The notes: generated by a model from the letters alone, not told the origin. A DNA stretch of 64,000 nt from Vicinamibacteria bacterium (GCA_964291235.2 OZ219816.1:128001-192000), one strand, 5' to 3'; shown: positions 1-64,000, counted from the first letter of the stretch. Translations and numbers: made by a program.

Positions 1-553
1 CCGAGCAGATTCGACGAGGAGAGCCCGACGAAGCCCGCGGAGAGCGGAATTCGGGAGTATGCGAGCGAACCGTAGCCGTGCCAATGGGTTCGGCAAAGAC
101 GGTGGCGAGAACGAAGTAGCGGGAGTTGTAGCCGAAGGAGGTGTTGCCTTCCGCTACTGCAAGAGTGGCCCGAGGATGGCCTCGCCAGGGCGGGGCAGCG
201 GTGGTTTCCTGTGGAAAGAGCGCGCCGACAACGCCGCACTGCGCCAGCGTTTACACGACAGCGCGGAGATCAAGGACGACACGAGAATCGTGGGCGACCA
301 GCACGGCGAGATCGCCTTGTTGTTCGACGGCGTCGCCCTCGCTCTTGGGATGCGCCGCAGCGGTACGAAGCAGAGAGGGACCGCCACATTCACCCACGAC
401 CGAACGGCTACCACACCGGTTCCACCGGTTACGTTCCTGCCGCTATCGGCTCGGAGTCAAGAGCGCACCAGTGTGACTGATACCAAGTGTGATATCGACT
501 TCTCGGGATCATTCATACTGAGCGATAAATCAATGACTTATCGTGAAATTGCA

Positions 554-698
554 GCGGCCCTGGAGGTCGGCGTTCCCTGGCGTGCGCGACACCAAGGCTG
601 CTGGGGTCCACGCCGAGAGGGGAACCATCGTGACGCTGGGGGGTCCTTCCCGCCGCCCCGCTTCGCGGGGCTGTGCCGGTCTGGAGACCGGCGTTCCC
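554..698. repeat. Solo copy of the ~120-bp multi-hairpin REP-like repeat, preceded by a degenerate hairpin
   Basis: 590-698 matches the unit at 39818-40410 (caccaaggctg...gccgagaggggaacc...gccccgcttcgcggggctgtgccggtctggagaccggcgttccc). A degenerate hairpin lies at 554-577. Confidence 0.85.
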
Positions 699-723
699 TG
701 ACCGGCGTGACCGGGGGGAAAGT

Positions 724-750
724 GTGAAAGGGGGGCACCCCCCCTTTCAC
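724..750. terminator. Perfect 12-bp hairpin, possible terminator of the tRNA operon
   Basis: gtgaaagggggg-cac-cccccctttcac, downstream of tRNA-Leu in the minus direction. The U-tract is weak. Confidence 0.4.
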
Positions 751-828
751 AAAACGACTACCTCCAATCGGAACTCGCCGAAGCGCGCCCCCGGCGCGCG
801 AGGGAGTTGCGATTGGCCGGCGCGAAGC

Positions 829-922
829 GCCGGGGCGGTTCGGAAGGGGGGCTCAACCCCAACCACGCGCCAGCCAGACACCGCCAGATCGGCCTGGCGC
901 CCCCCTTCCGAACCGCTCTGGC
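829..922. repeat. 24-bp inverted repeat immediately 3' of tRNA-Leu
   Basis: 829-852 gccggggcggttcggaaggggggc pairs with 899-922 gccccccttccgaaccgctctggc (2 mismatches). Confidence 0.75.
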
Positions 923-927
923 CTGCG

Positions 928-1013
928 TACCGGGAGCGGGGCTCGAACCCGCACGTCCCGAGAGGGACAAGAGATTTTAAGTCTCTCGCGTCTGCCGATT
1001 TCGCCATCCCGGC
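928..1013 (-). tRNA. tRNA-Leu(TAA)
   Basis: Reverse complement GCCGGGATGGCGAAATCGGCAGACGCG-AGAGA-CT-TAA-AA-TCTCT, long variable arm, GGTTCGAGCCC T-arm. CCA is not encoded. Confidence 0.96.
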
Positions 1014-1106
1014 AAGCCTGTCGCGCGGCGAATTCCTCTCGCCGCGACGACGATGTCACATACCGGACGCGCCGCGAGCGGCGCATCCGGTCAGGCTAAG
1101 TGACGG

Positions 1107-1179
1107 AGGCGGCGGGCGGATTCGAACCGCCGAATAGAGGTTTTGCAGACCTCCGCCTTGGCCACTTGGCTACGCCGCC
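1107..1179 (-). tRNA. tRNA-Cys(GCA)
   Basis: GGCGGCGTAGCCAAGTGGCCAAGGCG-GAGGT-CT-GCA-AA-ACCTC...GGTTCGAATCC...CGCCGCC-U discriminator. Confidence 0.96.
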
Positions 1180-1195
1180 CTTCCCTGCCCACGGC

Positions 1196-1270
<75 letters not shown>

Positions 1271-1282
1271 TCACGCGGCGCG

Positions 1283-1288
1283 AGTATA
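1283..1288 (-). promoter_or_regulatory. Probable -10 box (TATACT) of the tRNA operon
   Basis: TATACT on the minus strand, 12 nt upstream of the mature tRNA-Gly 5' end. Confidence 0.55.
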
Positions 1289-1310
1289 GCGGCCCGAAAC
1301 GCCCCGGAAG

Positions 1311-1781
1311 TCAGAACGCCCCCCGGTGGATTCGCACGACGGGACGCCGAAACGCCTCGCGGAGGCGGGCCAGAAAACGCCGGGAACGGAGGGCCGGAAA
1401 CCAGACTTCCACGACGTCCATGCGGAGCCTGGCACCCCGAGGAATCCGCTTGCGGGATCCCTCCCGGCGCCACATGCGCGCTGCGGAACGCCGAATTCGA
1501 CGGCGTTTTTCGCGGTCCACCCGTTCGGCCGGATCTCCCAGGCCGCCCCGGCGCGTCTTGACCTCGACAACGGCCAGGGTATTCCCTTCCCAGGCCACGA
1601 TGTCCAGTTCTGCATCGCTTCGACTCCGGCCGGGTCGGTAGTTCCTCGCCACTACCCGGTAGCCCGAGCGCCGCAGCGCTCGCGCCGCGATCCGCTCACC
1701 GCGGGCGCCGAGTCTCAGATGGGGGGCGCGCGCTCGAAGGCGGCCGCCCGGGAACCGCCAGCGGGGAGGGCGCCGGACCAT
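1311..1781 (-). CDS. yraN: YraN/UPF0102 family putative endonuclease
   Basis: G-ARGE..A, GYRVVARNYR, ELDIVA, VVEVKTR, RMDVVEV motifs. Confidence 0.88.
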   Translation of the reverse strand: MVRRPPRWRFPGGRLRARAPHLRLGARGERIAARALRRSGYRVVARNYRPGRSRSDAELDIVAWEGNTLAVVEVKTRRGGLGDPAERVDREKRRRIRRSAARMWRREGSRKRIPRGARLRMDVVEVWFPALRSRRFLARLREAFRRPVVRIHRGAF

Positions 1782-1826
1782 CGATAGGAGCTAGGGAATT
1801 GGCGCTAGGGGAGCGGCGCCAGGCGC

Positions 1827-3269
1827 CTAGTCCTCGCGGCGCCGCCAAATGGTGCCGGACGAGGAGTCCTCAAGAAGAATCCCGCGAGCGGCCAGCGCAT
1901 CCCGAATCGCGTCGGCGCGGGCGAAATCTCGCCCCTCGCGCGCCTCCTGCCGCTTCCGGATCAACTCGGCCAACTCGGCCGGCTCGTCCGCGGGCTCCGC
2001 GGCCTCCGCATCGGCGCTCATTTCAAAGCTCCCGAAGACCGTGTTCATTCGGCGGATCGCCGTTGCCCAGCCGGCCACCTCGCCGGCTCCCGCCGACGAA
2101 TGGAGGGCGCGATTGCCCTCCTTGAGGGCAAGAAACACTTCGCCGAGCGCCTTCGAGGTGTTGAGGTCGTCATCCAGCGCTTGCTCGAAACGAACGAGCG
2201 CCTCGCTGGTCTCCGCGGATAAGTCGGTCGCGTCGGGGGAGTTCCCCGCCCGCTTGGCGGCCTCGTCCGCGCGACGCAGGAAGTCGTCAACCCGACTGAT
2301 GGCCACCTCCGCCTGACGGAGACCGCTCTTCGTGAAGTTCAACTGCTGGCGGTAGTGGACCCCGGCCAGCAAGTGACGAATGGCCGCCGGAGCAAATCCC
2401 TCATCGAGCAGCTCCCGGACGGTGAACTGGTTGCCGAGCGATTTCGACATCTTGCGACCGTCCACCAGCAGGTGCTCGCAGTGAAACCAATGGCGCACGA
2501 AGCGACTCCCGGTCGCCGCCTCACTCTGGGCAATCTCGTTCTCGTGGTGGGGAAACACGAGATCCACTCCGCCGCAATGCAGATCGAAGCCGGACCCCAG
2601 AAGTTCCAGTCCCATCGCCGAGCACTCCAGATGCCAGCCGGGCCTTCCCGCCCCGAACGGGGCTTCCCATACCGGCTCGCCCGGTTTGGCAGCCTTCCAG
2701 AGAACAAAATCCTGAGCGTCTTCCTTGTCGTACTCGTCGGAATCGACCCGGGCGCCGGCGAGACGATCCGACGCCGCCGCACCCGAAAGCTGCCCGTATC
2801 CCGGAAAGCCGGTGACCCGGAAGTAGATGGAACCGCCGGCTTCATAGGCGATCTTTTTCTCCAGGAGACCCTCGACGAGCCGAATCATGGCCTCGACGTA
2901 CTCCGGATCGGTCGCTCGCGGGTAGTGCTCGGCACGCTCGATCCCGAGCGCATCGGCGTCGTCGAAGAACTCCTCGATGTAGCGCGTCGTGTAGTCCCTG
3001 AGCGGCTGGCCCGCCTCCGCCGCTCCCCGGATGGTCTTGTCATCCACATCCGTGAAGTTCATCGCCTGGAGGACCCGGTAGCCCTTGAAGCGAAGGAAGC
3101 GGCGCAGGATGTCTTGCGCCACGAAGGTCCGGAAGTTCCCGATGTGTCCGCGCGCGTACACCGTCAGCCCGCAGGTGTACATCCGCACCTCGTCCGGACG
3201 CCCCGGCTCAAAGGGTTCCACCCGGCCGCCAAGTGTGTTCCGGAGCCGGAGAGTGCTCTTGTCGGGCAT
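1827..3269 (-). CDS. cysS: Cysteine--tRNA ligase
   Basis: MYTCGLTVY..GHIGN, GRPGWHLECSAM, DLVFPHHENEIAQSE, KMSKS. Confidence 0.98.
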   Translation of the reverse strand: MPDKSTLRLRNTLGGRVEPFEPGRPDEVRMYTCGLTVYARGHIGNFRTFVAQDILRRFLRFKGYRVLQAMNFTDVDDKTIRGAAEAGQPLRDYTTRYIEEFFDDADALGIERAEHYPRATDPEYVEAMIRLVEGLLEKKIAYEAGGSIYFRVTGFPGYGQLSGAAASDRLAGARVDSDEYDKEDAQDFVLWKAAKPGEPVWEAPFGAGRPGWHLECSAMGLELLGSGFDLHCGGVDLVFPHHENEIAQSEAATGSRFVRHWFHCEHLLVDGRKMSKSLGNQFTVRELLDEGFAPAAIRHLLAGVHYRQQLNFTKSGLRQAEVAISRVDDFLRRADEAAKRAGNSPDATDLSAETSEALVRFEQALDDDLNTSKALGEVFLALKEGNRALHSSAGAGEVAGWATAIRRMNTVFGSFEMSADAEAAEPADEPAELAELIRKRQEAREGRDFARADAIRDALAARGILLEDSSSGTIWRRRED

Positions 3270-3279
3270 GGGTTGCAGC

Positions 3280-5103
3280 CTAGACGACCACCTGGCGGCC
3301 CCGGCGTTTGAGGACGACGAGGGTGAGGTCGTCGCGTAGGGGATTCGGTCCCGAAAAAGCCCGGGCCCGCGAGAGCAGGTCCCCGCAGATGTCGCGCGCG
3401 GTCCGGGAGCGAGCGGCGATCAACGCGTCCACGACGCGCGCCTCGTCGAAGAGATTGCCCCCCGGATCCTCGGCCTCGGTGAGTCCGTCGGTGAACAGCG
3501 CGACCAGATCGCCGGGTTCCAGCTCGCAGGTGCCGGTTTCCGTTTCGATGTCGGGAAACAGGCCGAGCACCGTGGAACCGCGGTCGAGGCGCTCGACGGA
3601 ACCGTCGCCGCGCACCAGCACCGGATACACGTGCCCGGCGTTCAGGTAGTCGAGCCGGCCGGTTCCGGGTTCGAGCGTGGCCAGGATGGCAGTCATGTAG
3701 CGGCTGTCTTCGGTGTTGCGATGGAGGTGATGGTTCAGTTCTTCCGCGACGCCGACGATTCCGGGCCGGGCGTGCCGGAAAAAAGCGCGGAGCGATGCCT
3801 GGACCGAGGCCATGATCAGAGCCGGTCCGGCTCCCTTGCCGGACACGTCCGCGATCGTGACGAAGACCGATTCGTCCAGGGTGAGGTAATCGTAGTAGTC
3901 GCCCCCGACCGAAAGACAGGGAATGTTGATTCCCCAGAGATCCCATCCGGGATACTCGGGGGCCTCGGCGGGAAGAAAGCGGGTCTGAATCCGGCGCGCT
4001 ACCTCAAGCTCCTTCTCTTTCTGAATGGAGGCACGGGTGAGGCGCAGACTCTCGACGGCGGCCGAAGCTTGTCCCGTGAGGGAGGTCAGGAACGCCCGAT
4101 CCGCGGACGAGAGCTCCCGGCCGAAGCCGGCAGCTCCCAGAAACAGGGTTCCCCGAACGGCCCCGGCGGCAAAGGGCACCACCCAGCCGATCTCCAGCCT
4201 CGCGAGGTCGCAGGACGTGCTCCAGTGCGAGAGATCGCCGGCCGGCCGGATCTCGTGCTGCCCTTCCAGGATTTCGGCGGCGTGCACCAAAGCGGCTATG
4301 TCCTCGTCGGGACGCTTCGGTCCCTTGGCGGCGACCACCCTTCCGCCGGCCACCACCGCGGCGCGGCTGGCCAGCACGTGACCCATGGCCCCGTGGAGCA
4401 GCAAATCCCAGACGGCGGCCTCGTCGCGCGCCCGGTGGAGGCCTGCCGTGAGGTCCATGAGCGAACGGAGCTGGTATACGTGCAGCGAGAGCCGCCGGTT
4501 CGCGACCCGCAGTTCCTCGTCACGGCGGCATTTCTCGAGAGCCGCAGCCGCTGACACCGCGAGCGCCTCCAGAAAATCGGTGCGGGACCCGGCGAGTTCC
4601 GGGTGAGGCTCACCGAGCAGGAGCACGCCGCGCAGGCCGTCGGGCGTGCGAAGCAGAGCCGCGGAGGATGCGCCGGAATCGCGCATGACTCCGAGGAAGG
4701 GTTCCGCTACGGGGTTCTCGTCGGGGTGCTCGCCGCCGGACCGGAACACGAGAGAGTCCGGTAGCAGGTCCGGCGGCTCGAGAGACAGCTCCTCCCAGCC
4801 GGCGTTGCCGGCTCCCCGCCGGCCGGCCGGCCGAAACCGTCCGTCTTCATCGGGCAGCAGCAGCCCGGCCCAGCGGACGCCGGATTCGCCGAGCGCCACC
4901 AACACGATCAGAGACGCCACTTCCGACACGTTCATCCGCTCGAAAGCCGCGGCGCTGAAATCGGTAAGCGCCAGCAGTTCGGACACCCGCCGTTCCAGAG
5001 CCGGGTTCATGTCCCCGATGTGCTCCGCGACCAGCCGCTGGTACCGCGTGCCGGGGGACGTGGGTGGTTCCGGGTCGGTCATTCGGACCGGGCGCGGCGT
5101 CAC
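3280..5103 (-). CDS. SpoIIE/PP2C (RsbU-like) Ser phosphatase with N-terminal GAF-like domains
   Basis: ARRIQ, VGGDYYD, IADVSGKG, YLNAGH, FTDGLTEA, DDLTLVV. Start may be the ATG at 5082. Confidence 0.92.
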   Translation of the reverse strand: MTPRPVRMTDPEPPTSPGTRYQRLVAEHIGDMNPALERRVSELLALTDFSAAAFERMNVSEVASLIVLVALGESGVRWAGLLLPDEDGRFRPAGRRGAGNAGWEELSLEPPDLLPDSLVFRSGGEHPDENPVAEPFLGVMRDSGASSAALLRTPDGLRGVLLLGEPHPELAGSRTDFLEALAVSAAAALEKCRRDEELRVANRRLSLHVYQLRSLMDLTAGLHRARDEAAVWDLLLHGAMGHVLASRAAVVAGGRVVAAKGPKRPDEDIAALVHAAEILEGQHEIRPAGDLSHWSTSCDLARLEIGWVVPFAAGAVRGTLFLGAAGFGRELSSADRAFLTSLTGQASAAVESLRLTRASIQKEKELEVARRIQTRFLPAEAPEYPGWDLWGINIPCLSVGGDYYDYLTLDESVFVTIADVSGKGAGPALIMASVQASLRAFFRHARPGIVGVAEELNHHLHRNTEDSRYMTAILATLEPGTGRLDYLNAGHVYPVLVRGDGSVERLDRGSTVLGLFPDIETETGTCELEPGDLVALFTDGLTEAEDPGGNLFDEARVVDALIAARSRTARDICGDLLSRARAFSGPNPLRDDLTLVVLKRRGRQVVV

Positions 5104-5195
5104 GACGGCAGAGACCGGGGTTTTCCGGCGCGGAATTCACTCCGTGACGAAACCGCGAGACGCGGGCACGGGCGTTGCGGCTCGTCGGTCACGGT

Positions 5196-5660
5196 TCAGG
5201 GCTCCGAACCGGACCCGGAGGAACGAGAACCGGAGCGGCTGCGCTCCAACACCCAGCAGCCGACGCCCGCGGCCAACTCTTCGTGGACCACATGGTCCAT
5301 GAGCCGCCGCATGAGATGCACCCCCAGCCCGCCCCGCCGTCGCTCGCGCGCGAGGCGGTCGAGATCGATCCCGGCCGGCAACCGGGTCGGCGCCGCGCCC
5401 CGGTGTTCCAACTCGATCCGCAGCGTGTCGGGGCCGGGGACGAACCGCAGCTGAATCGCATGGCCCGGCTCGCCGCGATAGGCGTGTTTCACCACGTTGG
5501 TCATCGCCTCTCCGACCGCGACCGCGATCTCTTCCGCAACCGACGGGTCGAAGCCTTCCGCGATCGCGGCCCTCCGCGTCGCCTCGTGCACCAGGCTCAG
5601 GCACTCGCAGGTTGCCGGAACGTCGATCTGGAGCGGCGCTTTTCCCCCGGTCGTCGACAG
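5196..5660 (-). CDS. Anti-sigma factor/Ser kinase, RsbW/SpoIIAB-like (HATPase_c)
   Basis: AVGEAMTNVVKHAY N-box and RGGLGVHLMRRLMD G-box. Start uncertain; an in-frame CTG at 5660 follows the upstream stop. Confidence 0.88.
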   Translation of the reverse strand: MSTTGGKAPLQIDVPATCECLSLVHEATRRAAIAEGFDPSVAEEIAVAVGEAMTNVVKHAYRGEPGHAIQLRFVPGPDTLRIELEHRGAAPTRLPAGIDLDRLARERRRGGLGVHLMRRLMDHVVHEELAAGVGCWVLERSRSGSRSSGSGSEP

Positions 5661-5661
5661 A

Positions 5662-6012
5662 TCAGTAACCCCCGAAGCTGAGAACCGCTTCCTCCTCGGT
5701 CTCGAAGGTCCGGCAGAGGCGGTCGAAGCCGAGCACCTGAAAGATGTGGGCGACGGTCCCGGTAAGTGCGGCAACCCGGATGTCCCCGCCACCGGCGCGA
5801 GCCTCCTCGATGAGCCCCATGATCGCGCCGAAGCCGGCGCTGGCCACGTAGGAGAGATGGGCCCCGCTGATCACGATCCGAACATCGCCGGCCTCGACCA
5901 GCGCGTTCAGCACTCGTTCAAACTCGGCAACAGTGTGCGCGTTGATGAAACCGCGGGGCTCCACCACGACCACCTCGGCAGCGCGGCGCTTCGCGACTTC
6001 CAGATCAGGCAT
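5662..6012 (-). CDS. STAS-domain anti-sigma factor antagonist (RsbV/SpoIIAA-like)
   Basis: 116 aa. GFINAHT..F, LSYVASAGFG (phosphoacceptor Ser region), IFQVLGF, ETEEEA. Confidence 0.9.
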   Translation of the reverse strand: MPDLEVAKRRAAEVVVVEPRGFINAHTVAEFERVLNALVEAGDVRIVISGAHLSYVASAGFGAIMGLIEEARAGGGDIRVAALTGTVAHIFQVLGFDRLCRTFETEEEAVLSFGGY

Positions 6013-6030
6013 GGGTAAGGGTCTCCAAAA

Positions 6031-7020
6031 CTATCCGGCGAGCACTGCCTCGGCGCCGCGAGGCGACCCCTGAGCCCCGGGGAGGGCAACCAGATCACGG
6101 GCTCGCGCCACATCGATTTCGAGCTGTCGGCGCAGGGACCCGGACCCGGAAAAGGTCTGGATCGCTCGCAGTTGGGACAAGAAGCGGATGCGAAGGTGCG
6201 TCACGTCTCCGGAAAACCCCATCAAGTGCGCCTCGAGAGAAACGGAGTCGCGGAACGTTGGCCGCGGGCCATAGTGAACCACCGCCCGGAAGAGCCGACC
6301 ATCGGAAGCGGTGACCGCGTCCGCGGCATAGACGCCGTGCGGCAGGAGCACATCGCCCTCCACAACCACGTTGGCCGTGGGGAAACCGAGACCGCGCCCC
6401 CGGCCACGCCCCGAAACCACGGGGCCCTCGATTTCATACGCCCATCCCAGAAGGTTGGTCGCGAGCTCGAGGTCGCCGGCAGCCAGCGCCTGGCGAATCC
6501 GGGTGGAAGACACGATCTGCCCTTCCCAAGTCACCGATGGCGCTTCAATCACACAAAACCCGTGGCGCTCGCCAAGAGCGCGGAGGGTCGCCAGGCTTCC
6601 CGTCCGGCCGCGGCCAAATCGAAAATTCGCCCCCTGGACCACGGTGGCGGCTCCGAGCCGGCCGAGCAGCAAACGCTCGACAAAGTCGTCCGGCGATGTC
6701 TGCGCCATCTCCTTGCCGAACTCGAGGATGACGAGACGTTCCACTCCGGCGGCGGCGAGCCGCTCGACCTTCAGCGCCAGGCTGGTGATCGTTCGGGGCG
6801 CCTGCTCAGGACGCAGCAAGCGGGCCGGATGGGGATCGAAGGTGACCGCGACGCACGCCGCCCGGTGTCTTGAGGCTTCCTGCCGGGCCAGGTCCAGGCC
6901 CGCCTGGTGACCCCGGTGGACCCCGTCGAAGTTACCGACCGCGACCACCGACGACCCGGCCGAAGCGACGGGTCCAGACCTGCCGGCCGGCGGCAGCGCG
7001 CTGAGCCGCTCGATTCTCAT
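6031..7020 (-). CDS. ribF: Bifunctional riboflavin kinase/FAD synthetase
   Basis: GNFDGVHRGH, TFDPHP, NFRFG, VSSTRIR, GRGLGFPTAN, GVYA, LEAH. Confidence 0.96.
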   Translation of the reverse strand: MRIERLSALPPAGRSGPVASAGSSVVAVGNFDGVHRGHQAGLDLARQEASRHRAACVAVTFDPHPARLLRPEQAPRTITSLALKVERLAAAGVERLVILEFGKEMAQTSPDDFVERLLLGRLGAATVVQGANFRFGRGRTGSLATLRALGERHGFCVIEAPSVTWEGQIVSSTRIRQALAAGDLELATNLLGWAYEIEGPVVSGRGRGRGLGFPTANVVVEGDVLLPHGVYAADAVTASDGRLFRAVVHYGPRPTFRDSVSLEAHLMGFSGDVTHLRIRFLSQLRAIQTFSGSGSLRRQLEIDVARARDLVALPGAQGSPRGAEAVLAG

Positions 7021-7493
7021 TTGCCGGGCGCCTGCGCGCGTTCCATGTAAACAATCCGCAGCTCGTAGAGCGCCTTGGAGACCAGGCGCACATCACCGGG
7101 AGCGAGACGACCCCTGGTCTTCTCTTCGATGACCTCCAGCAGGCCAATGACCGTCTGAATCCCCTGCAGCGCTTCGGCGCGCTGGGGCCCGCCGCCCGAC
7201 CCCGGCGTTTCGTTCGGGTCTTCCATCCGCTCCAGGAGCATCGCCGCCTGCGAAATGAGCAGGGAAACGAGTTGCTTGAAACGATGATCCTCCTCCAGTC
7301 CGGAATCCGGTTCGGAAGCCGGCGCCGGAGTCCCGGGGCGGGCGCCTTCCGACGGTTTCGGGGCCGCCCCCAGCGACTCCGTGGCAGCGGGTGACTCCTC
7401 GCGCGGCTCGGCGTCCGCGCGCCGGGAGCCGTCGGATGCGAAGGCGCGCCGGTCCCGGACAACGATCCGCGGGTTACGCTCCTCTTCGCTCAT
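7017..7493 (-). CDS. DUF1844-like conserved hypothetical protein
   Basis: VVRDRR N-terminus, IGLLEVIEEKTRGRL and LYELRIVY. ATGA overlap with ribF. Confidence 0.7.
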   Translation of the reverse strand: MSEEERNPRIVVRDRRAFASDGSRRADAEPREESPAATESLGAAPKPSEGARPGTPAPASEPDSGLEEDHRFKQLVSLLISQAAMLLERMEDPNETPGSGGGPQRAEALQGIQTVIGLLEVIEEKTRGRLAPGDVRLVSKALYELRIVYMERAQAPGK

Positions 7494-7632
7494 CGGGTGT
7501 CGGGGCCGCTCCCAGGAGCGGCTCTCCTACCGGAATCCTATTGTCCCGCCGCACGCTCTGCGAGCCCCGCGGTGTCTTGAATCGCCTGCTCGGCGCGCGG
7601 ACAATCGCAACCCGAAGCCCACCCGCGCCCCC

Positions 7633-8340
7633 ATGAAGAAACCGAGCGAATCCGCCAACAGCTCCGAAGTCGCGGCCGGGGGCGCCGCCGCCGTCGCCGA
7701 ACTGTTGGGGGTCATGGCGAAGCTGCGCAGCGAGGAGGGTTGTCCCTGGGACCGGGAACAGACCTGGAATTCGCTCCGCCGATACGTGCTCGAGGAGGCG
7801 CATGAACTGGTGGATGCCGTGGATCGGGAGGATCCGGCGGCCGTCCTTGAGGAATGCGGCGATGTGCTCCTCGAAGTGGTCTTCATGGCTCAGATCGCCC
7901 ACGAGGAAGGACGCTTCGGTATGGAGGAGGTGGCTCGCGGAATCACTCGCAAGCTGATCCGCCGCCACCCCCACGTCTTCGGGGACGAGGGGCGCGCCGC
8001 GGACGCGGGCGAAGCGCTCGCCCGCTGGGAATCGATCAAGGCGACCGAAAAGGCCCAGCGCGCGGCACCAGGAGATTCCCTGCCGCGGGGGCTGCCGGCG
8101 CTGTTGGTCGCGATGAAAGCGATCGAACGGACGAACGCCCCCGGCTCGGACGCGGGAAGCGCCGAGGACGGCATTCGGCGCGCCGGCGGCCGGCTGGAAG
8201 CGGCTCGCCGAATGGGAAATCGGGGTGAACTCGAGATGGCCCTCGGAGACCTCCTGCTGGCGGTGGCGCGGGCGGCCCGCGAAGATGGCCTGGATCCGGA
8301 ATCGGCGCTTCGAAACGCCGTCCGCCGAATGTCAGGCTGA
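7633..8340 (+). CDS. mazG: MazG family NTP pyrophosphohydrolase
   Basis: LRSEEGCPWDREQT, EEAHEL, EECGDVLL, KLIRRHPHVFG. Second domain is degenerate. Start reassigned to ATG 7633. Confidence 0.92.
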   Translation: MKKPSESANSSEVAAGGAAAVAELLGVMAKLRSEEGCPWDREQTWNSLRRYVLEEAHELVDAVDREDPAAVLEECGDVLLEVVFMAQIAHEEGRFGMEEVARGITRKLIRRHPHVFGDEGRAADAGEALARWESIKATEKAQRAAPGDSLPRGLPALLVAMKAIERTNAPGSDAGSAEDGIRRAGGRLEAARRMGNRGELEMALGDLLLAVARAAREDGLDPESALRNAVRRMSG

Positions 8341-8341
8341 G

Positions 8342-10849
8342 CTACCAGGGATCCGCGGCGCGAGACCGGAAAGTGGTCACCTCGAGGCGGCCGTCCGGGC
8401 CAATCGCAACGGTCACCGCGCCGAACCGGTCCGTTCGGTAAACCCGGGCACCGCTTCTCCGGAGGCGTTCCAGAACTCCCGTGTCGGGGAGGCGGCGCCT
8501 CGAATCGGCGCGGACCGACACCAGAGCCACCGCGGGGTTCACTTTCGCCAGAAAGTCCGGCGTGGTGGAAAACCGGCTGCCGTGATGGCCCACCTTGAGC
8601 ACGTCGGCGCGCAGCGCGGCTCCGTAACGGGCGGCCAGCTCCCGCTCGGTCGCCGCGCCGGCGTCTCCCGTGAGCAGCAGCCGCCGGCCGGCGTAGTCCA
8701 CCGCCAGCACCACCGAGCGTTCATTGGAACGCTGCTCGCGCCCCGCACCGTGGTCTCCGGCGAGCAACACCGAGAATCGGGCGCCGCCCCGCTCGAACCG
8801 CGCCCCGGCCCGCAGACGCCGGATGCGAATCCCCCGCCGCTCCCTTTCGGCGCGCAGCGCGCGGACGGCGGGCCGCTGATCCTCGGTCGTACCGCGTCCT
8901 TCCCAGATCTCGTCCACCCGGAAATCGCGGAAGACAGCGGGGAACCCTCCGACGTGATCCAGATCGCCATGCGTCGGAACCACGGCCGCGAGCTTCCGGT
9001 ACCCCATTTCCGCCAGGAACGGGGCGACGACCGCCTCGCCGGCGCTCCAGCCGCCAAAGGCGGTTCCCGCGTCGAGGAGAACGGCTTCCCCGCTGGGGAG
9101 GGAAAGCAGGAGCGCGTCGCCCATTCCCACATCCAGCGCGGTGAGCCGAAGGGCGCCGTCCGCCGGCCCGGCGCGGGGCAAGGTGGCGAGCGCGAGGAAA
9201 ACCAGGCCAACCGCCGGCAGGACCCGCCGGCCTCCCCGCAGCACCAGGGCGATGATCGCGAGCCCCAACCAGATGACGAGCCAGGCAAATCCGGGACGCG
9301 CCACGGGGAAGGCGCCGAAAGGAAGGGCAGCGCCCCACTCGCTGAGCCCGATGAGCGCCTCCGTGGAGAGCGTGAGGAGTGCTCCGACGGCGTCTCCCGG
9401 TGATCCGGTTTTCGCCAGCGCCAGCCAGCCGAATCCGAAACCGAGGACCGGCCCCGCCAGCAGGCCGGAGGGAACGGCAACGAGCAGCCCGCCGAAGACC
9501 ACGCGGCCGAAATGCCAGGCAATGATGGGGAAGGTAGCGAGCTGCGCGGCCAGGGTGACCGCCAGCGGAGCCAGGATCCAGGCCCGCCAGCGCGCCGGAG
9601 GATCCCAGGAGATTTCCGCCGGGTCCCGCCGGCGGCAAGCCGCAATGATCGCGAGGGTCGCCGCGAAGCTGAGCTGGAAGCCGACGTCGAGCGCGTTCCA
9701 GGGGGAATGGGCGAGGAGTACGAACGCCGCCAGCCCCAGACCGTTCAGGGCGTGCCCGGAGAGTCCCCGGCTGAGTCCCAGGATCACCACGGACGCCATC
9801 AGAACAGCCCGGACGACGGAGGGTCGCCCGCCACAGAGGGCGGCGTAGAGCGGCAAGAGGAACAGCACGATCAGGAGCGCCGTCCGCCGCGGCACGCCGG
9901 CCAGTACCAGGGTTCCATAGACCAGCAGGCTGAAGAGGCCCACATGGAGGCCGCTCACCGCCATCAGATGGAGCGTCCCGGCGTCGCGAAAGGCCCGCTC
10001 CGTCTCGGGCGGCGCGAGCGCGCGATCGCCGATGAGCATCGCGTTGAGGACCGCCAGGACATCGTCTTTGAACCCGCCCTCCCGGAGGCGCTCCCGGATC
10101 CCGGCCCGCAGACGCTGGACGGCTCGCCAGGGCGCGGGGCCGGGCGCGACTTCCCGCACCAGGAGGCCACTCTTGGTGGATCCGAAGAGCGCCACCTTTC
10201 CCCGCACCTCCCGGCCGCCCGGATTCCCCGCAGGGCGTGGCTCGGCAACCCGCGCCCAGAGGGCTACGCGCGTTCCCCGCGCAAACCGGCGGAGGCGATC
10301 GCGGTGACCCCCATCCACGGTGATCCGGACCTCCCCGCGGGCCTCCGACTCCTGGCGGTTGGCGCCGAAGCTCTCCACCTCGAGGGCGAGCGAGGTGCGG
10401 CGGCCGGAGTCTTCCGGCTCGCCGAGCAGGATCCCCTCGAGTTGCACGGGGCGTGTAAGGCGCTCCGAACCGAGCGCCCGAACGGCTCCGGCAAGCGAGG
10501 ACTCCGAGCCCGGGAGCGGCCGGCAGAGGATTCCCGCAATGAAGGCGGCGAGCAGCAGGAAAACCGTTTTCGCGCTACGGGAGAGCCCGAGGCGCCGGCG
10601 CGTCCCCCGCCGCCCGGAAGAACTTCCGGGGAGCAGGCCCGGAACGAGCAGGCCGGTGCCGATGAGGAACAACACCGCCACCGGGAACCCCGGCCAGTGC
10701 GGTGGCCCGGGCATCGCCGCCGACGCGCTGATGCCTCCCCAAAATGCCGTCGCCAGCAGGAGCAGGGGGGCGGAAGCCGCACCCCCGAGACGGGTTGCCG
10801 CGGCAGGCTCGGCCCGGGTCCTGGCGAGGTGGGGATCCATGATCTCCAC
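8342..10849 (-). CDS. comEC: DNA internalization competence protein ComEC/Rec2
   Basis: HLMAVSGLHVG, PSVVRA, GFQLSF, then beta-lactamase domain LDVGMGDA, THGDLDHVGG, LTGDA, KVGHHGS. Confidence 0.95.
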   Translation of the reverse strand: MEIMDPHLARTRAEPAAATRLGGAASAPLLLLATAFWGGISASAAMPGPPHWPGFPVAVLFLIGTGLLVPGLLPGSSSGRRGTRRRLGLSRSAKTVFLLLAAFIAGILCRPLPGSESSLAGAVRALGSERLTRPVQLEGILLGEPEDSGRRTSLALEVESFGANRQESEARGEVRITVDGGHRDRLRRFARGTRVALWARVAEPRPAGNPGGREVRGKVALFGSTKSGLLVREVAPGPAPWRAVQRLRAGIRERLREGGFKDDVLAVLNAMLIGDRALAPPETERAFRDAGTLHLMAVSGLHVGLFSLLVYGTLVLAGVPRRTALLIVLFLLPLYAALCGGRPSVVRAVLMASVVILGLSRGLSGHALNGLGLAAFVLLAHSPWNALDVGFQLSFAATLAIIAACRRRDPAEISWDPPARWRAWILAPLAVTLAAQLATFPIIAWHFGRVVFGGLLVAVPSGLLAGPVLGFGFGWLALAKTGSPGDAVGALLTLSTEALIGLSEWGAALPFGAFPVARPGFAWLVIWLGLAIIALVLRGGRRVLPAVGLVFLALATLPRAGPADGALRLTALDVGMGDALLLSLPSGEAVLLDAGTAFGGWSAGEAVVAPFLAEMGYRKLAAVVPTHGDLDHVGGFPAVFRDFRVDEIWEGRGTTEDQRPAVRALRAERERRGIRIRRLRAGARFERGGARFSVLLAGDHGAGREQRSNERSVVLAVDYAGRRLLLTGDAGAATERELAARYGAALRADVLKVGHHGSRFSTTPDFLAKVNPAVALVSVRADSRRRLPDTGVLERLRRSGARVYRTDRFGAVTVAIGPDGRLEVTTFRSRAADPW

Positions 10850-10863
10850 CCGAGTCCGCCGCG

Positions 10864-11538
10864 CTAGTCGAGTCGGGCGGGGGGTCCCAGCCCGAACACC
10901 TGCTCTACCCGGCGCCGAACCGCCTGTTCAAAGGTCTCTCGCCAGGTGGACTCCGGCATGCGCGCCCGATAGGGAGCGAGTTTCTGTCGCACCTCGCTCT
11001 CGATCTCCTCGCGAGCCTCGGCGGAGAGCGCCGCCGCGAACCGGGCCAGCAGGTCTTTCTGAATCGCCTTCAGCGCCTTCGCGGTGTCGGCCGAAGCGCC
11101 CGGGGCGGCGCCCAGCCGCTCCATTCGGGCAGCCGCTTGGCGAGCCGCGGTGACCAGATCACCGGCAGTCCCCGGATTCACGACCGGCCCTCTCTCCGGG
11201 GACCACTCCCGCAGGCGATCCACAAGCCGGTCGGGGTCATTGCCGGTCCCGGCTTCAGGGCGCGGGGGCACGGCGGCGCCCGCCTTCCGCAGGCGCTTCG
11301 CATCGAACGCCGCCTCGACCTCCCGGGTGCATTCCCCGAGCGGCATCCGGGCAGATACCCGCGTCCGTCCCGAGAATGCGGCGCGGATCCCGGAGAGCAC
11401 GACCTCGAGAGGAATCCCCCGTTTCTCCCAGCGGCTCACCACGTCCCAATCGGCCGGGGTAAGGGTCAGCCCTCCGCGGAGATCCAGAAAGGTCCGCTCG
11501 ACGGTCCGAAAGTAGTCGGGAGCGGCCGGCCGGGTCAT
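10864..11538 (-). CDS. Conserved hypothetical protein (helical; DnaD-like N-terminal signature)
   Basis: YF..VE..F...RG...LTPADW..V..W...GIPLEVV..GI. ATGA-coupled to birA. Confidence 0.65.
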   Translation of the reverse strand: MTRPAAPDYFRTVERTFLDLRGGLTLTPADWDVVSRWEKRGIPLEVVLSGIRAAFSGRTRVSARMPLGECTREVEAAFDAKRLRKAGAAVPPRPEAGTGNDPDRLVDRLREWSPERGPVVNPGTAGDLVTAARQAAARMERLGAAPGASADTAKALKAIQKDLLARFAAALSAEAREEIESEVRQKLAPYRARMPESTWRETFEQAVRRRVEQVFGLGPPARLD

Positions 11539-12449
11539 GCCGGCCGGGTTCCTGGAGCCGATCCGGGACGCTGCCTCGCATGAAGGATCCGCACGGCCTC
11601 GCTTGCGGTGATCACCTGGATTCCGCCGCCCGGAGTCCGCACCTGCAGAGCGCCTGCCGGGGCCAACCCGCCAGTCTCGCCGCGGACCGCTCGGGCGCCA
11701 CGCAGCCGCACCTCACAGGGGCACCCCCGGGCCGTGGGACTGAGCGACTCCCAGGCTCCCCGGAGCGCCACCGCGTCCGCTGCCAGAAGACCCACGGCCC
11801 GGTGCAGGGAAGCCACCAGGGCGCACGCCAGTTCGATCCGATCGACGCCCGGCGGCAGCCAGCCCGGCGGCCGCGCACCGGGAGGGAGCGCGGGCCGGGC
11901 GGCATTCCGGCCCCCGGTTGTGGAGAGCGCAACCGGGGCCAGATTGACGCCGAAACCGACAACCGCCAATTGCGGGGAGTCGCGCCGAAATCCAATTTCG
12001 GCCAGCACGCCCGCCACCTTCCTGCCGTCCCAATCCAGATCGTTCGGCCACCGGATCTCGGCAGGAACTCCGGCGATCTGCCGCACCGCCCGCGCGAGGG
12101 CGACGCCCGCGGCCAGCGGCAGCAGCGACCACGCGCTGTTTGGGCTCCCGCCCATTCCCGGTGGGGGTTCGACCAGGGCGCTCAGATAGAGCCCGCCGGG
12201 CGGAGACACCCAGGTCCGCCCGAAACGGCCCCTCCCATGGGTCTGCGACCCAGCGACGAAGACGCTTCCCCCACGGCGAACCGGCCCGGCGTCCAGCGCT
12301 GTCGCCTTCGCGAGGTCGTTCGTGGAGGAGACGCGTTCCCAGATGCCGACGAACGGCGGTGGAGTTCCGGTGGCGGTGCGGATGGCGGCCGCGAGGGGGC
12401 TCGGCGCGCACCTGGAACCGGAGGGCTCGGTGGCAGTCAACTCCGGCAT
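11535..12449 (-). CDS. birA: Biotin--[acetyl-CoA-carboxylase] ligase (no HTH)
   Basis: SSTND, QTHGRGRFGRTW.SP, IRWPNDL, RKVAGVL.E, GFGVN. Start taken at ATG 12449 to avoid a long overlap. Confidence 0.9.
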   Translation of the reverse strand: MPELTATEPSGSRCAPSPLAAAIRTATGTPPPFVGIWERVSSTNDLAKATALDAGPVRRGGSVFVAGSQTHGRGRFGRTWVSPPGGLYLSALVEPPPGMGGSPNSAWSLLPLAAGVALARAVRQIAGVPAEIRWPNDLDWDGRKVAGVLAEIGFRRDSPQLAVVGFGVNLAPVALSTTGGRNAARPALPPGARPPGWLPPGVDRIELACALVASLHRAVGLLAADAVALRGAWESLSPTARGCPCEVRLRGARAVRGETGGLAPAGALQVRTPGGGIQVITASEAVRILHARQRPGSAPGTRPA

Positions 12450-12490
12450 TGCGGAAGCAGGCACTGTCGCTCCCGTCCGCAAAGAGCCCG

Positions 12491-12943
12491 TCAGGAACGG
12501 TAGAGCGCCCGCCGGCGGCGAAGTTCGGCGAGTCGCGACCCGAGAGTCCGCGCCGCCTCGGAAGTCGGCGTGTCGGGACCGAATACCTGGGCAACGCCCA
12601 TTTCGCAAAGATCGCCTACGTCCCGATCGGGAATGAGGCCGCCCACAAACACCGGAACGTCGCCGAGTCCGCGCTCGGAGAGCCCCTCCAGGATCCGCCG
12701 GACCAACGGACGGTGGGCGCCCGAGAGAATGGAGACGCCGACCGCCTCCACATCTTCCTGGAGCGCGGCCTCGACAATCTCCTCGGGAGTTCTCCGGAGC
12801 CCGGTATAGATGACTTCGAAGCCGGCGTCCCGAAGTGCCCTCGCGACCACGAGCGCGCCCCGGTCGTGCCCGTCGAGTCCCGGCTTCGCGACCAGGATCC
12901 GGTATGGCGGACTGGCCGCCAGATTGTTCGCGGTTTCGGTCAC
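12491..12943 (-). CDS. Acyl-CoA mutase small subunit / cobalamin-binding domain
   Basis: [35 protein letters not shown]. Confidence 0.93.
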
Positions 12944-15900
12944 ATCGCGCGGCGGTAGCGGCCGCCGACCTCGTACAGCGCTCCCGTGATCTGGCCGAGA
13001 CTGGCGACCTTCACGGTCTCCATCAACTCGGCGAAGACATTGCCGCCCGTGCGGGCAACCTCCTGAAGCCTGCGGAGCGCCTCCGGGGCCTCATCGCGGT
13101 GCCGGCTACGGAAGTCCTCGACACGCGCCACCTGCGCCTCTTTCTCGGCCGGGGTCGCCCGGGCGAGGGGTACCTGTTCCGGCGATGTCGCTTCCGACTC
13201 GGCCAGGAAAGTGTTCACTCCGATGATGGGGATCTCGCCGGAGTCCTTCCGCGTCTCGTAGAGCAAGGACTCTTCCTGAATCCGATTCCGCTGGTACTGA
13301 CGCTCCATCGCCGCCAACACACCGCCCCGGGCGTTGAGGCGGTCGAACTCCGCAAGTACCGCTTCTTCCACGAGATCCGTAAGCTGGGCGACGACGAACG
13401 ACCCCGAGAGAGGGTTCTCGTTCCACGCCATCCCGAACTCGGCGCGGATGATCTTCTGGATTGCCACCGCCCGGCGCACCGACTCGGGAGTGGGTGTCGT
13501 AATGGCCTCGTCGTATGCATTCGTGTGCAGCGAGTTGCAGTTGTCGTTGGTCGCGATGAGCGCCTGCAGCGTCGTCCGGATGTCGTTGAACTGCACTTCC
13601 TGGGCGTGGAGCGACCGGCCCGATGTCTGGATGTGGACCTTGAATTTCTGGCTGCGCTCCCCGGCTCCATAGCGGAGTTTCATGGCGCGCGCCCAGATTC
13701 GGCGAGCCACCCGGGCCATGACCGCGTACTCGGGATCGAGCCCGTTGCTGAAGAAGAAGGAGAGGTTCGGTGCGAAGGCGTCCACCGGAAGGCCCCGGGC
13801 CAGGTAGTACTCGACGTAGGTGAAACCGTTGGCCAGGGTGAAGGCGAGTTGGGTGATGGGATTCGCTCCGGCTTCGGCGATGTGGTAGCCGGAAATGGAG
13901 ACCGAATAGAAGTTGCGAACGCGTCGCTGTATGAAGAACTCCTGGACATCTCCCATCAGTCGGAGCGCGAAACCGGTGGAGAAAATGCAGGTGTTCTGGG
14001 CCTGGTCCTCCTTCAGGATGTCCGCCTGCACCGTGCCGCGGACCGCCTGCAGCGCCCCCGCCTTCAGTTCCTCGGCCTCTTCGGGTGAGGGCGGGCGCCC
14101 GCGCTGGTCCTCGAAAGCGCCGAGTTCCTGCAGGATCGCGGCGTTCAGGAACATCGCCAGAATCACCGGCGCCGGGCCGTTGATGGTCATGGAAACGCTG
14201 GTGGCCGGATCGGTGAGGCGGAATCCCTCGAACAGCTCGCACATGTCGTCGAGGGTCGCGATGGAGACCCCGCCCTCGCCGATCTTGCCGAAGATGTCGG
14301 GCCTCCGGGCCGGGTCATCTCCGTAGAGGGTCACGCTGTCGAAGGCCACCGAGAGCCGCGTCGCCGCTTCGGATTCCGCGAGCAGGTGGAACCTCTGGTT
14401 CGTCCGCGCCGGGCCGCCCTCTCCGGCGAACTGGCGCCTCGGGCTCTCCTCGTCCCGGCGGAACGGGAACACCCCAGCGGTGAACGGGTAGTGGCCGGGC
14501 AGGTTTTCGTCGAGAAGGAAACGAAGGGTGTCGCGGTCGCTTCCAAACCGCGGCAAGGCAACGCGCGGAATCTCCGTGCCGGCGAGCGTCTGCCGATGGG
14601 TGCTGAATTCGCGCATGCGGTCCCGCACTCGCGTCTGGTACCGCGGCGCCCGGTAACGGGCCGCCAGATCGGGCCACTCCGCCAGGAGTGCCCGGCTCTC
14701 GGTAGCGAGTTCCCGGTGCGCCTCACCGAGCCGCGCCTCCACCGCCTCGACGCCCTCATCAGCGTCCCCGGCGGCGCGAAGATCGGCAAGCGCGGCCTCC
14801 AGGTGCTCAACCCTGGCGGCCTGCTCCACCTGCTCGCCGATCCGGGCTTTTTCGCCGCGCAGGGTGTCGGCAATCTCCGCCAGGTACCCGGCTCGCGCCG
14901 GGGGAATGAGGCGCACGTCGGCCAGCAGGTCGTCCGGGCGCTCGTCGGCCGGGAACGGCAGGGAGGTTTCCGGGGAGGTTTCCGCGGAGATTTCCGCGCC
15001 CACAAGTCCATCGCGGACCACCGTGAAGAGGCCGTCGAGGCCCGGGTCCGCAAACCGGCTGGCCACCGTGGGGAGCACCGGCGCGGGGGCATGGCGCGGC
15101 AACGCCCGGGCTCGCCGGAACGCCCGGCGCACCGCAAAGAGAGCGTCCTCGGCTCCCGGATGGTCAGCCTTGTTCAAGGCCACGGCATCAGCGAGATCCA
15201 GCATGTCGATCTTTTCGAGCTGGGTCTCGGCGCCGTACTCGGAAGTCATCACGTAAAGCGAAAAATCGCTGATGTCCACGATCCGCGAGTCACCCTGTCC
15301 GATTCCGCCGGTCTCCACGACGAGCAGACCGCAGCCCGCGGCCCGCAGGATGAGAAGCGCATCGTCCACGACGGTCGCTAGTTCGGTCCCCGAGCGGCGG
15401 GTGGCCAGACTGCGCACGAACACCTCGTTTCCGCCAACCGCGTTCAACCGGATCCGATCGCCGAGGAGCGCGCCGCCGGTGCGTCGTTTCGAGGGATCCA
15501 CAGCCAGCACTCCGATCCGGCCCACCGGCCCGGAGCCCAGGTCGGGCCGCTCGGCACGGAACCTGAGGAGCAATTCGTCGAGGACCGAGCTCTTCCCCGC
15601 GCCTCCGGTACCCGTGATGCCGAGCACCGGAGCGCGGCAGCGGCCACGCTCCGCGAGCGCCGCCCGGTCGGCAGCCTCGAAACCCTCGTTTTCCGCGAAG
15701 CTGATCAGCCGGGCCGCGGCGCCATTGCGGCGCAGCGGATCGTCGCCGGCGAGGTCCTCGAGCAGCTCATCGAAAGGGCGCTGCGCACGCGCGGCGCGCG
15801 CCTCGGCGGCGTCGCGCAACATGTCGTCCACGACGCCCTCGATGCCGGTTACCCGGTCGTCGCTGGGAGAGTAGATTCGCGCCACGCCGTACGCCTCGAG

Positions 15901-16278
15901 GGCGGCGGCCTCGTGAGGGCGAATCACCCCTCCGCCCCCGCCGAATACGCGAACGTCGCCGCGGCCGGCCTCCCGCAGCAGGTCCACGAGATAGCGAAAG
16001 AACTCGTTGTGTCCTCCTTGATAGGAGGAGACGGCGATCGCGTCCGCATCCTCTTCGAGGGCGGCGGTGGCAATGTCGCCGGCCGAGCGGTTGTGCCCCA
16101 GATGAATGACTTCGGCGCCGCCCCGCTGCAGCAGGCGGCGAAACACGTGGATGGAGGCGTCGTGGCCGTCGAAGAGTGCGGTTCCGGTGACGAACCGGAG
16201 CGGAAGCTCGGCCAGGGGATCGAACCCAACCCGGGAAGCCGGCGATCCCGCCGGGGCAACACCGAACCGCGTGCTCAA
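12940..16278 (-). CDS. icmF: Fused isobutyryl-CoA mutase (B12-binding + MeaB-like GTPase + mutase)
   Basis: [34 protein letters not shown], then [46 protein letters not shown]. 1112 aa. Confidence 0.93.
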
Positions 16279-16438
16279 ATCAGACCTCCCGTGCCGACGA
16301 CTGGAAACGGCTCTTCGTGGACCGTAACACCCGGCGCGAGGCCACGCGAAGCGCCGCCCGATTCGAAGGCCGTGGATCGTGGACCTTCATGGCCCGCCAG
16401 ACGCCGGACCGCACCCCCGAGAGGAGACTCGCTTGCGG

Positions 16439-16768
16439 TTAGGCAGCTCCCACGGAGTCTTCGCCGGAGTCCGGATTGAGGCGATCGCGCAGCGCTTTCC
16501 CCGCCCGGAAGAACGGCACCCGCTTGGGGGGCACCATGATCTGCTCGCCGGTCCGCGGATTACGCGTGAGGCGCGCCTTGCGGCTACGCAGACGGAAGCT
16601 GCCGAATCCGCGAATCTCGACCTCGTCTCCCGAGCGCAAAGCCCCGGCGATCGCGTCGAAGACCGTCTCCACGATGAGGTCGGCTTCGCGACGCGTGATC
16701 CCCGTGGATTCCGATACCTCGGCGGCCAGGCGAGCGCGGGTGATGGCTGTGTCGTTCACCGCTTCCAC
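16439..16768 (-). CDS. ihfB: Integration host factor beta / HU family DNA-binding protein
   Basis: VEIRGFGSF, RNPRTGE, VPFFRAGK.LR. Directly downstream of rpsA, the typical synteny. Confidence 0.85.
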   Translation of the reverse strand: MEAVNDTAITRARLAAEVSESTGITRREADLIVETVFDAIAGALRSGDEVEIRGFGSFRLRSRKARLTRNPRTGEQIMVPPKRVPFFRAGKALRDRLNPDSGEDSVGAA

Positions 16769-18612
16769 ACGTCTCCGATCTTGACGGACACCTCACCCGA
16801 CTCGCCGTGGCGGGTGTAGCCCTCCTCGGCGGCCTTGAGCGAGAGTCCCACTTTGCGATCGTCACGGCTGAGCCGCACGATCCTCAACTTGAGCGGCTGC
16901 CCCAGGTGCAGCCGGTCCTCCGCCTTGGAGGGCGGCGGCTCGTCAATGTCGTTCAGGCGCAAGAGGCCTTCGATCCCTTCCTCGATCTGGACGAAAGCGC
17001 CGAAGTCCGCAAAGCGGATCACGGTCCCGTCCACCAAATCGCCTTCCTGATGCCGGGTGAAGAAACCTTCCCAGGCATCGTCCGAGAGCTGTTTGAGTCC
17101 GAGCGAGAGGCGCCGGTTCTCCGGATCGATGCTGAGCACCACCGTCTCCACCGAGTCCCCGACCTTGAGGACTTCGGAAGGATGGTTCACCCGCTTGTTC
17201 CAACTGAGGTCGGAGATGTGAATCAGGCCGTCGATCGAGTTGTCCACCTCGATGAAAGCGCCGAAATCGGTGAACTTCCGGACGGTGCCGGTGAGCCTCG
17301 AACCGATCGGATACTGCTCGGCCAGCCGTGGCCACGGATTGGGTTCCACCTGCTTCAAACCAAGGCTGATCCGCCGGGCCTTGAAGTCCACGCGGAGAAC
17401 CATGGCTTCCACGAAGTCACCCTTCGAGAGCAGTTTGGAAGGGTGCTTGGTGCGGCTGCTCCAACTCATCTCACTCACGTGGATGAGCCCCTCCACTCCG
17501 GGCTCCATCTCGATGAAGGCGCCGTAGTCGGTAAGGCTGACCACCTTCCCGCGGACCCGAGTTCCCGCCGAATAGCGCTCGTGGGCCGTTGTCCACGGAT
17601 CCACGTTGAGCTGCTTGTAACCGAGAGAGACGCGCTCCGCTTCGGCATCGAACCGGAGGATGACCACTTCGATCTGGTCACTCACCTTCATGAGTTCCGA
17701 AGGGTGCTCGAGCCGGCGGAAGGACATCTCCCGGATATGCAGAAGGCCGCAAATCCCGCCGATGTCCACGAACGCTCCGTATTCGGTGAGATCGCGCACC
17801 TCGCCCCGGAACACGCGCCCGACTTCGAGGGCCGCGAGGGTCTTCGTCTTCTCTTCTTCGAGGACGACCCGCCGCGAGAGAACGATGTTGCCCCGGCGCT
17901 TGTTCAGCTTGATGACCCGCAGCTCGAGCTCGCGGCCCTTGTAGCTGCCGAGGTTGCGCACCGGACGAAGGTCCACCTGGGAGCCGGGAAGGAAGCCCCG
18001 CACCCCGATTTCCCCGATGTCCACCTCGAGTCCGCCGCGAATCCGGTCCACGACGCGTCCCCGGACCGGGGTCTGTTTCTCGAACGCGTCCTCGATCTGG
18101 TTCCAGACCTTCATCTTCTCGGCTTTGCGATGCGAAAGCACGAGATGGCCGCGGCGGTTGTCGGCGCGCTGGACGAGAACGTCGATCTCGTCCCCATCGC
18201 GAACCCGGACGTTTCCGTCGACATCCTTGAATTCGTCGACCGGGATGATCCCCTCGGACTTGTACCCGACATCCACGATCACGTCGGAGTCCGTCATGTG
18301 GAGGACAGTTCCGGTGACGATGTCTCCCTCCACCAGGTGGGTTTCATACTGGTCCAGGAAGGCTTCGAATTCCGCAGCCTCCTCCGCCGAGACCGCCGAC
18401 GCGCCGCCATCCGGGGATGGGGCGGATCCGTTACCCGTCGAGTTCGTGGGTTCCGCACCCTCGGTGACCGCCTCCGGCCCCGCGGCCGCCTCTTCAGCGG
18501 GGGGTTCCGGGGTTTCCCCGGCAATGGCAGCCGGGATCTCCTCCACCGCTACCTCGCTACCGACCGCCACTGCGGCCGCTCCCTCATCCGTTTCGGGCAT
18601 ACCCTCTCTCAT
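16756..18612 (-). CDS. rpsA: 30S ribosomal protein S1 with acidic N-terminal extension
   Basis: VDVGYKSEG, FLPGSQVD and repeated YGAF/FGAF..GL.H S1 domains. Start at ATG 18612 or 18600. Confidence 0.97.
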   Translation of the reverse strand: MREGMPETDEGAAAVAVGSEVAVEEIPAAIAGETPEPPAEEAAAGPEAVTEGAEPTNSTGNGSAPSPDGGASAVSAEEAAEFEAFLDQYETHLVEGDIVTGTVLHMTDSDVIVDVGYKSEGIIPVDEFKDVDGNVRVRDGDEIDVLVQRADNRRGHLVLSHRKAEKMKVWNQIEDAFEKQTPVRGRVVDRIRGGLEVDIGEIGVRGFLPGSQVDLRPVRNLGSYKGRELELRVIKLNKRRGNIVLSRRVVLEEEKTKTLAALEVGRVFRGEVRDLTEYGAFVDIGGICGLLHIREMSFRRLEHPSELMKVSDQIEVVILRFDAEAERVSLGYKQLNVDPWTTAHERYSAGTRVRGKVVSLTDYGAFIEMEPGVEGLIHVSEMSWSSRTKHPSKLLSKGDFVEAMVLRVDFKARRISLGLKQVEPNPWPRLAEQYPIGSRLTGTVRKFTDFGAFIEVDNSIDGLIHISDLSWNKRVNHPSEVLKVGDSVETVVLSIDPENRRLSLGLKQLSDDAWEGFFTRHQEGDLVDGTVIRFADFGAFVQIEEGIEGLLRLNDIDEPPPSKAEDRLHLGQPLKLRIVRLSRDDRKVGLSLKAAEEGYTRHGESGEVSVKIGDVWKR

Positions 18613-18951
18613 TAAGCAGAAAAACCTCTTTGGTTGAGCGGGGGAGTTCGGACGCACGGGGAAAGTCACCCGTTCCGAAGACCCCTCTTACCCCGCCCGA
18701 CACTCTCCATGAACCGTCAAGGCCCGGCGGCGAACGCCGTGGTGACGCGGGGAATCGCCCATACTAGGCGCGCACACGGCCGGTTGTCAACGCGGAACGC
18801 TTGCCCGGCGCAGCCTGGCGTCCGGCCGCCCGAAGCGGGCGGGGGGCCGGCGCCGTCTCGGTCGCCTTCCCGCTCGCCCGCCGTCGGGAGGCGCCGGCAG
18901 GCATCCCGCCTGGGCGCCAAAAAGGTCCACCGGAGCCCGGCAGCCGCCGGG

Positions 18952-18960
18952 TGATAGAAT
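18952..18960 (+). promoter_or_regulatory. Extended -10 promoter (TGATAGAAT) of the oxidoreductase operon
   Basis: TGnTAGAAT about 130 nt upstream of ATG 19088, in the divergent intergenic region. Confidence 0.5.
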
Positions 18961-19087
18961 TTTCCGGCTTACTTCGCGTCGCCCGCTCGCTCTTGGGAAA
19001 AACCGGACACCGCTGGGACCGGGCGCGTCCGGTAAGAAAACTCCGTCAGCGGCTCATCAGCAACCACCAAAGGTCACGCATTCGCAC

Positions 19088-20875
19088 ATGTCACAAGGCT
19101 TCGATTTCTCTATCGCCATTGGGGGTGCTGCCGGGCAAGGAATTGCCACGCCCGGCAACATCCTTGCCCGGATGTTCGTTCGCCGGGGACTCCACCTCAA
19201 CGCCTACAACGCATATCAGTCGATCATTCGGGGCGGACACATTCTCCTGACCATGCGGGTCAAGGAAGAAGAGGCCCTGTCCCATGGTGACGGGATCGAC
19301 CTGCTGCTGTGTCTGAACCAGGACACCATGACGCGTCACCTGCGCCATCTGGGCCCGGGCGGCTACGCGGTGTACAACGCCGACACCATCACCCCCGGAG
19401 AGCACCAGGAGGGTGTTCATCTGTGCGGGATGCCGGTGACCGAACTCACCGGCGACGCCAAGAACAAGCTGGCGCAGAACACCGCCGCGCTCGGCGTGAT
19501 GGCCCACGTACTGGGGCTCGATTTCGAGGTCCTCGAGGCCGCACTCACCCTCCAGTTCCAGAGAAAGGGAGAGGCGGTGGTTTCGTCCAACGTCGCGGTG
19601 GCCCGCGCCGGCTACGAGTACGCAAGCGCCAAGTTCACCCCGCTCACGAATCCGCTGCCGACCAACCCGGATCCGCTCGCCGTATGGACCGGGAACGACG
19701 CCCTGGCGATGGGAGGAGCGGCGGCCGGCGTCAAGTTCTACTGCGCCTATCCCATGAGCCCCTCGACCGGAGTGCTCCACTGGATGGCGAAGAACGCCCG
19801 GGAACTCGGCATCATGGTGCGCCAGGTCGAGGACGAGATCGGAGTCGCCAACATGGCTGTTGGAGCGGCCCACACCGGCGCCCGCACCATGTGCGCCACT
19901 TCGGGCGGCGGTTTCGCCCTCATGACCGAGGCCATCGGATCGGCCGCGATGATGGAGATCCCGGTCGTTTTCATCAACGTGATGCGCGCCGGGCCTTCGA
20001 CGGGAGTGCCCACCAAGACCGAGCAGGGTGATCTCTGGCAGGCGCTCGGAGCCAGCCAGGGCGACTTCGAGCGCATCGTGGTGGCCCCCCAGAGTGCGAC
20101 CGACGCGTTCAGCACCATGGCGGAGGTCTTCAACCTGGTGGATCGCTACCAGTGCCCGGCCATCGTCCTGTCCGATCTGCTCATTTCGGAGGGAACCTTC
20201 AGCGTTCCGCCAAAGGACATCGACATGTTCCCGCCCATCGAACGCGGGAAACTGATCCGGGAAGCGAACGGAGACGGCGGAGCCTACAACCGCTACCTCG
20301 ACACCAGCGACGGCATCTCGCCGCGGGCGGTCCCGGGGGTTCCCGGCCACGTCCACGTGGTCGCCACCGACGAGCACGACGAGGAAGGAATCCTCATTTC
20401 GGACGAGTTCACGAACCCGATCAAGCGCCGCCAGATGGTCGAAAAGCGCGCGCGGAAGCTGGACGACTACTTCTCCCGCGTTTCCGCCCCCGAAATCGAA
20501 GGGGACGAGGGCGCCGAGGTCACCCTGGTGGGCTGGGGTTCGACGGCGGGAGTCATCGCTGAGGCGATGGACCAGCTCCGGGCCGACGGAGTCAAGGTCG
20601 ACCAGTTGGCCGTGAAGTGGATCGTCCCGTTCCACGCCGACGCCGTCTCGGAGGCGCTTTCCGGAGCCCGGAAGACCCTCATCATCGAGAACAACTACTC
20701 GGGGCAATTCGCCCGGTTCCTCCGGGGCGAGACGGGCGTTACCGCCGACGGACATATCCGCAAGTACGACGGCGAACCGTTCATGCCCCACCACATCGCC
20801 GACGGAGTACGGGCGCACCTCGCGGGCACCGTTCCCTCAGGCGTGTTCGTACCGGACCAGGAAATCCTCGTCTAG
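19088..20875 (+). CDS. korA: 2-oxoacid:ferredoxin oxidoreductase alpha subunit (gamma-alpha fusion)
   Basis: GGAAGQGI, IRGGH, GNDA.A.G, AYPMSPST, QVEDEI, TSGGGF.LM.E, RAGPSTG.PT, GWGST. Substrate not determinable. Confidence 0.9.
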   Translation: MSQGFDFSIAIGGAAGQGIATPGNILARMFVRRGLHLNAYNAYQSIIRGGHILLTMRVKEEEALSHGDGIDLLLCLNQDTMTRHLRHLGPGGYAVYNADTITPGEHQEGVHLCGMPVTELTGDAKNKLAQNTAALGVMAHVLGLDFEVLEAALTLQFQRKGEAVVSSNVAVARAGYEYASAKFTPLTNPLPTNPDPLAVWTGNDALAMGGAAAGVKFYCAYPMSPSTGVLHWMAKNARELGIMVRQVEDEIGVANMAVGAAHTGARTMCATSGGGFALMTEAIGSAAMMEIPVVFINVMRAGPSTGVPTKTEQGDLWQALGASQGDFERIVVAPQSATDAFSTMAEVFNLVDRYQCPAIVLSDLLISEGTFSVPPKDIDMFPPIERGKLIREANGDGGAYNRYLDTSDGISPRAVPGVPGHVHVVATDEHDEEGILISDEFTNPIKRRQMVEKRARKLDDYFSRVSAPEIEGDEGAEVTLVGWGSTAGVIAEAMDQLRADGVKVDQLAVKWIVPFHADAVSEALSGARKTLIIENNYSGQFARFLRGETGVTADGHIRKYDGEPFMPHHIADGVRAHLAGTVPSGVFVPDQEILV

Positions 20876-20917
20876 CCGCCGTCACCCCGCCATCCGGAGA
20901 CACATACAGGAGACTCA

Positions 20918-21814
20918 ATGACTATCGAGCTCAGGGAAAAGCCGCTCACCGCCAAGGACTTCAAGGGAAAGGTCGACCCGGACTGGTGTCCAGGCTGCGG
21001 CGACTTCGCGCTGCTGCGCGCCACGCAGATGTCGGTGGCCGAACTAGGCCTCGCTCCGCACGAGATCGTGTGCGTGAGCGGCATCGGTTGTTCCTCGAAC
21101 TTCCCCGGGTACTTCAATTCGTACGGTATGCACACCCTGCACGGGCGGTCGCTGGCGGTGGCGACCGGCGTGAAGATGGCCAACCAGACCCTGACCGTGA
21201 TGGTCACCGGCGGCGACGGGGACGGTTACGGGATTGGCGGCAACCACTTCACCCACACCGCCCGGCGCAACGTGGACCTGACGTATCTGGTGATGAACAA
21301 CCAGATTTACGGGCTCACCACCGGGCAGGTCTCGCCGAGCAGCGCCGTCGGGATGAAGACCAAGAGCACGCCGTTCGGAAATATCGAGCGGCCGGTGAAC
21401 CCGCTCACCTCGGCGATCATGAACGGCGCCACCTACGTGGCGCGGGGCTTCTCGGGCAACATCAAGCAGCTCGTCCGGCTCATCAAGGGCGCCATCGAGC
21501 ACCGCGGGTTCGCGGTCATTGACGTCTTCAGCCCCTGCGTGACGTTCAACCGCGACAACACCTACGACTTCTTCCGCCAGCGCGTCTCCCCGCTTGAGAA
21601 CGAAGACCACGATCCGTCCGACTGGAAGTCTGCCTGCGAGCGGGCGTTGGAATGGGGCGACACGATCTACACCGGGCTCTTCTATCAGGACCAGGGCGTC
21701 GAGCCGCTCCACGCGCTGGAGCCGATTCTCGAGGGCGGGGCTCCCCCGGTGTCCCACGTTCCCGAGGCGGTCACCCAGGAACAGAGCGACCGCATCATCC
21801 GGCGGATGATGTAG
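20918..21814 (+). CDS. korB: 2-oxoacid:ferredoxin oxidoreductase beta subunit (TPP-binding)
   Basis: WCPGCGD, SGIGCSS, HTLHGR, GGDGD...NN.IYGLT.GQ.SP, SPCVTFN. Confidence 0.92.
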   Translation: MTIELREKPLTAKDFKGKVDPDWCPGCGDFALLRATQMSVAELGLAPHEIVCVSGIGCSSNFPGYFNSYGMHTLHGRSLAVATGVKMANQTLTVMVTGGDGDGYGIGGNHFTHTARRNVDLTYLVMNNQIYGLTTGQVSPSSAVGMKTKSTPFGNIERPVNPLTSAIMNGATYVARGFSGNIKQLVRLIKGAIEHRGFAVIDVFSPCVTFNRDNTYDFFRQRVSPLENEDHDPSDWKSACERALEWGDTIYTGLFYQDQGVEPLHALEPILEGGAPPVSHVPEAVTQEQSDRIIRRMM

Positions 21815-21844
21815 GCCCGACGCCCGAGGGCGCCGCCGGTTCTC

Positions 21845-22807
21845 ATGGCACGTGTCCGCGCCTTCGGCTCCCGGCTTCTCGGCGCTATAGGCCGGGGCGA
21901 AGCGGCGCTTGGAGTCGTCGTTCTTCTCTGGGCGACGAGCCTGAGCATTGTCAAGTACGGGGTGGGGATGGGAGATCCCTACGCTTTCAACCTCGCGCGC
22001 CTGCTGCCGGCCACCCTGATCCTCCTCTGCGCGGTAACCCGGACCCCGGCTCTCAGGAAATTCGAGTGGCGCGACGCCGGGTCGGTATTCGTCCTCGGCG
22101 TCGCCGGGCACGTGATCTTCCAGGTCGGATTCATCCACGGCACGCATGCCTCCTCGGCGACCAGTTCGGCCCTCATCCTGGCGCTCACCCCGGTAGCCAT
22201 CGCGGTCCTCGCCTGGGTGACGCGGGTGGAACCCTTCTGCCAGCACACGGCAGTCGGGCTCACGCTCGCCATGGCCGGGATCGTCCTCGTCTCCGGTGCG
22301 GAACTCAACCTGACCGCCCACCTCGGCAACCTCGCCCTCTTCGCCGCCATGCTCGGCTGGGCGGTGTACACGGTCCGGGGAGCATCTCTGGTTCGCAAGT
22401 ACGGCGCTTTGCGGGTCACCGCCTGGAGTTCGGCGGTCGCCTCGGTCCTGCTCCTGCTGCCCAGCCCCTTCCTGCTCACTCTCGCCGACTTTCGGCTTGC
22501 CCCCGCGGCGTGGTGGGTTGCCGCTCTCGTTTCCGGGATCGCCGCCATTGCTCTAGGCAACCTGCTCTGGGTGTACGCGACGGCTCGGGTAGGGCCGACG
22601 CTCACCGGCGTCTATTCGAATGTCCTCCCCATTCCGTCGATTCTGATCTCGTGGCTGTGGCTTGGAGAAACGCTCGCGGCGGCCAAGATCGCCGGGGCGG
22701 GGCTGATCATCGCGGGTATTGCGGTCGCGCGCATTCACCGGGCGTGGGGAAGCCACAGCCTGCGGAGGAGGTCGCGCGGCGTTCGAACGGCCGTGCATCC
22801 CGGCTGA
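21845..22807 (+). CDS. DMT/EamA family transporter
   Basis: About 10 hydrophobic segments in two repeats; WA.YT, LGE..  GAGLII.G C-terminal motif. Confidence 0.85.
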   Translation: MARVRAFGSRLLGAIGRGEAALGVVVLLWATSLSIVKYGVGMGDPYAFNLARLLPATLILLCAVTRTPALRKFEWRDAGSVFVLGVAGHVIFQVGFIHGTHASSATSSALILALTPVAIAVLAWVTRVEPFCQHTAVGLTLAMAGIVLVSGAELNLTAHLGNLALFAAMLGWAVYTVRGASLVRKYGALRVTAWSSAVASVLLLLPSPFLLTLADFRLAPAAWWVAALVSGIAAIALGNLLWVYATARVGPTLTGVYSNVLPIPSILISWLWLGETLAAAKIAGAGLIIAGIAVARIHRAWGSHSLRRRSRGVRTAVHPG

Positions 22808-23053
22808 AACGCGCCGCCACGCGGCGCTCATCGGTGCGTTGCGGTCGGAATGCGCACGGTATTCCTCCCTTGCGCGCTTCGTCAGCCTCAGCCGAACCCC
22901 CACCGGGAGAACTGAGCCTCCGCGTTCTCCAGGCTCGCGTGATCTTCTCCGGAGACTGTAAAGTTCCCGGTCGAGTAACTGCCTGACGGCACGGCTGACG
23001 ACCGGACTCGGCCCACAATCACGACGGACGGAGAGCCCGTTCAGGAGAACGTC

Positions 23054-23932
23054 ATGAGCACGGAATTCCGACTGAAGACAGGTCTCGCCGACATGCTGAA
23101 GGGCGGCGCGATCATGGACGTGACCAACGCCGAACAGGCGCGTATCGCAGAGGACGCGGGCGCGGTCAGCGTGATGGCTCTCGAGCGGGTACCCGCCGAT
23201 ATCCGTCGGGACGGTGGTGTGGCCCGGATGTCCTCCCCCGAGAAGATCCGCGAGATCATCGAAACGGTGAGCATCCCGGTCATGGCCAAGGTGCGTATCG
23301 GCCATTTCGTCGAGGCGCAGATTCTTCAGGAGATGGGGGTGGACTTCGTCGATGAGAGCGAGGTCCTGACACCGGCCGACGAAGAAAACCACATCGACAA
23401 GCACGCCTTCGAAGTTCCGTTCGTTTGCGGCTGCCGCAACCTGGGCGAGGCGCTTCGCCGAATCGGCGAGGGCGCGGCGCTGATTCGCACCAAGGGGGAG
23501 GCCGGCTCGGGCAACATCGTGGAAGCGGTACGCCACCTGCGCCAGATCGGGAACGAACTCCGCCGCCTCACCATCCTCACCGATGACGAGCTGATGTCCG
23601 CCGCCAAGGAACTCCGCGCTCCCTACGAACTGGTGCGGGTGGTGGCGCGCGACGGCCGCCTGCCGGTGCCGAACTTCGCGGCGGGAGGGGTGGCGACCCC
23701 GGCCGACGCGGCGCTTTGCATGCAGCTCGGAGCGGAGTCCGTCTTCGTCGGGTCCGGAATCTTCAAGTCGAACGATCCGGAGAAGCGGGCCAAGGCCATC
23801 GTGAAGGCGGTGACCCACTATCGCGACCCGGCCATGCTCGTTGAGGTCTCGATGGGCCTCGGCGAACCGATGCGCGGCCTCGAGATCGCCTCGATTCCCG
23901 AGGCAGAGTTGCTGCAGACCCGCGGCAACTGA
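23054..23932 (+). CDS. pdxS: Pyridoxal 5'-phosphate synthase subunit
   Basis: [49 protein letters not shown]. Confidence 0.98.
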
Positions 23933-24082
23933 TTCGCCCCGGGTCGGAAGGGTCCCGGGGTGGATGGGTGCCGGTCTGGATGAACCACGGCCGATCGCTA
24001 CCGGGTGGCGCGTGCCTCCCTCCGCGGTGCAGCCGCGAACGCGTGATACAGGGCGATTCGCGCGAGCCAACGGGGTGACCGA

Positions 24083-24757
24083 GTGACACAAGAAGCGGCT
24101 GCGCCGCCGGAGCGGACGGAGTCCGTTCCGACCGCGCCGCCGCGCATCGGCGTCCTGGCGCTCCAGGGGAGCTTCGCCCTCCACGCGGCGCACCTCCGGC
24201 GCCTCGGAGTGGAAGCGGTGGAGGTCCGCCGGGCACCCGCCCTCGCCGGGCTCGATGGCCTCATCATCCCGGGCGGCGAAAGCTCGACGATGCTGAAGTT
24301 CCTCCTCGAGGAAGGCCTCTTCGAGCCCGTCCGAGCCTTCCAGCGAGAGGGAGGCGCGCTCTACGGAACGTGCGCCGGCGCCATCTTGCTGGCCCGCGCC
24401 GTCGAGAATCCGCCACAGGAATCGCTGGCGCTGCTCGACATCGAGATCCAGCGGAACGGCTACGGCCGCCAATTGGAGAGCCACCTCGGCGCCTGCGCCT
24501 GCCCGGAACTGGGTGAGCCGGACCTGCCGGTGGTGATGATCCGAGCGCCGATCATCAGCGGCGCCGGGCCGAACGTGCAGGTACTCGCCGAGTGGCGCGG
24601 CCAGCCGGCGTTTGTCCGCGAGGGTCGCGTCCTGGCCACCACCTTTCATCCGGAACTGACAGCCGATACGCGAATCCATACCTATTTTGTGGAAGTTGCC
24701 GGAGAGGCTCAGAGATTCCGGAAGCGAGGAACATTGGGCGGAACCATTTCCCGCTGA
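24083..24757 (+). CDS. pdxT: PLP synthase glutaminase subunit
   Basis: GVLALQG, PGGESS, GTCAG, RNGYGRQ, IRAP, TFHPEL. Confidence 0.97.
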   Translation: MTQEAAAPPERTESVPTAPPRIGVLALQGSFALHAAHLRRLGVEAVEVRRAPALAGLDGLIIPGGESSTMLKFLLEEGLFEPVRAFQREGGALYGTCAGAILLARAVENPPQESLALLDIEIQRNGYGRQLESHLGACACPELGEPDLPVVMIRAPIISGAGPNVQVLAEWRGQPAFVREGRVLATTFHPELTADTRIHTYFVEVAGEAQRFRKRGTLGGTISR

Positions 24758-24852
24758 GAGCGTTTTGTTGTTCGGAACCTTTTTCGGGTTTCGGGCTTCA
24801 AGCAGGCGAGGGAATCGTGGAGGGAGGAGGCCCGGGTTCTCCCCGTGTACCC

Positions 24853-26289
24853 ATGTCCCTCGCCGCACCCACCCTGGTCACCCAAGCGGCGGTGGAGACC
24901 GCCGACCGGGTCGCGGTGGTGGTAGGGAACAGCCCGCCGGCTGACGACGCGGTCCAGTTTCTCAAGGAGGAGTCATGGCGGGTGGAGAGGCTGCCCTCCG
25001 TCCTTGAAGAGACGGCGGAAAGGCTGCTGCGCGCCGCCTCGGTGGTCATCGTGGACGCGACCGTCGCCGCGGACACGATTCCGAGAGCGCTCGAGTACCT
25101 GCACCGGATCTGTCCCGAGGCTGCCAGCGTTCTGCTCGCCGGAGCGGACGCGCCGCGGCCGGATTTCGCCGGACTCGGGCCCGGGCGCCCGCGACTGGTC
25201 TCCGCTCCGGTCAGCCGAGAGTCGCTGCTGACGGCGCTGGAAGCGGAAATCGGGTATCGGAATCTGCTGCGGGAAAACCGCATTCTCCGCGACGAACTCC
25301 ATACGGCGACCCGACTCGAGGACTGGATCGGCTGTTCGGGCGAGGCCGCTGAAATCCGCAGCGCCATCACCACCACCGCGTTCTCCGACGGTCCGGTGCT
25401 GATCGTCGGCGAGCCGGGCAGTGGCCGGCGCCTGGCGGCGGAGCTCGTCCACCGGCTCGGCCGACAGTCCTCGTTGCCGTTCCTACCGTTGCAGGCCGCG
25501 AGCCTGCCGGCGGGAGGGCTCGCCACGATTCTCTCCAGGCTGCGGCGTGGCGATGCGGGGTTCGGGCCGGAAATGCTCCGCACCCGGCGGGAAAGTCTCT
25601 ACCGGCCGGGAAGCCTCTATCTCAGCGGCGTGGAACAGCTCCGTCCCGGAGATCAGGCCACTCTCGACGACGCGGTTCGTCGTCCGCCGCCGTTCCGGCT
25701 CATCGTCTCCGCCGCTCCTGACCTTCGGACCCGCGTGCGTTCCGGCGTCTTCCCGCGCACCCTCTTCAAGCGGCTGGAGAGTTCCGCCATCCGGATTCCG
25801 CCGCTTCGCGAGCGTCGGGAAGACATCCCCGCCCTCCTCCTGCACTTCCTGAAACGGGCGTGCGAGAGTGCGGGGGAACCCGCCTTCGGGGTCTCGGGCA
25901 CCACGGTCGAGGCCTACGGCAGCTACCACTGGCCCGGAAACACGGCCGAGCTGCGCACGTCGGTGGAACGGGCGGTCGCCACCGCCCAGGTTTCCCGGTT
26001 TTCCGGCAAGGTCCTGCCGGAGACGCTCTGCTCCCCACCGGACGGGGGAACGCCGCGCGCGAGGAACGTGGATTCGCGTCCCTTGAAGGAAGTGATTGCC
26101 GAAGTCGAGAGGACACTCATCGAACGCGCCCTCCGGCAGACCCGGGGAAACCAGAAACGCGCCGCTCACGCCCTCCAGATGAACCCGACGACGCTCCACG
26201 AGAAAATGAAGCGACACGGCCTTCTCAAGCGGTCCTCAAGGGATTCCGAACAACCGGATTCCCCCGGGCGCCGCGAAAAAAGCGCCTGA
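24853..26289 (+). CDS. Atypical NtrC-like regulator: degenerate receiver + degenerate AAA+ + Fis HTH
   Basis: IGCS, PVLIVGEPGSGR, IPPLRERREDIP.L, YHWPGN..EL...VERA, ALRQTRGNQKRAA.L. No GAFTGA. Start set at ATG 24853. Confidence 0.82.
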   Translation: MSLAAPTLVTQAAVETADRVAVVVGNSPPADDAVQFLKEESWRVERLPSVLEETAERLLRAASVVIVDATVAADTIPRALEYLHRICPEAASVLLAGADAPRPDFAGLGPGRPRLVSAPVSRESLLTALEAEIGYRNLLRENRILRDELHTATRLEDWIGCSGEAAEIRSAITTTAFSDGPVLIVGEPGSGRRLAAELVHRLGRQSSLPFLPLQAASLPAGGLATILSRLRRGDAGFGPEMLRTRRESLYRPGSLYLSGVEQLRPGDQATLDDAVRRPPPFRLIVSAAPDLRTRVRSGVFPRTLFKRLESSAIRIPPLRERREDIPALLLHFLKRACESAGEPAFGVSGTTVEAYGSYHWPGNTAELRTSVERAVATAQVSRFSGKVLPETLCSPPDGGTPRARNVDSRPLKEVIAEVERTLIERALRQTRGNQKRAAHALQMNPTTLHEKMKRHGLLKRSSRDSEQPDSPGRREKSA

Positions 26290-26343
26290 CCCGCGCCCGG
26301 CGAACCGGTTCTCCCGCGGCGCGCGGCACGCCGAAGGTACAAA

Positions 26344-26378
26344 GAAAGCGCCCCGGGTCTTTCGACCGGGGCGCTTTC
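26344..26378. terminator. Probable bidirectional intrinsic terminator
   Basis: gaaagcgccccgg-loop-ccggggcgctttc (13-bp stem) between convergent genes, with an A-rich 5' flank. Confidence 0.7.
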
Positions 26379-26392
26379 CGGGACGGAAACGG

Positions 26393-26959
26393 CTACTTGG
26401 TGGTGATCTTGAAGTGAGCGCGACGGTTCTGCTGCCAGCAGTCCTCGGTGCTCTCGGTGCACTGCGGGCGCTCCTTCCCGTAGCTCACCATCTCGATCCG
26501 GCTGTCCGGAACGCCAAGCGACACGAGGTAGTCGTAGGCCGCGCGAGCGCGCCGCTCACCGAGCGCCTGGTTGTATTCCACGGTGCCGCGCTCGTCGCAG
26601 TGTCCTTCGATCTGGATCATCGCCGAGACGTAGGACCGCTGCAGCCACGCTGAGTTCGCCTGCAGCGCACTTCTCGCAGCGTCCGTCAACTCGGACTCGT
26701 CATAGGCGAAGTGGACATCCGACAGGTTCTGCTGGAGCTCCATCATGTCGGTGTCCATGTAGATGTCGCGCTCCGTCGGCGGTGGCGGCGGCGGTGGCGG
26801 CGGCGGCGGCGGCGGTGGCGGCGGTGGTGGCGGCGGCGGCGGCGGCTCCTCAGGTGGCGGCGGCGGCGGCGGCGGCGCCTTGGAGCACGCGGATACGGCA
26901 AACCCGAGAGCGACCGTCGCGAGAGAGAGCAACAGCAGGGTGGCGATGGCTTTTCTCAC
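26393..26959 (-). CDS. pal: Peptidoglycan-associated lipoprotein (OmpA-like domain) with polyproline linker
   Basis: GGAGG SD + GTG 26959, lipobox VSAC, VHFAYD, IEGHCDERGT.EYN.ALGERRA, SYGKERP, NRRA. Confidence 0.93.
   Translation of the reverse strand: MRKAIATLLLLSLATVALGFAVSACSKAPPPPPPPPEEPPPPPPPPPPPPPPPPPPPPPPPTERDIYMDTDMMELQQNLSDVHFAYDESELTDAARSALQANSAWLQRSYVSAMIQIEGHCDERGTVEYNQALGERRARAAYDYLVSLGVPDSRIEMVSYGKERPQCTESTEDCWQQNRRAHFKITTK
26777..26875 (-). repeat. CCG/CCA trinucleotide repeat encoding P8-EE-P23
   Basis: Runs of cgg/tgg on the plus strand at 26777-26845 (23 codons) and 26852-26875 (8 codons). Confidence 0.95.
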
Positions 26960-27087
26960 AAGGAAAACCTCCGGGGGCAACGAATGAAGAGCCGTTTGAG
27001 AGGCTATCGGATCGGTCTCTCGGAAGTCAACGACAGACCTTCGATTTCCAGCGTCGTGACAACGCGTTCCGACTCCGGAATTCGGAA

Positions 27088-27846
27088 TCAGCCCCGCGTC
27101 TCCTCAGTGATTCTGAGCGCCGCGTCCCTCGGGTCGGCGTGCCTCGTGATGGCACGGCCAACCACGATGTAATTTGCCCCGCGCCGCGCGGCCTCGCCGG
27201 GGGTGGCGACCCGGCGCTGATCATGCGCCTGGGCCGCCCAGCGGGGCCGGACTCCCGGCACCAGCAAGACGAAGTCGTCGCCGCAAGCGTTCCTGAGCGC
27301 CGCCGCCTCGGCGGCCGAGGCGACCACGCCTCCGAGCCCCGCGGCCTGCGCGAGGCGCGCGAGATTCAGGACCTGGTCCGCAATGGAAATCCCCGGATAC
27401 ACCTCGGCGGCGCTCGCCTCGTCGAAATGCGTCAGGACGGTCACTCCGAGCAGCAGGGGCGGCGTGGAGGCGGACCGGGAGGCGGCAGCCGCCGCCTCCA
27501 GCATCGGTCTTCCTCCGGACGCATGGACATCCACGATGCTTGCGCCCGACGCCGCCGAGGCGCGCACCGCACCCGCCACCGTGGCGGGGATGTCGTGGAA
27601 CTTGAGGTCCAGGAAGACCCGTCCCGCTGACGCGAACTCCGAAAGAACGCGAGGCCCTGCCGCCGTAAACAGTTCTTTCCCCACCTTGTAGAAGGAAGCC
27701 GCGCCCGCCAGGGCGTCGCGGAGGCGCAGGGCGTCATCGAGCGAGGCGGTATCCACCGCGACCACCAGCTCCCCGGCGCCGGGCGCCGCGACCCAGTCCG
27801 GGGCCGCCGGGGCGGCCGATTGGGCGGAGGCGCGGGAAACCGTCAC
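27088..27846 (-). CDS. pyrF: Orotidine-5'-phosphate decarboxylase
   Basis: VAVD, YKVG.EL, FLDLKFHDIP.TV, VHASGG, GVTVLT, PGVR, DQ.R, VVGRAI. GTG 27846 overlaps the pyrD stop. Confidence 0.96.
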   Translation of the reverse strand: MTVSRASAQSAAPAAPDWVAAPGAGELVVAVDTASLDDALRLRDALAGAASFYKVGKELFTAAGPRVLSEFASAGRVFLDLKFHDIPATVAGAVRASAASGASIVDVHASGGRPMLEAAAAASRSASTPPLLLGVTVLTHFDEASAAEVYPGISIADQVLNLARLAQAAGLGGVVASAAEAAALRNACGDDFVLLVPGVRPRWAAQAHDQRRVATPGEAARRGANYIVVGRAITRHADPRDAALRITEETRG

Positions 27847-28793
27847 GTCCCGAACTCGCTGGAATCCCGCAGCGCCCCGGTCAGTTCGCGCACCGCCGAC
27901 ACGTCGTGCCGCCGGCAATACGCGGCGAGACCATCGAACGTACGCCGCCAGACGCCGGGATCCACGAAGTTCATAGTTCCGATCTGCACGGCGCGAGCCC
28001 CCACCAGCAAGAACTCGAGGGCGTCTTCCGCGTTCGCGATTCCTCCCATCCCGATCACCGGGAGCCGGCTCCCCCGGGCCACCTCCCACACCATCCGCAC
28101 CGCGATGGGACGGATGGCGGGTCCGGAAAGCCCGCCGACCACGTTCGCGAGCCGGGGCCGGCGGCTTTCCACGTCCACCGCCATCGCGGGGATGGTGTTT
28201 ATCAGGGACACCGCATCGGCCCCCGCCTCGGCGACCCGGCGGGCCATGGCGGCCATGTCGCTGGCGCTGGGGCTGAGTTTCGGGATCACGGGAAGCCGGG
28301 TCCCCCGCCGCACGACCTCCGTTGCCCGCGCCGCCATGTCCGGATCGCATCCGAACTCGATCCCACCCTCGGCGACGTTGGGACAGGAGATGTTCACTTC
28401 GATGGCGGACACGCCCTCCGCCTGATCGAGAATCCGCGACAACTCGCCGTACTCGGCAAGGGAACTGCCGCAGATGTTCGCGATGACGACCTTGCCAAGC
28501 GCCCGGACCGCCGGCAGCTTTTCCGCCAGGAAACGGCGGACCCCAACCTCCTGGAGCCCGATCGCGTTCAGCATGCCCGAGGGGGTTTCCCAGATCCTTG
28601 GGGGCGGGCAGCCCTTGCGGGGTTCCAGGTAGAGCCCCTTGGCCGAGATCGCCCCGATGCAGTCGTAGTCCGCGACCTCCCGGTACTCGTCGCCGTAGCC
28701 GAAGGTGCCGCTCGCGGCGATCAGGGGCGTCGGCAGGTGGAGGCCGGCGATCTCCACTCCCATCTCAACGGGGACGGAACCGTTCGTCGTCAT
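27843..28793 (-). CDS. pyrD: Dihydroorotate dehydrogenase family 1B catalytic subunit
   Basis: ASGTFGYG, GMLNAIGL, NISCPNV, KLSP, INT, GGLSGPAIRP, GMGGI. ATG 28793 overlaps the pyrK stop. Confidence 0.95.
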   Translation of the reverse strand: MTTNGSVPVEMGVEIAGLHLPTPLIAASGTFGYGDEYREVADYDCIGAISAKGLYLEPRKGCPPPRIWETPSGMLNAIGLQEVGVRRFLAEKLPAVRALGKVVIANICGSSLAEYGELSRILDQAEGVSAIEVNISCPNVAEGGIEFGCDPDMAARATEVVRRGTRLPVIPKLSPSASDMAAMARRVAEAGADAVSLINTIPAMAVDVESRRPRLANVVGGLSGPAIRPIAVRMVWEVARGSRLPVIGMGGIANAEDALEFLLVGARAVQIGTMNFVDPGVWRRTFDGLAAYCRRHDVSAVRELTGALRDSSEFGT

Positions 28794-29662
28794 CAGAGGG
28801 GATGGGGGTCCTGCTCCCAGGCGATCGATTCGCCGTCGAAGACGGGCCCTTCGGTGCAACTCCGCAGGTATTCCTCACTCCCACCCCCGGCGGGACGGGC
28901 CCAGACGACACAACCGAGACAGCAGCCCATTCCGCAGCCCATCCGGCGTTCGATGGAGACCTGGTGGGGAACGCCGGCCGCCGCCGCGAATTCCGCGACC
29001 CGCAGGAGCATTCCCGTGGGGCCGCAGGAATAGAGAACGGGACGGCGCGCGTCCGCGAGCGCGGCATCGAGCAGCGCCGTGACGAAGCCCCGCCGGCCGG
29101 CGCTGCCGTCCTCGCTGGCTACCCGCACGTCCATGCCGAATCGCTCGAAAGTGTCCCAGAGATAGAGATCGGGACGGCGCCTGCCCCCGAGCAGCACGAT
29201 TCCGCGCCGCCCCGCTTCCGCCATCCGGCGGCAGAAGAGCACAAAGGGGGCGATTCCCACCCCCCCGGCGACGATCACCGGGGTGCGGTCCGGGGACGGC
29301 AAATCGAACGTCGTCCCGAGCGGTCCCAGACTGGACACGGTCCCACCGATCGGGAGATTCATCAGTGCCCGGGTGCCCACGCCCACCTCTTTGACCAGCA
29401 GGGTGAACGAGCCGTCTTCCGGCAGGTCGCAAAAGGAATACGGCCGGCGCAGCAACCCCCCGCCTCCGACCCGCACCATGGTGAACTGGCCCGGCAGCAC
29501 CCGAAGCGCAGCTTCGCTCTCGAAGCGAAGCAGCTGGGCGTCCGGGGAGAGCTGGTCCCGGGCCACGAGCCGCGCCGCCAGGTCCACCCGCGGCGGCCGC
29601 CCAGCCGACGGCGCAGGGTCCGGCCCGCCGGGGGATGCCCCGGAAACGGTCACGGGCGACAC
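28793..29662 (-). CDS. pyrK: Dihydroorotate dehydrogenase electron transfer subunit
   Basis: PGQF, LRRPYS, GPLG, AGGVGIAP, CGP, 2Fe-2S motif MGCGMGCCLGC...C.EGPVF. Confidence 0.93.
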   Translation of the reverse strand: MSPVTVSGASPGGPDPAPSAGRPPRVDLAARLVARDQLSPDAQLLRFESEAALRVLPGQFTMVRVGGGGLLRRPYSFCDLPEDGSFTLLVKEVGVGTRALMNLPIGGTVSSLGPLGTTFDLPSPDRTPVIVAGGVGIAPFVLFCRRMAEAGRRGIVLLGGRRRPDLYLWDTFERFGMDVRVASEDGSAGRRGFVTALLDAALADARRPVLYSCGPTGMLLRVAEFAAAAGVPHQVSIERRMGCGMGCCLGCVVWARPAGGGSEEYLRSCTEGPVFDGESIAWEQDPHPL

Positions 29663-29677
29663 CCAGGTCCCTTCCGC

Positions 29678-31285
29678 CTACTGATCACGCGCCGTCACCC
29701 GATCGACCTCGGTAAGCGTGGTGACTCCCCGAGCCACGAGTTCGAGGGCGTTCCGGCGCAGCGAAACCATCCCTTCCGCCTCGGCCTGCGCCCGGATGGC
29801 GGCCACCCCCCGGCGCCCCAGAATGAGCTCCCGGATGGCGGAGCTGAGCGGCAGGACCTCCGCCACCACGGTTCTGCCCCGGTACCCCGCTCCGTCGCAT
29901 TTCCGGCAGCCCCGCGGATGGAACAGTTGCTCCGGCCGGGATGCCAGCTCGCCCAGGGCTTTCTCCTCCGCGGCACCGGGCGGCTGCGCTTGACGGCACG
30001 CGCGGCACAGCACCCGGACCAGCCGCTGAGCGACGATGCAGTTCAGCGCGGAGACGAAATTGTGGGGGTCGGCCCCCATGTGGAGGAAGCGTCCCACCAC
30101 ATCGAGCGCGTGGTTGGCGTGCACCGTGGTCAGCACCAGGTGACCGGTAAGCGCCGCCTGCACCGCGATCGAGGCCGTCTCCGGATCGCGAACCTCTCCC
30201 ACCATGATGGTGTCCGGGTCGTGCCGGAGGATGGAACGGAGGCCCCGGGCGAAGGTGAGCCCTTTCTTTTCGTTCACCGGGACCTGCGTGACACCCGCGA
30301 TCTCGTATTCGACGGGATCTTCGACGGTCACGATTTTCTCCTCGGGGCTCGCGATCTCGGAGAGCACGGCGTAGAGGGTGGTCGTCTTGCCGCTCCCGGT
30401 GGGCCCGGTAGCGAGCAGCATTCCGAAGGGCCGGCGGGCGTGTTCGCGAAGGAGGTCCAGCTCGCGGCCCGAAAACCCGAGGGCTTCCAGGGACAAGGCC
30501 TCGAAACGGCTGCCCAGGCTTCGCTTGTCGAGCACCCGGATCACCACGTCCTCGCCGTGCACGCTGGGCATGACGGAAACCCGGAAGTCCACGGTCCGCG
30601 GGGCGCTGCCGGCATCCGCGGGCAGCGCCGCCCGGAACCGCCCGTCCTGCGGCACCCGGCGCTCCGCGACGTCGAGTTCCGCCATCACCTTGAGCCGCGC
30701 GACGATCGTCTGATGGTGCGCGCGGTCCACGGGCTCCATCGCCGGGTAGAGAACCCCGTCCACCCGATACTTGAGGACGACCTCTCCGGATTTGGTCTCG
30801 ATGTGGATGTCGGTGGCCCGGCGCTCGACGGCATTCAGCAGCAGCGAATCCACCAGGCGGACCACGGGACTTCCGGCCTGGCCGCCCTCAAGCGTTTCGA
30901 GGGAAATAACCGGCGGGCCGGAACCTCCGTCGTCGCGCCCGAGCCGCTCGATGCGGAGATCTTCCGACGCCCGGTCCAGGAGAAAACTGGAGTTCGTATT
31001 CCGCTCGATGATCGCGTCGATCCGCGCGGGATCGCCAACGTGCACAACGAGCGGGCGCTGGAGCAAGAGCTCAAGCCGGTCCACTTCCGTTTCGACCACG
31101 GGGGACGCCACCGCGATGGCCAGGCGCTCGCCGTCTTCGGAAAGGGGAATGAAACGGTGGCGCCGGACCAGTTCCATCGGCACGCTGCGCCAGAGCGCCG
31201 CGTCGTCCCGATACACCGCCAGATCGGCAGCCGGATAGAGCGAGGGCGATGTCCCGGCCGCCCGCTTCACCCTACCGATCGTCAC
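29678..31285 (-). CDS. GspE/PilB family secretion/pilus assembly ATPase
   Basis: ATDIHIE, RVDGVL, ERRVPQDGR, GPTGSGKTTTLY, TVEDPVE, LRHDPD.IMVGEVRD, TGHLVLTTVHAN, CxxC...CxxC. Confidence 0.93.
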   Translation of the reverse strand: MTIGRVKRAAGTSPSLYPAADLAVYRDDAALWRSVPMELVRRHRFIPLSEDGERLAIAVASPVVETEVDRLELLLQRPLVVHVGDPARIDAIIERNTNSSFLLDRASEDLRIERLGRDDGGSGPPVISLETLEGGQAGSPVVRLVDSLLLNAVERRATDIHIETKSGEVVLKYRVDGVLYPAMEPVDRAHHQTIVARLKVMAELDVAERRVPQDGRFRAALPADAGSAPRTVDFRVSVMPSVHGEDVVIRVLDKRSLGSRFEALSLEALGFSGRELDLLREHARRPFGMLLATGPTGSGKTTTLYAVLSEIASPEEKIVTVEDPVEYEIAGVTQVPVNEKKGLTFARGLRSILRHDPDTIMVGEVRDPETASIAVQAALTGHLVLTTVHANHALDVVGRFLHMGADPHNFVSALNCIVAQRLVRVLCRACRQAQPPGAAEEKALGELASRPEQLFHPRGCRKCDGAGYRGRTVVAEVLPLSSAIRELILGRRGVAAIRAQAEAEGMVSLRRNALELVARGVTTLTEVDRVTARDQ

Positions 31286-31303
31286 AGGGAGTCGCCCCGG
31301 GGG

Positions 31304-31476
31304 TAACAGCCTGTGGTGAAACCCCCGTGAGCGCCGAGAGGGGCGAGGCCCAGTTCTCCCGGTGGGGGTCCGGCTGACCCAGTTCTCCCGGTGGGGGGGC
31401 GGCTCAGGCGGGATGCATCGCCACTCGATCCCCCACCGGGAGAACTGGGCCGCGGGGGTTTTGCCACAGGCGGTTA
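31304..31476. mobile_element. MITE-like non-autonomous element (173 bp) with 24-bp imperfect terminal inverted repeats
   Basis: TAACAGCCTGTGGTGAAACCCCCG ... CGGGGGTTTTGCCACAGGCGGTTA (3 mismatches). An internal 20-mer is present twice direct and once inverted. No coding capacity. Confidence 0.6.
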
Positions 31477-31574
31477 AGGCTTACCCGTCCGAGGCATCGA
31501 AGCAACCCACACCACCGCGCCCCGCGGCGAAGGAGAACCGGCCCGTCCTGGCGGCGGGCCCTCAGAGGGAATGC

Positions 31575-31850
31575 CTAGTCGCAGCAGTCAGCTTGGAAGG
31601 GACGTGAAACCTTGCACTTCACCACGTCCCGCGCGGGGATCTCAATCGCCTCCCCGGTGCGGACGTTGCGACCCATCCTCGCTTCCCGGTGAGCTACGGA
31701 GAACTTGGCCATGCCCGGGAGCACGAAGCCGTTACCGGCCCGCAATTCCTCGATCGCCAGGTCACGCAGTCCGTCGAGAACCGCACCGGCTTCGCGACGA
31801 CTGATTCCGGCAAACTCTGACAGTGTCGTTACCAGTTCCACCTTGGTCAT
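31575..31850 (-). CDS. HU family DNA-binding protein
   Basis: MTKVELV, F.LPGMAKF, REARMGRNVRTGEAIEIPAR. 91 aa. Confidence 0.9.
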   Translation of the reverse strand: MTKVELVTTLSEFAGISRREAGAVLDGLRDLAIEELRAGNGFVLPGMAKFSVAHREARMGRNVRTGEAIEIPARDVVKCKVSRPFQADCCD

Positions 31851-32000
31851 GCTCGATCAAATTCCTTTCTTGGCCTGGGCGGGGTTGGTTTGCTCCATCG
31901 CCCGGTTACGGACAACGGGGTCCGCGAGAAGGCCGGCAGATTATCACAGGGCCAGAGTCGCGCACCCCAAAAAAAAGAGACGTTTCCATGCCGGTTCCGA

Positions 32001-35000
32001 TCAGAAACCGAGCAGTTGATCCAGGGTCGCCAACCGACCGTTCGCGAGCACCGCGCGGACCCGGCGCAGGTTCGAGATGTCCTCCAGCGGGTCGCCATCG
32101 AGCAGCACCAGATCGGCAAGAGCGCCCGGCGCCACGACACCCAGCTCCCCGGCGAGCCCGAGCGCCTCGGCAGCGGTCAGGGTGGCCGCCCGTAACGCTC
32201 CGGCGGGACCCAGTCCGGCCTCCGCCAGTTGTTCGATCTCCAGGACGAACCCCAGTCCATACGGAACGATCGGCGTGTCCGTCCCCGCGATGATCCGTCC
32301 CCCGGCCTCCGCTATCGAGCGAACCGTGTCCCACATGGGGCGCATGAGGGCGAGGTTCTTGGCAAGCTGCGCATCCCGGTCCTCGGGCCCATCGCGAGGT
32401 GCGATGAGGGAGGAGGCGAGCCAGGCCGGAAGGGCGCGGATGCGGGTGTCCGAGGCGAGCAGTTCCGGCTCCCGGGCAAGCGCCAGATCCCAGCCTCCGT
32501 AGATCAGCATCGTCGGGGTAAAGAACACCCCCGACTCGGCAATCAGGGCCCGTACGTCCTGGTAGGAGCGGCCCAGGTCGGTCATCTTCGGCGAAAAGCC
32601 GCGGCGCGAAGTGCCCTTCACGTGTTCCAGACCGTTGATTCCGTAACGGACCGCCGGATACAGCTCGTGGGAGGTCACGAAAGCGCCAAAACGTTGCGCC
32701 CGCCGGATGGCTTCCCGCTGGGATTCGTCGTCGAGCCGCACGTAGGTCTTGACGACGTCGAACTCCAGATCCCGCGCCAGCCGCAGGAGTGCATCCCTCT
32801 CCTGTCCGCCCGAGAGCGCCGGGGCGCCCGCGTAGTAGATGCGGGTGCCGTCGAGCGTGGCGCCAGTGAGGAACATCCGCGGACCCACCCGCAGCCCGGC
32901 CAGAATGGACTCCCGCTCCTCGAGCACCCGGTAGGTCGCAGCCGCCGGAACGCGGACCGAGGTCACCCCGTAGGCGAGATGGGCGCGGCCGAAGCGATTG
33001 CCGAACGCGGGACTCATCGGATGGGTGTGCATCTCGATGAGCCCGGGGATCACCGTGGCCCCGTCCCCTTCCACGACCCGCATCTCCTCGGGGAGCGGTT
33101 CCCCGGTCGGCGTGATCGAAACGATGCGCCCGGCTTCGATCAGGATGTCCTGCCCCGCCCGCACCTCTCCCGTCTCCACATCCACCACCCCGACATCATG
33201 GAGAAGCAGGGTGCCGGCCGCCGGAGCGACCTCGAACTCGTGCCGCAGGCGGATGGCTTCGGACCCGCTGCCGTCCGCAGCGATTCGAAGCACCTCCGTG
33301 CCGGACAGGGCGGTGATCGCGGCCCCGTCCGGGGTCCAGGCGGGGAAGTCCACCGGTCCTTCGAACACGGTTTGGGGCGGTCCCGCGGCTTCGCCGGCCG
33401 CATCGAGCCGGAGAATCGCCAGTCCCCCACCCAGGGCGAACGCCAGCCGGCCGCCGTCCGGCGAAAACACCGGCCCGTCGGAATCACGCATCCCGAAACT
33501 GGATGCCGGCTCGTCGAGGACCCTGGTTTCCCCGCTGCTGGCCGAGATCAGCGCGATCCGGTTCCGGCCTTCCCGGTAGCGGGACGAATAGGGAACCAGG
33601 CTCGCCAGCGCGACGGTCTGGCCGTCAGCCGACCAACTCGGCATGCCGGCGCCGCGGCGCGCGGTATAGACGGTGGTCTCCTCCTGCTCGGCATCCGGCC
33701 CGTTGTCGAGGTCCCGGCTGGAGAGCCGCAGATTGCCCCGCTCGTCGAGCCACGCGATCCGGGAGCCGTCTCTCGTGACCGCCGGACTCACCTCGGCGCC
33801 GAGCCGCGCGGTGAGCTGGACGAGTCCCGCTCCCGGTCCCGAGTCCAGCCGCTTTTCCCAGATGTCCATCGTCCCGCCGCGATCGCTTGCGAAAACCACG
33901 CTCTCCCCGTCGGGAAGCCAGACCGGATCGGTGTCGAGCCAAGTGTCGCGGGTCACCGGGATCGGGGCTTCGGATCCGTCGAGCGGTGCGGTCCAGATGT
34001 CGCCGAGCGCGGCGTAGAGCAAGCGGGTTCCGTCCGGGCTGACACTCGGGCGGACGATGCCCCGCACCGCCATGGATTCCTCCGCCTCGGACCGAATGCG
34101 CCCGCGACGCTCGGGAGGCCGCCGCACGGTGAGATCGGCGGACATCGCCACCCGTTCGGCAACGGGATCGGGGGATGGCGCTTCGGGGTCGTCCGCCGGT
34201 GGTCCGACGTCGAGGCGACGGATGCCGCCGTCGGCGGTGTAAACGAGGGTCCGATCGTCCAGCCATTGGGGCCGGAACGGAAAGAGATCCTCACCGGCTC
34301 CGGCAAGCGCTCGCGGCTCGCCTGCCCCATCGTCCTCCCCGGCGCCATCGTCTTCCCCGGCGCCGTCGTCTTCCGCGGCGCCCGGGAAGGGCGCCAGCAC
34401 CCACTCGCTTCCCGTGCCGATGTCGAATCGGCTACCCATCAGGGTGAGTCCTTCGTACTGAAGGCGGCGAAACGCGACCTGCGTCCCGTCCGGGCTCGGC
34501 GCCGGGGCGGCGACGTTGCCGGCGCTTCCCGGAACTGCCACGGGTTCCCCGGGAGATTCCGGGGAGAGCCACCGCAACTCGCCGTCCGCTTCGCCCTCGG
34601 GGGTCGCCACGAAGACGACTCCGTCTCCGCTCGGGGTCCAGGCGGGCTGCGATTCGTTGCCGAGGCTGCTGGTCAAAGGCGTGGCCTCGCCGGTCGCGAC
34701 ATCGAGAATCCAGATGTCGTAGCTGCCCCCCCGGTCCGAAGAAAACGCGACCCGCGTTCCGTCGGGCGACCAGGCCGGTTCGCGGTCGTCGAAGTCGGTG
34801 ACGGTGAGTCGCTCAGGCGTCCCGTCGGGAAGCGCCAGTTGCCAGATGTCCCATGTCCCGCTCCGGAACGACTGGTACGCAACGCGGTCCCCGTCAGGAT
34901 GAAAGTCGGGCAGCCGGTCATCCCCGAGGCCGTCGGTGAGCGCCTGGGCGGAACCACCGGACGCCGGCATCAGCCACAAGGTGCCCTGCAGGTCCATCAC

Positions 35001-35135
35001 CAACCGCTCGCCATCCGGGGAGGCGGCTACGGCGAAGTTCGTGCCCTCGGTGACGGTGACGGTCCGCTCTTCGGTGTCCTGCGCCCCGGCGAGGGCGCCG
35101 CCGAGCAACAGGGAAAGGAGCGAAAGCCGCCTCAT
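32001..35135 (-). CDS. Secreted amidohydrolase with N-terminal TolB-like (PD40) beta-propellers
   Basis: Signal peptide from ATG 35135, multiple P..SPDG repeats, VIPGLIEMHTH, GLEH, AGTD, G.VAPGALADLVLLDGDPL.DI. Confidence 0.9.
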   Translation of the reverse strand: MRRLSLLSLLLGGALAGAQDTEERTVTVTEGTNFAVAASPDGERLVMDLQGTLWLMPASGGSAQALTDGLGDDRLPDFHPDGDRVAYQSFRSGTWDIWQLALPDGTPERLTVTDFDDREPAWSPDGTRVAFSSDRGGSYDIWILDVATGEATPLTSSLGNESQPAWTPSGDGVVFVATPEGEADGELRWLSPESPGEPVAVPGSAGNVAAPAPSPDGTQVAFRRLQYEGLTLMGSRFDIGTGSEWVLAPFPGAAEDDGAGEDDGAGEDDGAGEPRALAGAGEDLFPFRPQWLDDRTLVYTADGGIRRLDVGPPADDPEAPSPDPVAERVAMSADLTVRRPPERRGRIRSEAEESMAVRGIVRPSVSPDGTRLLYAALGDIWTAPLDGSEAPIPVTRDTWLDTDPVWLPDGESVVFASDRGGTMDIWEKRLDSGPGAGLVQLTARLGAEVSPAVTRDGSRIAWLDERGNLRLSSRDLDNGPDAEQEETTVYTARRGAGMPSWSADGQTVALASLVPYSSRYREGRNRIALISASSGETRVLDEPASSFGMRDSDGPVFSPDGGRLAFALGGGLAILRLDAAGEAAGPPQTVFEGPVDFPAWTPDGAAITALSGTEVLRIAADGSGSEAIRLRHEFEVAPAAGTLLLHDVGVVDVETGEVRAGQDILIEAGRIVSITPTGEPLPEEMRVVEGDGATVIPGLIEMHTHPMSPAFGNRFGRAHLAYGVTSVRVPAAATYRVLEERESILAGLRVGPRMFLTGATLDGTRIYYAGAPALSGGQERDALLRLARDLEFDVVKTYVRLDDESQREAIRRAQRFGAFVTSHELYPAVRYGINGLEHVKGTSRRGFSPKMTDLGRSYQDVRALIAESGVFFTPTMLIYGGWDLALAREPELLASDTRIRALPAWLASSLIAPRDGPEDRDAQLAKNLALMRPMWDTVRSIAEAGGRIIAGTDTPIVPYGLGFVLEIEQLAEAGLGPAGALRAATLTAAEALGLAGELGVVAPGALADLVLLDGDPLEDISNLRRVRAVLANGRLATLDQLLGF
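34322..34380 (-). repeat. In-frame 18-bp tandem repeat x3 (EDDGAG)
   Basis: The protein reads GAAEDDGAGEDDGAGEDDGAGEP. Confidence 0.85.
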
Positions 35136-35186
35136 CGCCGCCGATCCTAGCAGCGTCCCGGGGGCCGGATATCTTTCGCTCCGTAC

Positions 35187-36392
35187 ATGCGCCTTCTTCC
35201 TTATTTCGCCATCCCCCATCGTCGGCGCCCCTTAGCTGCGGGGCTGGCGCTTGGTCTCGCCACGCTCACCTGCGGTCCGGCCCCGGGGCCCCAGGCGACC
35301 CGTACGGCACCAGAGGCGGCCGCTGCGGCGGCCGGAGAAATCCGCCGGGTCATCGAGGAGGACGGGCGCGGCGGCGGCGCCCTCGGCGTGGTTGTGGGCG
35401 GAAAGATGATGGTTGCGGAGGGATTCGGATTCGCCGATGCCGAAGGCCGGATTCCGGCCCGGGCCGATCACCTGTTCCGGATCGGGTCGATCACGAAGCC
35501 GGTGACCGCGATGGCGATGCTGCGGCTCGTCCACCTCGGGGAGGCCCGGTTCGGGGATCCGGTCACCGCGCTCGTGCCGGAACTCGAGCAGGTCGAGAAC
35601 CCGTATTCCTGGACCCCCGGACCGAGCATCTTCCAGCTTGCCACCATGACCGGGGGCCTCGCCCGGGAACCGCGGGATCTCCCGCGCTACCTGGTGGGGG
35701 TTCCCCAGGACTGGCTCGACACCGCGTTCCGGGCGCTGGAAGCCACCTCGTTCGAATACGAACCGGGAACCCGCTACCAGTACTCGAACATCGGCTACGC
35801 CATGCTCGGCGCCGCGGTGGAGCGGGCCGCCGGAGAGCCCTTCATGGACCACGTCGCGGAGCGGCTCCTCACCCCGCTCGGGATGGACTCGAGCGCCTTC
35901 TTCCCGACGCCGGACCTCGAGAACCGCATCGCCGCGGGAGTCAGCGTGAAGGACGACGGCTCCCTCGATGCCGAGACGCCGGCGCGGGAGCACGAGGGGC
36001 GCGGCTACAAGGTGCCGAACGGCGCCCTGTACTCGACCGTCGAGGATCTTGGGGTGTTCCTGCGCTTCCTGGTCGGAGTCGAGGGAGCTCCCTTCGACGG
36101 GGTGATCCCGGCCGATTTCCGACGGGAGAACCTGACGAAGGCCTTCGCGGCCGGAGATCTGTCGAGCGGCTACGGGTTCGGGTTCATGGCCCGCCGGCGG
36201 GATGACGCGAACGGCCACTCGTTCACCGCCTACGGCCACGGCGGAAGCGTGGCCGGCTACCGGGCGGCGGCCTGGATCGAGCCGGAAACCGACGCCGCGG
36301 TGATCCTGCTCCGCAACGTGGGCGGCGACGGCCTGAACCTCACGGAGTTGTCGCTCTCGGCCCTCGCTGAGGTGGTGGCCGTTCTCCGCTGA
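35187..36392 (+). CDS. Serine hydrolase, beta-lactamase class C-like family (possible lipoprotein)
   Basis: FRIGSITK (SxxK), EPGTRYQYSNIGY (YxN), YGHGGSVAGY. LTC near the N-terminus. Confidence 0.9.
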   Translation: MRLLPYFAIPHRRRPLAAGLALGLATLTCGPAPGPQATRTAPEAAAAAAGEIRRVIEEDGRGGGALGVVVGGKMMVAEGFGFADAEGRIPARADHLFRIGSITKPVTAMAMLRLVHLGEARFGDPVTALVPELEQVENPYSWTPGPSIFQLATMTGGLAREPRDLPRYLVGVPQDWLDTAFRALEATSFEYEPGTRYQYSNIGYAMLGAAVERAAGEPFMDHVAERLLTPLGMDSSAFFPTPDLENRIAAGVSVKDDGSLDAETPAREHEGRGYKVPNGALYSTVEDLGVFLRFLVGVEGAPFDGVIPADFRRENLTKAFAAGDLSSGYGFGFMARRRDDANGHSFTAYGHGGSVAGYRAAAWIEPETDAAVILLRNVGGDGLNLTELSLSALAEVVAVLR

Positions 36393-36409
36393 GCCGAAAC
36401 CTCGTTCCG

Positions 36410-37660
36410 GTGCCCCGCCTCCCCCGAATCTCGCTCGCCTGGTGGATCCTCATCGGGATGGGCGCGGGCTTGGTTCTCGGCCTCGGGGCGCCGCAGTGGG
36501 CCGAGTCCATCGAATTCCTGAGCACGATTTTCCTGCGCCTGATCCGGTCGATCATCGCCCCGGTGCTGGTGGGCGTGCTGATCCGGGCGATCGCCGGCGC
36601 CGGCTCGATGGGCGCGCTGGGGCGGCTGGGCTGGAAATCGGTGGTCTGCTTCGAGTTGGCCACCACCATCGCCCTGCTGCTCGGCTGGTTCGGCGTGATG
36701 GCGACCCGGCCGGGCGACGGCCTGTCGCTGGGTACGGCAGAAGGAGTGGAACTCCCGGCACCGGCCGGCTTCGTCGAAGCCCTCGAGAGCGCCGTTCCGA
36801 CCAGCATCGTGGACGCGCTGGCGCGAGGCGACGTGCTGCAGATCGTGGTCTTCTGCTTCGTGTTCGGGATTGCCTGCCTCTCCGTGGGCGGCCGGGCGCG
36901 GCCGGTCGTGGACTTTGCCGAAGCGCTGGCGGAAGTCGCGTTCCGTTACACCGACTACGTCATGTACCTGGCGCCCCTCGCGGTGTTTGCGGCCGCGGCC
37001 AACGCGGTAGCGGGCGGCGGCTCCGCCGGTCTGGAGGGTCTGGCCGAATTCACCATCCTGGCCTGGCTGCTGCAGGGATCCTTCCTCGTTGTGGTGCTGG
37101 CGGGAGGCCTGTTCTTCTGCGGAATTCCGATCCGGAGGTTCGCGCGCTTCATGCGCGAACCGTTCCTGGTGGGCTTCGCAACCACCTCCAGCGCCGCCGC
37201 CCTGCCCCAGACGCTCGAGAACCTCCAGCGATTCGGGATCCCGCGACGCATCCTCGGCGTGGTCACGCCGCTCAGCCTGAGTCTCAATCTGAACGGCAGC
37301 ACCATCCAGCTGGGGATGGCCACCCTGTTCATCGCGCAGGCAGCCGGGATCGAGCTTTCCTGGGAACAGGCGGCGATCATCCTGCTGACGTTGAAGGTCA
37401 CGAGCAAGGGGGTGGCCGGGGTTCCGCGCGCCAACTTCGTGGTCCTCGCGGCGGTGTTCGAGGGTCACGGCCTGCCGATGGAGGGGCTCGGCATCCTGCT
37501 CGGAATCGACGCGCTGATCGATCCGGTCCGGACGAGCGTGAACGTGGCGAGCCACTGCGCGGCGCCGGCCGTGGTGGCTCGGTGGGAAGGCAATACGTTC
37601 GCGGCTCGCGAGTCGGAGGCATCGCCGTCCGGCTCGAACACGCCGGCGGCAACGGGCTGA
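36410..37660 (+). CDS. Dicarboxylate/amino acid:cation symporter (DAACS, GltP/DctA-like)
   Basis: FLRLI..II.P, LQIVVF, FATTSSAAALP, SLNLNGS, SKGVAGVPRA, RTSVNV. Confidence 0.92.
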   Translation: MPRLPRISLAWWILIGMGAGLVLGLGAPQWAESIEFLSTIFLRLIRSIIAPVLVGVLIRAIAGAGSMGALGRLGWKSVVCFELATTIALLLGWFGVMATRPGDGLSLGTAEGVELPAPAGFVEALESAVPTSIVDALARGDVLQIVVFCFVFGIACLSVGGRARPVVDFAEALAEVAFRYTDYVMYLAPLAVFAAAANAVAGGGSAGLEGLAEFTILAWLLQGSFLVVVLAGGLFFCGIPIRRFARFMREPFLVGFATTSSAAALPQTLENLQRFGIPRRILGVVTPLSLSLNLNGSTIQLGMATLFIAQAAGIELSWEQAAIILLTLKVTSKGVAGVPRANFVVLAAVFEGHGLPMEGLGILLGIDALIDPVRTSVNVASHCAAPAVVARWEGNTFAARESEASPSGSNTPAATG

Positions 37661-37661
37661 G

Positions 37662-38486
37662 CTACCGGGCCAGCAGCCGCTTCGCCTGCCGGAGGTGCAG
37701 CTCCTCGAGGAGTTCGCCGTCGAGTTCGACCACCGCGACGCCCCGGGCGCCGGCGTCTTCCATGGCGCCGACCACTTTTTCCGCCCAGGCGCGCTCCGCG
37801 GGGGTGGGGGCGAAGGCCTCGTGGATGACCGGAATCTGCCCCGGATGGACCGCTGACTTCCCGTCGAAGCCCGCCTCGGCGGCGCGGCGAGCGCTCCGCC
37901 GCAGTCCGTCGAGATCGCGGAAGGTGAACCAGGGCGCGTCCCAGGAGGCGGTTCCGGCGGCCCGCGCGGCGAGGAGGATGCGCTGGCGGACGAAATCGAG
38001 TTCCGACTCGTTCGGCCGCGGGCGGGCGCCCATGCTGAGCCGGTAGTCCGCCGATCCGAAGACCAGCCCTTCGACGCCCGGAACACGCGCGAGTTCGATG
38101 ACGTTCGCGGCGCCGAGCGCGGTTTCGATCATCAACCAGAACGGCGTCGCTTCCCTGAGGGTTTGCCGGGCCTTCGCGACCCCCTGGACGGTTTCCGCCT
38201 TGGGGATGAGTACGGCGTCAAAGCCCTCCCGCGCGGCGGCCGTGAGATCCGCCCTTCCTGCGGCGCCGCCGGGTGGGTTGATCCGTAGAGCCACCACCGC
38301 CCCGCCGGCGGCGGCCGCGGCGCGCGACTCCCGAAGCCGCTCGCGGGCCGCGTCCTTGTGCGAAGGGTGGACGCCGTCTTCGAGGTCCAGCACCAGGATG
38401 TCCGCACCCCGGGTGGCCGCCTTCGCGACCATTCGCTCACTGGAGCCGGGGACGTAGAGGAGCGAGCGCCGGCGGCCAGATTTCAC
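37662..38486 (-). CDS. CitE-like CoA-ester lyase (HpcH/HpaI aldolase/citrate lyase family)
   Basis: RSLLYVPG, DLEDGV, RIN, IPKAE, MIET, FGSADY, GFDGK.AVHPGQI. Start at GTG 38486. Confidence 0.92.
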   Translation of the reverse strand: MKSGRRRSLLYVPGSSERMVAKAATRGADILVLDLEDGVHPSHKDAARERLRESRAAAAAGGAVVALRINPPGGAAGRADLTAAAREGFDAVLIPKAETVQGVAKARQTLREATPFWLMIETALGAANVIELARVPGVEGLVFGSADYRLSMGARPRPNESELDFVRQRILLAARAAGTASWDAPWFTFRDLDGLRRSARRAAEAGFDGKSAVHPGQIPVIHEAFAPTPAERAWAEKVVGAMEDAGARGVAVVELDGELLEELHLRQAKRLLAR

Positions 38487-38573
38487 GCCGCCGAGTATTC
38501 CACGAGGTGCGGCGCCCGGGGGCGGTTCCGCCGTTCGGGGAACCGCGGGAGCAACGCGTTCGTTGGGGTGAAC

Positions 38574-39122
38574 ATGAAAAGACTTCTGCGTCTCGCAACG
38601 CTCTCGGCCCTCGCGGCCGCCTTTGCCGTCTTCCCGGCGGCCGCCCAGGAAACGCCCTGGCTCCACGTCCAGGTCGAAGGCGACGACGACAACACCAAAG
38701 TCGAGGTGAACCTTCCCCTCGCTGCCGTCGAGGCGCTCGGTGGGTCCCTCGGCGAGCACATCTTCGACGAAATCGGGGAAGAGTGGGAACACGACACCGA
38801 CGTGGACATGGACTCCGAGGACATGCGCGCCTTCTGGCGGTCGCTGCGTGAAAACCCGGGAGCCTGGGTGACGATCGACGAAGAGGACGGAGGCAACCTC
38901 CGCGCCCGGATGGACGGTGACCAGATCCGCATCGAGGGCGGCGACGACGACGGCTCGCTCGATGTCCGCTTCCCGGTGGCCTTCGGGGACGCCCTGTTCG
39001 GCGAGGCCGGTGACGATCTCGATCTCGGCGCGGCGATCCGGAGTCTCGCGAACCACGAGGATGTCCTCATCTCCGTGGACGGCGACGACGGCAGCGTCCG
39101 CGTCTGGATCGGACCGCGGTAG
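38574..39122 (+). CDS. Secreted acidic hypothetical protein
   Basis: Signal peptide MKRLLRLATL...AAA-Q from ATG 38574. Internal two-fold repeat VxVNLPL / LDVRFPV. Confidence 0.8.
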   Translation: MKRLLRLATLSALAAAFAVFPAAAQETPWLHVQVEGDDDNTKVEVNLPLAAVEALGGSLGEHIFDEIGEEWEHDTDVDMDSEDMRAFWRSLRENPGAWVTIDEEDGGNLRARMDGDQIRIEGGDDDGSLDVRFPVAFGDALFGEAGDDLDLGAAIRSLANHEDVLISVDGDDGSVRVWIGPR

Positions 39123-39127
39123 CCGGC

Positions 39128-39691
39128 ATGTTCCGCCTCGTGGGGATCCTGCTGGCCACGGCGCTGATCTCGGCGCTGCTCTTCGGCGCCTGTATCTCGG
39201 CGTGCGGCGTGGCGGTCGTTTCCGTCGTAGCCGACGGGGGGCCGAGCTTCGTGGCGCCCGTGCCGTTGATGCTCCCGATCGCCGCACTGCACTTCGTGCC
39301 CGACCGCGTCATGGACGATGCGATGCACGAAGGCATGGATGAACTGGAAGGCCGGGCGCTCATCGCCTTCGGCGAATTCGTGGCGGCGCTCGAGGCGGCG
39401 GACGACGCCGTCCTCGTCCGGGCCACCGAGGGAGACGAGCAGGTACTGGTGGCCAAGGAAGGGAAGAACATCGTCGTTCGGGTCCAGGAGGGGGACGCTT
39501 CCGGAGCCCGGGTGCTGGTTCGGGCGCCGCTCCGGGCGCTCACCGAAGTCAGCGAGGCCTGCGAAGTGGGGGAAAGCAGCCGAGTGCGCTGTCATCCCGG
39601 GCGCATGGCCCGCTCGCTTCTTTCGGCCCTCCGCGGCGCCGAGGTCGAGGTCCGGGACGGCGACACGAGGGTGGACGTCACCGTCTGGTAG
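39128..39691 (+). CDS. Exported/membrane-anchored hypothetical protein, probably related to the upstream gene
   Basis: Hydrophobic N-terminus with AC motifs, similar repeat pattern, ends DGDTRVDVTVW. Starts 5 nt after the upstream stop. Confidence 0.75.
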   Translation: MFRLVGILLATALISALLFGACISACGVAVVSVVADGGPSFVAPVPLMLPIAALHFVPDRVMDDAMHEGMDELEGRALIAFGEFVAALEAADDAVLVRATEGDEQVLVAKEGKNIVVRVQEGDASGARVLVRAPLRALTEVSEACEVGESSRVRCHPGRMARSLLSALRGAEVEVRDGDTRVDVTVW

Positions 39692-39808
39692 GGCGGGGCC
39701 CGCGCTGGGTCCACTCGCACGGCCGACGTGGAAAGAAACTGTGAAAATGTGAAAATGTGAATCTGTGAGATAACAGGATGCTTGGCCATCCGACGAACCT
39801 GTAGAGCA

Positions 39809-40624
39809 CCGTTTCGACACCAGGGCTGCTGAGTTCCTCGCCGAGAGGGGAACCATCTCGACGCTGGGGGGCTGTCCCGCCGCCCCGCTTCGCGGGGCTG
39901 TGCCGGCCTGGAGGCCGGCGTTCCCGTGCCGTTTCGAACACCAGGGCCTGCGGGGTCCCCGCCGAGAGGGGAACCGTCCCGACGATGGGGGGTCCGTCCC
40001 GCCGCCCCGCTGCGCGGGGCTGTGCCGGCCTGGAGGCCGGCGTTCCCGTGCCGTTGCGACACCGGGGCCTGCGGGGTCCCCGCCGAGAGGGGAACCGTCC
40101 CGACGCTGGGGGGTCCGTCCCGCCGCCCCGCTTCGCGGGGCTGTGCCGGCCTGGAGGCCGGCGTTTCCGTGCCGTTGCGACACCAAGGCTGGTGGGGTTC
40201 CCGCCGAGAGGGGAACCATCCCGACACTGGGGGTCCGCCCCGCCGCCCGCCTGCGGCGGGCTGTGCCGGCCTGGAGGCCGGCGTTCCCGTGCCGTTGCGA
40301 CACCAAGGCTGCTGAGGTCCTCGCCGAGAGGAGAACCGTCCCGACGATGGGGGGTCCGTCCCGCCGCCCCGCTTCGCGGGGCTGTGCCGGCCTGGAGGCC
40401 GGCGTTCCCTAGCCCGTGCGCCGTCGGGCTATGGCGGGGTCCGTCCCGCCGCCCCGCTGCGCGGGGCTGTGCCGGCCTGGAGGCCGGCGTTCCCGTGCCC
40501 GTGCGCCGTCGGGCTATGGGGGGGCCGTCCCGCCGCCCCGCTGCGCGGGGCTGTGCCGGCCTGGAGGCCGGCGTTCCCGTGGCCCGTGCGCCGTCGGGCT
40601 ATGGCGGGGTCCGTCCCGCCGCCC
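39809..40624. repeat. Tandem array of multi-hairpin REP/BIME-like units (5 x ~121 bp, then 85-bp-period units)
   Basis: Long units start at 39818, 39939, 40060, 40181, 40301 and short units at 40412, 40497, 40582 (last partial). Seven copies of tgccggcctggaggccggcgtt. Confidence 0.92.
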
Positions 40625-40633
40625 GCGCGTCGG

Positions 40634-42652
40634 TTAGCGTGACTCGGGCTTGCCGGGATCGGATGGCTTTTCCTCCGTGTCGGTCGCGGTCGGCGCCCAC
40701 GGGTCGCCCAGGCCCGCGCTGGGGCAGAAGTCTCCGGTATCCAGGAAGTGCGTGTGGAGACACTCGAGCGTCGCGCCGAGACTCGTCAGCAACTCGACCG
40801 TCTCCGGGAACGGGACGCGGGTAAAGAAGCCGGCCCGGCCTCCGCGCGCCATGTCGGCGGTGGACTGTCCGAGGCGGGTGATCGCGGTGACGTCCCCGCC
40901 CTGCGACACGAGGTACTCGATGAGTTCGTTGTCGCCCCGGGAAGCGGCGTAGTGCATCGGGGTGTAGAGCCAGGAGTCTTGCTGGTTCACATCCGCGCCC
41001 AATTCCTCGATCAGGTACTTCACGGCGGGAATGAACTGATCGGGTCGATTCCGAACGCTGAACGCGCCCAGTCCCAGGTATCCGCCCCCCGCCACGGCAT
41101 GGATCGGCCAGGCGTTCGGCGCCCCCTCCGGGATCCAGGGCAGCGCGGAATCCTCCTGCTGGCGGCCGTCCTGCTGCCGGCGCTCCCGCATCCCGACCTC
41201 GGGCCAGCGAGTGGGAATGTGGGGATCCGCTCCGTGCGCGACGAGCAGTCTCATCGCTTCGAGATCCTGGGCGAAGGCGGCCCGCCAGAAGGGGGTCGCC
41301 CCGGTGAGGTCGATCCCCATCTTGGTGAGGCCGTATTCCCAGTACCAAAGGTGGGTGTTGAGGCGGGGGTTGGGATCGGCCCCGGCCGCGAGCAGCGCGC
41401 GGAGCACCGCCAGGTGTCCGGAGTCCTGCAGGTCCTGCGCGCGCGGCTGCGGATAGTTGGACTTTGGCGCCCACTGGGTCTGGAGGGCGGCGAACAGCGG
41501 CGTGACGCCGTCCGTCGAAGCGGCAAGATCTGGATTCGCTCCGCGCTCGATGAGGACGAGCGCGAGGTCGAACTGGCCGTTGAGGGTGGCCATCAGGAGT
41601 GGGCTGGTGCCGTCCGCGCTCACCTGATCCAGTTGCGCGCCGCCGTCGAGGAGAGCCGTCGCGGCTTCGATATGCCCCTCGCGGGCCGCGTGCGATAGCG
41701 CGGTCAGTCCGCCGGTCCGGCCGACGAGGACCTCGCGGTACGGCGGGCGCACGAGGTCGGGACCGCCGGGGTAGTCGGGCCGCACGCGGCCGAGCGAGTG
41801 GGGGCTCACTTCGCCGACGTCGTGGCCGGAGCGGAGAAAGTCGCGCTGCGCGCGGACGGCCGCCTGAACATCCGCCGGGCTGGGATCGCGCGACCATTCG
41901 GCATTCGGGTCCACCCGGGGCCCGAACGGTCCGGGCATTTGCGGCGGCGCGCCGATCAGGTCGCGGAAACGGCGGTTGGCTTCGCGGTCCAGCGCCAGAG
42001 CCGGCAGGACATCCACCGCGGCGGTCGTGACGGCGGGGTCGGCGCCGGCGGCGAGCAACGCCGTCACCGCGGCGGCCCGGTTCGCGGCCGCCGCGAACAT
42101 CAGGGGCGTCTGTCCCGACGATCCCTCGCGGGCGTTCGGATCCGCGCCGTGGTCGAGCAGTGCGGCCACCGCCGACCCGCCATCGATGGCGGCGGCGGCG
42201 AGGTGCAGCGCGGTCACGCCACTGTTCGTGGTGCGAGCGTTCGGGTCCGACCCGGCCTCGAGCAGGTGCGCGACGACGGCGCCATGCCCGCCCCGCGCGG
42301 CTACGTGGAGAGACGTGTAGCGACCGATGCGCGTGCCGGCGTCCACCGCGGCGCCCGCCGAGAGCAGCGCCTCGGCCACGGTCCGGTGTCCGCCCTCGGC
42401 GGCCAGGTGCAGCGCGGTCAACCCGTCGCCGCCCGCCGCGTTCACGTCGGCTCCGTCCTGCAGGAGGGACCGGACGACTTCGGCCTGCCCGTCGCGGGCG
42501 GCCGCGAGGAGGTGCTCGCCGGCGCCGGGAGACACGTCCTGCGCCATCAGGGCTGCGGGGAGGATCGCCGCAGCCAGAAGCGACACCGCCGCGCCCCTCA
42601 TGCGGAGACACCCCGATCCGAGGTCCCAACGGCCGGCGCGCCGGGGAGTCAT
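40634..42652 (-). CDS. Secreted ankyrin-repeat protein
   Basis: Signal-like hydrophobic N-terminus and many G.T(A/P)LH.AA...LL..GAD.N repeats. ATGA-coupled to DUF1552. Confidence 0.93.
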   Translation of the reverse strand: MTPRRAGRWDLGSGCLRMRGAAVSLLAAAILPAALMAQDVSPGAGEHLLAAARDGQAEVVRSLLQDGADVNAAGGDGLTALHLAAEGGHRTVAEALLSAGAAVDAGTRIGRYTSLHVAARGGHGAVVAHLLEAGSDPNARTTNSGVTALHLAAAAIDGGSAVAALLDHGADPNAREGSSGQTPLMFAAAANRAAAVTALLAAGADPAVTTAAVDVLPALALDREANRRFRDLIGAPPQMPGPFGPRVDPNAEWSRDPSPADVQAAVRAQRDFLRSGHDVGEVSPHSLGRVRPDYPGGPDLVRPPYREVLVGRTGGLTALSHAAREGHIEAATALLDGGAQLDQVSADGTSPLLMATLNGQFDLALVLIERGANPDLAASTDGVTPLFAALQTQWAPKSNYPQPRAQDLQDSGHLAVLRALLAAGADPNPRLNTHLWYWEYGLTKMGIDLTGATPFWRAAFAQDLEAMRLLVAHGADPHIPTRWPEVGMRERRQQDGRQQEDSALPWIPEGAPNAWPIHAVAGGGYLGLGAFSVRNRPDQFIPAVKYLIEELGADVNQQDSWLYTPMHYAASRGDNELIEYLVSQGGDVTAITRLGQSTADMARGGRAGFFTRVPFPETVELLTSLGATLECLHTHFLDTGDFCPSAGLGDPWAPTATDTEEKPSDPGKPESR

Positions 42653-44103
42653 GCGTTTCGCCCGCTGCGCGGGCGATGCCGGCCGGAGGCCAGCGCTCCG
42701 GAGGCCGCTTCGCGCGTGAGGTCGAGCGGGAACACCCCGTCGCTGTCGCCGAAGGTGGTCGTCTCCGGGTGCCCGATCTTCTGCATCAGGCTCACGAAGG
42801 CGTTCGCCATCGGCGTCCCGTCCGGAGCCCGCAGATGGAGGCCGCCCGGGAGCGCCCCGTTCGCCCTGCCCAGAACGAGCAGCGGCGCTCGCCGGTGGTT
42901 GTGGAGGTTCCCGTCCGCCATCGCGGAGCCCCAGATGATCGCCGTCTTGTCGAGGAGCGAGGCGTCGCCCTCCACCGTGTCTCGCATCTTCTCGAGGAAG
43001 TAGGCGAGCTGGCCGAGCCGGTAGGTGTTGATCCGGTTGAAGTCCATGATGTCCTCGGGGACGTTGCCGTGGTGCGAGGCCCCGTGGACGGATTTCGTCG
43101 TTCCGGCATCGGGAAACGTCCGGTTCGACTGATCAAAGCCCGTCTTGAAGGAGATGACGCGCGTGAGATCGGTCTGCAGCGCGAGCAGTTGCAGGTCGAA
43201 CATCAACTGCATGTGCTCCTCGAAGGAATCCGGGACCCCGGAGGGGGCCTCCGGCATCTCCCGTTCCTCCCCGCTCGTATTGCGCGCCTCGACGAGCTGG
43301 ATCCTCCGTTCGATCTCGCGAATGTGCTCGATGTACTCGTCCAGCGCGACCCGGTCCGCCGCGCCCAGAGTCTTCCTGAGCCGGGCGACCTCGGTGGTGA
43401 TCCAGTCGATCATGCTGCGGTCCGTGCGGCGCCGCGCCGCGCGGTCCTCGGCCGTGTCGCCGGCGCCGAACAGTCGCTCGAACACGACGCGCGGCTCGCG
43501 GATCGCCGGCAGCGGCTGGCTGGGCGAGGCCCACGCGAGGGAGGTCGTGTACGCGCAGTGGTAGTTGTAGGCGCAGCCGCCGCCGCGATCGATGCCCTCG
43601 ATGCAGAGTTCGAGCGACGGGAGCACCGTCTCCCGCCCGAAGCGCTGCGCGTGCAGTTGGTCGATCGAAGTGCCGATGAAGATGTCGGACCCCTGCGTCT
43701 GCTTCGGATGCGCCTGGGTCAGGAACACCGCGGTCGTCCGGTCGTGGTCGCCGCCGATCTCCTCCGCCCGGAACGCTTCCGCCGATCGGCAATCCGTGTT
43801 GCTCACGATCGTCATGTGCTCGCGGAACGCCTCCAGCGGCTTGAGCTGGCTGTCGGCGACCAGCTTGAAGCCGCGTCCGGTCGCCTGGGGCGCGAAGAGG
43901 TGGCGGGAGTCGCCCCAGTCGCTCGAGCCGGCCACGCCCATCGATTCCTCGATGCAGACGAGCCGCGTGAATTCCGCCGCCCGCTTCGGGCTGGCCCGGA
44001 GGCCGGCGGGAGCCATCGCGTCGAGCAGGGGCAGCGCCACGCCGACACCGGCCCCCCGCAGGAAGGTGCGGCGCGAGAGGTGTGCGCCGGTGATGATGTT
44101 CAT
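42649..44103 (-). CDS. DUF1552 (HxxSHH) family Tat-exported protein
   Basis: LSRRTFLRG Tat motif, LPLLDAM, GGDH, SIDQ, P.VVFERLFG, HGASHH, GNLHNH. Confidence 0.9.
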   Translation of the reverse strand: MNIITGAHLSRRTFLRGAGVGVALPLLDAMAPAGLRASPKRAAEFTRLVCIEESMGVAGSSDWGDSRHLFAPQATGRGFKLVADSQLKPLEAFREHMTIVSNTDCRSAEAFRAEEIGGDHDRTTAVFLTQAHPKQTQGSDIFIGTSIDQLHAQRFGRETVLPSLELCIEGIDRGGGCAYNYHCAYTTSLAWASPSQPLPAIREPRVVFERLFGAGDTAEDRAARRRTDRSMIDWITTEVARLRKTLGAADRVALDEYIEHIREIERRIQLVEARNTSGEEREMPEAPSGVPDSFEEHMQLMFDLQLLALQTDLTRVISFKTGFDQSNRTFPDAGTTKSVHGASHHGNVPEDIMDFNRINTYRLGQLAYFLEKMRDTVEGDASLLDKTAIIWGSAMADGNLHNHRRAPLLVLGRANGALPGGLHLRAPDGTPMANAFVSLMQKIGHPETTTFGDSDGVFPLDLTREAASGALASGRHRPRSGRNA

Positions 44104-46619
44104 GAGCCCTCTCCGCTTCTCATCCGATCTTCGGATTCTGTCTCATCGGTCACGGATGGTGCGGGACGCGCCATCCGGAACGGATCGCTGTTCACCACGC
44201 CGAGGATGAACGAGGACATTCGGTAGTCGCCCGCCTTCGCCTCGCGTGCAATGGCCCGGATCCCGGGTTCGTCGAAGTACTCCGCGCGGCGGCCGATCGC
44301 GTACGCGAGCAGGTGCGCAGTGAAGTTCCGGACCAGCGGGATCGGCCGCTTCATGAGGATTTTGACGAGCTCGGCAGGCGTGCTCACGTCGGTCCCGTCG
44401 TAGAAGACCCCCCGCGTGTCGAGCGCGACGCCGTTCTCGCGAACCCGCACCTGCCCCGTCACGTCGTAGTTGTCGAGCGCGAGTCCGATCGGGTCCATGA
44501 ACCGGTGGCACGAGCGGCATGCCGGATTCGCCCGATGCATCTCGAGCCGTTCGCGCGTGGTGAGCAGCCGGCCGCCCCGGGCCGTTTGGGTGTCGTCGAA
44601 GGCGGGCGTGTTGGGCGGCGGGGGCGGAGGCGGCGTGCCCATCAGCACCTCCATCACCCACTTCCCGCGGAGAACCGGCGACGTGCGCGCGGACATCGAG
44701 GTGAGCAGCAGCACGCTTCCGTGCCCCAGCACGCCGCGCCGGCTGTCGTCCGGGTACTGCACGCGCCGGAACCCGGGCCCCGAGACGCCGGGAACCCCGT
44801 AGTGCGCCGCGAGGCGCTCGTTCAGGAAGGTGTAGTCCGCCGTGAAGAGTTCGAGCAGACTCTTGTCTTCGCGCACGAGGTGGTCGAAGAACAACTGCGT
44901 TTCACGGACGAGGTCCTCGCGGAGCTGGCCGGTGAAATCCGGATAGAGATACGGCTCCGGCTGGTTGTCCTCCGCGTCCTGAAGCCGCAGCCACTGCGAG
45001 GCGAAGCGCGTTGCCAGCGCCTCGGCCCGCGGGTCGGCCAGCATCCGCCGTACCTGCGACTCGAGAACCGGCGGATCCGAGAGCCGTCCTTCCGCGGCCA
45101 GCCTCAGGAGTTCGTCATCCGGGCTGGCCGCCCAGAGGAAGAACGAGAGCCGGGACGCGAGGTCCACGTCCGCGATCCGGTAACTCTCACCGGGCAGGGC
45201 CTCCGGCGGCGCCCGCTCGAGCCGGAAGATGAAGGAGGGGCTGGCCAGAATCGCCTGGAGCGCGGTTCGGACGCCGATCTCGAATCCGTCCTCCGCGGCG
45301 GCGCGATCATAAAAGGCCATCGGCCCGGCGAGATCGTCGCCGGTGACCGGACGCCGGTACGCCTCGCGGGCGAGCCGGCTCACGATCGACTCCGCGCAGG
45401 CCCGGGCTTCCCCGGGAACATCCGCCCCGGTCGCCCCGCCCTTTCCCGGATGGCAGCGGAAGATCCTTCGGCGGCTCGCCGTCTCCGAGAGCCCCGTGCT
45501 CCGGTGCGGGCCGGTGATCATCAGTTCGCTGAGATGCGGTAGCGCCGTGATCCCGTAGTTCGCCCACGCCTGGGAGTCCTCGCCCCCGACGAAGGACCAG
45601 CCCGGCGTCTTCAGGCGGTCGTCGTAAGGCCCCTCGATGGTGCGCACGAAGGCCGCCGCGACCTGGCGCTGGCCCGCCCGCACGAAGATCGGCTCGGTGC
45701 GGATCGGCACCGTCGAGCGGCCGCCGTGCTCGAGGCCGAGGAGGGCGACCCCCTCCCCGTCGATGGAGATGTCAACGTCCTGGAAGCCGGTCCCCTGGCC
45801 GAAAAGCGTCTCGATCGAGATGACGTACTCCCCGTCCACCGGGAAGTCGTGAGTGACCACCATCCCGCCGCGCGTCCCGTACGGCGTGCCCTCGAGGTGA
45901 TCCCAGGCGTGCTGCGAGACGTCGATCGGATTCGTGTAGTTGGCCGTTTTGGAGAGCGCGTCCCGGTTGCCGACGGCGATCCGGCTGACTTCCGTCGCGG
46001 CCCTCAGGTAGGCCTCGAGGAGGGTCGTCGAGAGGCCCTGCGCGTCCGCCATGTTGTCGAAGGCGCCGAGGTAGGTGTCCGCCGGCAGCCACCGGCCGGC
46101 CTCGATTTCGAGATCGAGGAGATCGTGGATCACGCGCTCGTACTCGGCCCGGTTCAGTCGCTGGAAACGCCGTGAGCCGGGGTTCCTGGAGCGGGCGGCG
46201 TCGCGGTCCACCACGGTCTCGATCGTCTCGACCAGGGCGAGCAGCGTTTCGGGCGGCGGGCGGCGCTGCCCCGGCGGCGGCATCATCCCCGCCCGCAGCT
46301 TCCGGATCATCTTCTCGGCGGTTTCCGCCCGCTCGTGCGCCGCGTCCACGTCGAACTCCGAGAGGGTGAGGTTCCCGGTCTGGAGACGCTGGTTGTGGCA
46401 GCGGACGCAATAGCGCTGGACCACGCCGGTGAGTTCCGCCGTGTTTTCGAGGCCGCCGACGCCATGCTCCGGCGAGGGCATCGCCGGCGCCGTCGGGGAC
46501 GCGCCGTCCGCCGGGACCTGGCCCAGGGAGGGCTGTCCCAGCAGGGCGAACCACAACCCCAGGGCCGCGCCCACGCTCACTCCCTTCAAGGGATTGCCCT
46601 CCGGGAACAGGGGATACAC
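44100..46619 (-). CDS. DUF1592-family (PSD-domain) protein with two CxxCH heme-binding motifs
   Basis: YCVRCHN, KLRAGMMPP, RLNRAEY, LASPSFIFR, ASRLSFFLW...PD.EL, FASQWL, NERLA.HYG, RTSPVLRGKWV, ACRSCH..MDPIG.ALDNYD. Confidence 0.9.
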   Translation of the reverse strand: MYPLFPEGNPLKGVSVGAALGLWFALLGQPSLGQVPADGASPTAPAMPSPEHGVGGLENTAELTGVVQRYCVRCHNQRLQTGNLTLSEFDVDAAHERAETAEKMIRKLRAGMMPPPGQRRPPPETLLALVETIETVVDRDAARSRNPGSRRFQRLNRAEYERVIHDLLDLEIEAGRWLPADTYLGAFDNMADAQGLSTTLLEAYLRAATEVSRIAVGNRDALSKTANYTNPIDVSQHAWDHLEGTPYGTRGGMVVTHDFPVDGEYVISIETLFGQGTGFQDVDISIDGEGVALLGLEHGGRSTVPIRTEPIFVRAGQRQVAAAFVRTIEGPYDDRLKTPGWSFVGGEDSQAWANYGITALPHLSELMITGPHRSTGLSETASRRRIFRCHPGKGGATGADVPGEARACAESIVSRLAREAYRRPVTGDDLAGPMAFYDRAAAEDGFEIGVRTALQAILASPSFIFRLERAPPEALPGESYRIADVDLASRLSFFLWAASPDDELLRLAAEGRLSDPPVLESQVRRMLADPRAEALATRFASQWLRLQDAEDNQPEPYLYPDFTGQLREDLVRETQLFFDHLVREDKSLLELFTADYTFLNERLAAHYGVPGVSGPGFRRVQYPDDSRRGVLGHGSVLLLTSMSARTSPVLRGKWVMEVLMGTPPPPPPPNTPAFDDTQTARGGRLLTTRERLEMHRANPACRSCHRFMDPIGLALDNYDVTGQVRVRENGVALDTRGVFYDGTDVSTPAELVKILMKRPIPLVRNFTAHLLAYAIGRRAEYFDEPGIRAIAREAKAGDYRMSSFILGVVNSDPFRMARPAPSVTDETESEDRMRSGEGS

Positions 46620-46775
46620 ATCACAAACGGCAACAGGACAAAACGCCCGAAGACGGGAAGATACCCGAATGGATCATCGCGGCCCAACCGGGACCGGAGG
46701 CCTGCCCGGTTCTGCCGCCGGGGCTCCGAGCGTCCGCGCGCTTCCCGCCAGCGCCGACGCGCGAGGCGCCCGCCG

Positions 46776-49103
46776 TCAGAACCGGAACAGCCGGGTGAAC
46801 TTGACGATGAACGACTGGGTGTTCAGTTCCGGATACCCGGGGACCAGGGTGTCCCGGAGCGAGTTGTAAACCAGGTAGAGATCGCTTCCCGGTTCGTACT
46901 CCCAGCGGAACCGGACGTTCGTCGACAGGCTGCCCGCGGAGCTGTTGTACTGGAGGAACGCGGCCAGGAAACTGCGCGGCGAGACGGTGTAGTTGATCCG
47001 CGCGGCGAGCAGATTGGTGTCGTAGTCGCCCTCGGGCAGGGCAATCCAGTTGGCCGAGACGATCGGCTCGACGGTGAGGCGGGTCATGAGCTCGACGCGG
47101 CCGCGCCAGGCGAGTTCGCGGCGGGTCCCGGAGAAGAACCCGCCCTGCTGGTAGGCGAAGCCGCCCGACACCGGGCGCTGGGGGCCCGCCTGGTAGCTGA
47201 GCCGCACGTAGTCGAAGTCGTACTCGCCGGGCGTCACCCCCAGGTCGTCGCTCAGCGAAAACGACTCGCTCAGCACCTCACGGTTCCGGGTGGCGTTCAC
47301 GTTGAAGCTGTCCCCGTTCTCGAATTCCATGTCGTAGCGGAAGCCGAAGATGCGGGTCTCGAGTTCGCCCTCGTTATCCGTCGTGTAGTCCACGCTGCCG
47401 ATCCAGCCCAGCTTGCGGAGCCAGGAGATCGAATGCGGCCGCGGACTGAAGCGCGCTTCGGCGTAGTTCCGCTGGAAATCCCGGCGGCGCAGGAATCCGA
47501 TCCCGGGATCGAAGTCGTCCCCGACCACCAGGCGCTCGGCCTGTACCCCGTAACGGTCGCCGTTGTAGTCGAGCTGACCGAGGTAGCTCAGCCCGGTCTG
47601 GTCCTCGAGCTCGTTCTGGGTCCAGGCCGCGTAGCTGCGGATGTCCAGGTTCTCGAAAAAGCCGAACCGGGCGTCCATCCCGTAGGCGAAGTTCCGGCCC
47701 AGGCCGCCTTCGGTGTGCGAGCGATAGGTTCCCATCACGCCGACCGTGCTGCGGTTCAGGATGTCGCGCTTCAGCCGGAGGACGGAGAAATCCGTCTCCG
47801 GGGAGCCGGCGGCAGCACTCTCGCCGCTGCGCATCGCGATCGCGCCCACGTTGTATTCGCCGAGCCTTCCCGTCACCCGGGCTCCCCCAGTGATGGGCAC
47901 CGCCTGGCCGGCCTCGATGCCGATGCGGCGGCTGAAGAACAGCACCGGGGTGCTGCTCGGCGGCCCGAAGCTGCGTGTGGACCCGGGCGGCGCGCCGCGG
48001 CCCGTCGTGCCGAACTCGAAGATCCCCTGGCCTTCCAGGAAGAACTCGCGCTTTTCGGGGAAGAAGAGGCTGAACCGCGTCAGGTTGATCTGCTGGGCGT
48101 CGGCCTCGACCTGGGCGAAGTCGGTGTTGTAGGTGAGATCGGCGGTGAGCCCGCTGGTGATCCCCACCTTCGCGTCCAGCCCGAAGTCCCCGCCGAAGTC
48201 GCGGTCGAGCGACCCGGCCTCGATCCGGGCGCCCGCGGCGTCACCGATGAGATACGGCTTCACCTCGACCGTCCGGGAACTGGCAGGCGCTTCGAGTCCC
48301 ACCAGGGTGCCCGCCGAGCTGATCTTGGTGATCGCCCGCGGGCCGAGCGCGGCCGGCACCTGGGTCAGGTAGGACATCTCGTTCTTCCAGCGCACCACCC
48401 GGCGGAAGTTGATGCCCCAGACCTGCTGTCCCCCGGTTGCGTAGCGCAGGGTCTTGAACGGGATGCGCATCTCCATGGTCCAGCCGTTCTCGAAGCGCGC
48501 CGCCTTGGAGTCCCAGACCGCGGTCCAGTCGCGGTTCACGCCGCGCTCGTCCACGATTAGGCCGTCGAAGAAGCCGCCGATCGGATTCAGGTAGAAGAAG
48601 AAGGCGTTCCGGCGGTCATAGAACGTGTCCAGAATGACGGCGAGGTTCGCGTTGTTGAAGATGCCGAAGTGGTCCCGCCGCATTTCGGTGGCCACGATCC
48701 GGTCCGGTTCGGAGTCCCAGCACCGGCCGGCGATGTACACCGCATCGTCGTCGAAGAACACCCAGACCTCGGTGTCTTCGGTGGCTGGTTCCCCCTCGAG
48801 CGGGAGCGCCTGGATGAAGCCGCTCACTCCCGGAACGCGGTCGTAGATTCCGTCGTCGAGTCGGCCGTCGAGTTCGAAAGGTCCCTCGAGTCGGGTGGCG
48901 CGCATGGTGGCGCCGCCGACATCGTCCCGGCGGACCATCTCGGGGAGATCGGGCGGCGCCGGGCCGCGGACCACGAATTCCGGCTCCGGCGTCGCCCCCT
49001 GGCCGTCCTGGCGCTCCCCGAGTGCTCCCGTCTGCCCCAGGGAAGAGGCAGGCGCGATCAGGGCGGAGGCAACGAGAACGAAGCGGAACGCGTGGCGGGA
49101 CAA
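46776..49103 (-). CDS. CBM9-like + DUF5916 putative outer-membrane protein, paralog A
   Basis: Signal peptide, LDGRLDD, DTFYDRRN, WT.E.RIPF..LRY, WGINF.R, NTDFAQVEAD..INLTRFSLFFPEKREFFLEG, C-terminal KFTRLFRF. TTG start. Confidence 0.85.
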   Translation of the reverse strand: MSRHAFRFVLVASALIAPASSLGQTGALGERQDGQGATPEPEFVVRGPAPPDLPEMVRRDDVGGATMRATRLEGPFELDGRLDDGIYDRVPGVSGFIQALPLEGEPATEDTEVWVFFDDDAVYIAGRCWDSEPDRIVATEMRRDHFGIFNNANLAVILDTFYDRRNAFFFYLNPIGGFFDGLIVDERGVNRDWTAVWDSKAARFENGWTMEMRIPFKTLRYATGGQQVWGINFRRVVRWKNEMSYLTQVPAALGPRAITKISSAGTLVGLEAPASSRTVEVKPYLIGDAAGARIEAGSLDRDFGGDFGLDAKVGITSGLTADLTYNTDFAQVEADAQQINLTRFSLFFPEKREFFLEGQGIFEFGTTGRGAPPGSTRSFGPPSSTPVLFFSRRIGIEAGQAVPITGGARVTGRLGEYNVGAIAMRSGESAAAGSPETDFSVLRLKRDILNRSTVGVMGTYRSHTEGGLGRNFAYGMDARFGFFENLDIRSYAAWTQNELEDQTGLSYLGQLDYNGDRYGVQAERLVVGDDFDPGIGFLRRRDFQRNYAEARFSPRPHSISWLRKLGWIGSVDYTTDNEGELETRIFGFRYDMEFENGDSFNVNATRNREVLSESFSLSDDLGVTPGEYDFDYVRLSYQAGPQRPVSGGFAYQQGGFFSGTRRELAWRGRVELMTRLTVEPIVSANWIALPEGDYDTNLLAARINYTVSPRSFLAAFLQYNSSAGSLSTNVRFRWEYEPGSDLYLVYNSLRDTLVPGYPELNTQSFIVKFTRLFRF

Positions 49104-49152
49104 GAGCGGGGACTCGGGCGGCGGAACTCTACGCCGGGCTGGCGTCCGGCGG

Positions 49153-51486
49153 TCAGAACCGGAAGAGCCGGGTGAACTTGACGATGAAGGACTGGGTGTT
49201 CAGTTCGGGGTATCCGGGCGCCAGGGTGTCCCGCAGCGAGTTGTAAACCACGTAGAGGTCGCTGCCCGGTTCGTATTCCCAACGGAAGCGGACGTTCGTG
49301 GAGAGGCTGTTCGCGGAGGTGTTGTACTGGAGGAACGCCGCGACAAAACTGCGGGGTGAGAGCGTGTAGTTGACCCGGGACGCGATCAGATTGGTGTCGT
49401 AGTCGCCGGTCGGCAGGTCGATCCAGTTCATCGAGACGGTGGGCTCGAGGGAGAAGCGGGTCGTCACCTCGACCCGTCCGCGCCATGCCGCCTCGCGGCG
49501 CATCCCCGAGAAGAAGCCCCCCTGCTGGAAGGCGAAGTTTCCCGAGATGGGACGCTGCGGCCCCGCCTGGTAGGCGACCCGGACGTGATCGAAGTCGTAC
49601 GGACCCACCCCCACGCCGATCCCGTCGTCCTCGTCCAGAAGGAACTCTTCGCTGAGCACCTCGTGGTTCCGGGCGGCGTCCACGTTGAGCCGGTCGCCGT
49701 TTTCGAGTTCGACCTCCGTCCGCAGTTGGAGAATTCGGGTCTCGAGGACAGCCTCGTTATCGGTGGTGTAGTCGACGCTGCCAGTCCAGCCGATCTGGCG
49801 CAGCCAGGAGATCGAGTGCGGCCGGGGGCTGAAGCGCGCTTCGGCGTAGTTGCGCTGGAAATCCCGGCGGCGCAGGAACCCGATGCCGGGATCGAAGCCG
49901 TCGCCAACCACGAGCCGTTCGGTCTTGAGCCCGTAGCGGTCGCCGTTGTACTCGAGCTGGCCCAGATAGCTCATCCCGGTCTCGTCCTCGAGTTCGTTCT
50001 GGGTCCAGGCGGCGTAGCTACGGATGTCGAGGTTCTCGAAGAGACCGAAGCGGGCGTCCATCCCGTAGGCGAAGTTCCGTCCCAACCCGCTGGCGCCGTG
50101 GGAGCGGTAGGTGCCCATGACGCCCACGGTGCTGCGGTTCAGGATGTCGCGCTTCAGCCGCAGGGCCGAGAAGTCGGTCTCCGGGGCGCCCGCGGCGTTG
50201 TTCCCTCCGGTCCGGATGGCAAGCGCCCCGACCCCGAAGTCGCCGAGCTTGCCGGTCACCCGCCCACCGCCGAGAATCGGCACCATCTGGCCGTCGGCGA
50301 TCCCGATCTGGCGGCTGAAGAAGAGCACCGGGGTGCTGCTCGGCGGGCCGAAGCTGCGCGTCGATCCCGCCGGAGGGGCGCGGCTCGAAGTGCCGAAGCT
50401 GAAGGTCCCCTGCCCTTCGAGGAAGAACTCGCGCTTCTCGGGAAAGAAGAGGCTGAACCGCGTCAGGTTGATCTGCTGGGCGTCCGCCTCCACCTGGGCG
50501 AAGTCGGTGTTCCAGGTGAGGTCGGCGATCAGGCCGCTGGTGATCCCGACCTTGGCATCCACCCCGAAGTCGCCGCCGTAGTCCCGCTCCAGCCCGCCGG
50601 CACCGGCGCGGATCCCGGCGGCGTCCCCGATGAGGTACGGCTTCACCTCGACGGTCCGGGAACTGGCAGGCGCCTCCAGGCCCACGAGCGTCCCCGCCGA
50701 GCTGATCTTGGTGATGGCGCGGGGTCCGAGGGCCGTAGGAACCCCGGTGAGGAAGGACAGCTCGTTCTTCCAGCGCACGATACGGCGGAAGTTGATCCCC
50801 CAGACCTGAGGGCCTCCGCTCGCGTAGCGCAGCGTCTTGAACGGGATCCGCATCTCCATGGTCCAGCCGTTTTCGAACCGAGCCGCCCGGGAGTCCCAGA
50901 CCGCGGTCCAGTCGCGGTTGGGGGGATTCTCATCCGCGATGAGGCCGTCGAAGAACCCGCCGATCGGGTTCATGTAGAAGAAGAAGGCGTTCCGGCGGTC
51001 GTAGAAGGTGTCCAGGATGACCGCGAGGTTCTCGTTGTTGAAGATGCCGAAGTTGTCCCGCCGCATCTCGGTCGCCACCATGCGGTGGGGCTGGCTGTCC
51101 CAGCACCTGCCGGCGATGTACACCGCTTCGTCGTCGTAGAAGATCCAGACGTCGGTCGGCTCGGTAGCCGGTTCGCCTTCGAGCGGCAGCGCCTGGATGA
51201 AACCGCCCACCCCGGGCACCCGTTCGTAGATCGCGTCGTCGAGGCGGCCGTCCAGCTCGAGCGGCTCGGTGAGGCGGGTGGCGCGCATGGTGGCGCCCCC
51301 GGCGTCGTCGCGCCGGACCATCTCGGGGAGATCGGGCGGTGCCGGGCCGCGGACCACGAATGCGGGCTCGGGGGCCTCGCCTTGGCCGTCCTGCCGATCG
51401 CCGGGTTCTCCCGTCTGCGCCCGCGGGGCGACCGGCCAAATCAGGGTGGAGGCGGCGAGAACGAAGCGGAAGGCGCGGCGGGACAA
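49153..51486 (-). CDS. CBM9-like + DUF5916 putative outer-membrane protein, paralog B
   Basis: Same motifs, colinear with A and C. TTG start. Confidence 0.85.
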   Translation of the reverse strand: MSRRAFRFVLAASTLIWPVAPRAQTGEPGDRQDGQGEAPEPAFVVRGPAPPDLPEMVRRDDAGGATMRATRLTEPLELDGRLDDAIYERVPGVGGFIQALPLEGEPATEPTDVWIFYDDEAVYIAGRCWDSQPHRMVATEMRRDNFGIFNNENLAVILDTFYDRRNAFFFYMNPIGGFFDGLIADENPPNRDWTAVWDSRAARFENGWTMEMRIPFKTLRYASGGPQVWGINFRRIVRWKNELSFLTGVPTALGPRAITKISSAGTLVGLEAPASSRTVEVKPYLIGDAAGIRAGAGGLERDYGGDFGVDAKVGITSGLIADLTWNTDFAQVEADAQQINLTRFSLFFPEKREFFLEGQGTFSFGTSSRAPPAGSTRSFGPPSSTPVLFFSRQIGIADGQMVPILGGGRVTGKLGDFGVGALAIRTGGNNAAGAPETDFSALRLKRDILNRSTVGVMGTYRSHGASGLGRNFAYGMDARFGLFENLDIRSYAAWTQNELEDETGMSYLGQLEYNGDRYGLKTERLVVGDGFDPGIGFLRRRDFQRNYAEARFSPRPHSISWLRQIGWTGSVDYTTDNEAVLETRILQLRTEVELENGDRLNVDAARNHEVLSEEFLLDEDDGIGVGVGPYDFDHVRVAYQAGPQRPISGNFAFQQGGFFSGMRREAAWRGRVEVTTRFSLEPTVSMNWIDLPTGDYDTNLIASRVNYTLSPRSFVAAFLQYNTSANSLSTNVRFRWEYEPGSDLYVVYNSLRDTLAPGYPELNTQSFIVKFTRLFRF

Positions 51487-51590
51487 CAGCGGGAACTCGG
51501 GCGGCGGAACTCTACGCCGGGCTGCGGCGCCGCGATGCCGGGGTGAGGTCGGCCCGGTTTTCGCGGTGGGGGCTCCCGTGAGTGTGGGCT

Positions 51591-51781
51591 ACCAAGGCTG
51601 CGAAGGGCCCCGCCGAGAGGGGAACCATCGTGGCGCTGGGGGGACCGTCCCGCCGCCCCGCTTCGCGGGGCTGTGCCGACCTGGAGGTCGGCGTTCCCGT
51701 GCCTGTGGCACCGTGGAGGTGGGGGGCGTTGTGCGTTTCGCGGCCCGGCGGGCCGCGATGCCGGCCAGAGGTCGGCGCTCC
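51591..51781. repeat. Solo copy of the ~120-bp REP-like unit plus a degenerate second hairpin
   Basis: 51591-51703 accaaggctg...gccgagaggggaacc...gccgacctggaggtcggcgttcccgtgcc. Degenerate hairpin at about 51759-51781. Confidence 0.85.
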
Positions 51782-51812
51782 TGGCGCTCCTCGGGCTCCT
51801 TGCGTTCCCTGC

Positions 51813-54146
51813 CTAGAACCGGAACAGACGGGTGAACTTGACGATGAACGACTGGGTGTTCAGTTCGGGGTATCCGGGCGCCAGGGTGTCCCGCAGGGAG
51901 TTGTAAACCACGTAGAAGTCGCTGCCCGGCTGGTACTCCCAGCGGAAGCGCACATTCGTGGAGAGGCTGTTCGCGGCGGTGTTGTATTGCAAGAACCCCG
52001 CGAGGAAGCTGCGGGGCGAGAGCGTGTAGGTGATCCGGGACGCGATCAGGCTGGTGTCGTAGTCGCCGGTCGGCAGGTCGATCCAGTTCATCGAGACGCC
52101 GGGCTCGAGGGAGAAGCGCGTCGTCACCTCCACCCGGCCGCGCCACGCCGCCTCCCGGCGGGTCCCGGAGAAAAACCCGCCCTGCTGGAAGGCGAAGTTC
52201 CCGGAGATCGGCCGCTGCGGGCCGGCCTGGTAGCTGACCCGGAAGTGATCGAAGTCGTATGGACCCGCCCCCACGCCGATCCCCTCGTCCTCGTCTAGCA
52301 GGAACGCTTCGCTCAGCACCTCGTGGTTCCGGGCGGCGTTCAGGTTGAGCCGGTCCCCGTTCTCGAGTTCGACGTCGGTACGCAGGGAGAAGATCCGGGT
52401 CTCGAGGACGGATTCGTTGTCGGTGGTGTAGTCCACGCTGCCGGTCCAGCCGATCTTGCGCAGCCAGGAGATGGAGTGCGGCCGGGGGCTGAAGCGCGCC
52501 TCGGCGTAGTTCCGCTGGAAGTCCCGGCGGCGCAGGAACCCGATTCCCGGATCGAATCCGTCGCCGACCACGAGCCGTTCCGTCTTGAGCCCGTATCGGT
52601 CGCCGTTGTAGTCGAACTGGCCGAGATAGCTCATTCCGGTCTCGTCTTCGAGTTCGTTCTGCGTCCAGGCGGCGTAGGCCTGGATGTCGAGGTTCTCGAA
52701 GAGACCGAAGCGGGCGTCCATCCCGTAGGCGAAGTTCCGTCCCAGTCCGCTTTGGGTGTGAGAGCGATAGGTGCCCATGACGCCCACCGTGCTGCGGTTC
52801 AGGATGTCGCGCTTCAGCCGCAGGACCGAGAAGTCGGTCTCCGGAGCGCCCGCGGCGCTGTTCGCGCCGCTGCGGATCGCGAGTGCCCCGACGCCAAAGT
52901 CCCCGAGTTTCCCGGTCACCCGACCTCCGCCGAGGATCGGCACTACCTGGCCGCCGGCAATCCCGATCTGGCGGCTGAAGAAGAGCACCGGAGTGCTGCT
53001 CGGCTGGCCGAAGCTGCGCGTGGATCCGGACGGCGGCGCCCGCGAGGCGGTGCCGAAGGTGAAGATCCCCTGCCCTTCGAGGAAGAACTCCCGCTTTTCC
53101 GGGAAGAAGAGGCTGAAGCGGGTGAGGTTGATCTGCTGGGCGTCCGCCTCCACCTGGGCGAAGTCGGTGTTCCAGGTGAGATCGGCGGTGAGTCCGCTGG
53201 TGATCCCCACCTTCGCGTCCACTCCGAAGTCACTGCCGTAGTTCCGTTCCAGCCCGCCGCCGTCGGCTCGGATGCCGGCGCCGTCGCCGATCAGGTAGGG
53301 CTTGACCTCGACGGTGCGCGAGCTGGCCGGCGCCTCGACGCCCACCAGGGTGCCCGCCGAACTCACCTTGGTGATGGCGCGGGGCCCCATGGCGGCGGGA
53401 AGCCGGGTCAGATAGGAGTACTCGTTCTTCCAGCGCACGATGCGGCGAAAGTTGATCCCCCAGACCTGGGGACCGCCGCCGGCATAGCGCAGCGTCTTGA
53501 ACGGGATCGCCATCTCCATGGTCCAGCCGTTTTCGAACCGGGCTGCCCGGGAGTCCCAGACCGCCGTCCAGTCGCGGTTGATGTTCAACTCGTCCACGAT
53601 CAGGCCGTCGAAGAACCCGCCGAGCGGGTTCAGGTAGAAGAAGAAGGCGTTCCGGCGGTCGTAGAAGGTGTCGAGGATGACCGCGAGGTTCTCGTTGTTG
53701 TGGATGCCGAAGTGGTCGCGCCGCATTTCGGTGGCCAGCATCCGGTCGGGCTGGCTGTCCCAGCAGCGGCCGGCGACGTAGAGCGTCTCGTCGTCGTAGA
53801 AGACCCAGACCTCGGTCGCCTCGGTGGCGGGCTCGCCCTCGAGGGGCAGTCCCTGGATGAAACCGCCCACCCCGGGCACCCGGTCGTAGATGGCGTCGTC
53901 AAGACGGCCGTCTAGCTCGAACGGCTCGGTGAGGCGGGTGGCGCGCATGGTGGCGCCGCCGGCGTCGTCGCGCCGGACCATCTCGGGAAGGTCCGGAGGC
54001 GCGGGGCCGCGTACGACGGTCCCAGACGCCGAGGCTGAGCCTTGGCCGTCCTGGGGTTCGTCGCGCTGGGCGGACTGCGCCCACAGGGAGGCTGGAACGA
54101 TCAGGGCCGCGCCGGCGAGGACGAAGCGGGACGCCTGACGGGACAA
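51813..54146 (-). CDS. CBM9-like + DUF5916 putative outer-membrane protein, paralog C
   Basis: Same motifs. TTG start 7 nt after TAGAGT. Confidence 0.85.
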   Translation of the reverse strand: MSRQASRFVLAGAALIVPASLWAQSAQRDEPQDGQGSASASGTVVRGPAPPDLPEMVRRDDAGGATMRATRLTEPFELDGRLDDAIYDRVPGVGGFIQGLPLEGEPATEATEVWVFYDDETLYVAGRCWDSQPDRMLATEMRRDHFGIHNNENLAVILDTFYDRRNAFFFYLNPLGGFFDGLIVDELNINRDWTAVWDSRAARFENGWTMEMAIPFKTLRYAGGGPQVWGINFRRIVRWKNEYSYLTRLPAAMGPRAITKVSSAGTLVGVEAPASSRTVEVKPYLIGDGAGIRADGGGLERNYGSDFGVDAKVGITSGLTADLTWNTDFAQVEADAQQINLTRFSLFFPEKREFFLEGQGIFTFGTASRAPPSGSTRSFGQPSSTPVLFFSRQIGIAGGQVVPILGGGRVTGKLGDFGVGALAIRSGANSAAGAPETDFSVLRLKRDILNRSTVGVMGTYRSHTQSGLGRNFAYGMDARFGLFENLDIQAYAAWTQNELEDETGMSYLGQFDYNGDRYGLKTERLVVGDGFDPGIGFLRRRDFQRNYAEARFSPRPHSISWLRKIGWTGSVDYTTDNESVLETRIFSLRTDVELENGDRLNLNAARNHEVLSEAFLLDEDEGIGVGAGPYDFDHFRVSYQAGPQRPISGNFAFQQGGFFSGTRREAAWRGRVEVTTRFSLEPGVSMNWIDLPTGDYDTSLIASRITYTLSPRSFLAGFLQYNTAANSLSTNVRFRWEYQPGSDFYVVYNSLRDTLAPGYPELNTQSFIVKFTRLFRF

Positions 54147-54180
54147 GGGAGGAACTCTAAGGACCGGGAGGCGGAGCCTG

Positions 54181-56517
54181 TCAGAACCGGAAAAGGCGGG
54201 TGAACTTGACGATGAAGGCCTGGGTGTTCAGTTCGGGGTACCCGGGCATCAAGGTGTCACGGAGTGAGTTGTACACGAGATAGAAGTCGCTGCCCGGCTG
54301 GTACTCCCAGCGAAACCGGACGTTCGTGGAGAGGCTGTTCGCGGCGCTGTTGTACTGCAGGAACGCGGCGAGAAAGCTGCGGGGAGACAGGTTGTAGTTG
54401 ATCCTCGAAGCGACCAGCCGGGTGTCGTAGTTGCCGTCCGGAAGGGCGATCCAGTTCAGGGAAATGATGGGCTCGACGATGAGGTGGGGAACGACCTCGA
54501 GCCGGCCGCGCCAGGCGAGCTCGCGCCGGGTCCCCGAGAAGAACCCGCCCTGCTGATACGAGAAGGTCCCCGAGATCGGCCGCTGGGGCCCGGCCCGGTA
54601 GCTGAGGCGGGCGTAGTCGAAGTCGTGGGGTCCGGTAGCCACTGCAAGGTCGCCGGCCAGACGGAATTCCTCGTGAAGCACCTCCCGGTTGCGCGCCGCC
54701 TGGAACTGGGCGCTGTCCCCGTTCTCCAACTCGACGTCGGAGCGGAGCGCGAAGATCCGGGTTTCCAGATTCCCGTTGGTGTCCGTGGTGTAGTCGAGAC
54801 TGCCGGTCCCACCGATCTTCCGCAGCCAGGAGATCGAGCGGGGCCGGGGGCTGAAGCGCGCCTCCGCGTAGTTGCGCCGGAAGTCCCGGCGGCGCAGGAA
54901 GCCGAGCCCGGGATCGAAGCCCTCGCCGACCACCAGCCGCTCGAACTGGAGTCCGTAACGGTCGGCCTGGTAGTCGAACTGGCCGCGGTAGCTCATGCCG
55001 GTCCGGTCCTCATATTCGTTCTTCGTCCAGGCCGCGTAGCTGCGAATGTCGAGGTTCTCGTAGAGCCCGAAGCGCGCGTCCATCCCGTAGGCGGTGTTGC
55101 TTCCCAGACCGTCTGCGGCGCCCGAGCGGTAGGTGCCCATCACCCCGACCGTGCTGCGGCCCAGGATGTCCCGCTTCAGCCGGAATACCGAAAAGTCGGT
55201 TTCGGGGGCGCCCGCGGCAAGGCTCTCGCCGCTACGGATCGCGAGCGCGCCGACGCCGAAGTCGCCGATCTTGCCCGTCACCCGGGCGCCGCCGCGGATC
55301 GGCGCCACCTGGTTTCCGGCGATGCCGATCCGGCGGCTGAAGAAGAGGAGCGGGACGCTGCTCGGCGCTCCGAAGCGCCGGCTCGAGGCGCGCGGGGTGC
55401 GCTCCGAGGTTCCGAAGGCGAAGAGCCCCTGCCCTTCGAGAAAGAACTCGCGCTTTTCGGGGAAGAAGAGGCTGAACCGGGTCAGGTTGATCTGCTGGGC
55501 ATCCGCCTCGACCTGGGCGAAGTCGGTGTTCCAGGTCAGGTCGGCGGTGAGCCCGCTGGTGATGCCGACCTTGGCGTCCACCCCGAAATCGCCCCCGAAG
55601 TCCCGGTCGAGGGCGCCGCTCTCGGCCTGGGCCGCGGCGGCGTCCCCCGTGAGGTACGGCTTCACCTCGATGGTCCGCGAACTGGGCGGCGCCTCGAGGC
55701 CGACCAGGGTCGCATAGGAACTCACCTTGGTGATCGACCAGATCCCGAGGGCGGCCGGGAGTTGGGTCAGGTAGGAGATTTCGTTCTTCCAGCGGACGAC
55801 CCGGCGGAAGTTGATGCCCCACACCTGTGGGCCCGCGGCGGGGTAGCGGAGGGTCTTGAACGGAAACCGCAGTTCGGTCGTCCAGCCGTTCTCGAACCAG
55901 GCGGTCCGGGAGTCCCACACCGCGGTCCAGTCGCGGTTGAAGTTCCGCTCGTCGGTGATGAGGCCGTCGAAGAACCCGCCCAGGGGGTTGAGGTAGAAGA
56001 TGAACGCGTTCCGGCGGTCGTAGAAGGTGTCGAAGGTGACGGCCAGGTGCTGGTTGAGCCAGATGCTCCCGTGGTCGCGCCGGAGTTCGGTGGCCACGAT
56101 CCGGTGGGGCTGGGTGTCCCAGGCGCGGCCGGCGATGTAGATCGCCTCGTCGTCGAAGAAGACCCAGACCTCGGTCTTTTCGGTGGCCGGCGCTCCTTCG
56201 AGCGGCTCGGTCTGGATGAAGTCGCTGATTCCGGGAACCCGCTCGTAGATGGCTTCATCGAGGCGGCCGTCGAAGTCGAGCGGCTCCTCCAGGCGGACGG
56301 CCCGAATGGTGGCGCCACCCTGGTCGTCGCGCCGGATCATCGCCGGGGGGTCCGGCGGCGCGGGACCGTGGATCACGGGAGCCGGCCCTTGAGCCCGAGT
56401 TGATGGCTCCTGCTGAGAAGCCCCGGCCTGCGGTGGCTTCCCGGGCGGCGACGGGACTGCGGTAGCCGGGACGACGAGCAGCCCGGCGGCCAGCGCGAGG
56501 GCGCTGGAACCGGCCAC
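54181..56517 (-). CDS. CBM9-like + DUF5916 putative outer-membrane protein, paralog D
   Basis: Same motifs. GTG start. Most divergent member of the A-D group. Confidence 0.85.
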   Translation of the reverse strand: MAGSSALALAAGLLVVPATAVPSPPGKPPQAGASQQEPSTRAQGPAPVIHGPAPPDPPAMIRRDDQGGATIRAVRLEEPLDFDGRLDEAIYERVPGISDFIQTEPLEGAPATEKTEVWVFFDDEAIYIAGRAWDTQPHRIVATELRRDHGSIWLNQHLAVTFDTFYDRRNAFIFYLNPLGGFFDGLITDERNFNRDWTAVWDSRTAWFENGWTTELRFPFKTLRYPAAGPQVWGINFRRVVRWKNEISYLTQLPAALGIWSITKVSSYATLVGLEAPPSSRTIEVKPYLTGDAAAAQAESGALDRDFGGDFGVDAKVGITSGLTADLTWNTDFAQVEADAQQINLTRFSLFFPEKREFFLEGQGLFAFGTSERTPRASSRRFGAPSSVPLLFFSRRIGIAGNQVAPIRGGARVTGKIGDFGVGALAIRSGESLAAGAPETDFSVFRLKRDILGRSTVGVMGTYRSGAADGLGSNTAYGMDARFGLYENLDIRSYAAWTKNEYEDRTGMSYRGQFDYQADRYGLQFERLVVGEGFDPGLGFLRRRDFRRNYAEARFSPRPRSISWLRKIGGTGSLDYTTDTNGNLETRIFALRSDVELENGDSAQFQAARNREVLHEEFRLAGDLAVATGPHDFDYARLSYRAGPQRPISGTFSYQQGGFFSGTRRELAWRGRLEVVPHLIVEPIISLNWIALPDGNYDTRLVASRINYNLSPRSFLAAFLQYNSAANSLSTNVRFRWEYQPGSDFYLVYNSLRDTLMPGYPELNTQAFIVKFTRLFRF

Positions 56518-56546
56518 AGCCCGGGATCCTGGTCCGGACCCCCGGA

Positions 56547-58958
56547 TCAGAAACGGAACAGGCGGGTGAACTTGACGACCAGCGCCCGGTCGGTCAGCCC
56601 CGACAGCGCGTCGTCCCCGTCGCGGTTCGTGCTGAAGACGACGAACACGTCGCTGCCCGGCGAGTATTCCCAGCGGAAGCGCACGTTGGCCGACATCAGT
56701 TGGGCGGCCGAGTTGTACTGAACGAGCGCCCCGACGAAGCTCTGCGGGGAGACGGTGTAGGTGGCGCGGAGACGGGTCACCTGGGCCTGCACTTCGCCGC
56801 CCGGCACCTCGATCCAGTTGAGGCTGATGTTCGGCTCCATGGAAAAGCGCCGGTTCACCTCGGCGCGTCCCCAGTAGCTCACTTCCTGGCGGGTGCCCCC
56901 GAAGAAGTCCCCGAACTCGTAGCGGACATACCCGGAGACAGCGCGGTGTGTTCCCAACCAGAAGCGAATACCGCTACGGGCGAAGCGGTAGTTGCCAGCC
57001 GGAACCGCAACGTCGCTGGAGAGGTCGAAACCGTCGAGGAGATGTTCCTCCGTCATCGAGTGCGTCACCACCAGGCGGTCGCTGCTCTCGAAGATGGCGC
57101 GTCCCTCGAAGGTGTATTCCCGCGTCTCCATCTCCCCGTCCAGCCGGTCGTACTGATTCGCGTCGGCCTTGAACTCGAACTGGCGGATGGCCTCGATGCC
57201 GCGTGGCCGCGGCGCCAGCGTGACGGACCCTCCGTTCTTGGTGAAGTCCCGCCGGCGGACGAAACCCATCCCCGGGTTGAAGTCGTCGCCGAGGTAGAGA
57301 CGCTCGGCCGAGACATCGAACAGGTCGGTGTCGTAGCGAAACTGTCCCATGTAGCTGGCCGCCTGATGTCCGGCCTCGACGCCGGGCTCGCTGGTGGCCA
57401 TGTAGAAGGTGTTGATCCGGATGTTCTCGCTCGGCGCGAAGTTGCCGTCCACCCCATAGAGGGAGTTGGACCCCGTCCCGTCGGAGTTGATGTTGCGGTG
57501 CGTCGCAATGACCCCGATGTTGGACCGCGAGAAGAGGTCCCGCTTCATCCGGAAGGCGCTGAAATTGGTGCTCTCCACGTCGAGGCCCGGCACGCCCTCC
57601 GTCTGGATGTTCATGAGTCCCATCTGGTAGGCGCCGGCCCGGCCGTGGAGCCGGGCGCCGCCCAGGATCGGCACCGCGCTGCCGCCGGAGATCCCGATGG
57701 ACCGGCTGAAGAACGGGATCGGAGCGTCGGACGGGCCCTGGCCGCCGAAGGCGCGGGTCTGCCGGCCACCGAAATCGAACACCCCCTGTCCCTCGAGGAA
57801 GAACTCGCGCTTTTCCGGGAAGAAGAGGCTGAAGCGACTCAGGTTGACCTGGGTCTCGTCGTCTTCCACCTGCGCGAAGTCGGTGTTCCAGGTGACGTCG
57901 GCGGTGAGTCCGTCCGTCACCCCGAACTTGAAATCGGCGCCGACGTCGCCGGACCACTCGTTCAGGGTGTCGTTCAGCGGAGCGTGTTGCTGGGAACCGA
58001 TCGCGTAGGGCTTGAGCTCCATCCGCCGCGATCCCGCGGGAGCTTCGAGCCCCACGAGCGTCGCCGCGTTGGAGAGACGGATCAGCGCTTCGCGGTTGTA
58101 GGCCTGCGGGGTGGCGGTGAAGAACACCTTCTCGTTCCGGTGCTTGATGTTGCGCTGGAAATTGATGCCCCAGAGCTGGGACCCTCCCGCCGCGTAGCGG
58201 AGCGACCGGAAGGGGATCCGGATTTCCGTGGTCCAACCGCCCTCGACGATCTCGCTCTTGGCCCACCAGACGGTGTTCCAGTCGCTGTTGGTGTTCCGTT
58301 CGTCGGTCACCTGGGCGTCGTAGAGGGCGCCGAGCGGGTTGGTGTGGAACAAGAAGCCGTTCCGGCGGTCGTAGAAGGTGTCGAGGACGATCTGGAAGCT
58401 GTCGTTCCAGCCGATGCTCATGTGGTCGCGGCGCATTTCGCCGGCCATCAACTCCTCCGCGTGTTCCTCTTCCATCTCCGCCGCGATGTAGAGGTTCTCC
58501 GCGTCGTAGAGCACCCAGACGCGGGTGGACTCCGACGCCGGAGCGCCCTCGTTCGGCTCCTGCTGGAGGAAGCCGTCCGCGGCCGGCACCTGGTCGTAGA
58601 CCGGATCGTCGAGTACCCCGTCCACGGTGAGTGGCTCGGCGAGCCGGAAGGCGCGGAGCGTTACCCGGCCGTCGGCGTCGCGGCTGACCGCTTCTCCGGC
58701 CTTCGGCGCGGGCGGACCGAGGATGCGGCTCGCCATCGCCGAAGGGACCGGCCCCTGTTGGTCTTCCGCCAGCCGGCCGCCGCCGCGGAGCGGGATCGCC
58801 AGATCATCCGAATCGTCCTGGAGCTGCCGATCCGCGGGCGGGGGAACGGGTCCCTCAGGGCCGGCGGGCACGGGGTTGCCGGCGAACGAAACGCCGGCTA
58901 GCAACACCGAGAGTCCCGCCACGGCAACGCCTCGCGAAAGAAATTGAAATGACGGCAA
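56547..58958 (-). CDS. CBM9-like + DUF5916 putative outer-membrane protein, paralog E
   Basis: Same motifs (NTDFAQVEDDETQVNLSRF). Start reassigned to TTG 58958 because its context gggtaccgcctcTTGCCG matches paralog F (gggtaccgcttcTTGCCG). Confidence 0.85.
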   Translation of the reverse strand: MPSFQFLSRGVAVAGLSVLLAGVSFAGNPVPAGPEGPVPPPADRQLQDDSDDLAIPLRGGGRLAEDQQGPVPSAMASRILGPPAPKAGEAVSRDADGRVTLRAFRLAEPLTVDGVLDDPVYDQVPAADGFLQQEPNEGAPASESTRVWVLYDAENLYIAAEMEEEHAEELMAGEMRRDHMSIGWNDSFQIVLDTFYDRRNGFLFHTNPLGALYDAQVTDERNTNSDWNTVWWAKSEIVEGGWTTEIRIPFRSLRYAAGGSQLWGINFQRNIKHRNEKVFFTATPQAYNREALIRLSNAATLVGLEAPAGSRRMELKPYAIGSQQHAPLNDTLNEWSGDVGADFKFGVTDGLTADVTWNTDFAQVEDDETQVNLSRFSLFFPEKREFFLEGQGVFDFGGRQTRAFGGQGPSDAPIPFFSRSIGISGGSAVPILGGARLHGRAGAYQMGLMNIQTEGVPGLDVESTNFSAFRMKRDLFSRSNIGVIATHRNINSDGTGSNSLYGVDGNFAPSENIRINTFYMATSEPGVEAGHQAASYMGQFRYDTDLFDVSAERLYLGDDFNPGMGFVRRRDFTKNGGSVTLAPRPRGIEAIRQFEFKADANQYDRLDGEMETREYTFEGRAIFESSDRLVVTHSMTEEHLLDGFDLSSDVAVPAGNYRFARSGIRFWLGTHRAVSGYVRYEFGDFFGGTRQEVSYWGRAEVNRRFSMEPNISLNWIEVPGGEVQAQVTRLRATYTVSPQSFVGALVQYNSAAQLMSANVRFRWEYSPGSDVFVVFSTNRDGDDALSGLTDRALVVKFTRLFRF

Positions 58959-59067
58959 GAGGCGGTACCCGGGAACGCTGTTCCCCGTGCAGGAAGCGAA
59001 GACCACCCGCCATTTTAGCAGCCGGACCCGGTGGCCCTCCACCGCGAAACGGCGGCCGGAGGGCGTG

Positions 59068-61467
59068 TCAGAACCGGAAGAGGCGGGTGAATTTGACGAC
59101 CAGCGCGCGGTCGCTGAGACCGGAGAGGCCGTCGTTCCCGTCCCGGTTGGTGCTGAACACCACGAACAGGTCGCTGCCGGGGGAGTACTCCCAGCGGAAG
59201 CGCACGTTCGCCGAATAGAGCTCTGCCGCCGAGTTGTACTGGACGAGCGCCCCCAGGAAGCTCCGTGGTGAGACGGTGTAGGTGACGCGGATGCGGCTCA
59301 CCTGCGCCCGCACCTCGCCGCCGGGAACTTCAATCCAGTTCAGGCTGATGTTGGGCTCGAGGGAGAAGCGCTGGTTCACCTCGGCGCGTCCCATGTAGCT
59401 CACTTCCTGCCGGGTGCCGCCGAAGAAGTTGCCCCACTCGTAACGCAGGAATCCCGAAACCCGCCGGTGGGAGCCCATCCGGATCCGGACCCCCGTTCGC
59501 GAAAACCGGTAGTTGCCGGCGGGCACCGCGACGTCGCTGGAGAGATCGAACCCCTCGAGGAGGCGCTCATCGGTGATGGTGTGGTCGAACATGAGGCGAT
59601 CGCTGCTCTCGAGGATCGCGCGGGCGTCGAAGCGGTATTCACGCGTCTCCAGCTCGCCGTCGGGCCGGTCGTACTGGTTCGCCTCCGCCTTGAACTCGAG
59701 CTGACGGATCGCCTGGATCCCGCGCGGGCGCGGCGCGAGCTGGAACGAACCGCCGTTCTTCGTGAAGTCCCTGCGGCGGACGAAGCCCATTCCCGGGTTG
59801 AAGTCCCCGCCGAGATAGAGCCTTTCGGCGGTGACGTCGATCAGGTCGGTGTCGTAGCGGAACTGGCCCATGTAGCTCGCGGCGTTATGTCCCGTCTCCA
59901 CTTCCGGCTCGCTGGTCGCCATGTAGAAGGTGTTGAAGCGGATGTTGTCCGTCGGGGCGAAGTTCCCGTCCACGCCGTAGAGGGAGTTGGATCCGGAACC
60001 GTCGGCGCTGATGTTCCGGTGGGTGGCGATGACGCCGATGTTGGACCGTGCGAAGAGGTCGCGTTTCATCCGGAAGGCGCTGAAGTTCGTGCTCTCCACG
60101 TCGAGTCCGCCGACATCGCCGGTCTGAATGTTCATCAGGCCCATCTGGTAGGCGCCGGCCCGGCCGTGGAGGCGGGCGCCGCCCAGAATCGGTACCGCGC
60201 TGCCCCCGGAAATGCCGATGGACCGGCTGAAGAACGGGATGGGGACGTCGGTCGGCCCGCCGAAGAAACGGGTTTCGCGGCCGCCGAAGTCGAACACCCC
60301 CTGCCCCTCGAGGAAGAACTCGCGCTTTTCCGGATAGAACAGGCTGAAACGGCTCAGGTTTACCTGGGTTTCGTCGTCTTCGACCTGCGCGAAGTCGGTG
60401 TTCCAGGTGACGTCGGCAGTGAGCCCGTCGGTGACGCCGAACTTGAAGTCGGCACCGACATCCCCGGACCACTCGTTGTTGATGTCGCTCAGGGGAACGT
60501 GGCTCTGGGAGCCGATCGCGTACGGCTTCAGCTCCATCCGCCGCGAGCCGGCCGGCGCCTCGAGGCCCACGAGCGTCGCCGCGTTCGAGAGCCGCAACAG
60601 CGCGAACCGGTCGTACGCCTGGGGCGTCGGGGTGAAGAACACCTGTTCGTTGTTGTGCTTGATGCGGCGGCGGAAGTTGATTCCCCAGAGCTGGGGCCCA
60701 CCGGCGGCGTAGCGCAGCGACCGGAACGGGATCCGGATCTCGACGGTGTAGCGGTTCTCGAGACGGTGGGTGTCCACCCACCAGACGGTGTTCCAGTCGC
60801 TGTTGGTGTTCCGTTCGTCCGTCACCTGCGCGTCGAAGAGCGCGCCCAGCGCGTTCGTATGGAACAAGAAGCCGTTGCGCCGGTCGTAGAAGGTGTCGAT
60901 GACGATCGAGAAGCTGTCGCCCCAGTCGATATTCCGCTGGTCGCGCCGCATCTCGTTGGCCATCAGCAGCTCCGGGTGGTCTTCTTCCAGATCGGCGGCG
61001 ATGTAGATGCTGTCGGCGTCGTAGAACACCCAGACCCGGGTGGACTCCGACGCCGGGTCGCCTTCGATGGGCTCCTGTTGGGTGAATCCCTCCGCCGCCG
61101 GCACCTGGTCGTACACCGGGTCGTCGAGCACCCCGTCCACGGTGAGGGGCTCGGAGAGCCGGAAGGCCCGGAGCGTCACCCCGCCGTCGGCGCCCCGGCT
61201 CACGGCTTCGTCGGCGGCGGGCGCCGGCGGTCCGAGGATGCGGTCGGCCATCGCCGAGTCGAGCCCCTGCTGGCCCTCGGCGAGCCGGCCCGAGCCACGC
61301 GAGGACAGCCCGAGGTCGTCCTGCCCGTCCTGCACGCGGCGGTCCGCGGGCGGAACCGGTCCGTCCTGGGCAAAGGCCGCGTTACCGGCGACCAACGCAG
61401 GACCGGTCAGCAGGAACCCCAGCGCGGCTGCGACGGCGCCTCGCAACGCTTTGGGAGGAATCGGCAA
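59068..61467 (-). CDS. CBM9-like + DUF5916 putative outer-membrane protein, paralog F
   Basis: Same motifs. TTG start and signal peptide. Confidence 0.85.
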   Translation of the reverse strand: MPIPPKALRGAVAAALGFLLTGPALVAGNAAFAQDGPVPPADRRVQDGQDDLGLSSRGSGRLAEGQQGLDSAMADRILGPPAPAADEAVSRGADGGVTLRAFRLSEPLTVDGVLDDPVYDQVPAAEGFTQQEPIEGDPASESTRVWVFYDADSIYIAADLEEDHPELLMANEMRRDQRNIDWGDSFSIVIDTFYDRRNGFLFHTNALGALFDAQVTDERNTNSDWNTVWWVDTHRLENRYTVEIRIPFRSLRYAAGGPQLWGINFRRRIKHNNEQVFFTPTPQAYDRFALLRLSNAATLVGLEAPAGSRRMELKPYAIGSQSHVPLSDINNEWSGDVGADFKFGVTDGLTADVTWNTDFAQVEDDETQVNLSRFSLFYPEKREFFLEGQGVFDFGGRETRFFGGPTDVPIPFFSRSIGISGGSAVPILGGARLHGRAGAYQMGLMNIQTGDVGGLDVESTNFSAFRMKRDLFARSNIGVIATHRNISADGSGSNSLYGVDGNFAPTDNIRFNTFYMATSEPEVETGHNAASYMGQFRYDTDLIDVTAERLYLGGDFNPGMGFVRRRDFTKNGGSFQLAPRPRGIQAIRQLEFKAEANQYDRPDGELETREYRFDARAILESSDRLMFDHTITDERLLEGFDLSSDVAVPAGNYRFSRTGVRIRMGSHRRVSGFLRYEWGNFFGGTRQEVSYMGRAEVNQRFSLEPNISLNWIEVPGGEVRAQVSRIRVTYTVSPRSFLGALVQYNSAAELYSANVRFRWEYSPGSDLFVVFSTNRDGNDGLSGLSDRALVVKFTRLFRF

Positions 61468-61599
61468 GAAGCGGTACCCCGGGGCGCGTCCCCACTCTCG
61501 GAGGCGCAGGGTGACAGTCAGTTTACGGAAAAGCCGGTCCCGGTCCCAACGCGTTCCGCCGGCCTGCCGGAGCGGCCGAAACCGGGGTTCGGAACCCCG

Positions 61600-64000
61600 T
61601 CAGAACCGGAACAGCCGGGTGAACTTGACGACGAGCGCCCGGTCGCTGAGACCGGAGAGACCGTCGTCGCCGTCCCGGTTCGAGCTCAAGACCACGAACA
61701 GGTCGCTGCCGGGGGAGTACTCCCAGCGGTAGCGGACGTTGGCCGAAAACAGTTGGGCGGCCGAGTTGTACTGGACCAGCGCCCCCAGGAAGCTGCGGGG
61801 CGAGACGGTATAGGTGGCGCGGAGGCGGCTCACCTGCGCCCGGACGTCGCCCGCGGGCATCGCGATCCAGTTCAGGCTGACGTTCGGCTCGAAGGAGAAG
61901 CGCTGGTTGATCTCGGCGCGTCCCCAGTAGCCCAGCTCCTGCCGGGTTCCCCCGAAGAAGTCCCCGAACTCGTAGCGGACCATTCCCGAGACCTTGCGGT
62001 GGGAGCCCATCCGGACCCGGACCCCGGCCCGGGCGAATCGGTAGCTCCCGGCGGGCACTGCGACCTCGTCCGAGAGGTCGAAACCCTCGAGGAGGTGCTC
62101 CTCGGTGACGGTGTAGCCGAGCATGAGGCGGTCGCTGCTCTCGAACAGGGTGTTGGCCTCGAACTCGTACTCCCGGGTCTCCAGCTCGCCGCCGGGACGC
62201 TGGTAGTTGTTCACCCGTGCCTGGAACTCCAACTGCCGGACCGCCTCGATGCCGCGAGGGCGCGGCGAGAACTGGAAGGAGCCGCTGTTCTTGGTGAAGT
62301 TCCGCCGGCGCACGAAACCCATCCCCGGGTTGAAGTCCTCGCCGAGATAGAGCCGCCCGGCGGTCACGTCGATCAGGTCGGTGTCGTAGCGGAACTGGCC
62401 CATGTAGCTGGCCGCCTGGTGTCCCGTCTCGACCCCGGGCTCGCTCGTCGCCATGTAGTAGGTGGTGATCCGGAGGTGATCCGTGGGGTTGAAGTTCCCG
62501 TCCATGCCGTAGAGCGAGTTGGACCCCGTGCCGTCGGCGCCCACGTTCCGGTGGGTCGCGATGACGCCGATGTTGGACCGGGAGAAGAGGTCGCGCTTCA
62601 CCCGGAAGGCGCTGAAATTCGTGCCCTCCACGTCCACACCCGGCGCGGTGCCGGTCTGGATGTTCATGAGCCCCATCTGGTAGGCGCCGGCCCGGCCGTG
62701 GAGCCGGGCGCCCCCGAGAATGGGCACCGCGCTGCCCCGGAGATCCCGATGGAGCGGCTGAAGAAGGGGATGGGAGTGTCGGAGGAACCCCCGCCCCCGA
62801 AGGCCCGCGTCTGCCGGCCTCCAAAGTCGAACACCCCCTGCCCTTCAAGGAAGAACTCGCGCTTTTCGGGGTAGAAGAGGCTGAAACGGCTCAGGTTGAC
62901 CTGGGTCTCGTCGTCCTCCACCTGCGCGAAGTCGGTGTTCCAGGTGACGTCGGCGGTGAGCCCGTCGGTGACCCCGAACTTGAAGTCGGCGCCGACGTCG
63001 CCGGACCACTCGTCGTTGATGTCCCTCAGGGGAGCGTCCGTCTGCGACCCGATGGCGTAGGGCTTCAGCTCCATCCGCCGCGAGCCGGCGGGGGCCTCGA
63101 GCCCGACGAGCGTCGCCGCGTTCGAGAGCCGGTTCAGCCCGTTCATGTTGAACGCCTGGGGCGTCGGAGTGAGAAAGGCCCGCTCGTTCGTGTGCTTGAT
63201 GAGGCGGCGAAAGTTGATGCCCCAGAGCTGGGGTCCGCCCGCGGCGTAGCGGAGCGAGCGGAACGGGATCCGCATCTCCATGGTCCAGCCGTCCTCGACG
63301 CGCTCGGTCCGGACCCACCACACGGTGTTCCAGTCGGAGTTCGTGTTCCGCTCGTCGGAGACCTGGGCGTCATAGAGCGCCCCCACCGCGTTGGTGTGGA
63401 ACAAGAATCCGTTCCGCCGGTCGTAGAAGGTGTCGAGGATGACCGAGAAGCTGTCGCCCCAGCCGATGTTCCGCTGGTCGCGGCGCATCTCGTTCGCCCG
63501 CAGGAGTTCCGGGTGGTGCTCTTCCAACTTGGCGGCGATGTAGAGGCTGTCCGCGTCGTAGAGCACCCAGACAAGAGTGGATTCCGAGACGGGAGCACCC
63601 TCGTTGGGTTCCTGTTGTACGAAACCCTCGGCTGCCGGCACCTGGTCGTACGCCGGGTCGTCCAGCACGCCGTCCAGAGTGAGCGGCTCCGCGAGCCGGA
63701 ACGCGCGGATCGTTACCCGGCCGTCGGCGTCACGACTGACCGCCTCGTTCGCGGCCGGCGCGGGCGGACCCAGGATGCGCTCGGCAATCGACGAACTGAG
63801 GTCCTGCTGGCGCTCGGCGACGCGGCCCGAGCCGCGCGCGGGAAATCCGAGGTCGCCCGGTTTGTCCTGGGCGTCCTGAACCCGGCGATCCTCCGGAGGT
63901 GAAATGACCGGCCCATCCTCGGCGGTGGCCGCACCGGCGGCCAACAGCGCTCCCGCCAGGAGGAGCAGGGCCTGGCCGACAGTCCTCCGGGCCCCCTCGC
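61600..64000 (-). pseudogene. CBM9-like + DUF5916 paralog G: frameshifted, 5' end beyond the window
   Basis: ORFs 62664-63944 and 61600-62727 join into one E/F-like gene if one base is added to the C4 run at 62735-62738 (C5 in paralog F at 60203-60207). The frame stays open to the window edge. May be a sequencing error. Confidence 0.8.

Follow-up and report, generated by a model that had tools for sequence, protein, structure and literature searches.

Large plugged barrels of the outer membrane are found among the TonB-dependent transporters (TBDTs), in which the plug is the N-terminal part of the chain, and among the ushers, in which a barrel of 24 strands has its plug as an insertion in the barrel sequence and the N-terminal β-domain is periplasmic. 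A terminal Phe with alternating hydrophobic residues is the BAM β-signal. In the CBM9 domain of Thermotoga maritima Xyn10A (1i82), Trp71 and Trp175 form the aromatic clamp for the reducing end of glycans. Pfam also holds proteins with a DUF5916 and an N-terminal CBM9_1 domain, automatically named 'DUF5916 domain-containing protein', and this two-domain plan is shared by the proteins described here. No paper on the DUF5916 family was found in our literature searches, which bears out the statement of an earlier, sequence-only reading of this DNA that DUF5916 has no assigned function.

The window analysed here is the whole 64,000-nucleotide stretch of a Vicinamibacteria bacterium genome, a marine Acidobacteriota from a sponge or coral. 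Seven paralogues were found head to tail, all on the minus strand, between 46776 and a point 7 nt outside the window. Subfamily I comprises copy A (46776-49103, 775 aa, from its ORF) and copies B (49153-51486, 777 aa), C (51813-54146, 777 aa) and D (54181-56517, 778 aa), the last three placed by ORF, Pfam and identity comparison. Subfamily II comprises copy E (56547-59042, ORF and Pfam), copy F (59068-61467, 799 aa, ORF and AlphaFold2 model, architecture as in A) and copy G (61600-64000 and on, ORF), which runs past the window end and whose start is probably a TTG 7 nt outside it. The open frame of copy E has 831 aa, and translation likely begins at the TTG at 58958, for a product of about 803 aa; alignments with relatives begin at ORF residues 12-26 where the N-terminal part was reached, and at 68-86 in more distant genera. 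In the assembly, a single nucleotide is missing from a G-run of copy G (window 62735-62738), which splits the gene. This break is probably a consensus error, because the contigs of all four public runs examined have an additional base here, at all depth, either as +C behind 62734 or as +T behind 62737, and either variant restores the frame.

Protein identity was 73-88% among A-D, 77-80% among E-G and 44-48% across the two groups, copy D being the most diverged member of subfamily I (73% to A-C). The C-terminus VKFTRLFRF is common to all seven copies, and QVEADAQQINLT is found in A-D as against QVEDDETQVNLS in E-G. The earlier description of seven co-oriented paralogues in two subfamilies with a shared C-terminal Phe motif was thus confirmed. 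Spacers between the genes measure 25-49 nt, with the exceptions of C/B (326 nt) and G/F (132 nt). A TAGAGTTCC motif was detected on the minus strand at 49123-49131, roughly 20 nt upstream of A's TTG start codon, and again at 51506-51514 before B and at 54151-54159 before C, which makes three matches in the window against 0.16 expected. Two copies of it occurred per array in all five genus arrays examined, near subfamily-I gene starts, and the motif may have arisen by duplication of a promoter or leader element.

The sequence-only reading had the array continuing beyond the window; on the contrary, tblastn and Pfam searches of the whole 3.45 Mb genome gave exactly seven tandem copies. Eight dispersed genes at 33-37% identity bring the family to 15 in this genome, where it is the second-largest outer-membrane barrel family after the TBDTs (27 TonB_dep_Rec matches). 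All seven copies passed the DUF5916 (PF19313) gathering cut-off of 22.6 bits, with 55.0 for A, 49.0 for B, 51.6 for C, 58.7 for D, 60.1 for E, 63.3 for F and 57.4 for the N-terminal part of G. The profile search proposed earlier thus succeeded for DUF5916, over profile positions 4-86 of 572 only in every copy, and in part for CBM9_1 (PF06452, cut-off 23.4 bits): E (28.9), F (25.7) and G (24.6) passed, A (19.2) and B (16.9) fell below, and C and D gave no match. No copy aligned to the DUF5916 profile beyond position 86, and the C-terminal 375 aa of G were without any Pfam match, so that barrel homology is supported by phmmer relatives and not by the Pfam model. Because only positions 4-86 are recognised, the array proteins form a divergent DUF5916 branch; full-length matches to the canonical domain (180-243 bits) were found in other Acidobacteriota, whereas none was found in this genome. 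The closest Atlas clusters are 98-100% DUF5916 and 39-55% CBM9_1, mostly from Acidobacteriota. The array consists of further members of a catalogued, uncharacterised and very widespread family, seven of which stand in tandem in this genome.

A β-barrel joined to a β-sandwich, as had been proposed from the sequence, was present in the AlphaFold2 models of both copy A (pLDDT 89.4, pTM 0.86) and copy F (pLDDT 88.6, pTM 0.86), and this predicted architecture is well supported. In copy A, the CBM9/DOMON-fold domain spans residues 57-272 (48288-48935, minus strand) and residues 279-770 (46794-48269, minus strand), reached through a linker of about 6 residues, form a barrel of about 24 strands; copy F follows the same plan, with the sandwich at 89-304, 24 strands at 311-794 and an insert at 356-426. 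Strand count and sidedness were read from the DSSP string and from the first and last residues aligned with known structures. The C-terminal aromatic β-signal in all seven copies, signal peptides read by eye and amphipathic strands are features of a BAM-dependent barrel; the two strand faces were 73% and 39% apolar, a difference that arises partly by construction, the more apolar face having been chosen. K768 is invariant in an alignment of 78 sequences. The even strand number and the periplasmic C-terminal signal suggest that the N-terminal sandwich lies on the periplasmic side, and TolB_N/FlgO-like N-terminal extensions in some relatives were counted in favour of this as well.

The sandwich of copy A superposed with 4jpq (Z 20.7), CBM9 1i82 (Z 18.9, rmsd 2.6 Å over 178 residues; Foldseek E 2.9e-8, TM 0.74), EbdC (2ivf_C, Z 14.3) and NxrC (7b04_C, Z 12.3), and thus has its fold in common with CBM9 and the DOMON-fold haem subunits, although it is joined here to a membrane barrel and in those to a glycosidase or redox enzyme. 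The 1i82 profile matched the family weakly (E 0.0056). The clamp Trp near 1i82 position 70 is aligned with an acidic consensus column that is not conserved, and the HMM alignment stops at 152, leaving the second Trp uncovered. In the family alignment, no Met, His or Lys was invariant or nearly so in the sandwich, which therefore offers no haem-ligand candidate. Of the ligand-binding role ascribed earlier to the N-terminal domain, the fold was recovered, and the alignment-covered sugar-clamp Trp was not conserved.

The barrel of copy A matched TBDTs and ushers at Z about 15. Superposition on the TBDTs Cir (2hdf) and BtuB (1nqe) gave Z 15.6-15.7 and rmsd 4.3-4.7 Å over 366-375 residues, and ten TBDT alignments began at model residues 327-334, from the plug-bearing N-terminal part of the TBDT chain. 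These residues belong to an insert of 78 residues (326-403; 47895-48128, minus strand) between barrel strands 3 and 4, which carries the family motif DFAQVE.D..Q.NL.RF.LFFPEKREFFLE ... FFSRRIG. Of the 16 columns that are invariant across the 78 aligned sequences, nine fall in it (D328, F329, D335, E350, R352, F354, F355, R392 and G395), and no other region is as conserved between the seven copies: 63% of its columns are invariant among them against 33-38% in the other domains. Its lumen position was taken from the DSSP string and the first and last aligned residues, and on the model the insert is likely to be an in-lumen plug. The plug had been assigned to the N-terminal domain in the sequence-only reading, in place of which the insert within the barrel sequence is now the likelier candidate.

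Membership in the TBDTs, on the other hand, was not borne out. TBDTs have 22 strands and an N-terminal plug, as against about 24 strands and an insertion after strand 3 here. Neither Plug (PF07715) nor TonB_dep_Rec (PF00593) was among the Pfam matches of the seven copies, an hhalign comparison of the family alignment with 12 TBDTs from this genome gave a probability of 0.3%, and no TonB box or other conserved N-terminal motif precedes the sandwich in the family consensus. None of the eight TonB_C matches in the genome adjoins a DUF5916 gene, and there was no SusD or ExbBD among the neighbours; the analogy to SusC drawn earlier fails on these grounds. Classical trimeric porins, with 16-18 strands against about 24 in both models, are likewise different: the copies matched no porin Pfam family, and Porin_4, the one classical porin model searched, had no match in the genome. 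The idea of a channel or receptor repertoire is still the best guess, upheld by the predicted barrels and stripped of its SusC-type membership. We give about an even chance to the seven proteins being TonB-independent, plugged outer-membrane channels or translocons with diverged cargo specificity. A channel role is suggested by the family's rank, second only to the TBDTs among the barrels of this genome, and by the lack of a Porin_4 match; against this reading, no conserved transport partner was found at the loci examined, the clamp Trp covered by the alignment is not conserved, and variation among the seven copies is evenly spread, with no concentration in loops, and therefore gives no pointer to a specificity site.

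An unlikely alternative is that the barrels serve export, as translocons in the outer membrane or as anchors for a polymer of the cell surface (exopolysaccharide, capsule or glycoconjugate); in that case the glycan chain would be gripped by the CBM9-like domain in the periplasm, and the insert would be a plug displaced in secretion, as in ushers, AlgE or Wzi. The usher-like plan of periplasmic N-domain, 24 strands and plug within the barrel sequence speaks for it, as do the CBM9 fold of the N-domain and the β-helix N-terminal extension of one relative (P0060); PapC (2vqi) and FimD (3ohn) can be superposed from the first strand of the barrel onward (model 277-278 to 738), at Z 15.1-15.2. The rmsd to the ushers is however 6.5-7.0 Å, the usher C-terminal domains are absent, the usher Pfam domain had no match in the seven copies, and 15 copies in a 3.45 Mb genome are many for exporters. 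Moreover, no glycosyltransferase, Wza/Wzc, chaperone or pilin gene was found beside the array or the seven dispersed loci examined, and those neighbourhoods showed neither a conserved partner nor a link to TonB, and neither pilus nor glycan genes. Downstream of A lie PSD/DUF1552 genes, which were missing from the loci of all 68 relatives. Amidohydrolase and β-lactamase-fold genes were no closer to eight DUF5916 loci than chance (3/8, 3/8 and 5/8 at 5, 10 and 15 kb; P 0.21, 0.48 and 0.18), and the synteny of the array with an SDF symporter, a β-lactamase-fold protein and a PD40-amidohydrolase may be mere inheritance among kin.

It is quite unlikely that the proteins are no transporters at all, and instead outer-membrane enzymes or structural proteins in which D328, D335, E350, R352 and R392 form a catalytic or metal site, with possible roles in lipid or glycan remodelling or in tethering the outer membrane to the wall. 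The gathering of strictly invariant charged residues in one 78-residue segment would suit such a site, TolB_N-like tethers occur in some family members, and the extracellular loops are predicted to be very short, mostly 2-15 residues, unlike those of receptors. Known outer-membrane enzymes were nevertheless absent among the fold-search matches listed, and seven diverged copies have long been kept, which diversified specificity fits better than one housekeeping enzyme.

Every one of the 15 other genomes searched within the genus had the array, with 6-7 copies in each of five arrays extracted from near-complete assemblies, and the 12 genomes of the other genera had 2-6 copies. In sister genera 2-4 copies were counted, and each subfamily was represented by at least one. 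In the tree, two deep clades (SH-aLRT 99-100) divide further into orthologue clades by position, copy D forming its own clade genus-wide. Orthologues were 87-95% identical (copy B 91-93% and copy C 87-90% in relatives) against 73-88% for paralogues, and dN/dS within subfamilies was 0.18-0.27. By these sequence comparisons, the array is old and under purifying selection, each copy with its own orthologue across the genus. The expanded repertoire claimed earlier stands in its seven copies; the expansion is less exceptional than it had seemed, because multi-copy sets of the family are common in the order (4-25 matches per genome).

Both identity classes (71-100% and 46-49% to copy A) were listed in 25 of 28 genomes of the taxonomic family, those left out (G002, G010 and G015) all being fragmented assemblies, and types I and II were adjacent in eight of nine non-genus genomes examined in detail. 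This pairing, with the depth and good support of the two clades, would be expected if subfamilies I and II formed an obligate hetero-complex and the array supplied interchangeable partners. We regard such a complex as improbable: in genome G042 about 460 kb separates the two types, their copy numbers are unequal (three and four), and tandem duplication by itself could have left them side by side.

That the array is an artefact of collapsed or concatenated strain variants is already contradicted and scarcely credible: the source genome is metagenome-assembled, the runs contain strain variants (about half of the matched contigs are 95-99% alike, not 99% or more) and joints between paralogues occur in run contigs, but every such joint has sides below 30 nt, the protein sequences of the copies differ by 12-56%, the same array with one-to-one orthologues recurs in independent assemblies, five of which comprise 1 to about 20 contigs, and inspection of the gene junctions, as advised earlier, showed run contigs bridging D/E and E/F in three of four runs and A/B in two of four. 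The only RNA run contained 5% of the sampled words.

If the seven proteins are plugged channels or translocons, each would be Sec-exported and then inserted into the outer membrane by BAM. The CBM9/DOMON sandwich would lie in the periplasm, about 6 residues from the barrel, with the short loops facing outward, and the insert would fill the barrel lumen and act as a gate, the sandwich being a binding or docking module on the periplasmic side. Sister genera, most of which have one II (E-type) and one I (A-type) gene, point to a smaller ancestral set, which probably expanded to 3 + 4 copies ahead of the species splits within the genus, all of them kept by purifying selection. The paralogue set could thereby widen the range of organic solutes that cross the outer membrane of a host-associated marine bacterium. 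A bolder and rather doubtful extension is that DUF5916 represents a distinct class of plugged 24-strand translocons, usher-like in build and devoted to TonB-independent nutrient passage, in which I + II make up a functional unit that host-associated marine Acidobacteriota have multiplied. If this were true, the I + II gene sets would have been multiplied to match the compounds offered by sponge or coral hosts.

The array comprises seven head-to-tail paralogues, A to G, all on the minus strand of the window: A at 46776-49103, B at 49153-51486, C at 51813-54146, D at 54181-56517, E at 56547-59042 (the extent of its open frame, whose start is probably the TTG at 58958), F at 59068-61467, and G from 61600 to 7 nt past the window end, where a TTG probably serves as its start. 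The spacers measure 25-49 nt, with the exception of those between C and B (326 nt) and between G and F (132 nt). Every copy ends in VKFTRLFRF, and two subfamilies were distinguished by their signatures (QVEADAQQINLT in A-D, subfamily I; QVEDDETQVNLS in E-G, subfamily II) as well as by protein identity, which was 73-88% among A-D and 77-80% among E-G vs 44-48% between the groups. The open frames, identities and signatures thus bear out the sequence-only reading of seven co-oriented tandem paralogues in two subfamilies with a common C-terminus. Its claim that the array runs on past the window, on the other hand, was not borne out. A whole-genome tblastn search together with the Pfam model revealed 15 family genes in the source genome (G000; 3.45 Mb in two contigs, 68% G+C), exactly seven of them in tandem and eight dispersed at 33-37% identity. 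The dispersed genes include one tandem pair (L092, G000:C1:1159505-1164204), which obtained the best Pfam-model scores (85-87 bits) and is neighboured by PhoD, peptidase S9/PD40 and FGE-sulfatase genes.

Pfam DUF5916 matched all seven copies with 49-63 bits (cut-off 22.6), over profile positions 4-86 of 572 only, and CBM9_1 rose above its cut-off only in E, F and G; of the earlier CBM9-like/DUF5916 assignment, the DUF5916 part therefore holds throughout and the CBM9 part, by profile search, for these three copies. An NCBIfam search of A and E returned no family, and the sole match in a PDB sequence search was the CBM9 structure 1i82 (E 0.0056). AlphaFold2 models built with a 78-sequence alignment were confident for both A (pLDDT 89.4, pTM 0.86) and F (pLDDT 88.6, pTM 0.86), and recovered the beta-barrel plus beta-sandwich expected from sequence. 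The plan common to both consists of a signal peptide, a disordered linker, an N-terminal sandwich of CBM9/DOMON fold, 24 long strands and an insert between barrel strands 3 and 4. In the copy A model the sandwich occupies residues 57-272, the strands begin six residues further on (279-770), and the 78-residue insert (326-403) is non-strand. The sandwich aligned with 4jpq, a putative carbohydrate-binding protein of Bacteroides (Z 20.7), with the CBM9 of Thermotoga Xyn10A (1i82; Z 18.9, Foldseek E 2.9e-8), and with the haem-binding DOMON-fold subunits EbdC (Z 14.3) and NxrC (Z 12.3). Some relatives carry N-terminal extensions that are TolB_N/FlgO-like or beta-helical.

The copies probably lie in the outer membrane. 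The strand faces were 73% vs 39% apolar, a difference that is partly by construction as the face was picked as the more apolar one, and a Kyte-Doolittle comparison of the faces was weak and uninformative. Because the strand number is even and the C-terminus carries a BAM-type signal, the sandwich is expected to be periplasmic and the insert to emerge from the barrel on the outer side. On this predicted outer side lie the longer connections (78, 15, 14, 10, 7 and 6 residues), and the putative periplasmic side has turns of 2-5 residues with one 9-residue exception. The high pTM and the six-residue linker further suggest that the sandwich is docked on the barrel.

Among the seven copies no region is better conserved than the insert (63% invariant columns vs 33-38% elsewhere), which is also the only part recognised by the Pfam DUF5916 model. 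Of the 16 columns that are invariant across the family alignment, it contains nine: D328, F329, D335, E350, R352, F354, F355, R392 and G395. In structural comparisons the barrel resembled TonB-dependent transporters (TBDTs), with Z 15.7 for Cir and 15.6 for BtuB at an rmsd of 4.3-4.7 Å over 366-375 residues. Ten TBDT alignments start at residues 327-334 of the model, paired with the N-terminal part of the TBDT chain, which is the site of the plug. As judged from the first and last aligned residues only, this suggests that the insert occupies the position of the TBDT plug inside the lumen, and it may well serve as a plug. Several other structural alignments have their first model residue at 145-188, and part of the sandwich may therefore come near the lumen too.

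By hhalign there was no sequence homology to TBDTs, as the family alignment reached a probability of 0.3% against 12 of those encoded in G000. The Pfam search of the seven copies turned up no Plug, TonB_dep_Rec, usher or porin domain, the family consensus contains no conserved N-terminal motif that could serve as a TonB box, and no TonB gene lies beside any family member in the genome. The genome as a whole gave 27 TonB_dep_Rec, 21 Plug and 8 TonB_C matches and no match to Porin_4, and the DUF5916 barrels form its second-largest outer-membrane barrel family after the TBDTs. Our guess is that A-G would be TonB-independent gated channels of diverged cargo, a statement that, taken whole, could equally well prove right or wrong.

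The barrel also aligned with the ushers PapC (Z 15.2) and FimD (Z 15.1), from the first strand onwards and at the larger rmsd of 6.5-7.0 Å; a polymer-export or usher-like role is accordingly worth naming, and we consider it unlikely. Slightly less probable still is an enzymatic or structural role. The sandwich has the carbohydrate-binding and haem-binding fold relatives named here, but the CBM9 tryptophan covered by the HMM alignment, which we take to be the sugar-clamp residue, is not conserved in the family. Likewise, there is no haem-ligand candidate in the sandwich, since its invariant or nearly invariant residues include no Met, His or Lys.

The genomic context was inspected for partners of the putative channels. 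Downstream of A on the minus strand lie genes for a 672-aa ankyrin-repeat protein (40634-42652), a Tat-signal DUF1552 protein (42649-44103) and a PSD/DUF1592-family cytochrome-c protein (44100-46619). In relatives nothing stands between the array and the SDF symporter at this place, and the genes flanking their arrays lie at 32001-37660 of the window, so the three genes look like an insertion specific to G000. A functional link of the array to them was rejected, as PSD or DUF1552 adjoined the array in 0/68 loci of relatives. Ankyrin-repeat proteins are a hallmark of sponge symbionts, and the isolate names of several close relatives are of sponge or coral type. As a strain variant seen in one sequencing run only (X4), the PSD-family gene carried a 15-nt insertion behind 46527.

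The segment 32001-37660 encodes a PD40 + amidohydrolase protein (1072 aa), a beta-lactamase-fold protein and a Na:dicarboxylate (SDF) symporter. Four relatives' loci from three genera have the beta-lactamase-fold and/or the PD40 + amidohydrolase protein downstream of the array, and the two of the four that come from the genus of G000 have the symporter as well. These genes may represent a peptide/amino-acid scavenging unit, or mere inherited synteny. Around seven dispersed loci we found amidohydrolases, creatininase, a beta-lactamase-fold protein, PhoD, peptidase S9, FGE-sulfatase and a Na/H exchanger. An enrichment of amidohydrolase/beta-lactamase-fold genes at eight family loci was not significant in a placement test (P 0.21, 0.48 and 0.18 at 5, 10 and 15 kb). 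A BlaI/BlaR control was dismissed, the genome's one BlaI gene being 60 kb from the nearest family member. No conserved partner emerged from the array context, the dispersed loci or the placement test. Just past the window end, about 4 kb upstream of G and on the opposite strand, an HlyD-family adaptor and an AcrB-family pump (L069 6180-10548, plus strand) come after a Tat-signal UDG-superfamily protein, with no evident link to the array.

The age of the array was assessed by searching copy A against 28 genomes of the same taxonomic family (E <= 1e-130). The 15 other genomes of the genus gave 2-14 matches each, the lowest counts coming from fragmented or incomplete assemblies and the 14 from a 10%-contaminated genome with the array present twice; other genera gave 2-6 each. 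Arrays were extracted from 15 of the searched genomes: seven copies were present in G008, G014, G004 and G001, six in G009, four in G018, three in G019, and two adjacent copies in G020, G017, G022, G041, G024 and G043. G042 has two subfamily-II genes, with one subfamily-I gene about 460 kb off. We regard an obligate complex of subfamilies I and II, which would be compatible with the other readings, as improbable.

A maximum-likelihood tree of 62 array copies and three dispersed outgroups, from which two halves of G were omitted as too short, contained two deep clades (SH-aLRT 100 and 99). A, B, C, D and E each formed a genus-wide orthologue clade of their own, and F and G were less resolved. 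Orthologues were 87-95% identical vs 73-88% for paralogues. Together with the copy numbers in sister genera, these data point to a smaller ancestral set, most sister genera having one gene of each subfamily, and to its expansion to 3 + 4 copies ahead of speciation within the genus. Within subfamilies, a dN/dS of 0.18-0.27 shows that the copies are under purifying selection. B and C stand in the opposite order in G008, G004 and G001 compared with G000, G014 and G009. The arrays of G004 and G008 are interrupted by insertions of 2.4-6.7 kb (L073 8450-13001; L071 5650-8100), and the cargo of such insertions (a YhcG-type PDDEXK nuclease, an N6-methylase fragment and an HTH protein) was discarded as unrelated mobile or defence genes.

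Contigs from four public runs (X1-X4), in which 81-87% of the sampled words of the window occur, were also compared with it; the runs come from a single study and no more than three samples, possibly the one behind the assembly among them, and thus test the consensus and not the organism's independence. Among the pieces listed, contigs bridged the D/E and E/F junctions in three of the four runs and A/B in two, and none bridged the remaining junctions; joints between paralogues with sides of 20-28 nt were attributed to words conserved among the copies and set aside. That the array is an artefact of assembly or of strain variants is scarcely credible, being ruled out by the arrays in relatives, the orthologue tree and the bridging contigs, and the earlier reading of a genuine array was upheld.

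Copy G as assembled is broken by a 1-nt deletion in a G-run (62735-62738). At this site all contig depth in all four runs has one extra base, either C behind 62734 or T behind 62737 in about half of the depth each, and either variant puts the gene back in frame, encoding Gly or Glu there. This makes a consensus error at a polymorphic homopolymer the most likely cause of the frameshift, and the two variants suggest that the consensus step lost a base where the alleles differed. G as a pseudogene is unsupported, and the population most likely carries seven intact genes. In runs X1 and X4, copy B shows a strain variant in which a 1-nt deletion at 49747 is compensated by an insertion of 1 nt behind 49754, so that the frame changes only locally. 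The array is thus a set of seven real, intact and old paralogues in two subfamilies.

The motif TAGAGTTCC was located on the minus strand at 49123-49131, 51506-51514 and 54151-54159, preceding the TTG start codons of A, B and C by about 20 nt, and no Shine-Dalgarno-like sequence is visible before these starts. The three matches in the window compare with 0.16 expected, and each of the five arrays inspected in the genus has two copies. One possibility is a -10-like promoter or a leader element that was duplicated along with the genes. A promoter scan of the array gave 0 promoter-like sites, terminator-like sites were no more frequent there than by chance, and nothing notable was found among repeats upstream of G.

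A phmmer search of copy A against 1.84 billion representatives matched 21,097 50%-identity clusters at E <= 0.001 and 4,033 at E <= 1e-30. The family was present in 41/41 genomes of the order sample (including G033) and in 55/60 other Acidobacteriota genomes of the phylum sample (including G092 and G067), mostly with 1-4 matches and in five genomes with 15 or more; it was found in 0/14 control genomes. Near-complete genomes of the genus had 13-16 matches, sister genera 6-14, and the order as a whole 4-25. Judged by title and abstract, no literature on DUF5916 (PF19313/IPR045670) or its CBM9-outer-membrane barrel plan was found, and none was found on Marinacidobacterium.

The DUF5916 family is already catalogued, as uncharacterised, and multi-copy sets are common in the order; for this reason the array taken singly is a modest finding, and it is the family-level question that is interesting. 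The sandwich, the barrel of about 24 strands and the conserved internal insert, in a confident model, provide a concrete hypothesis testable by mutation, and the array offers a natural series of seven diverged intact variants useful for specificity mapping. The family bears on how material transits the outer membrane in bacteria outside Proteobacteria.
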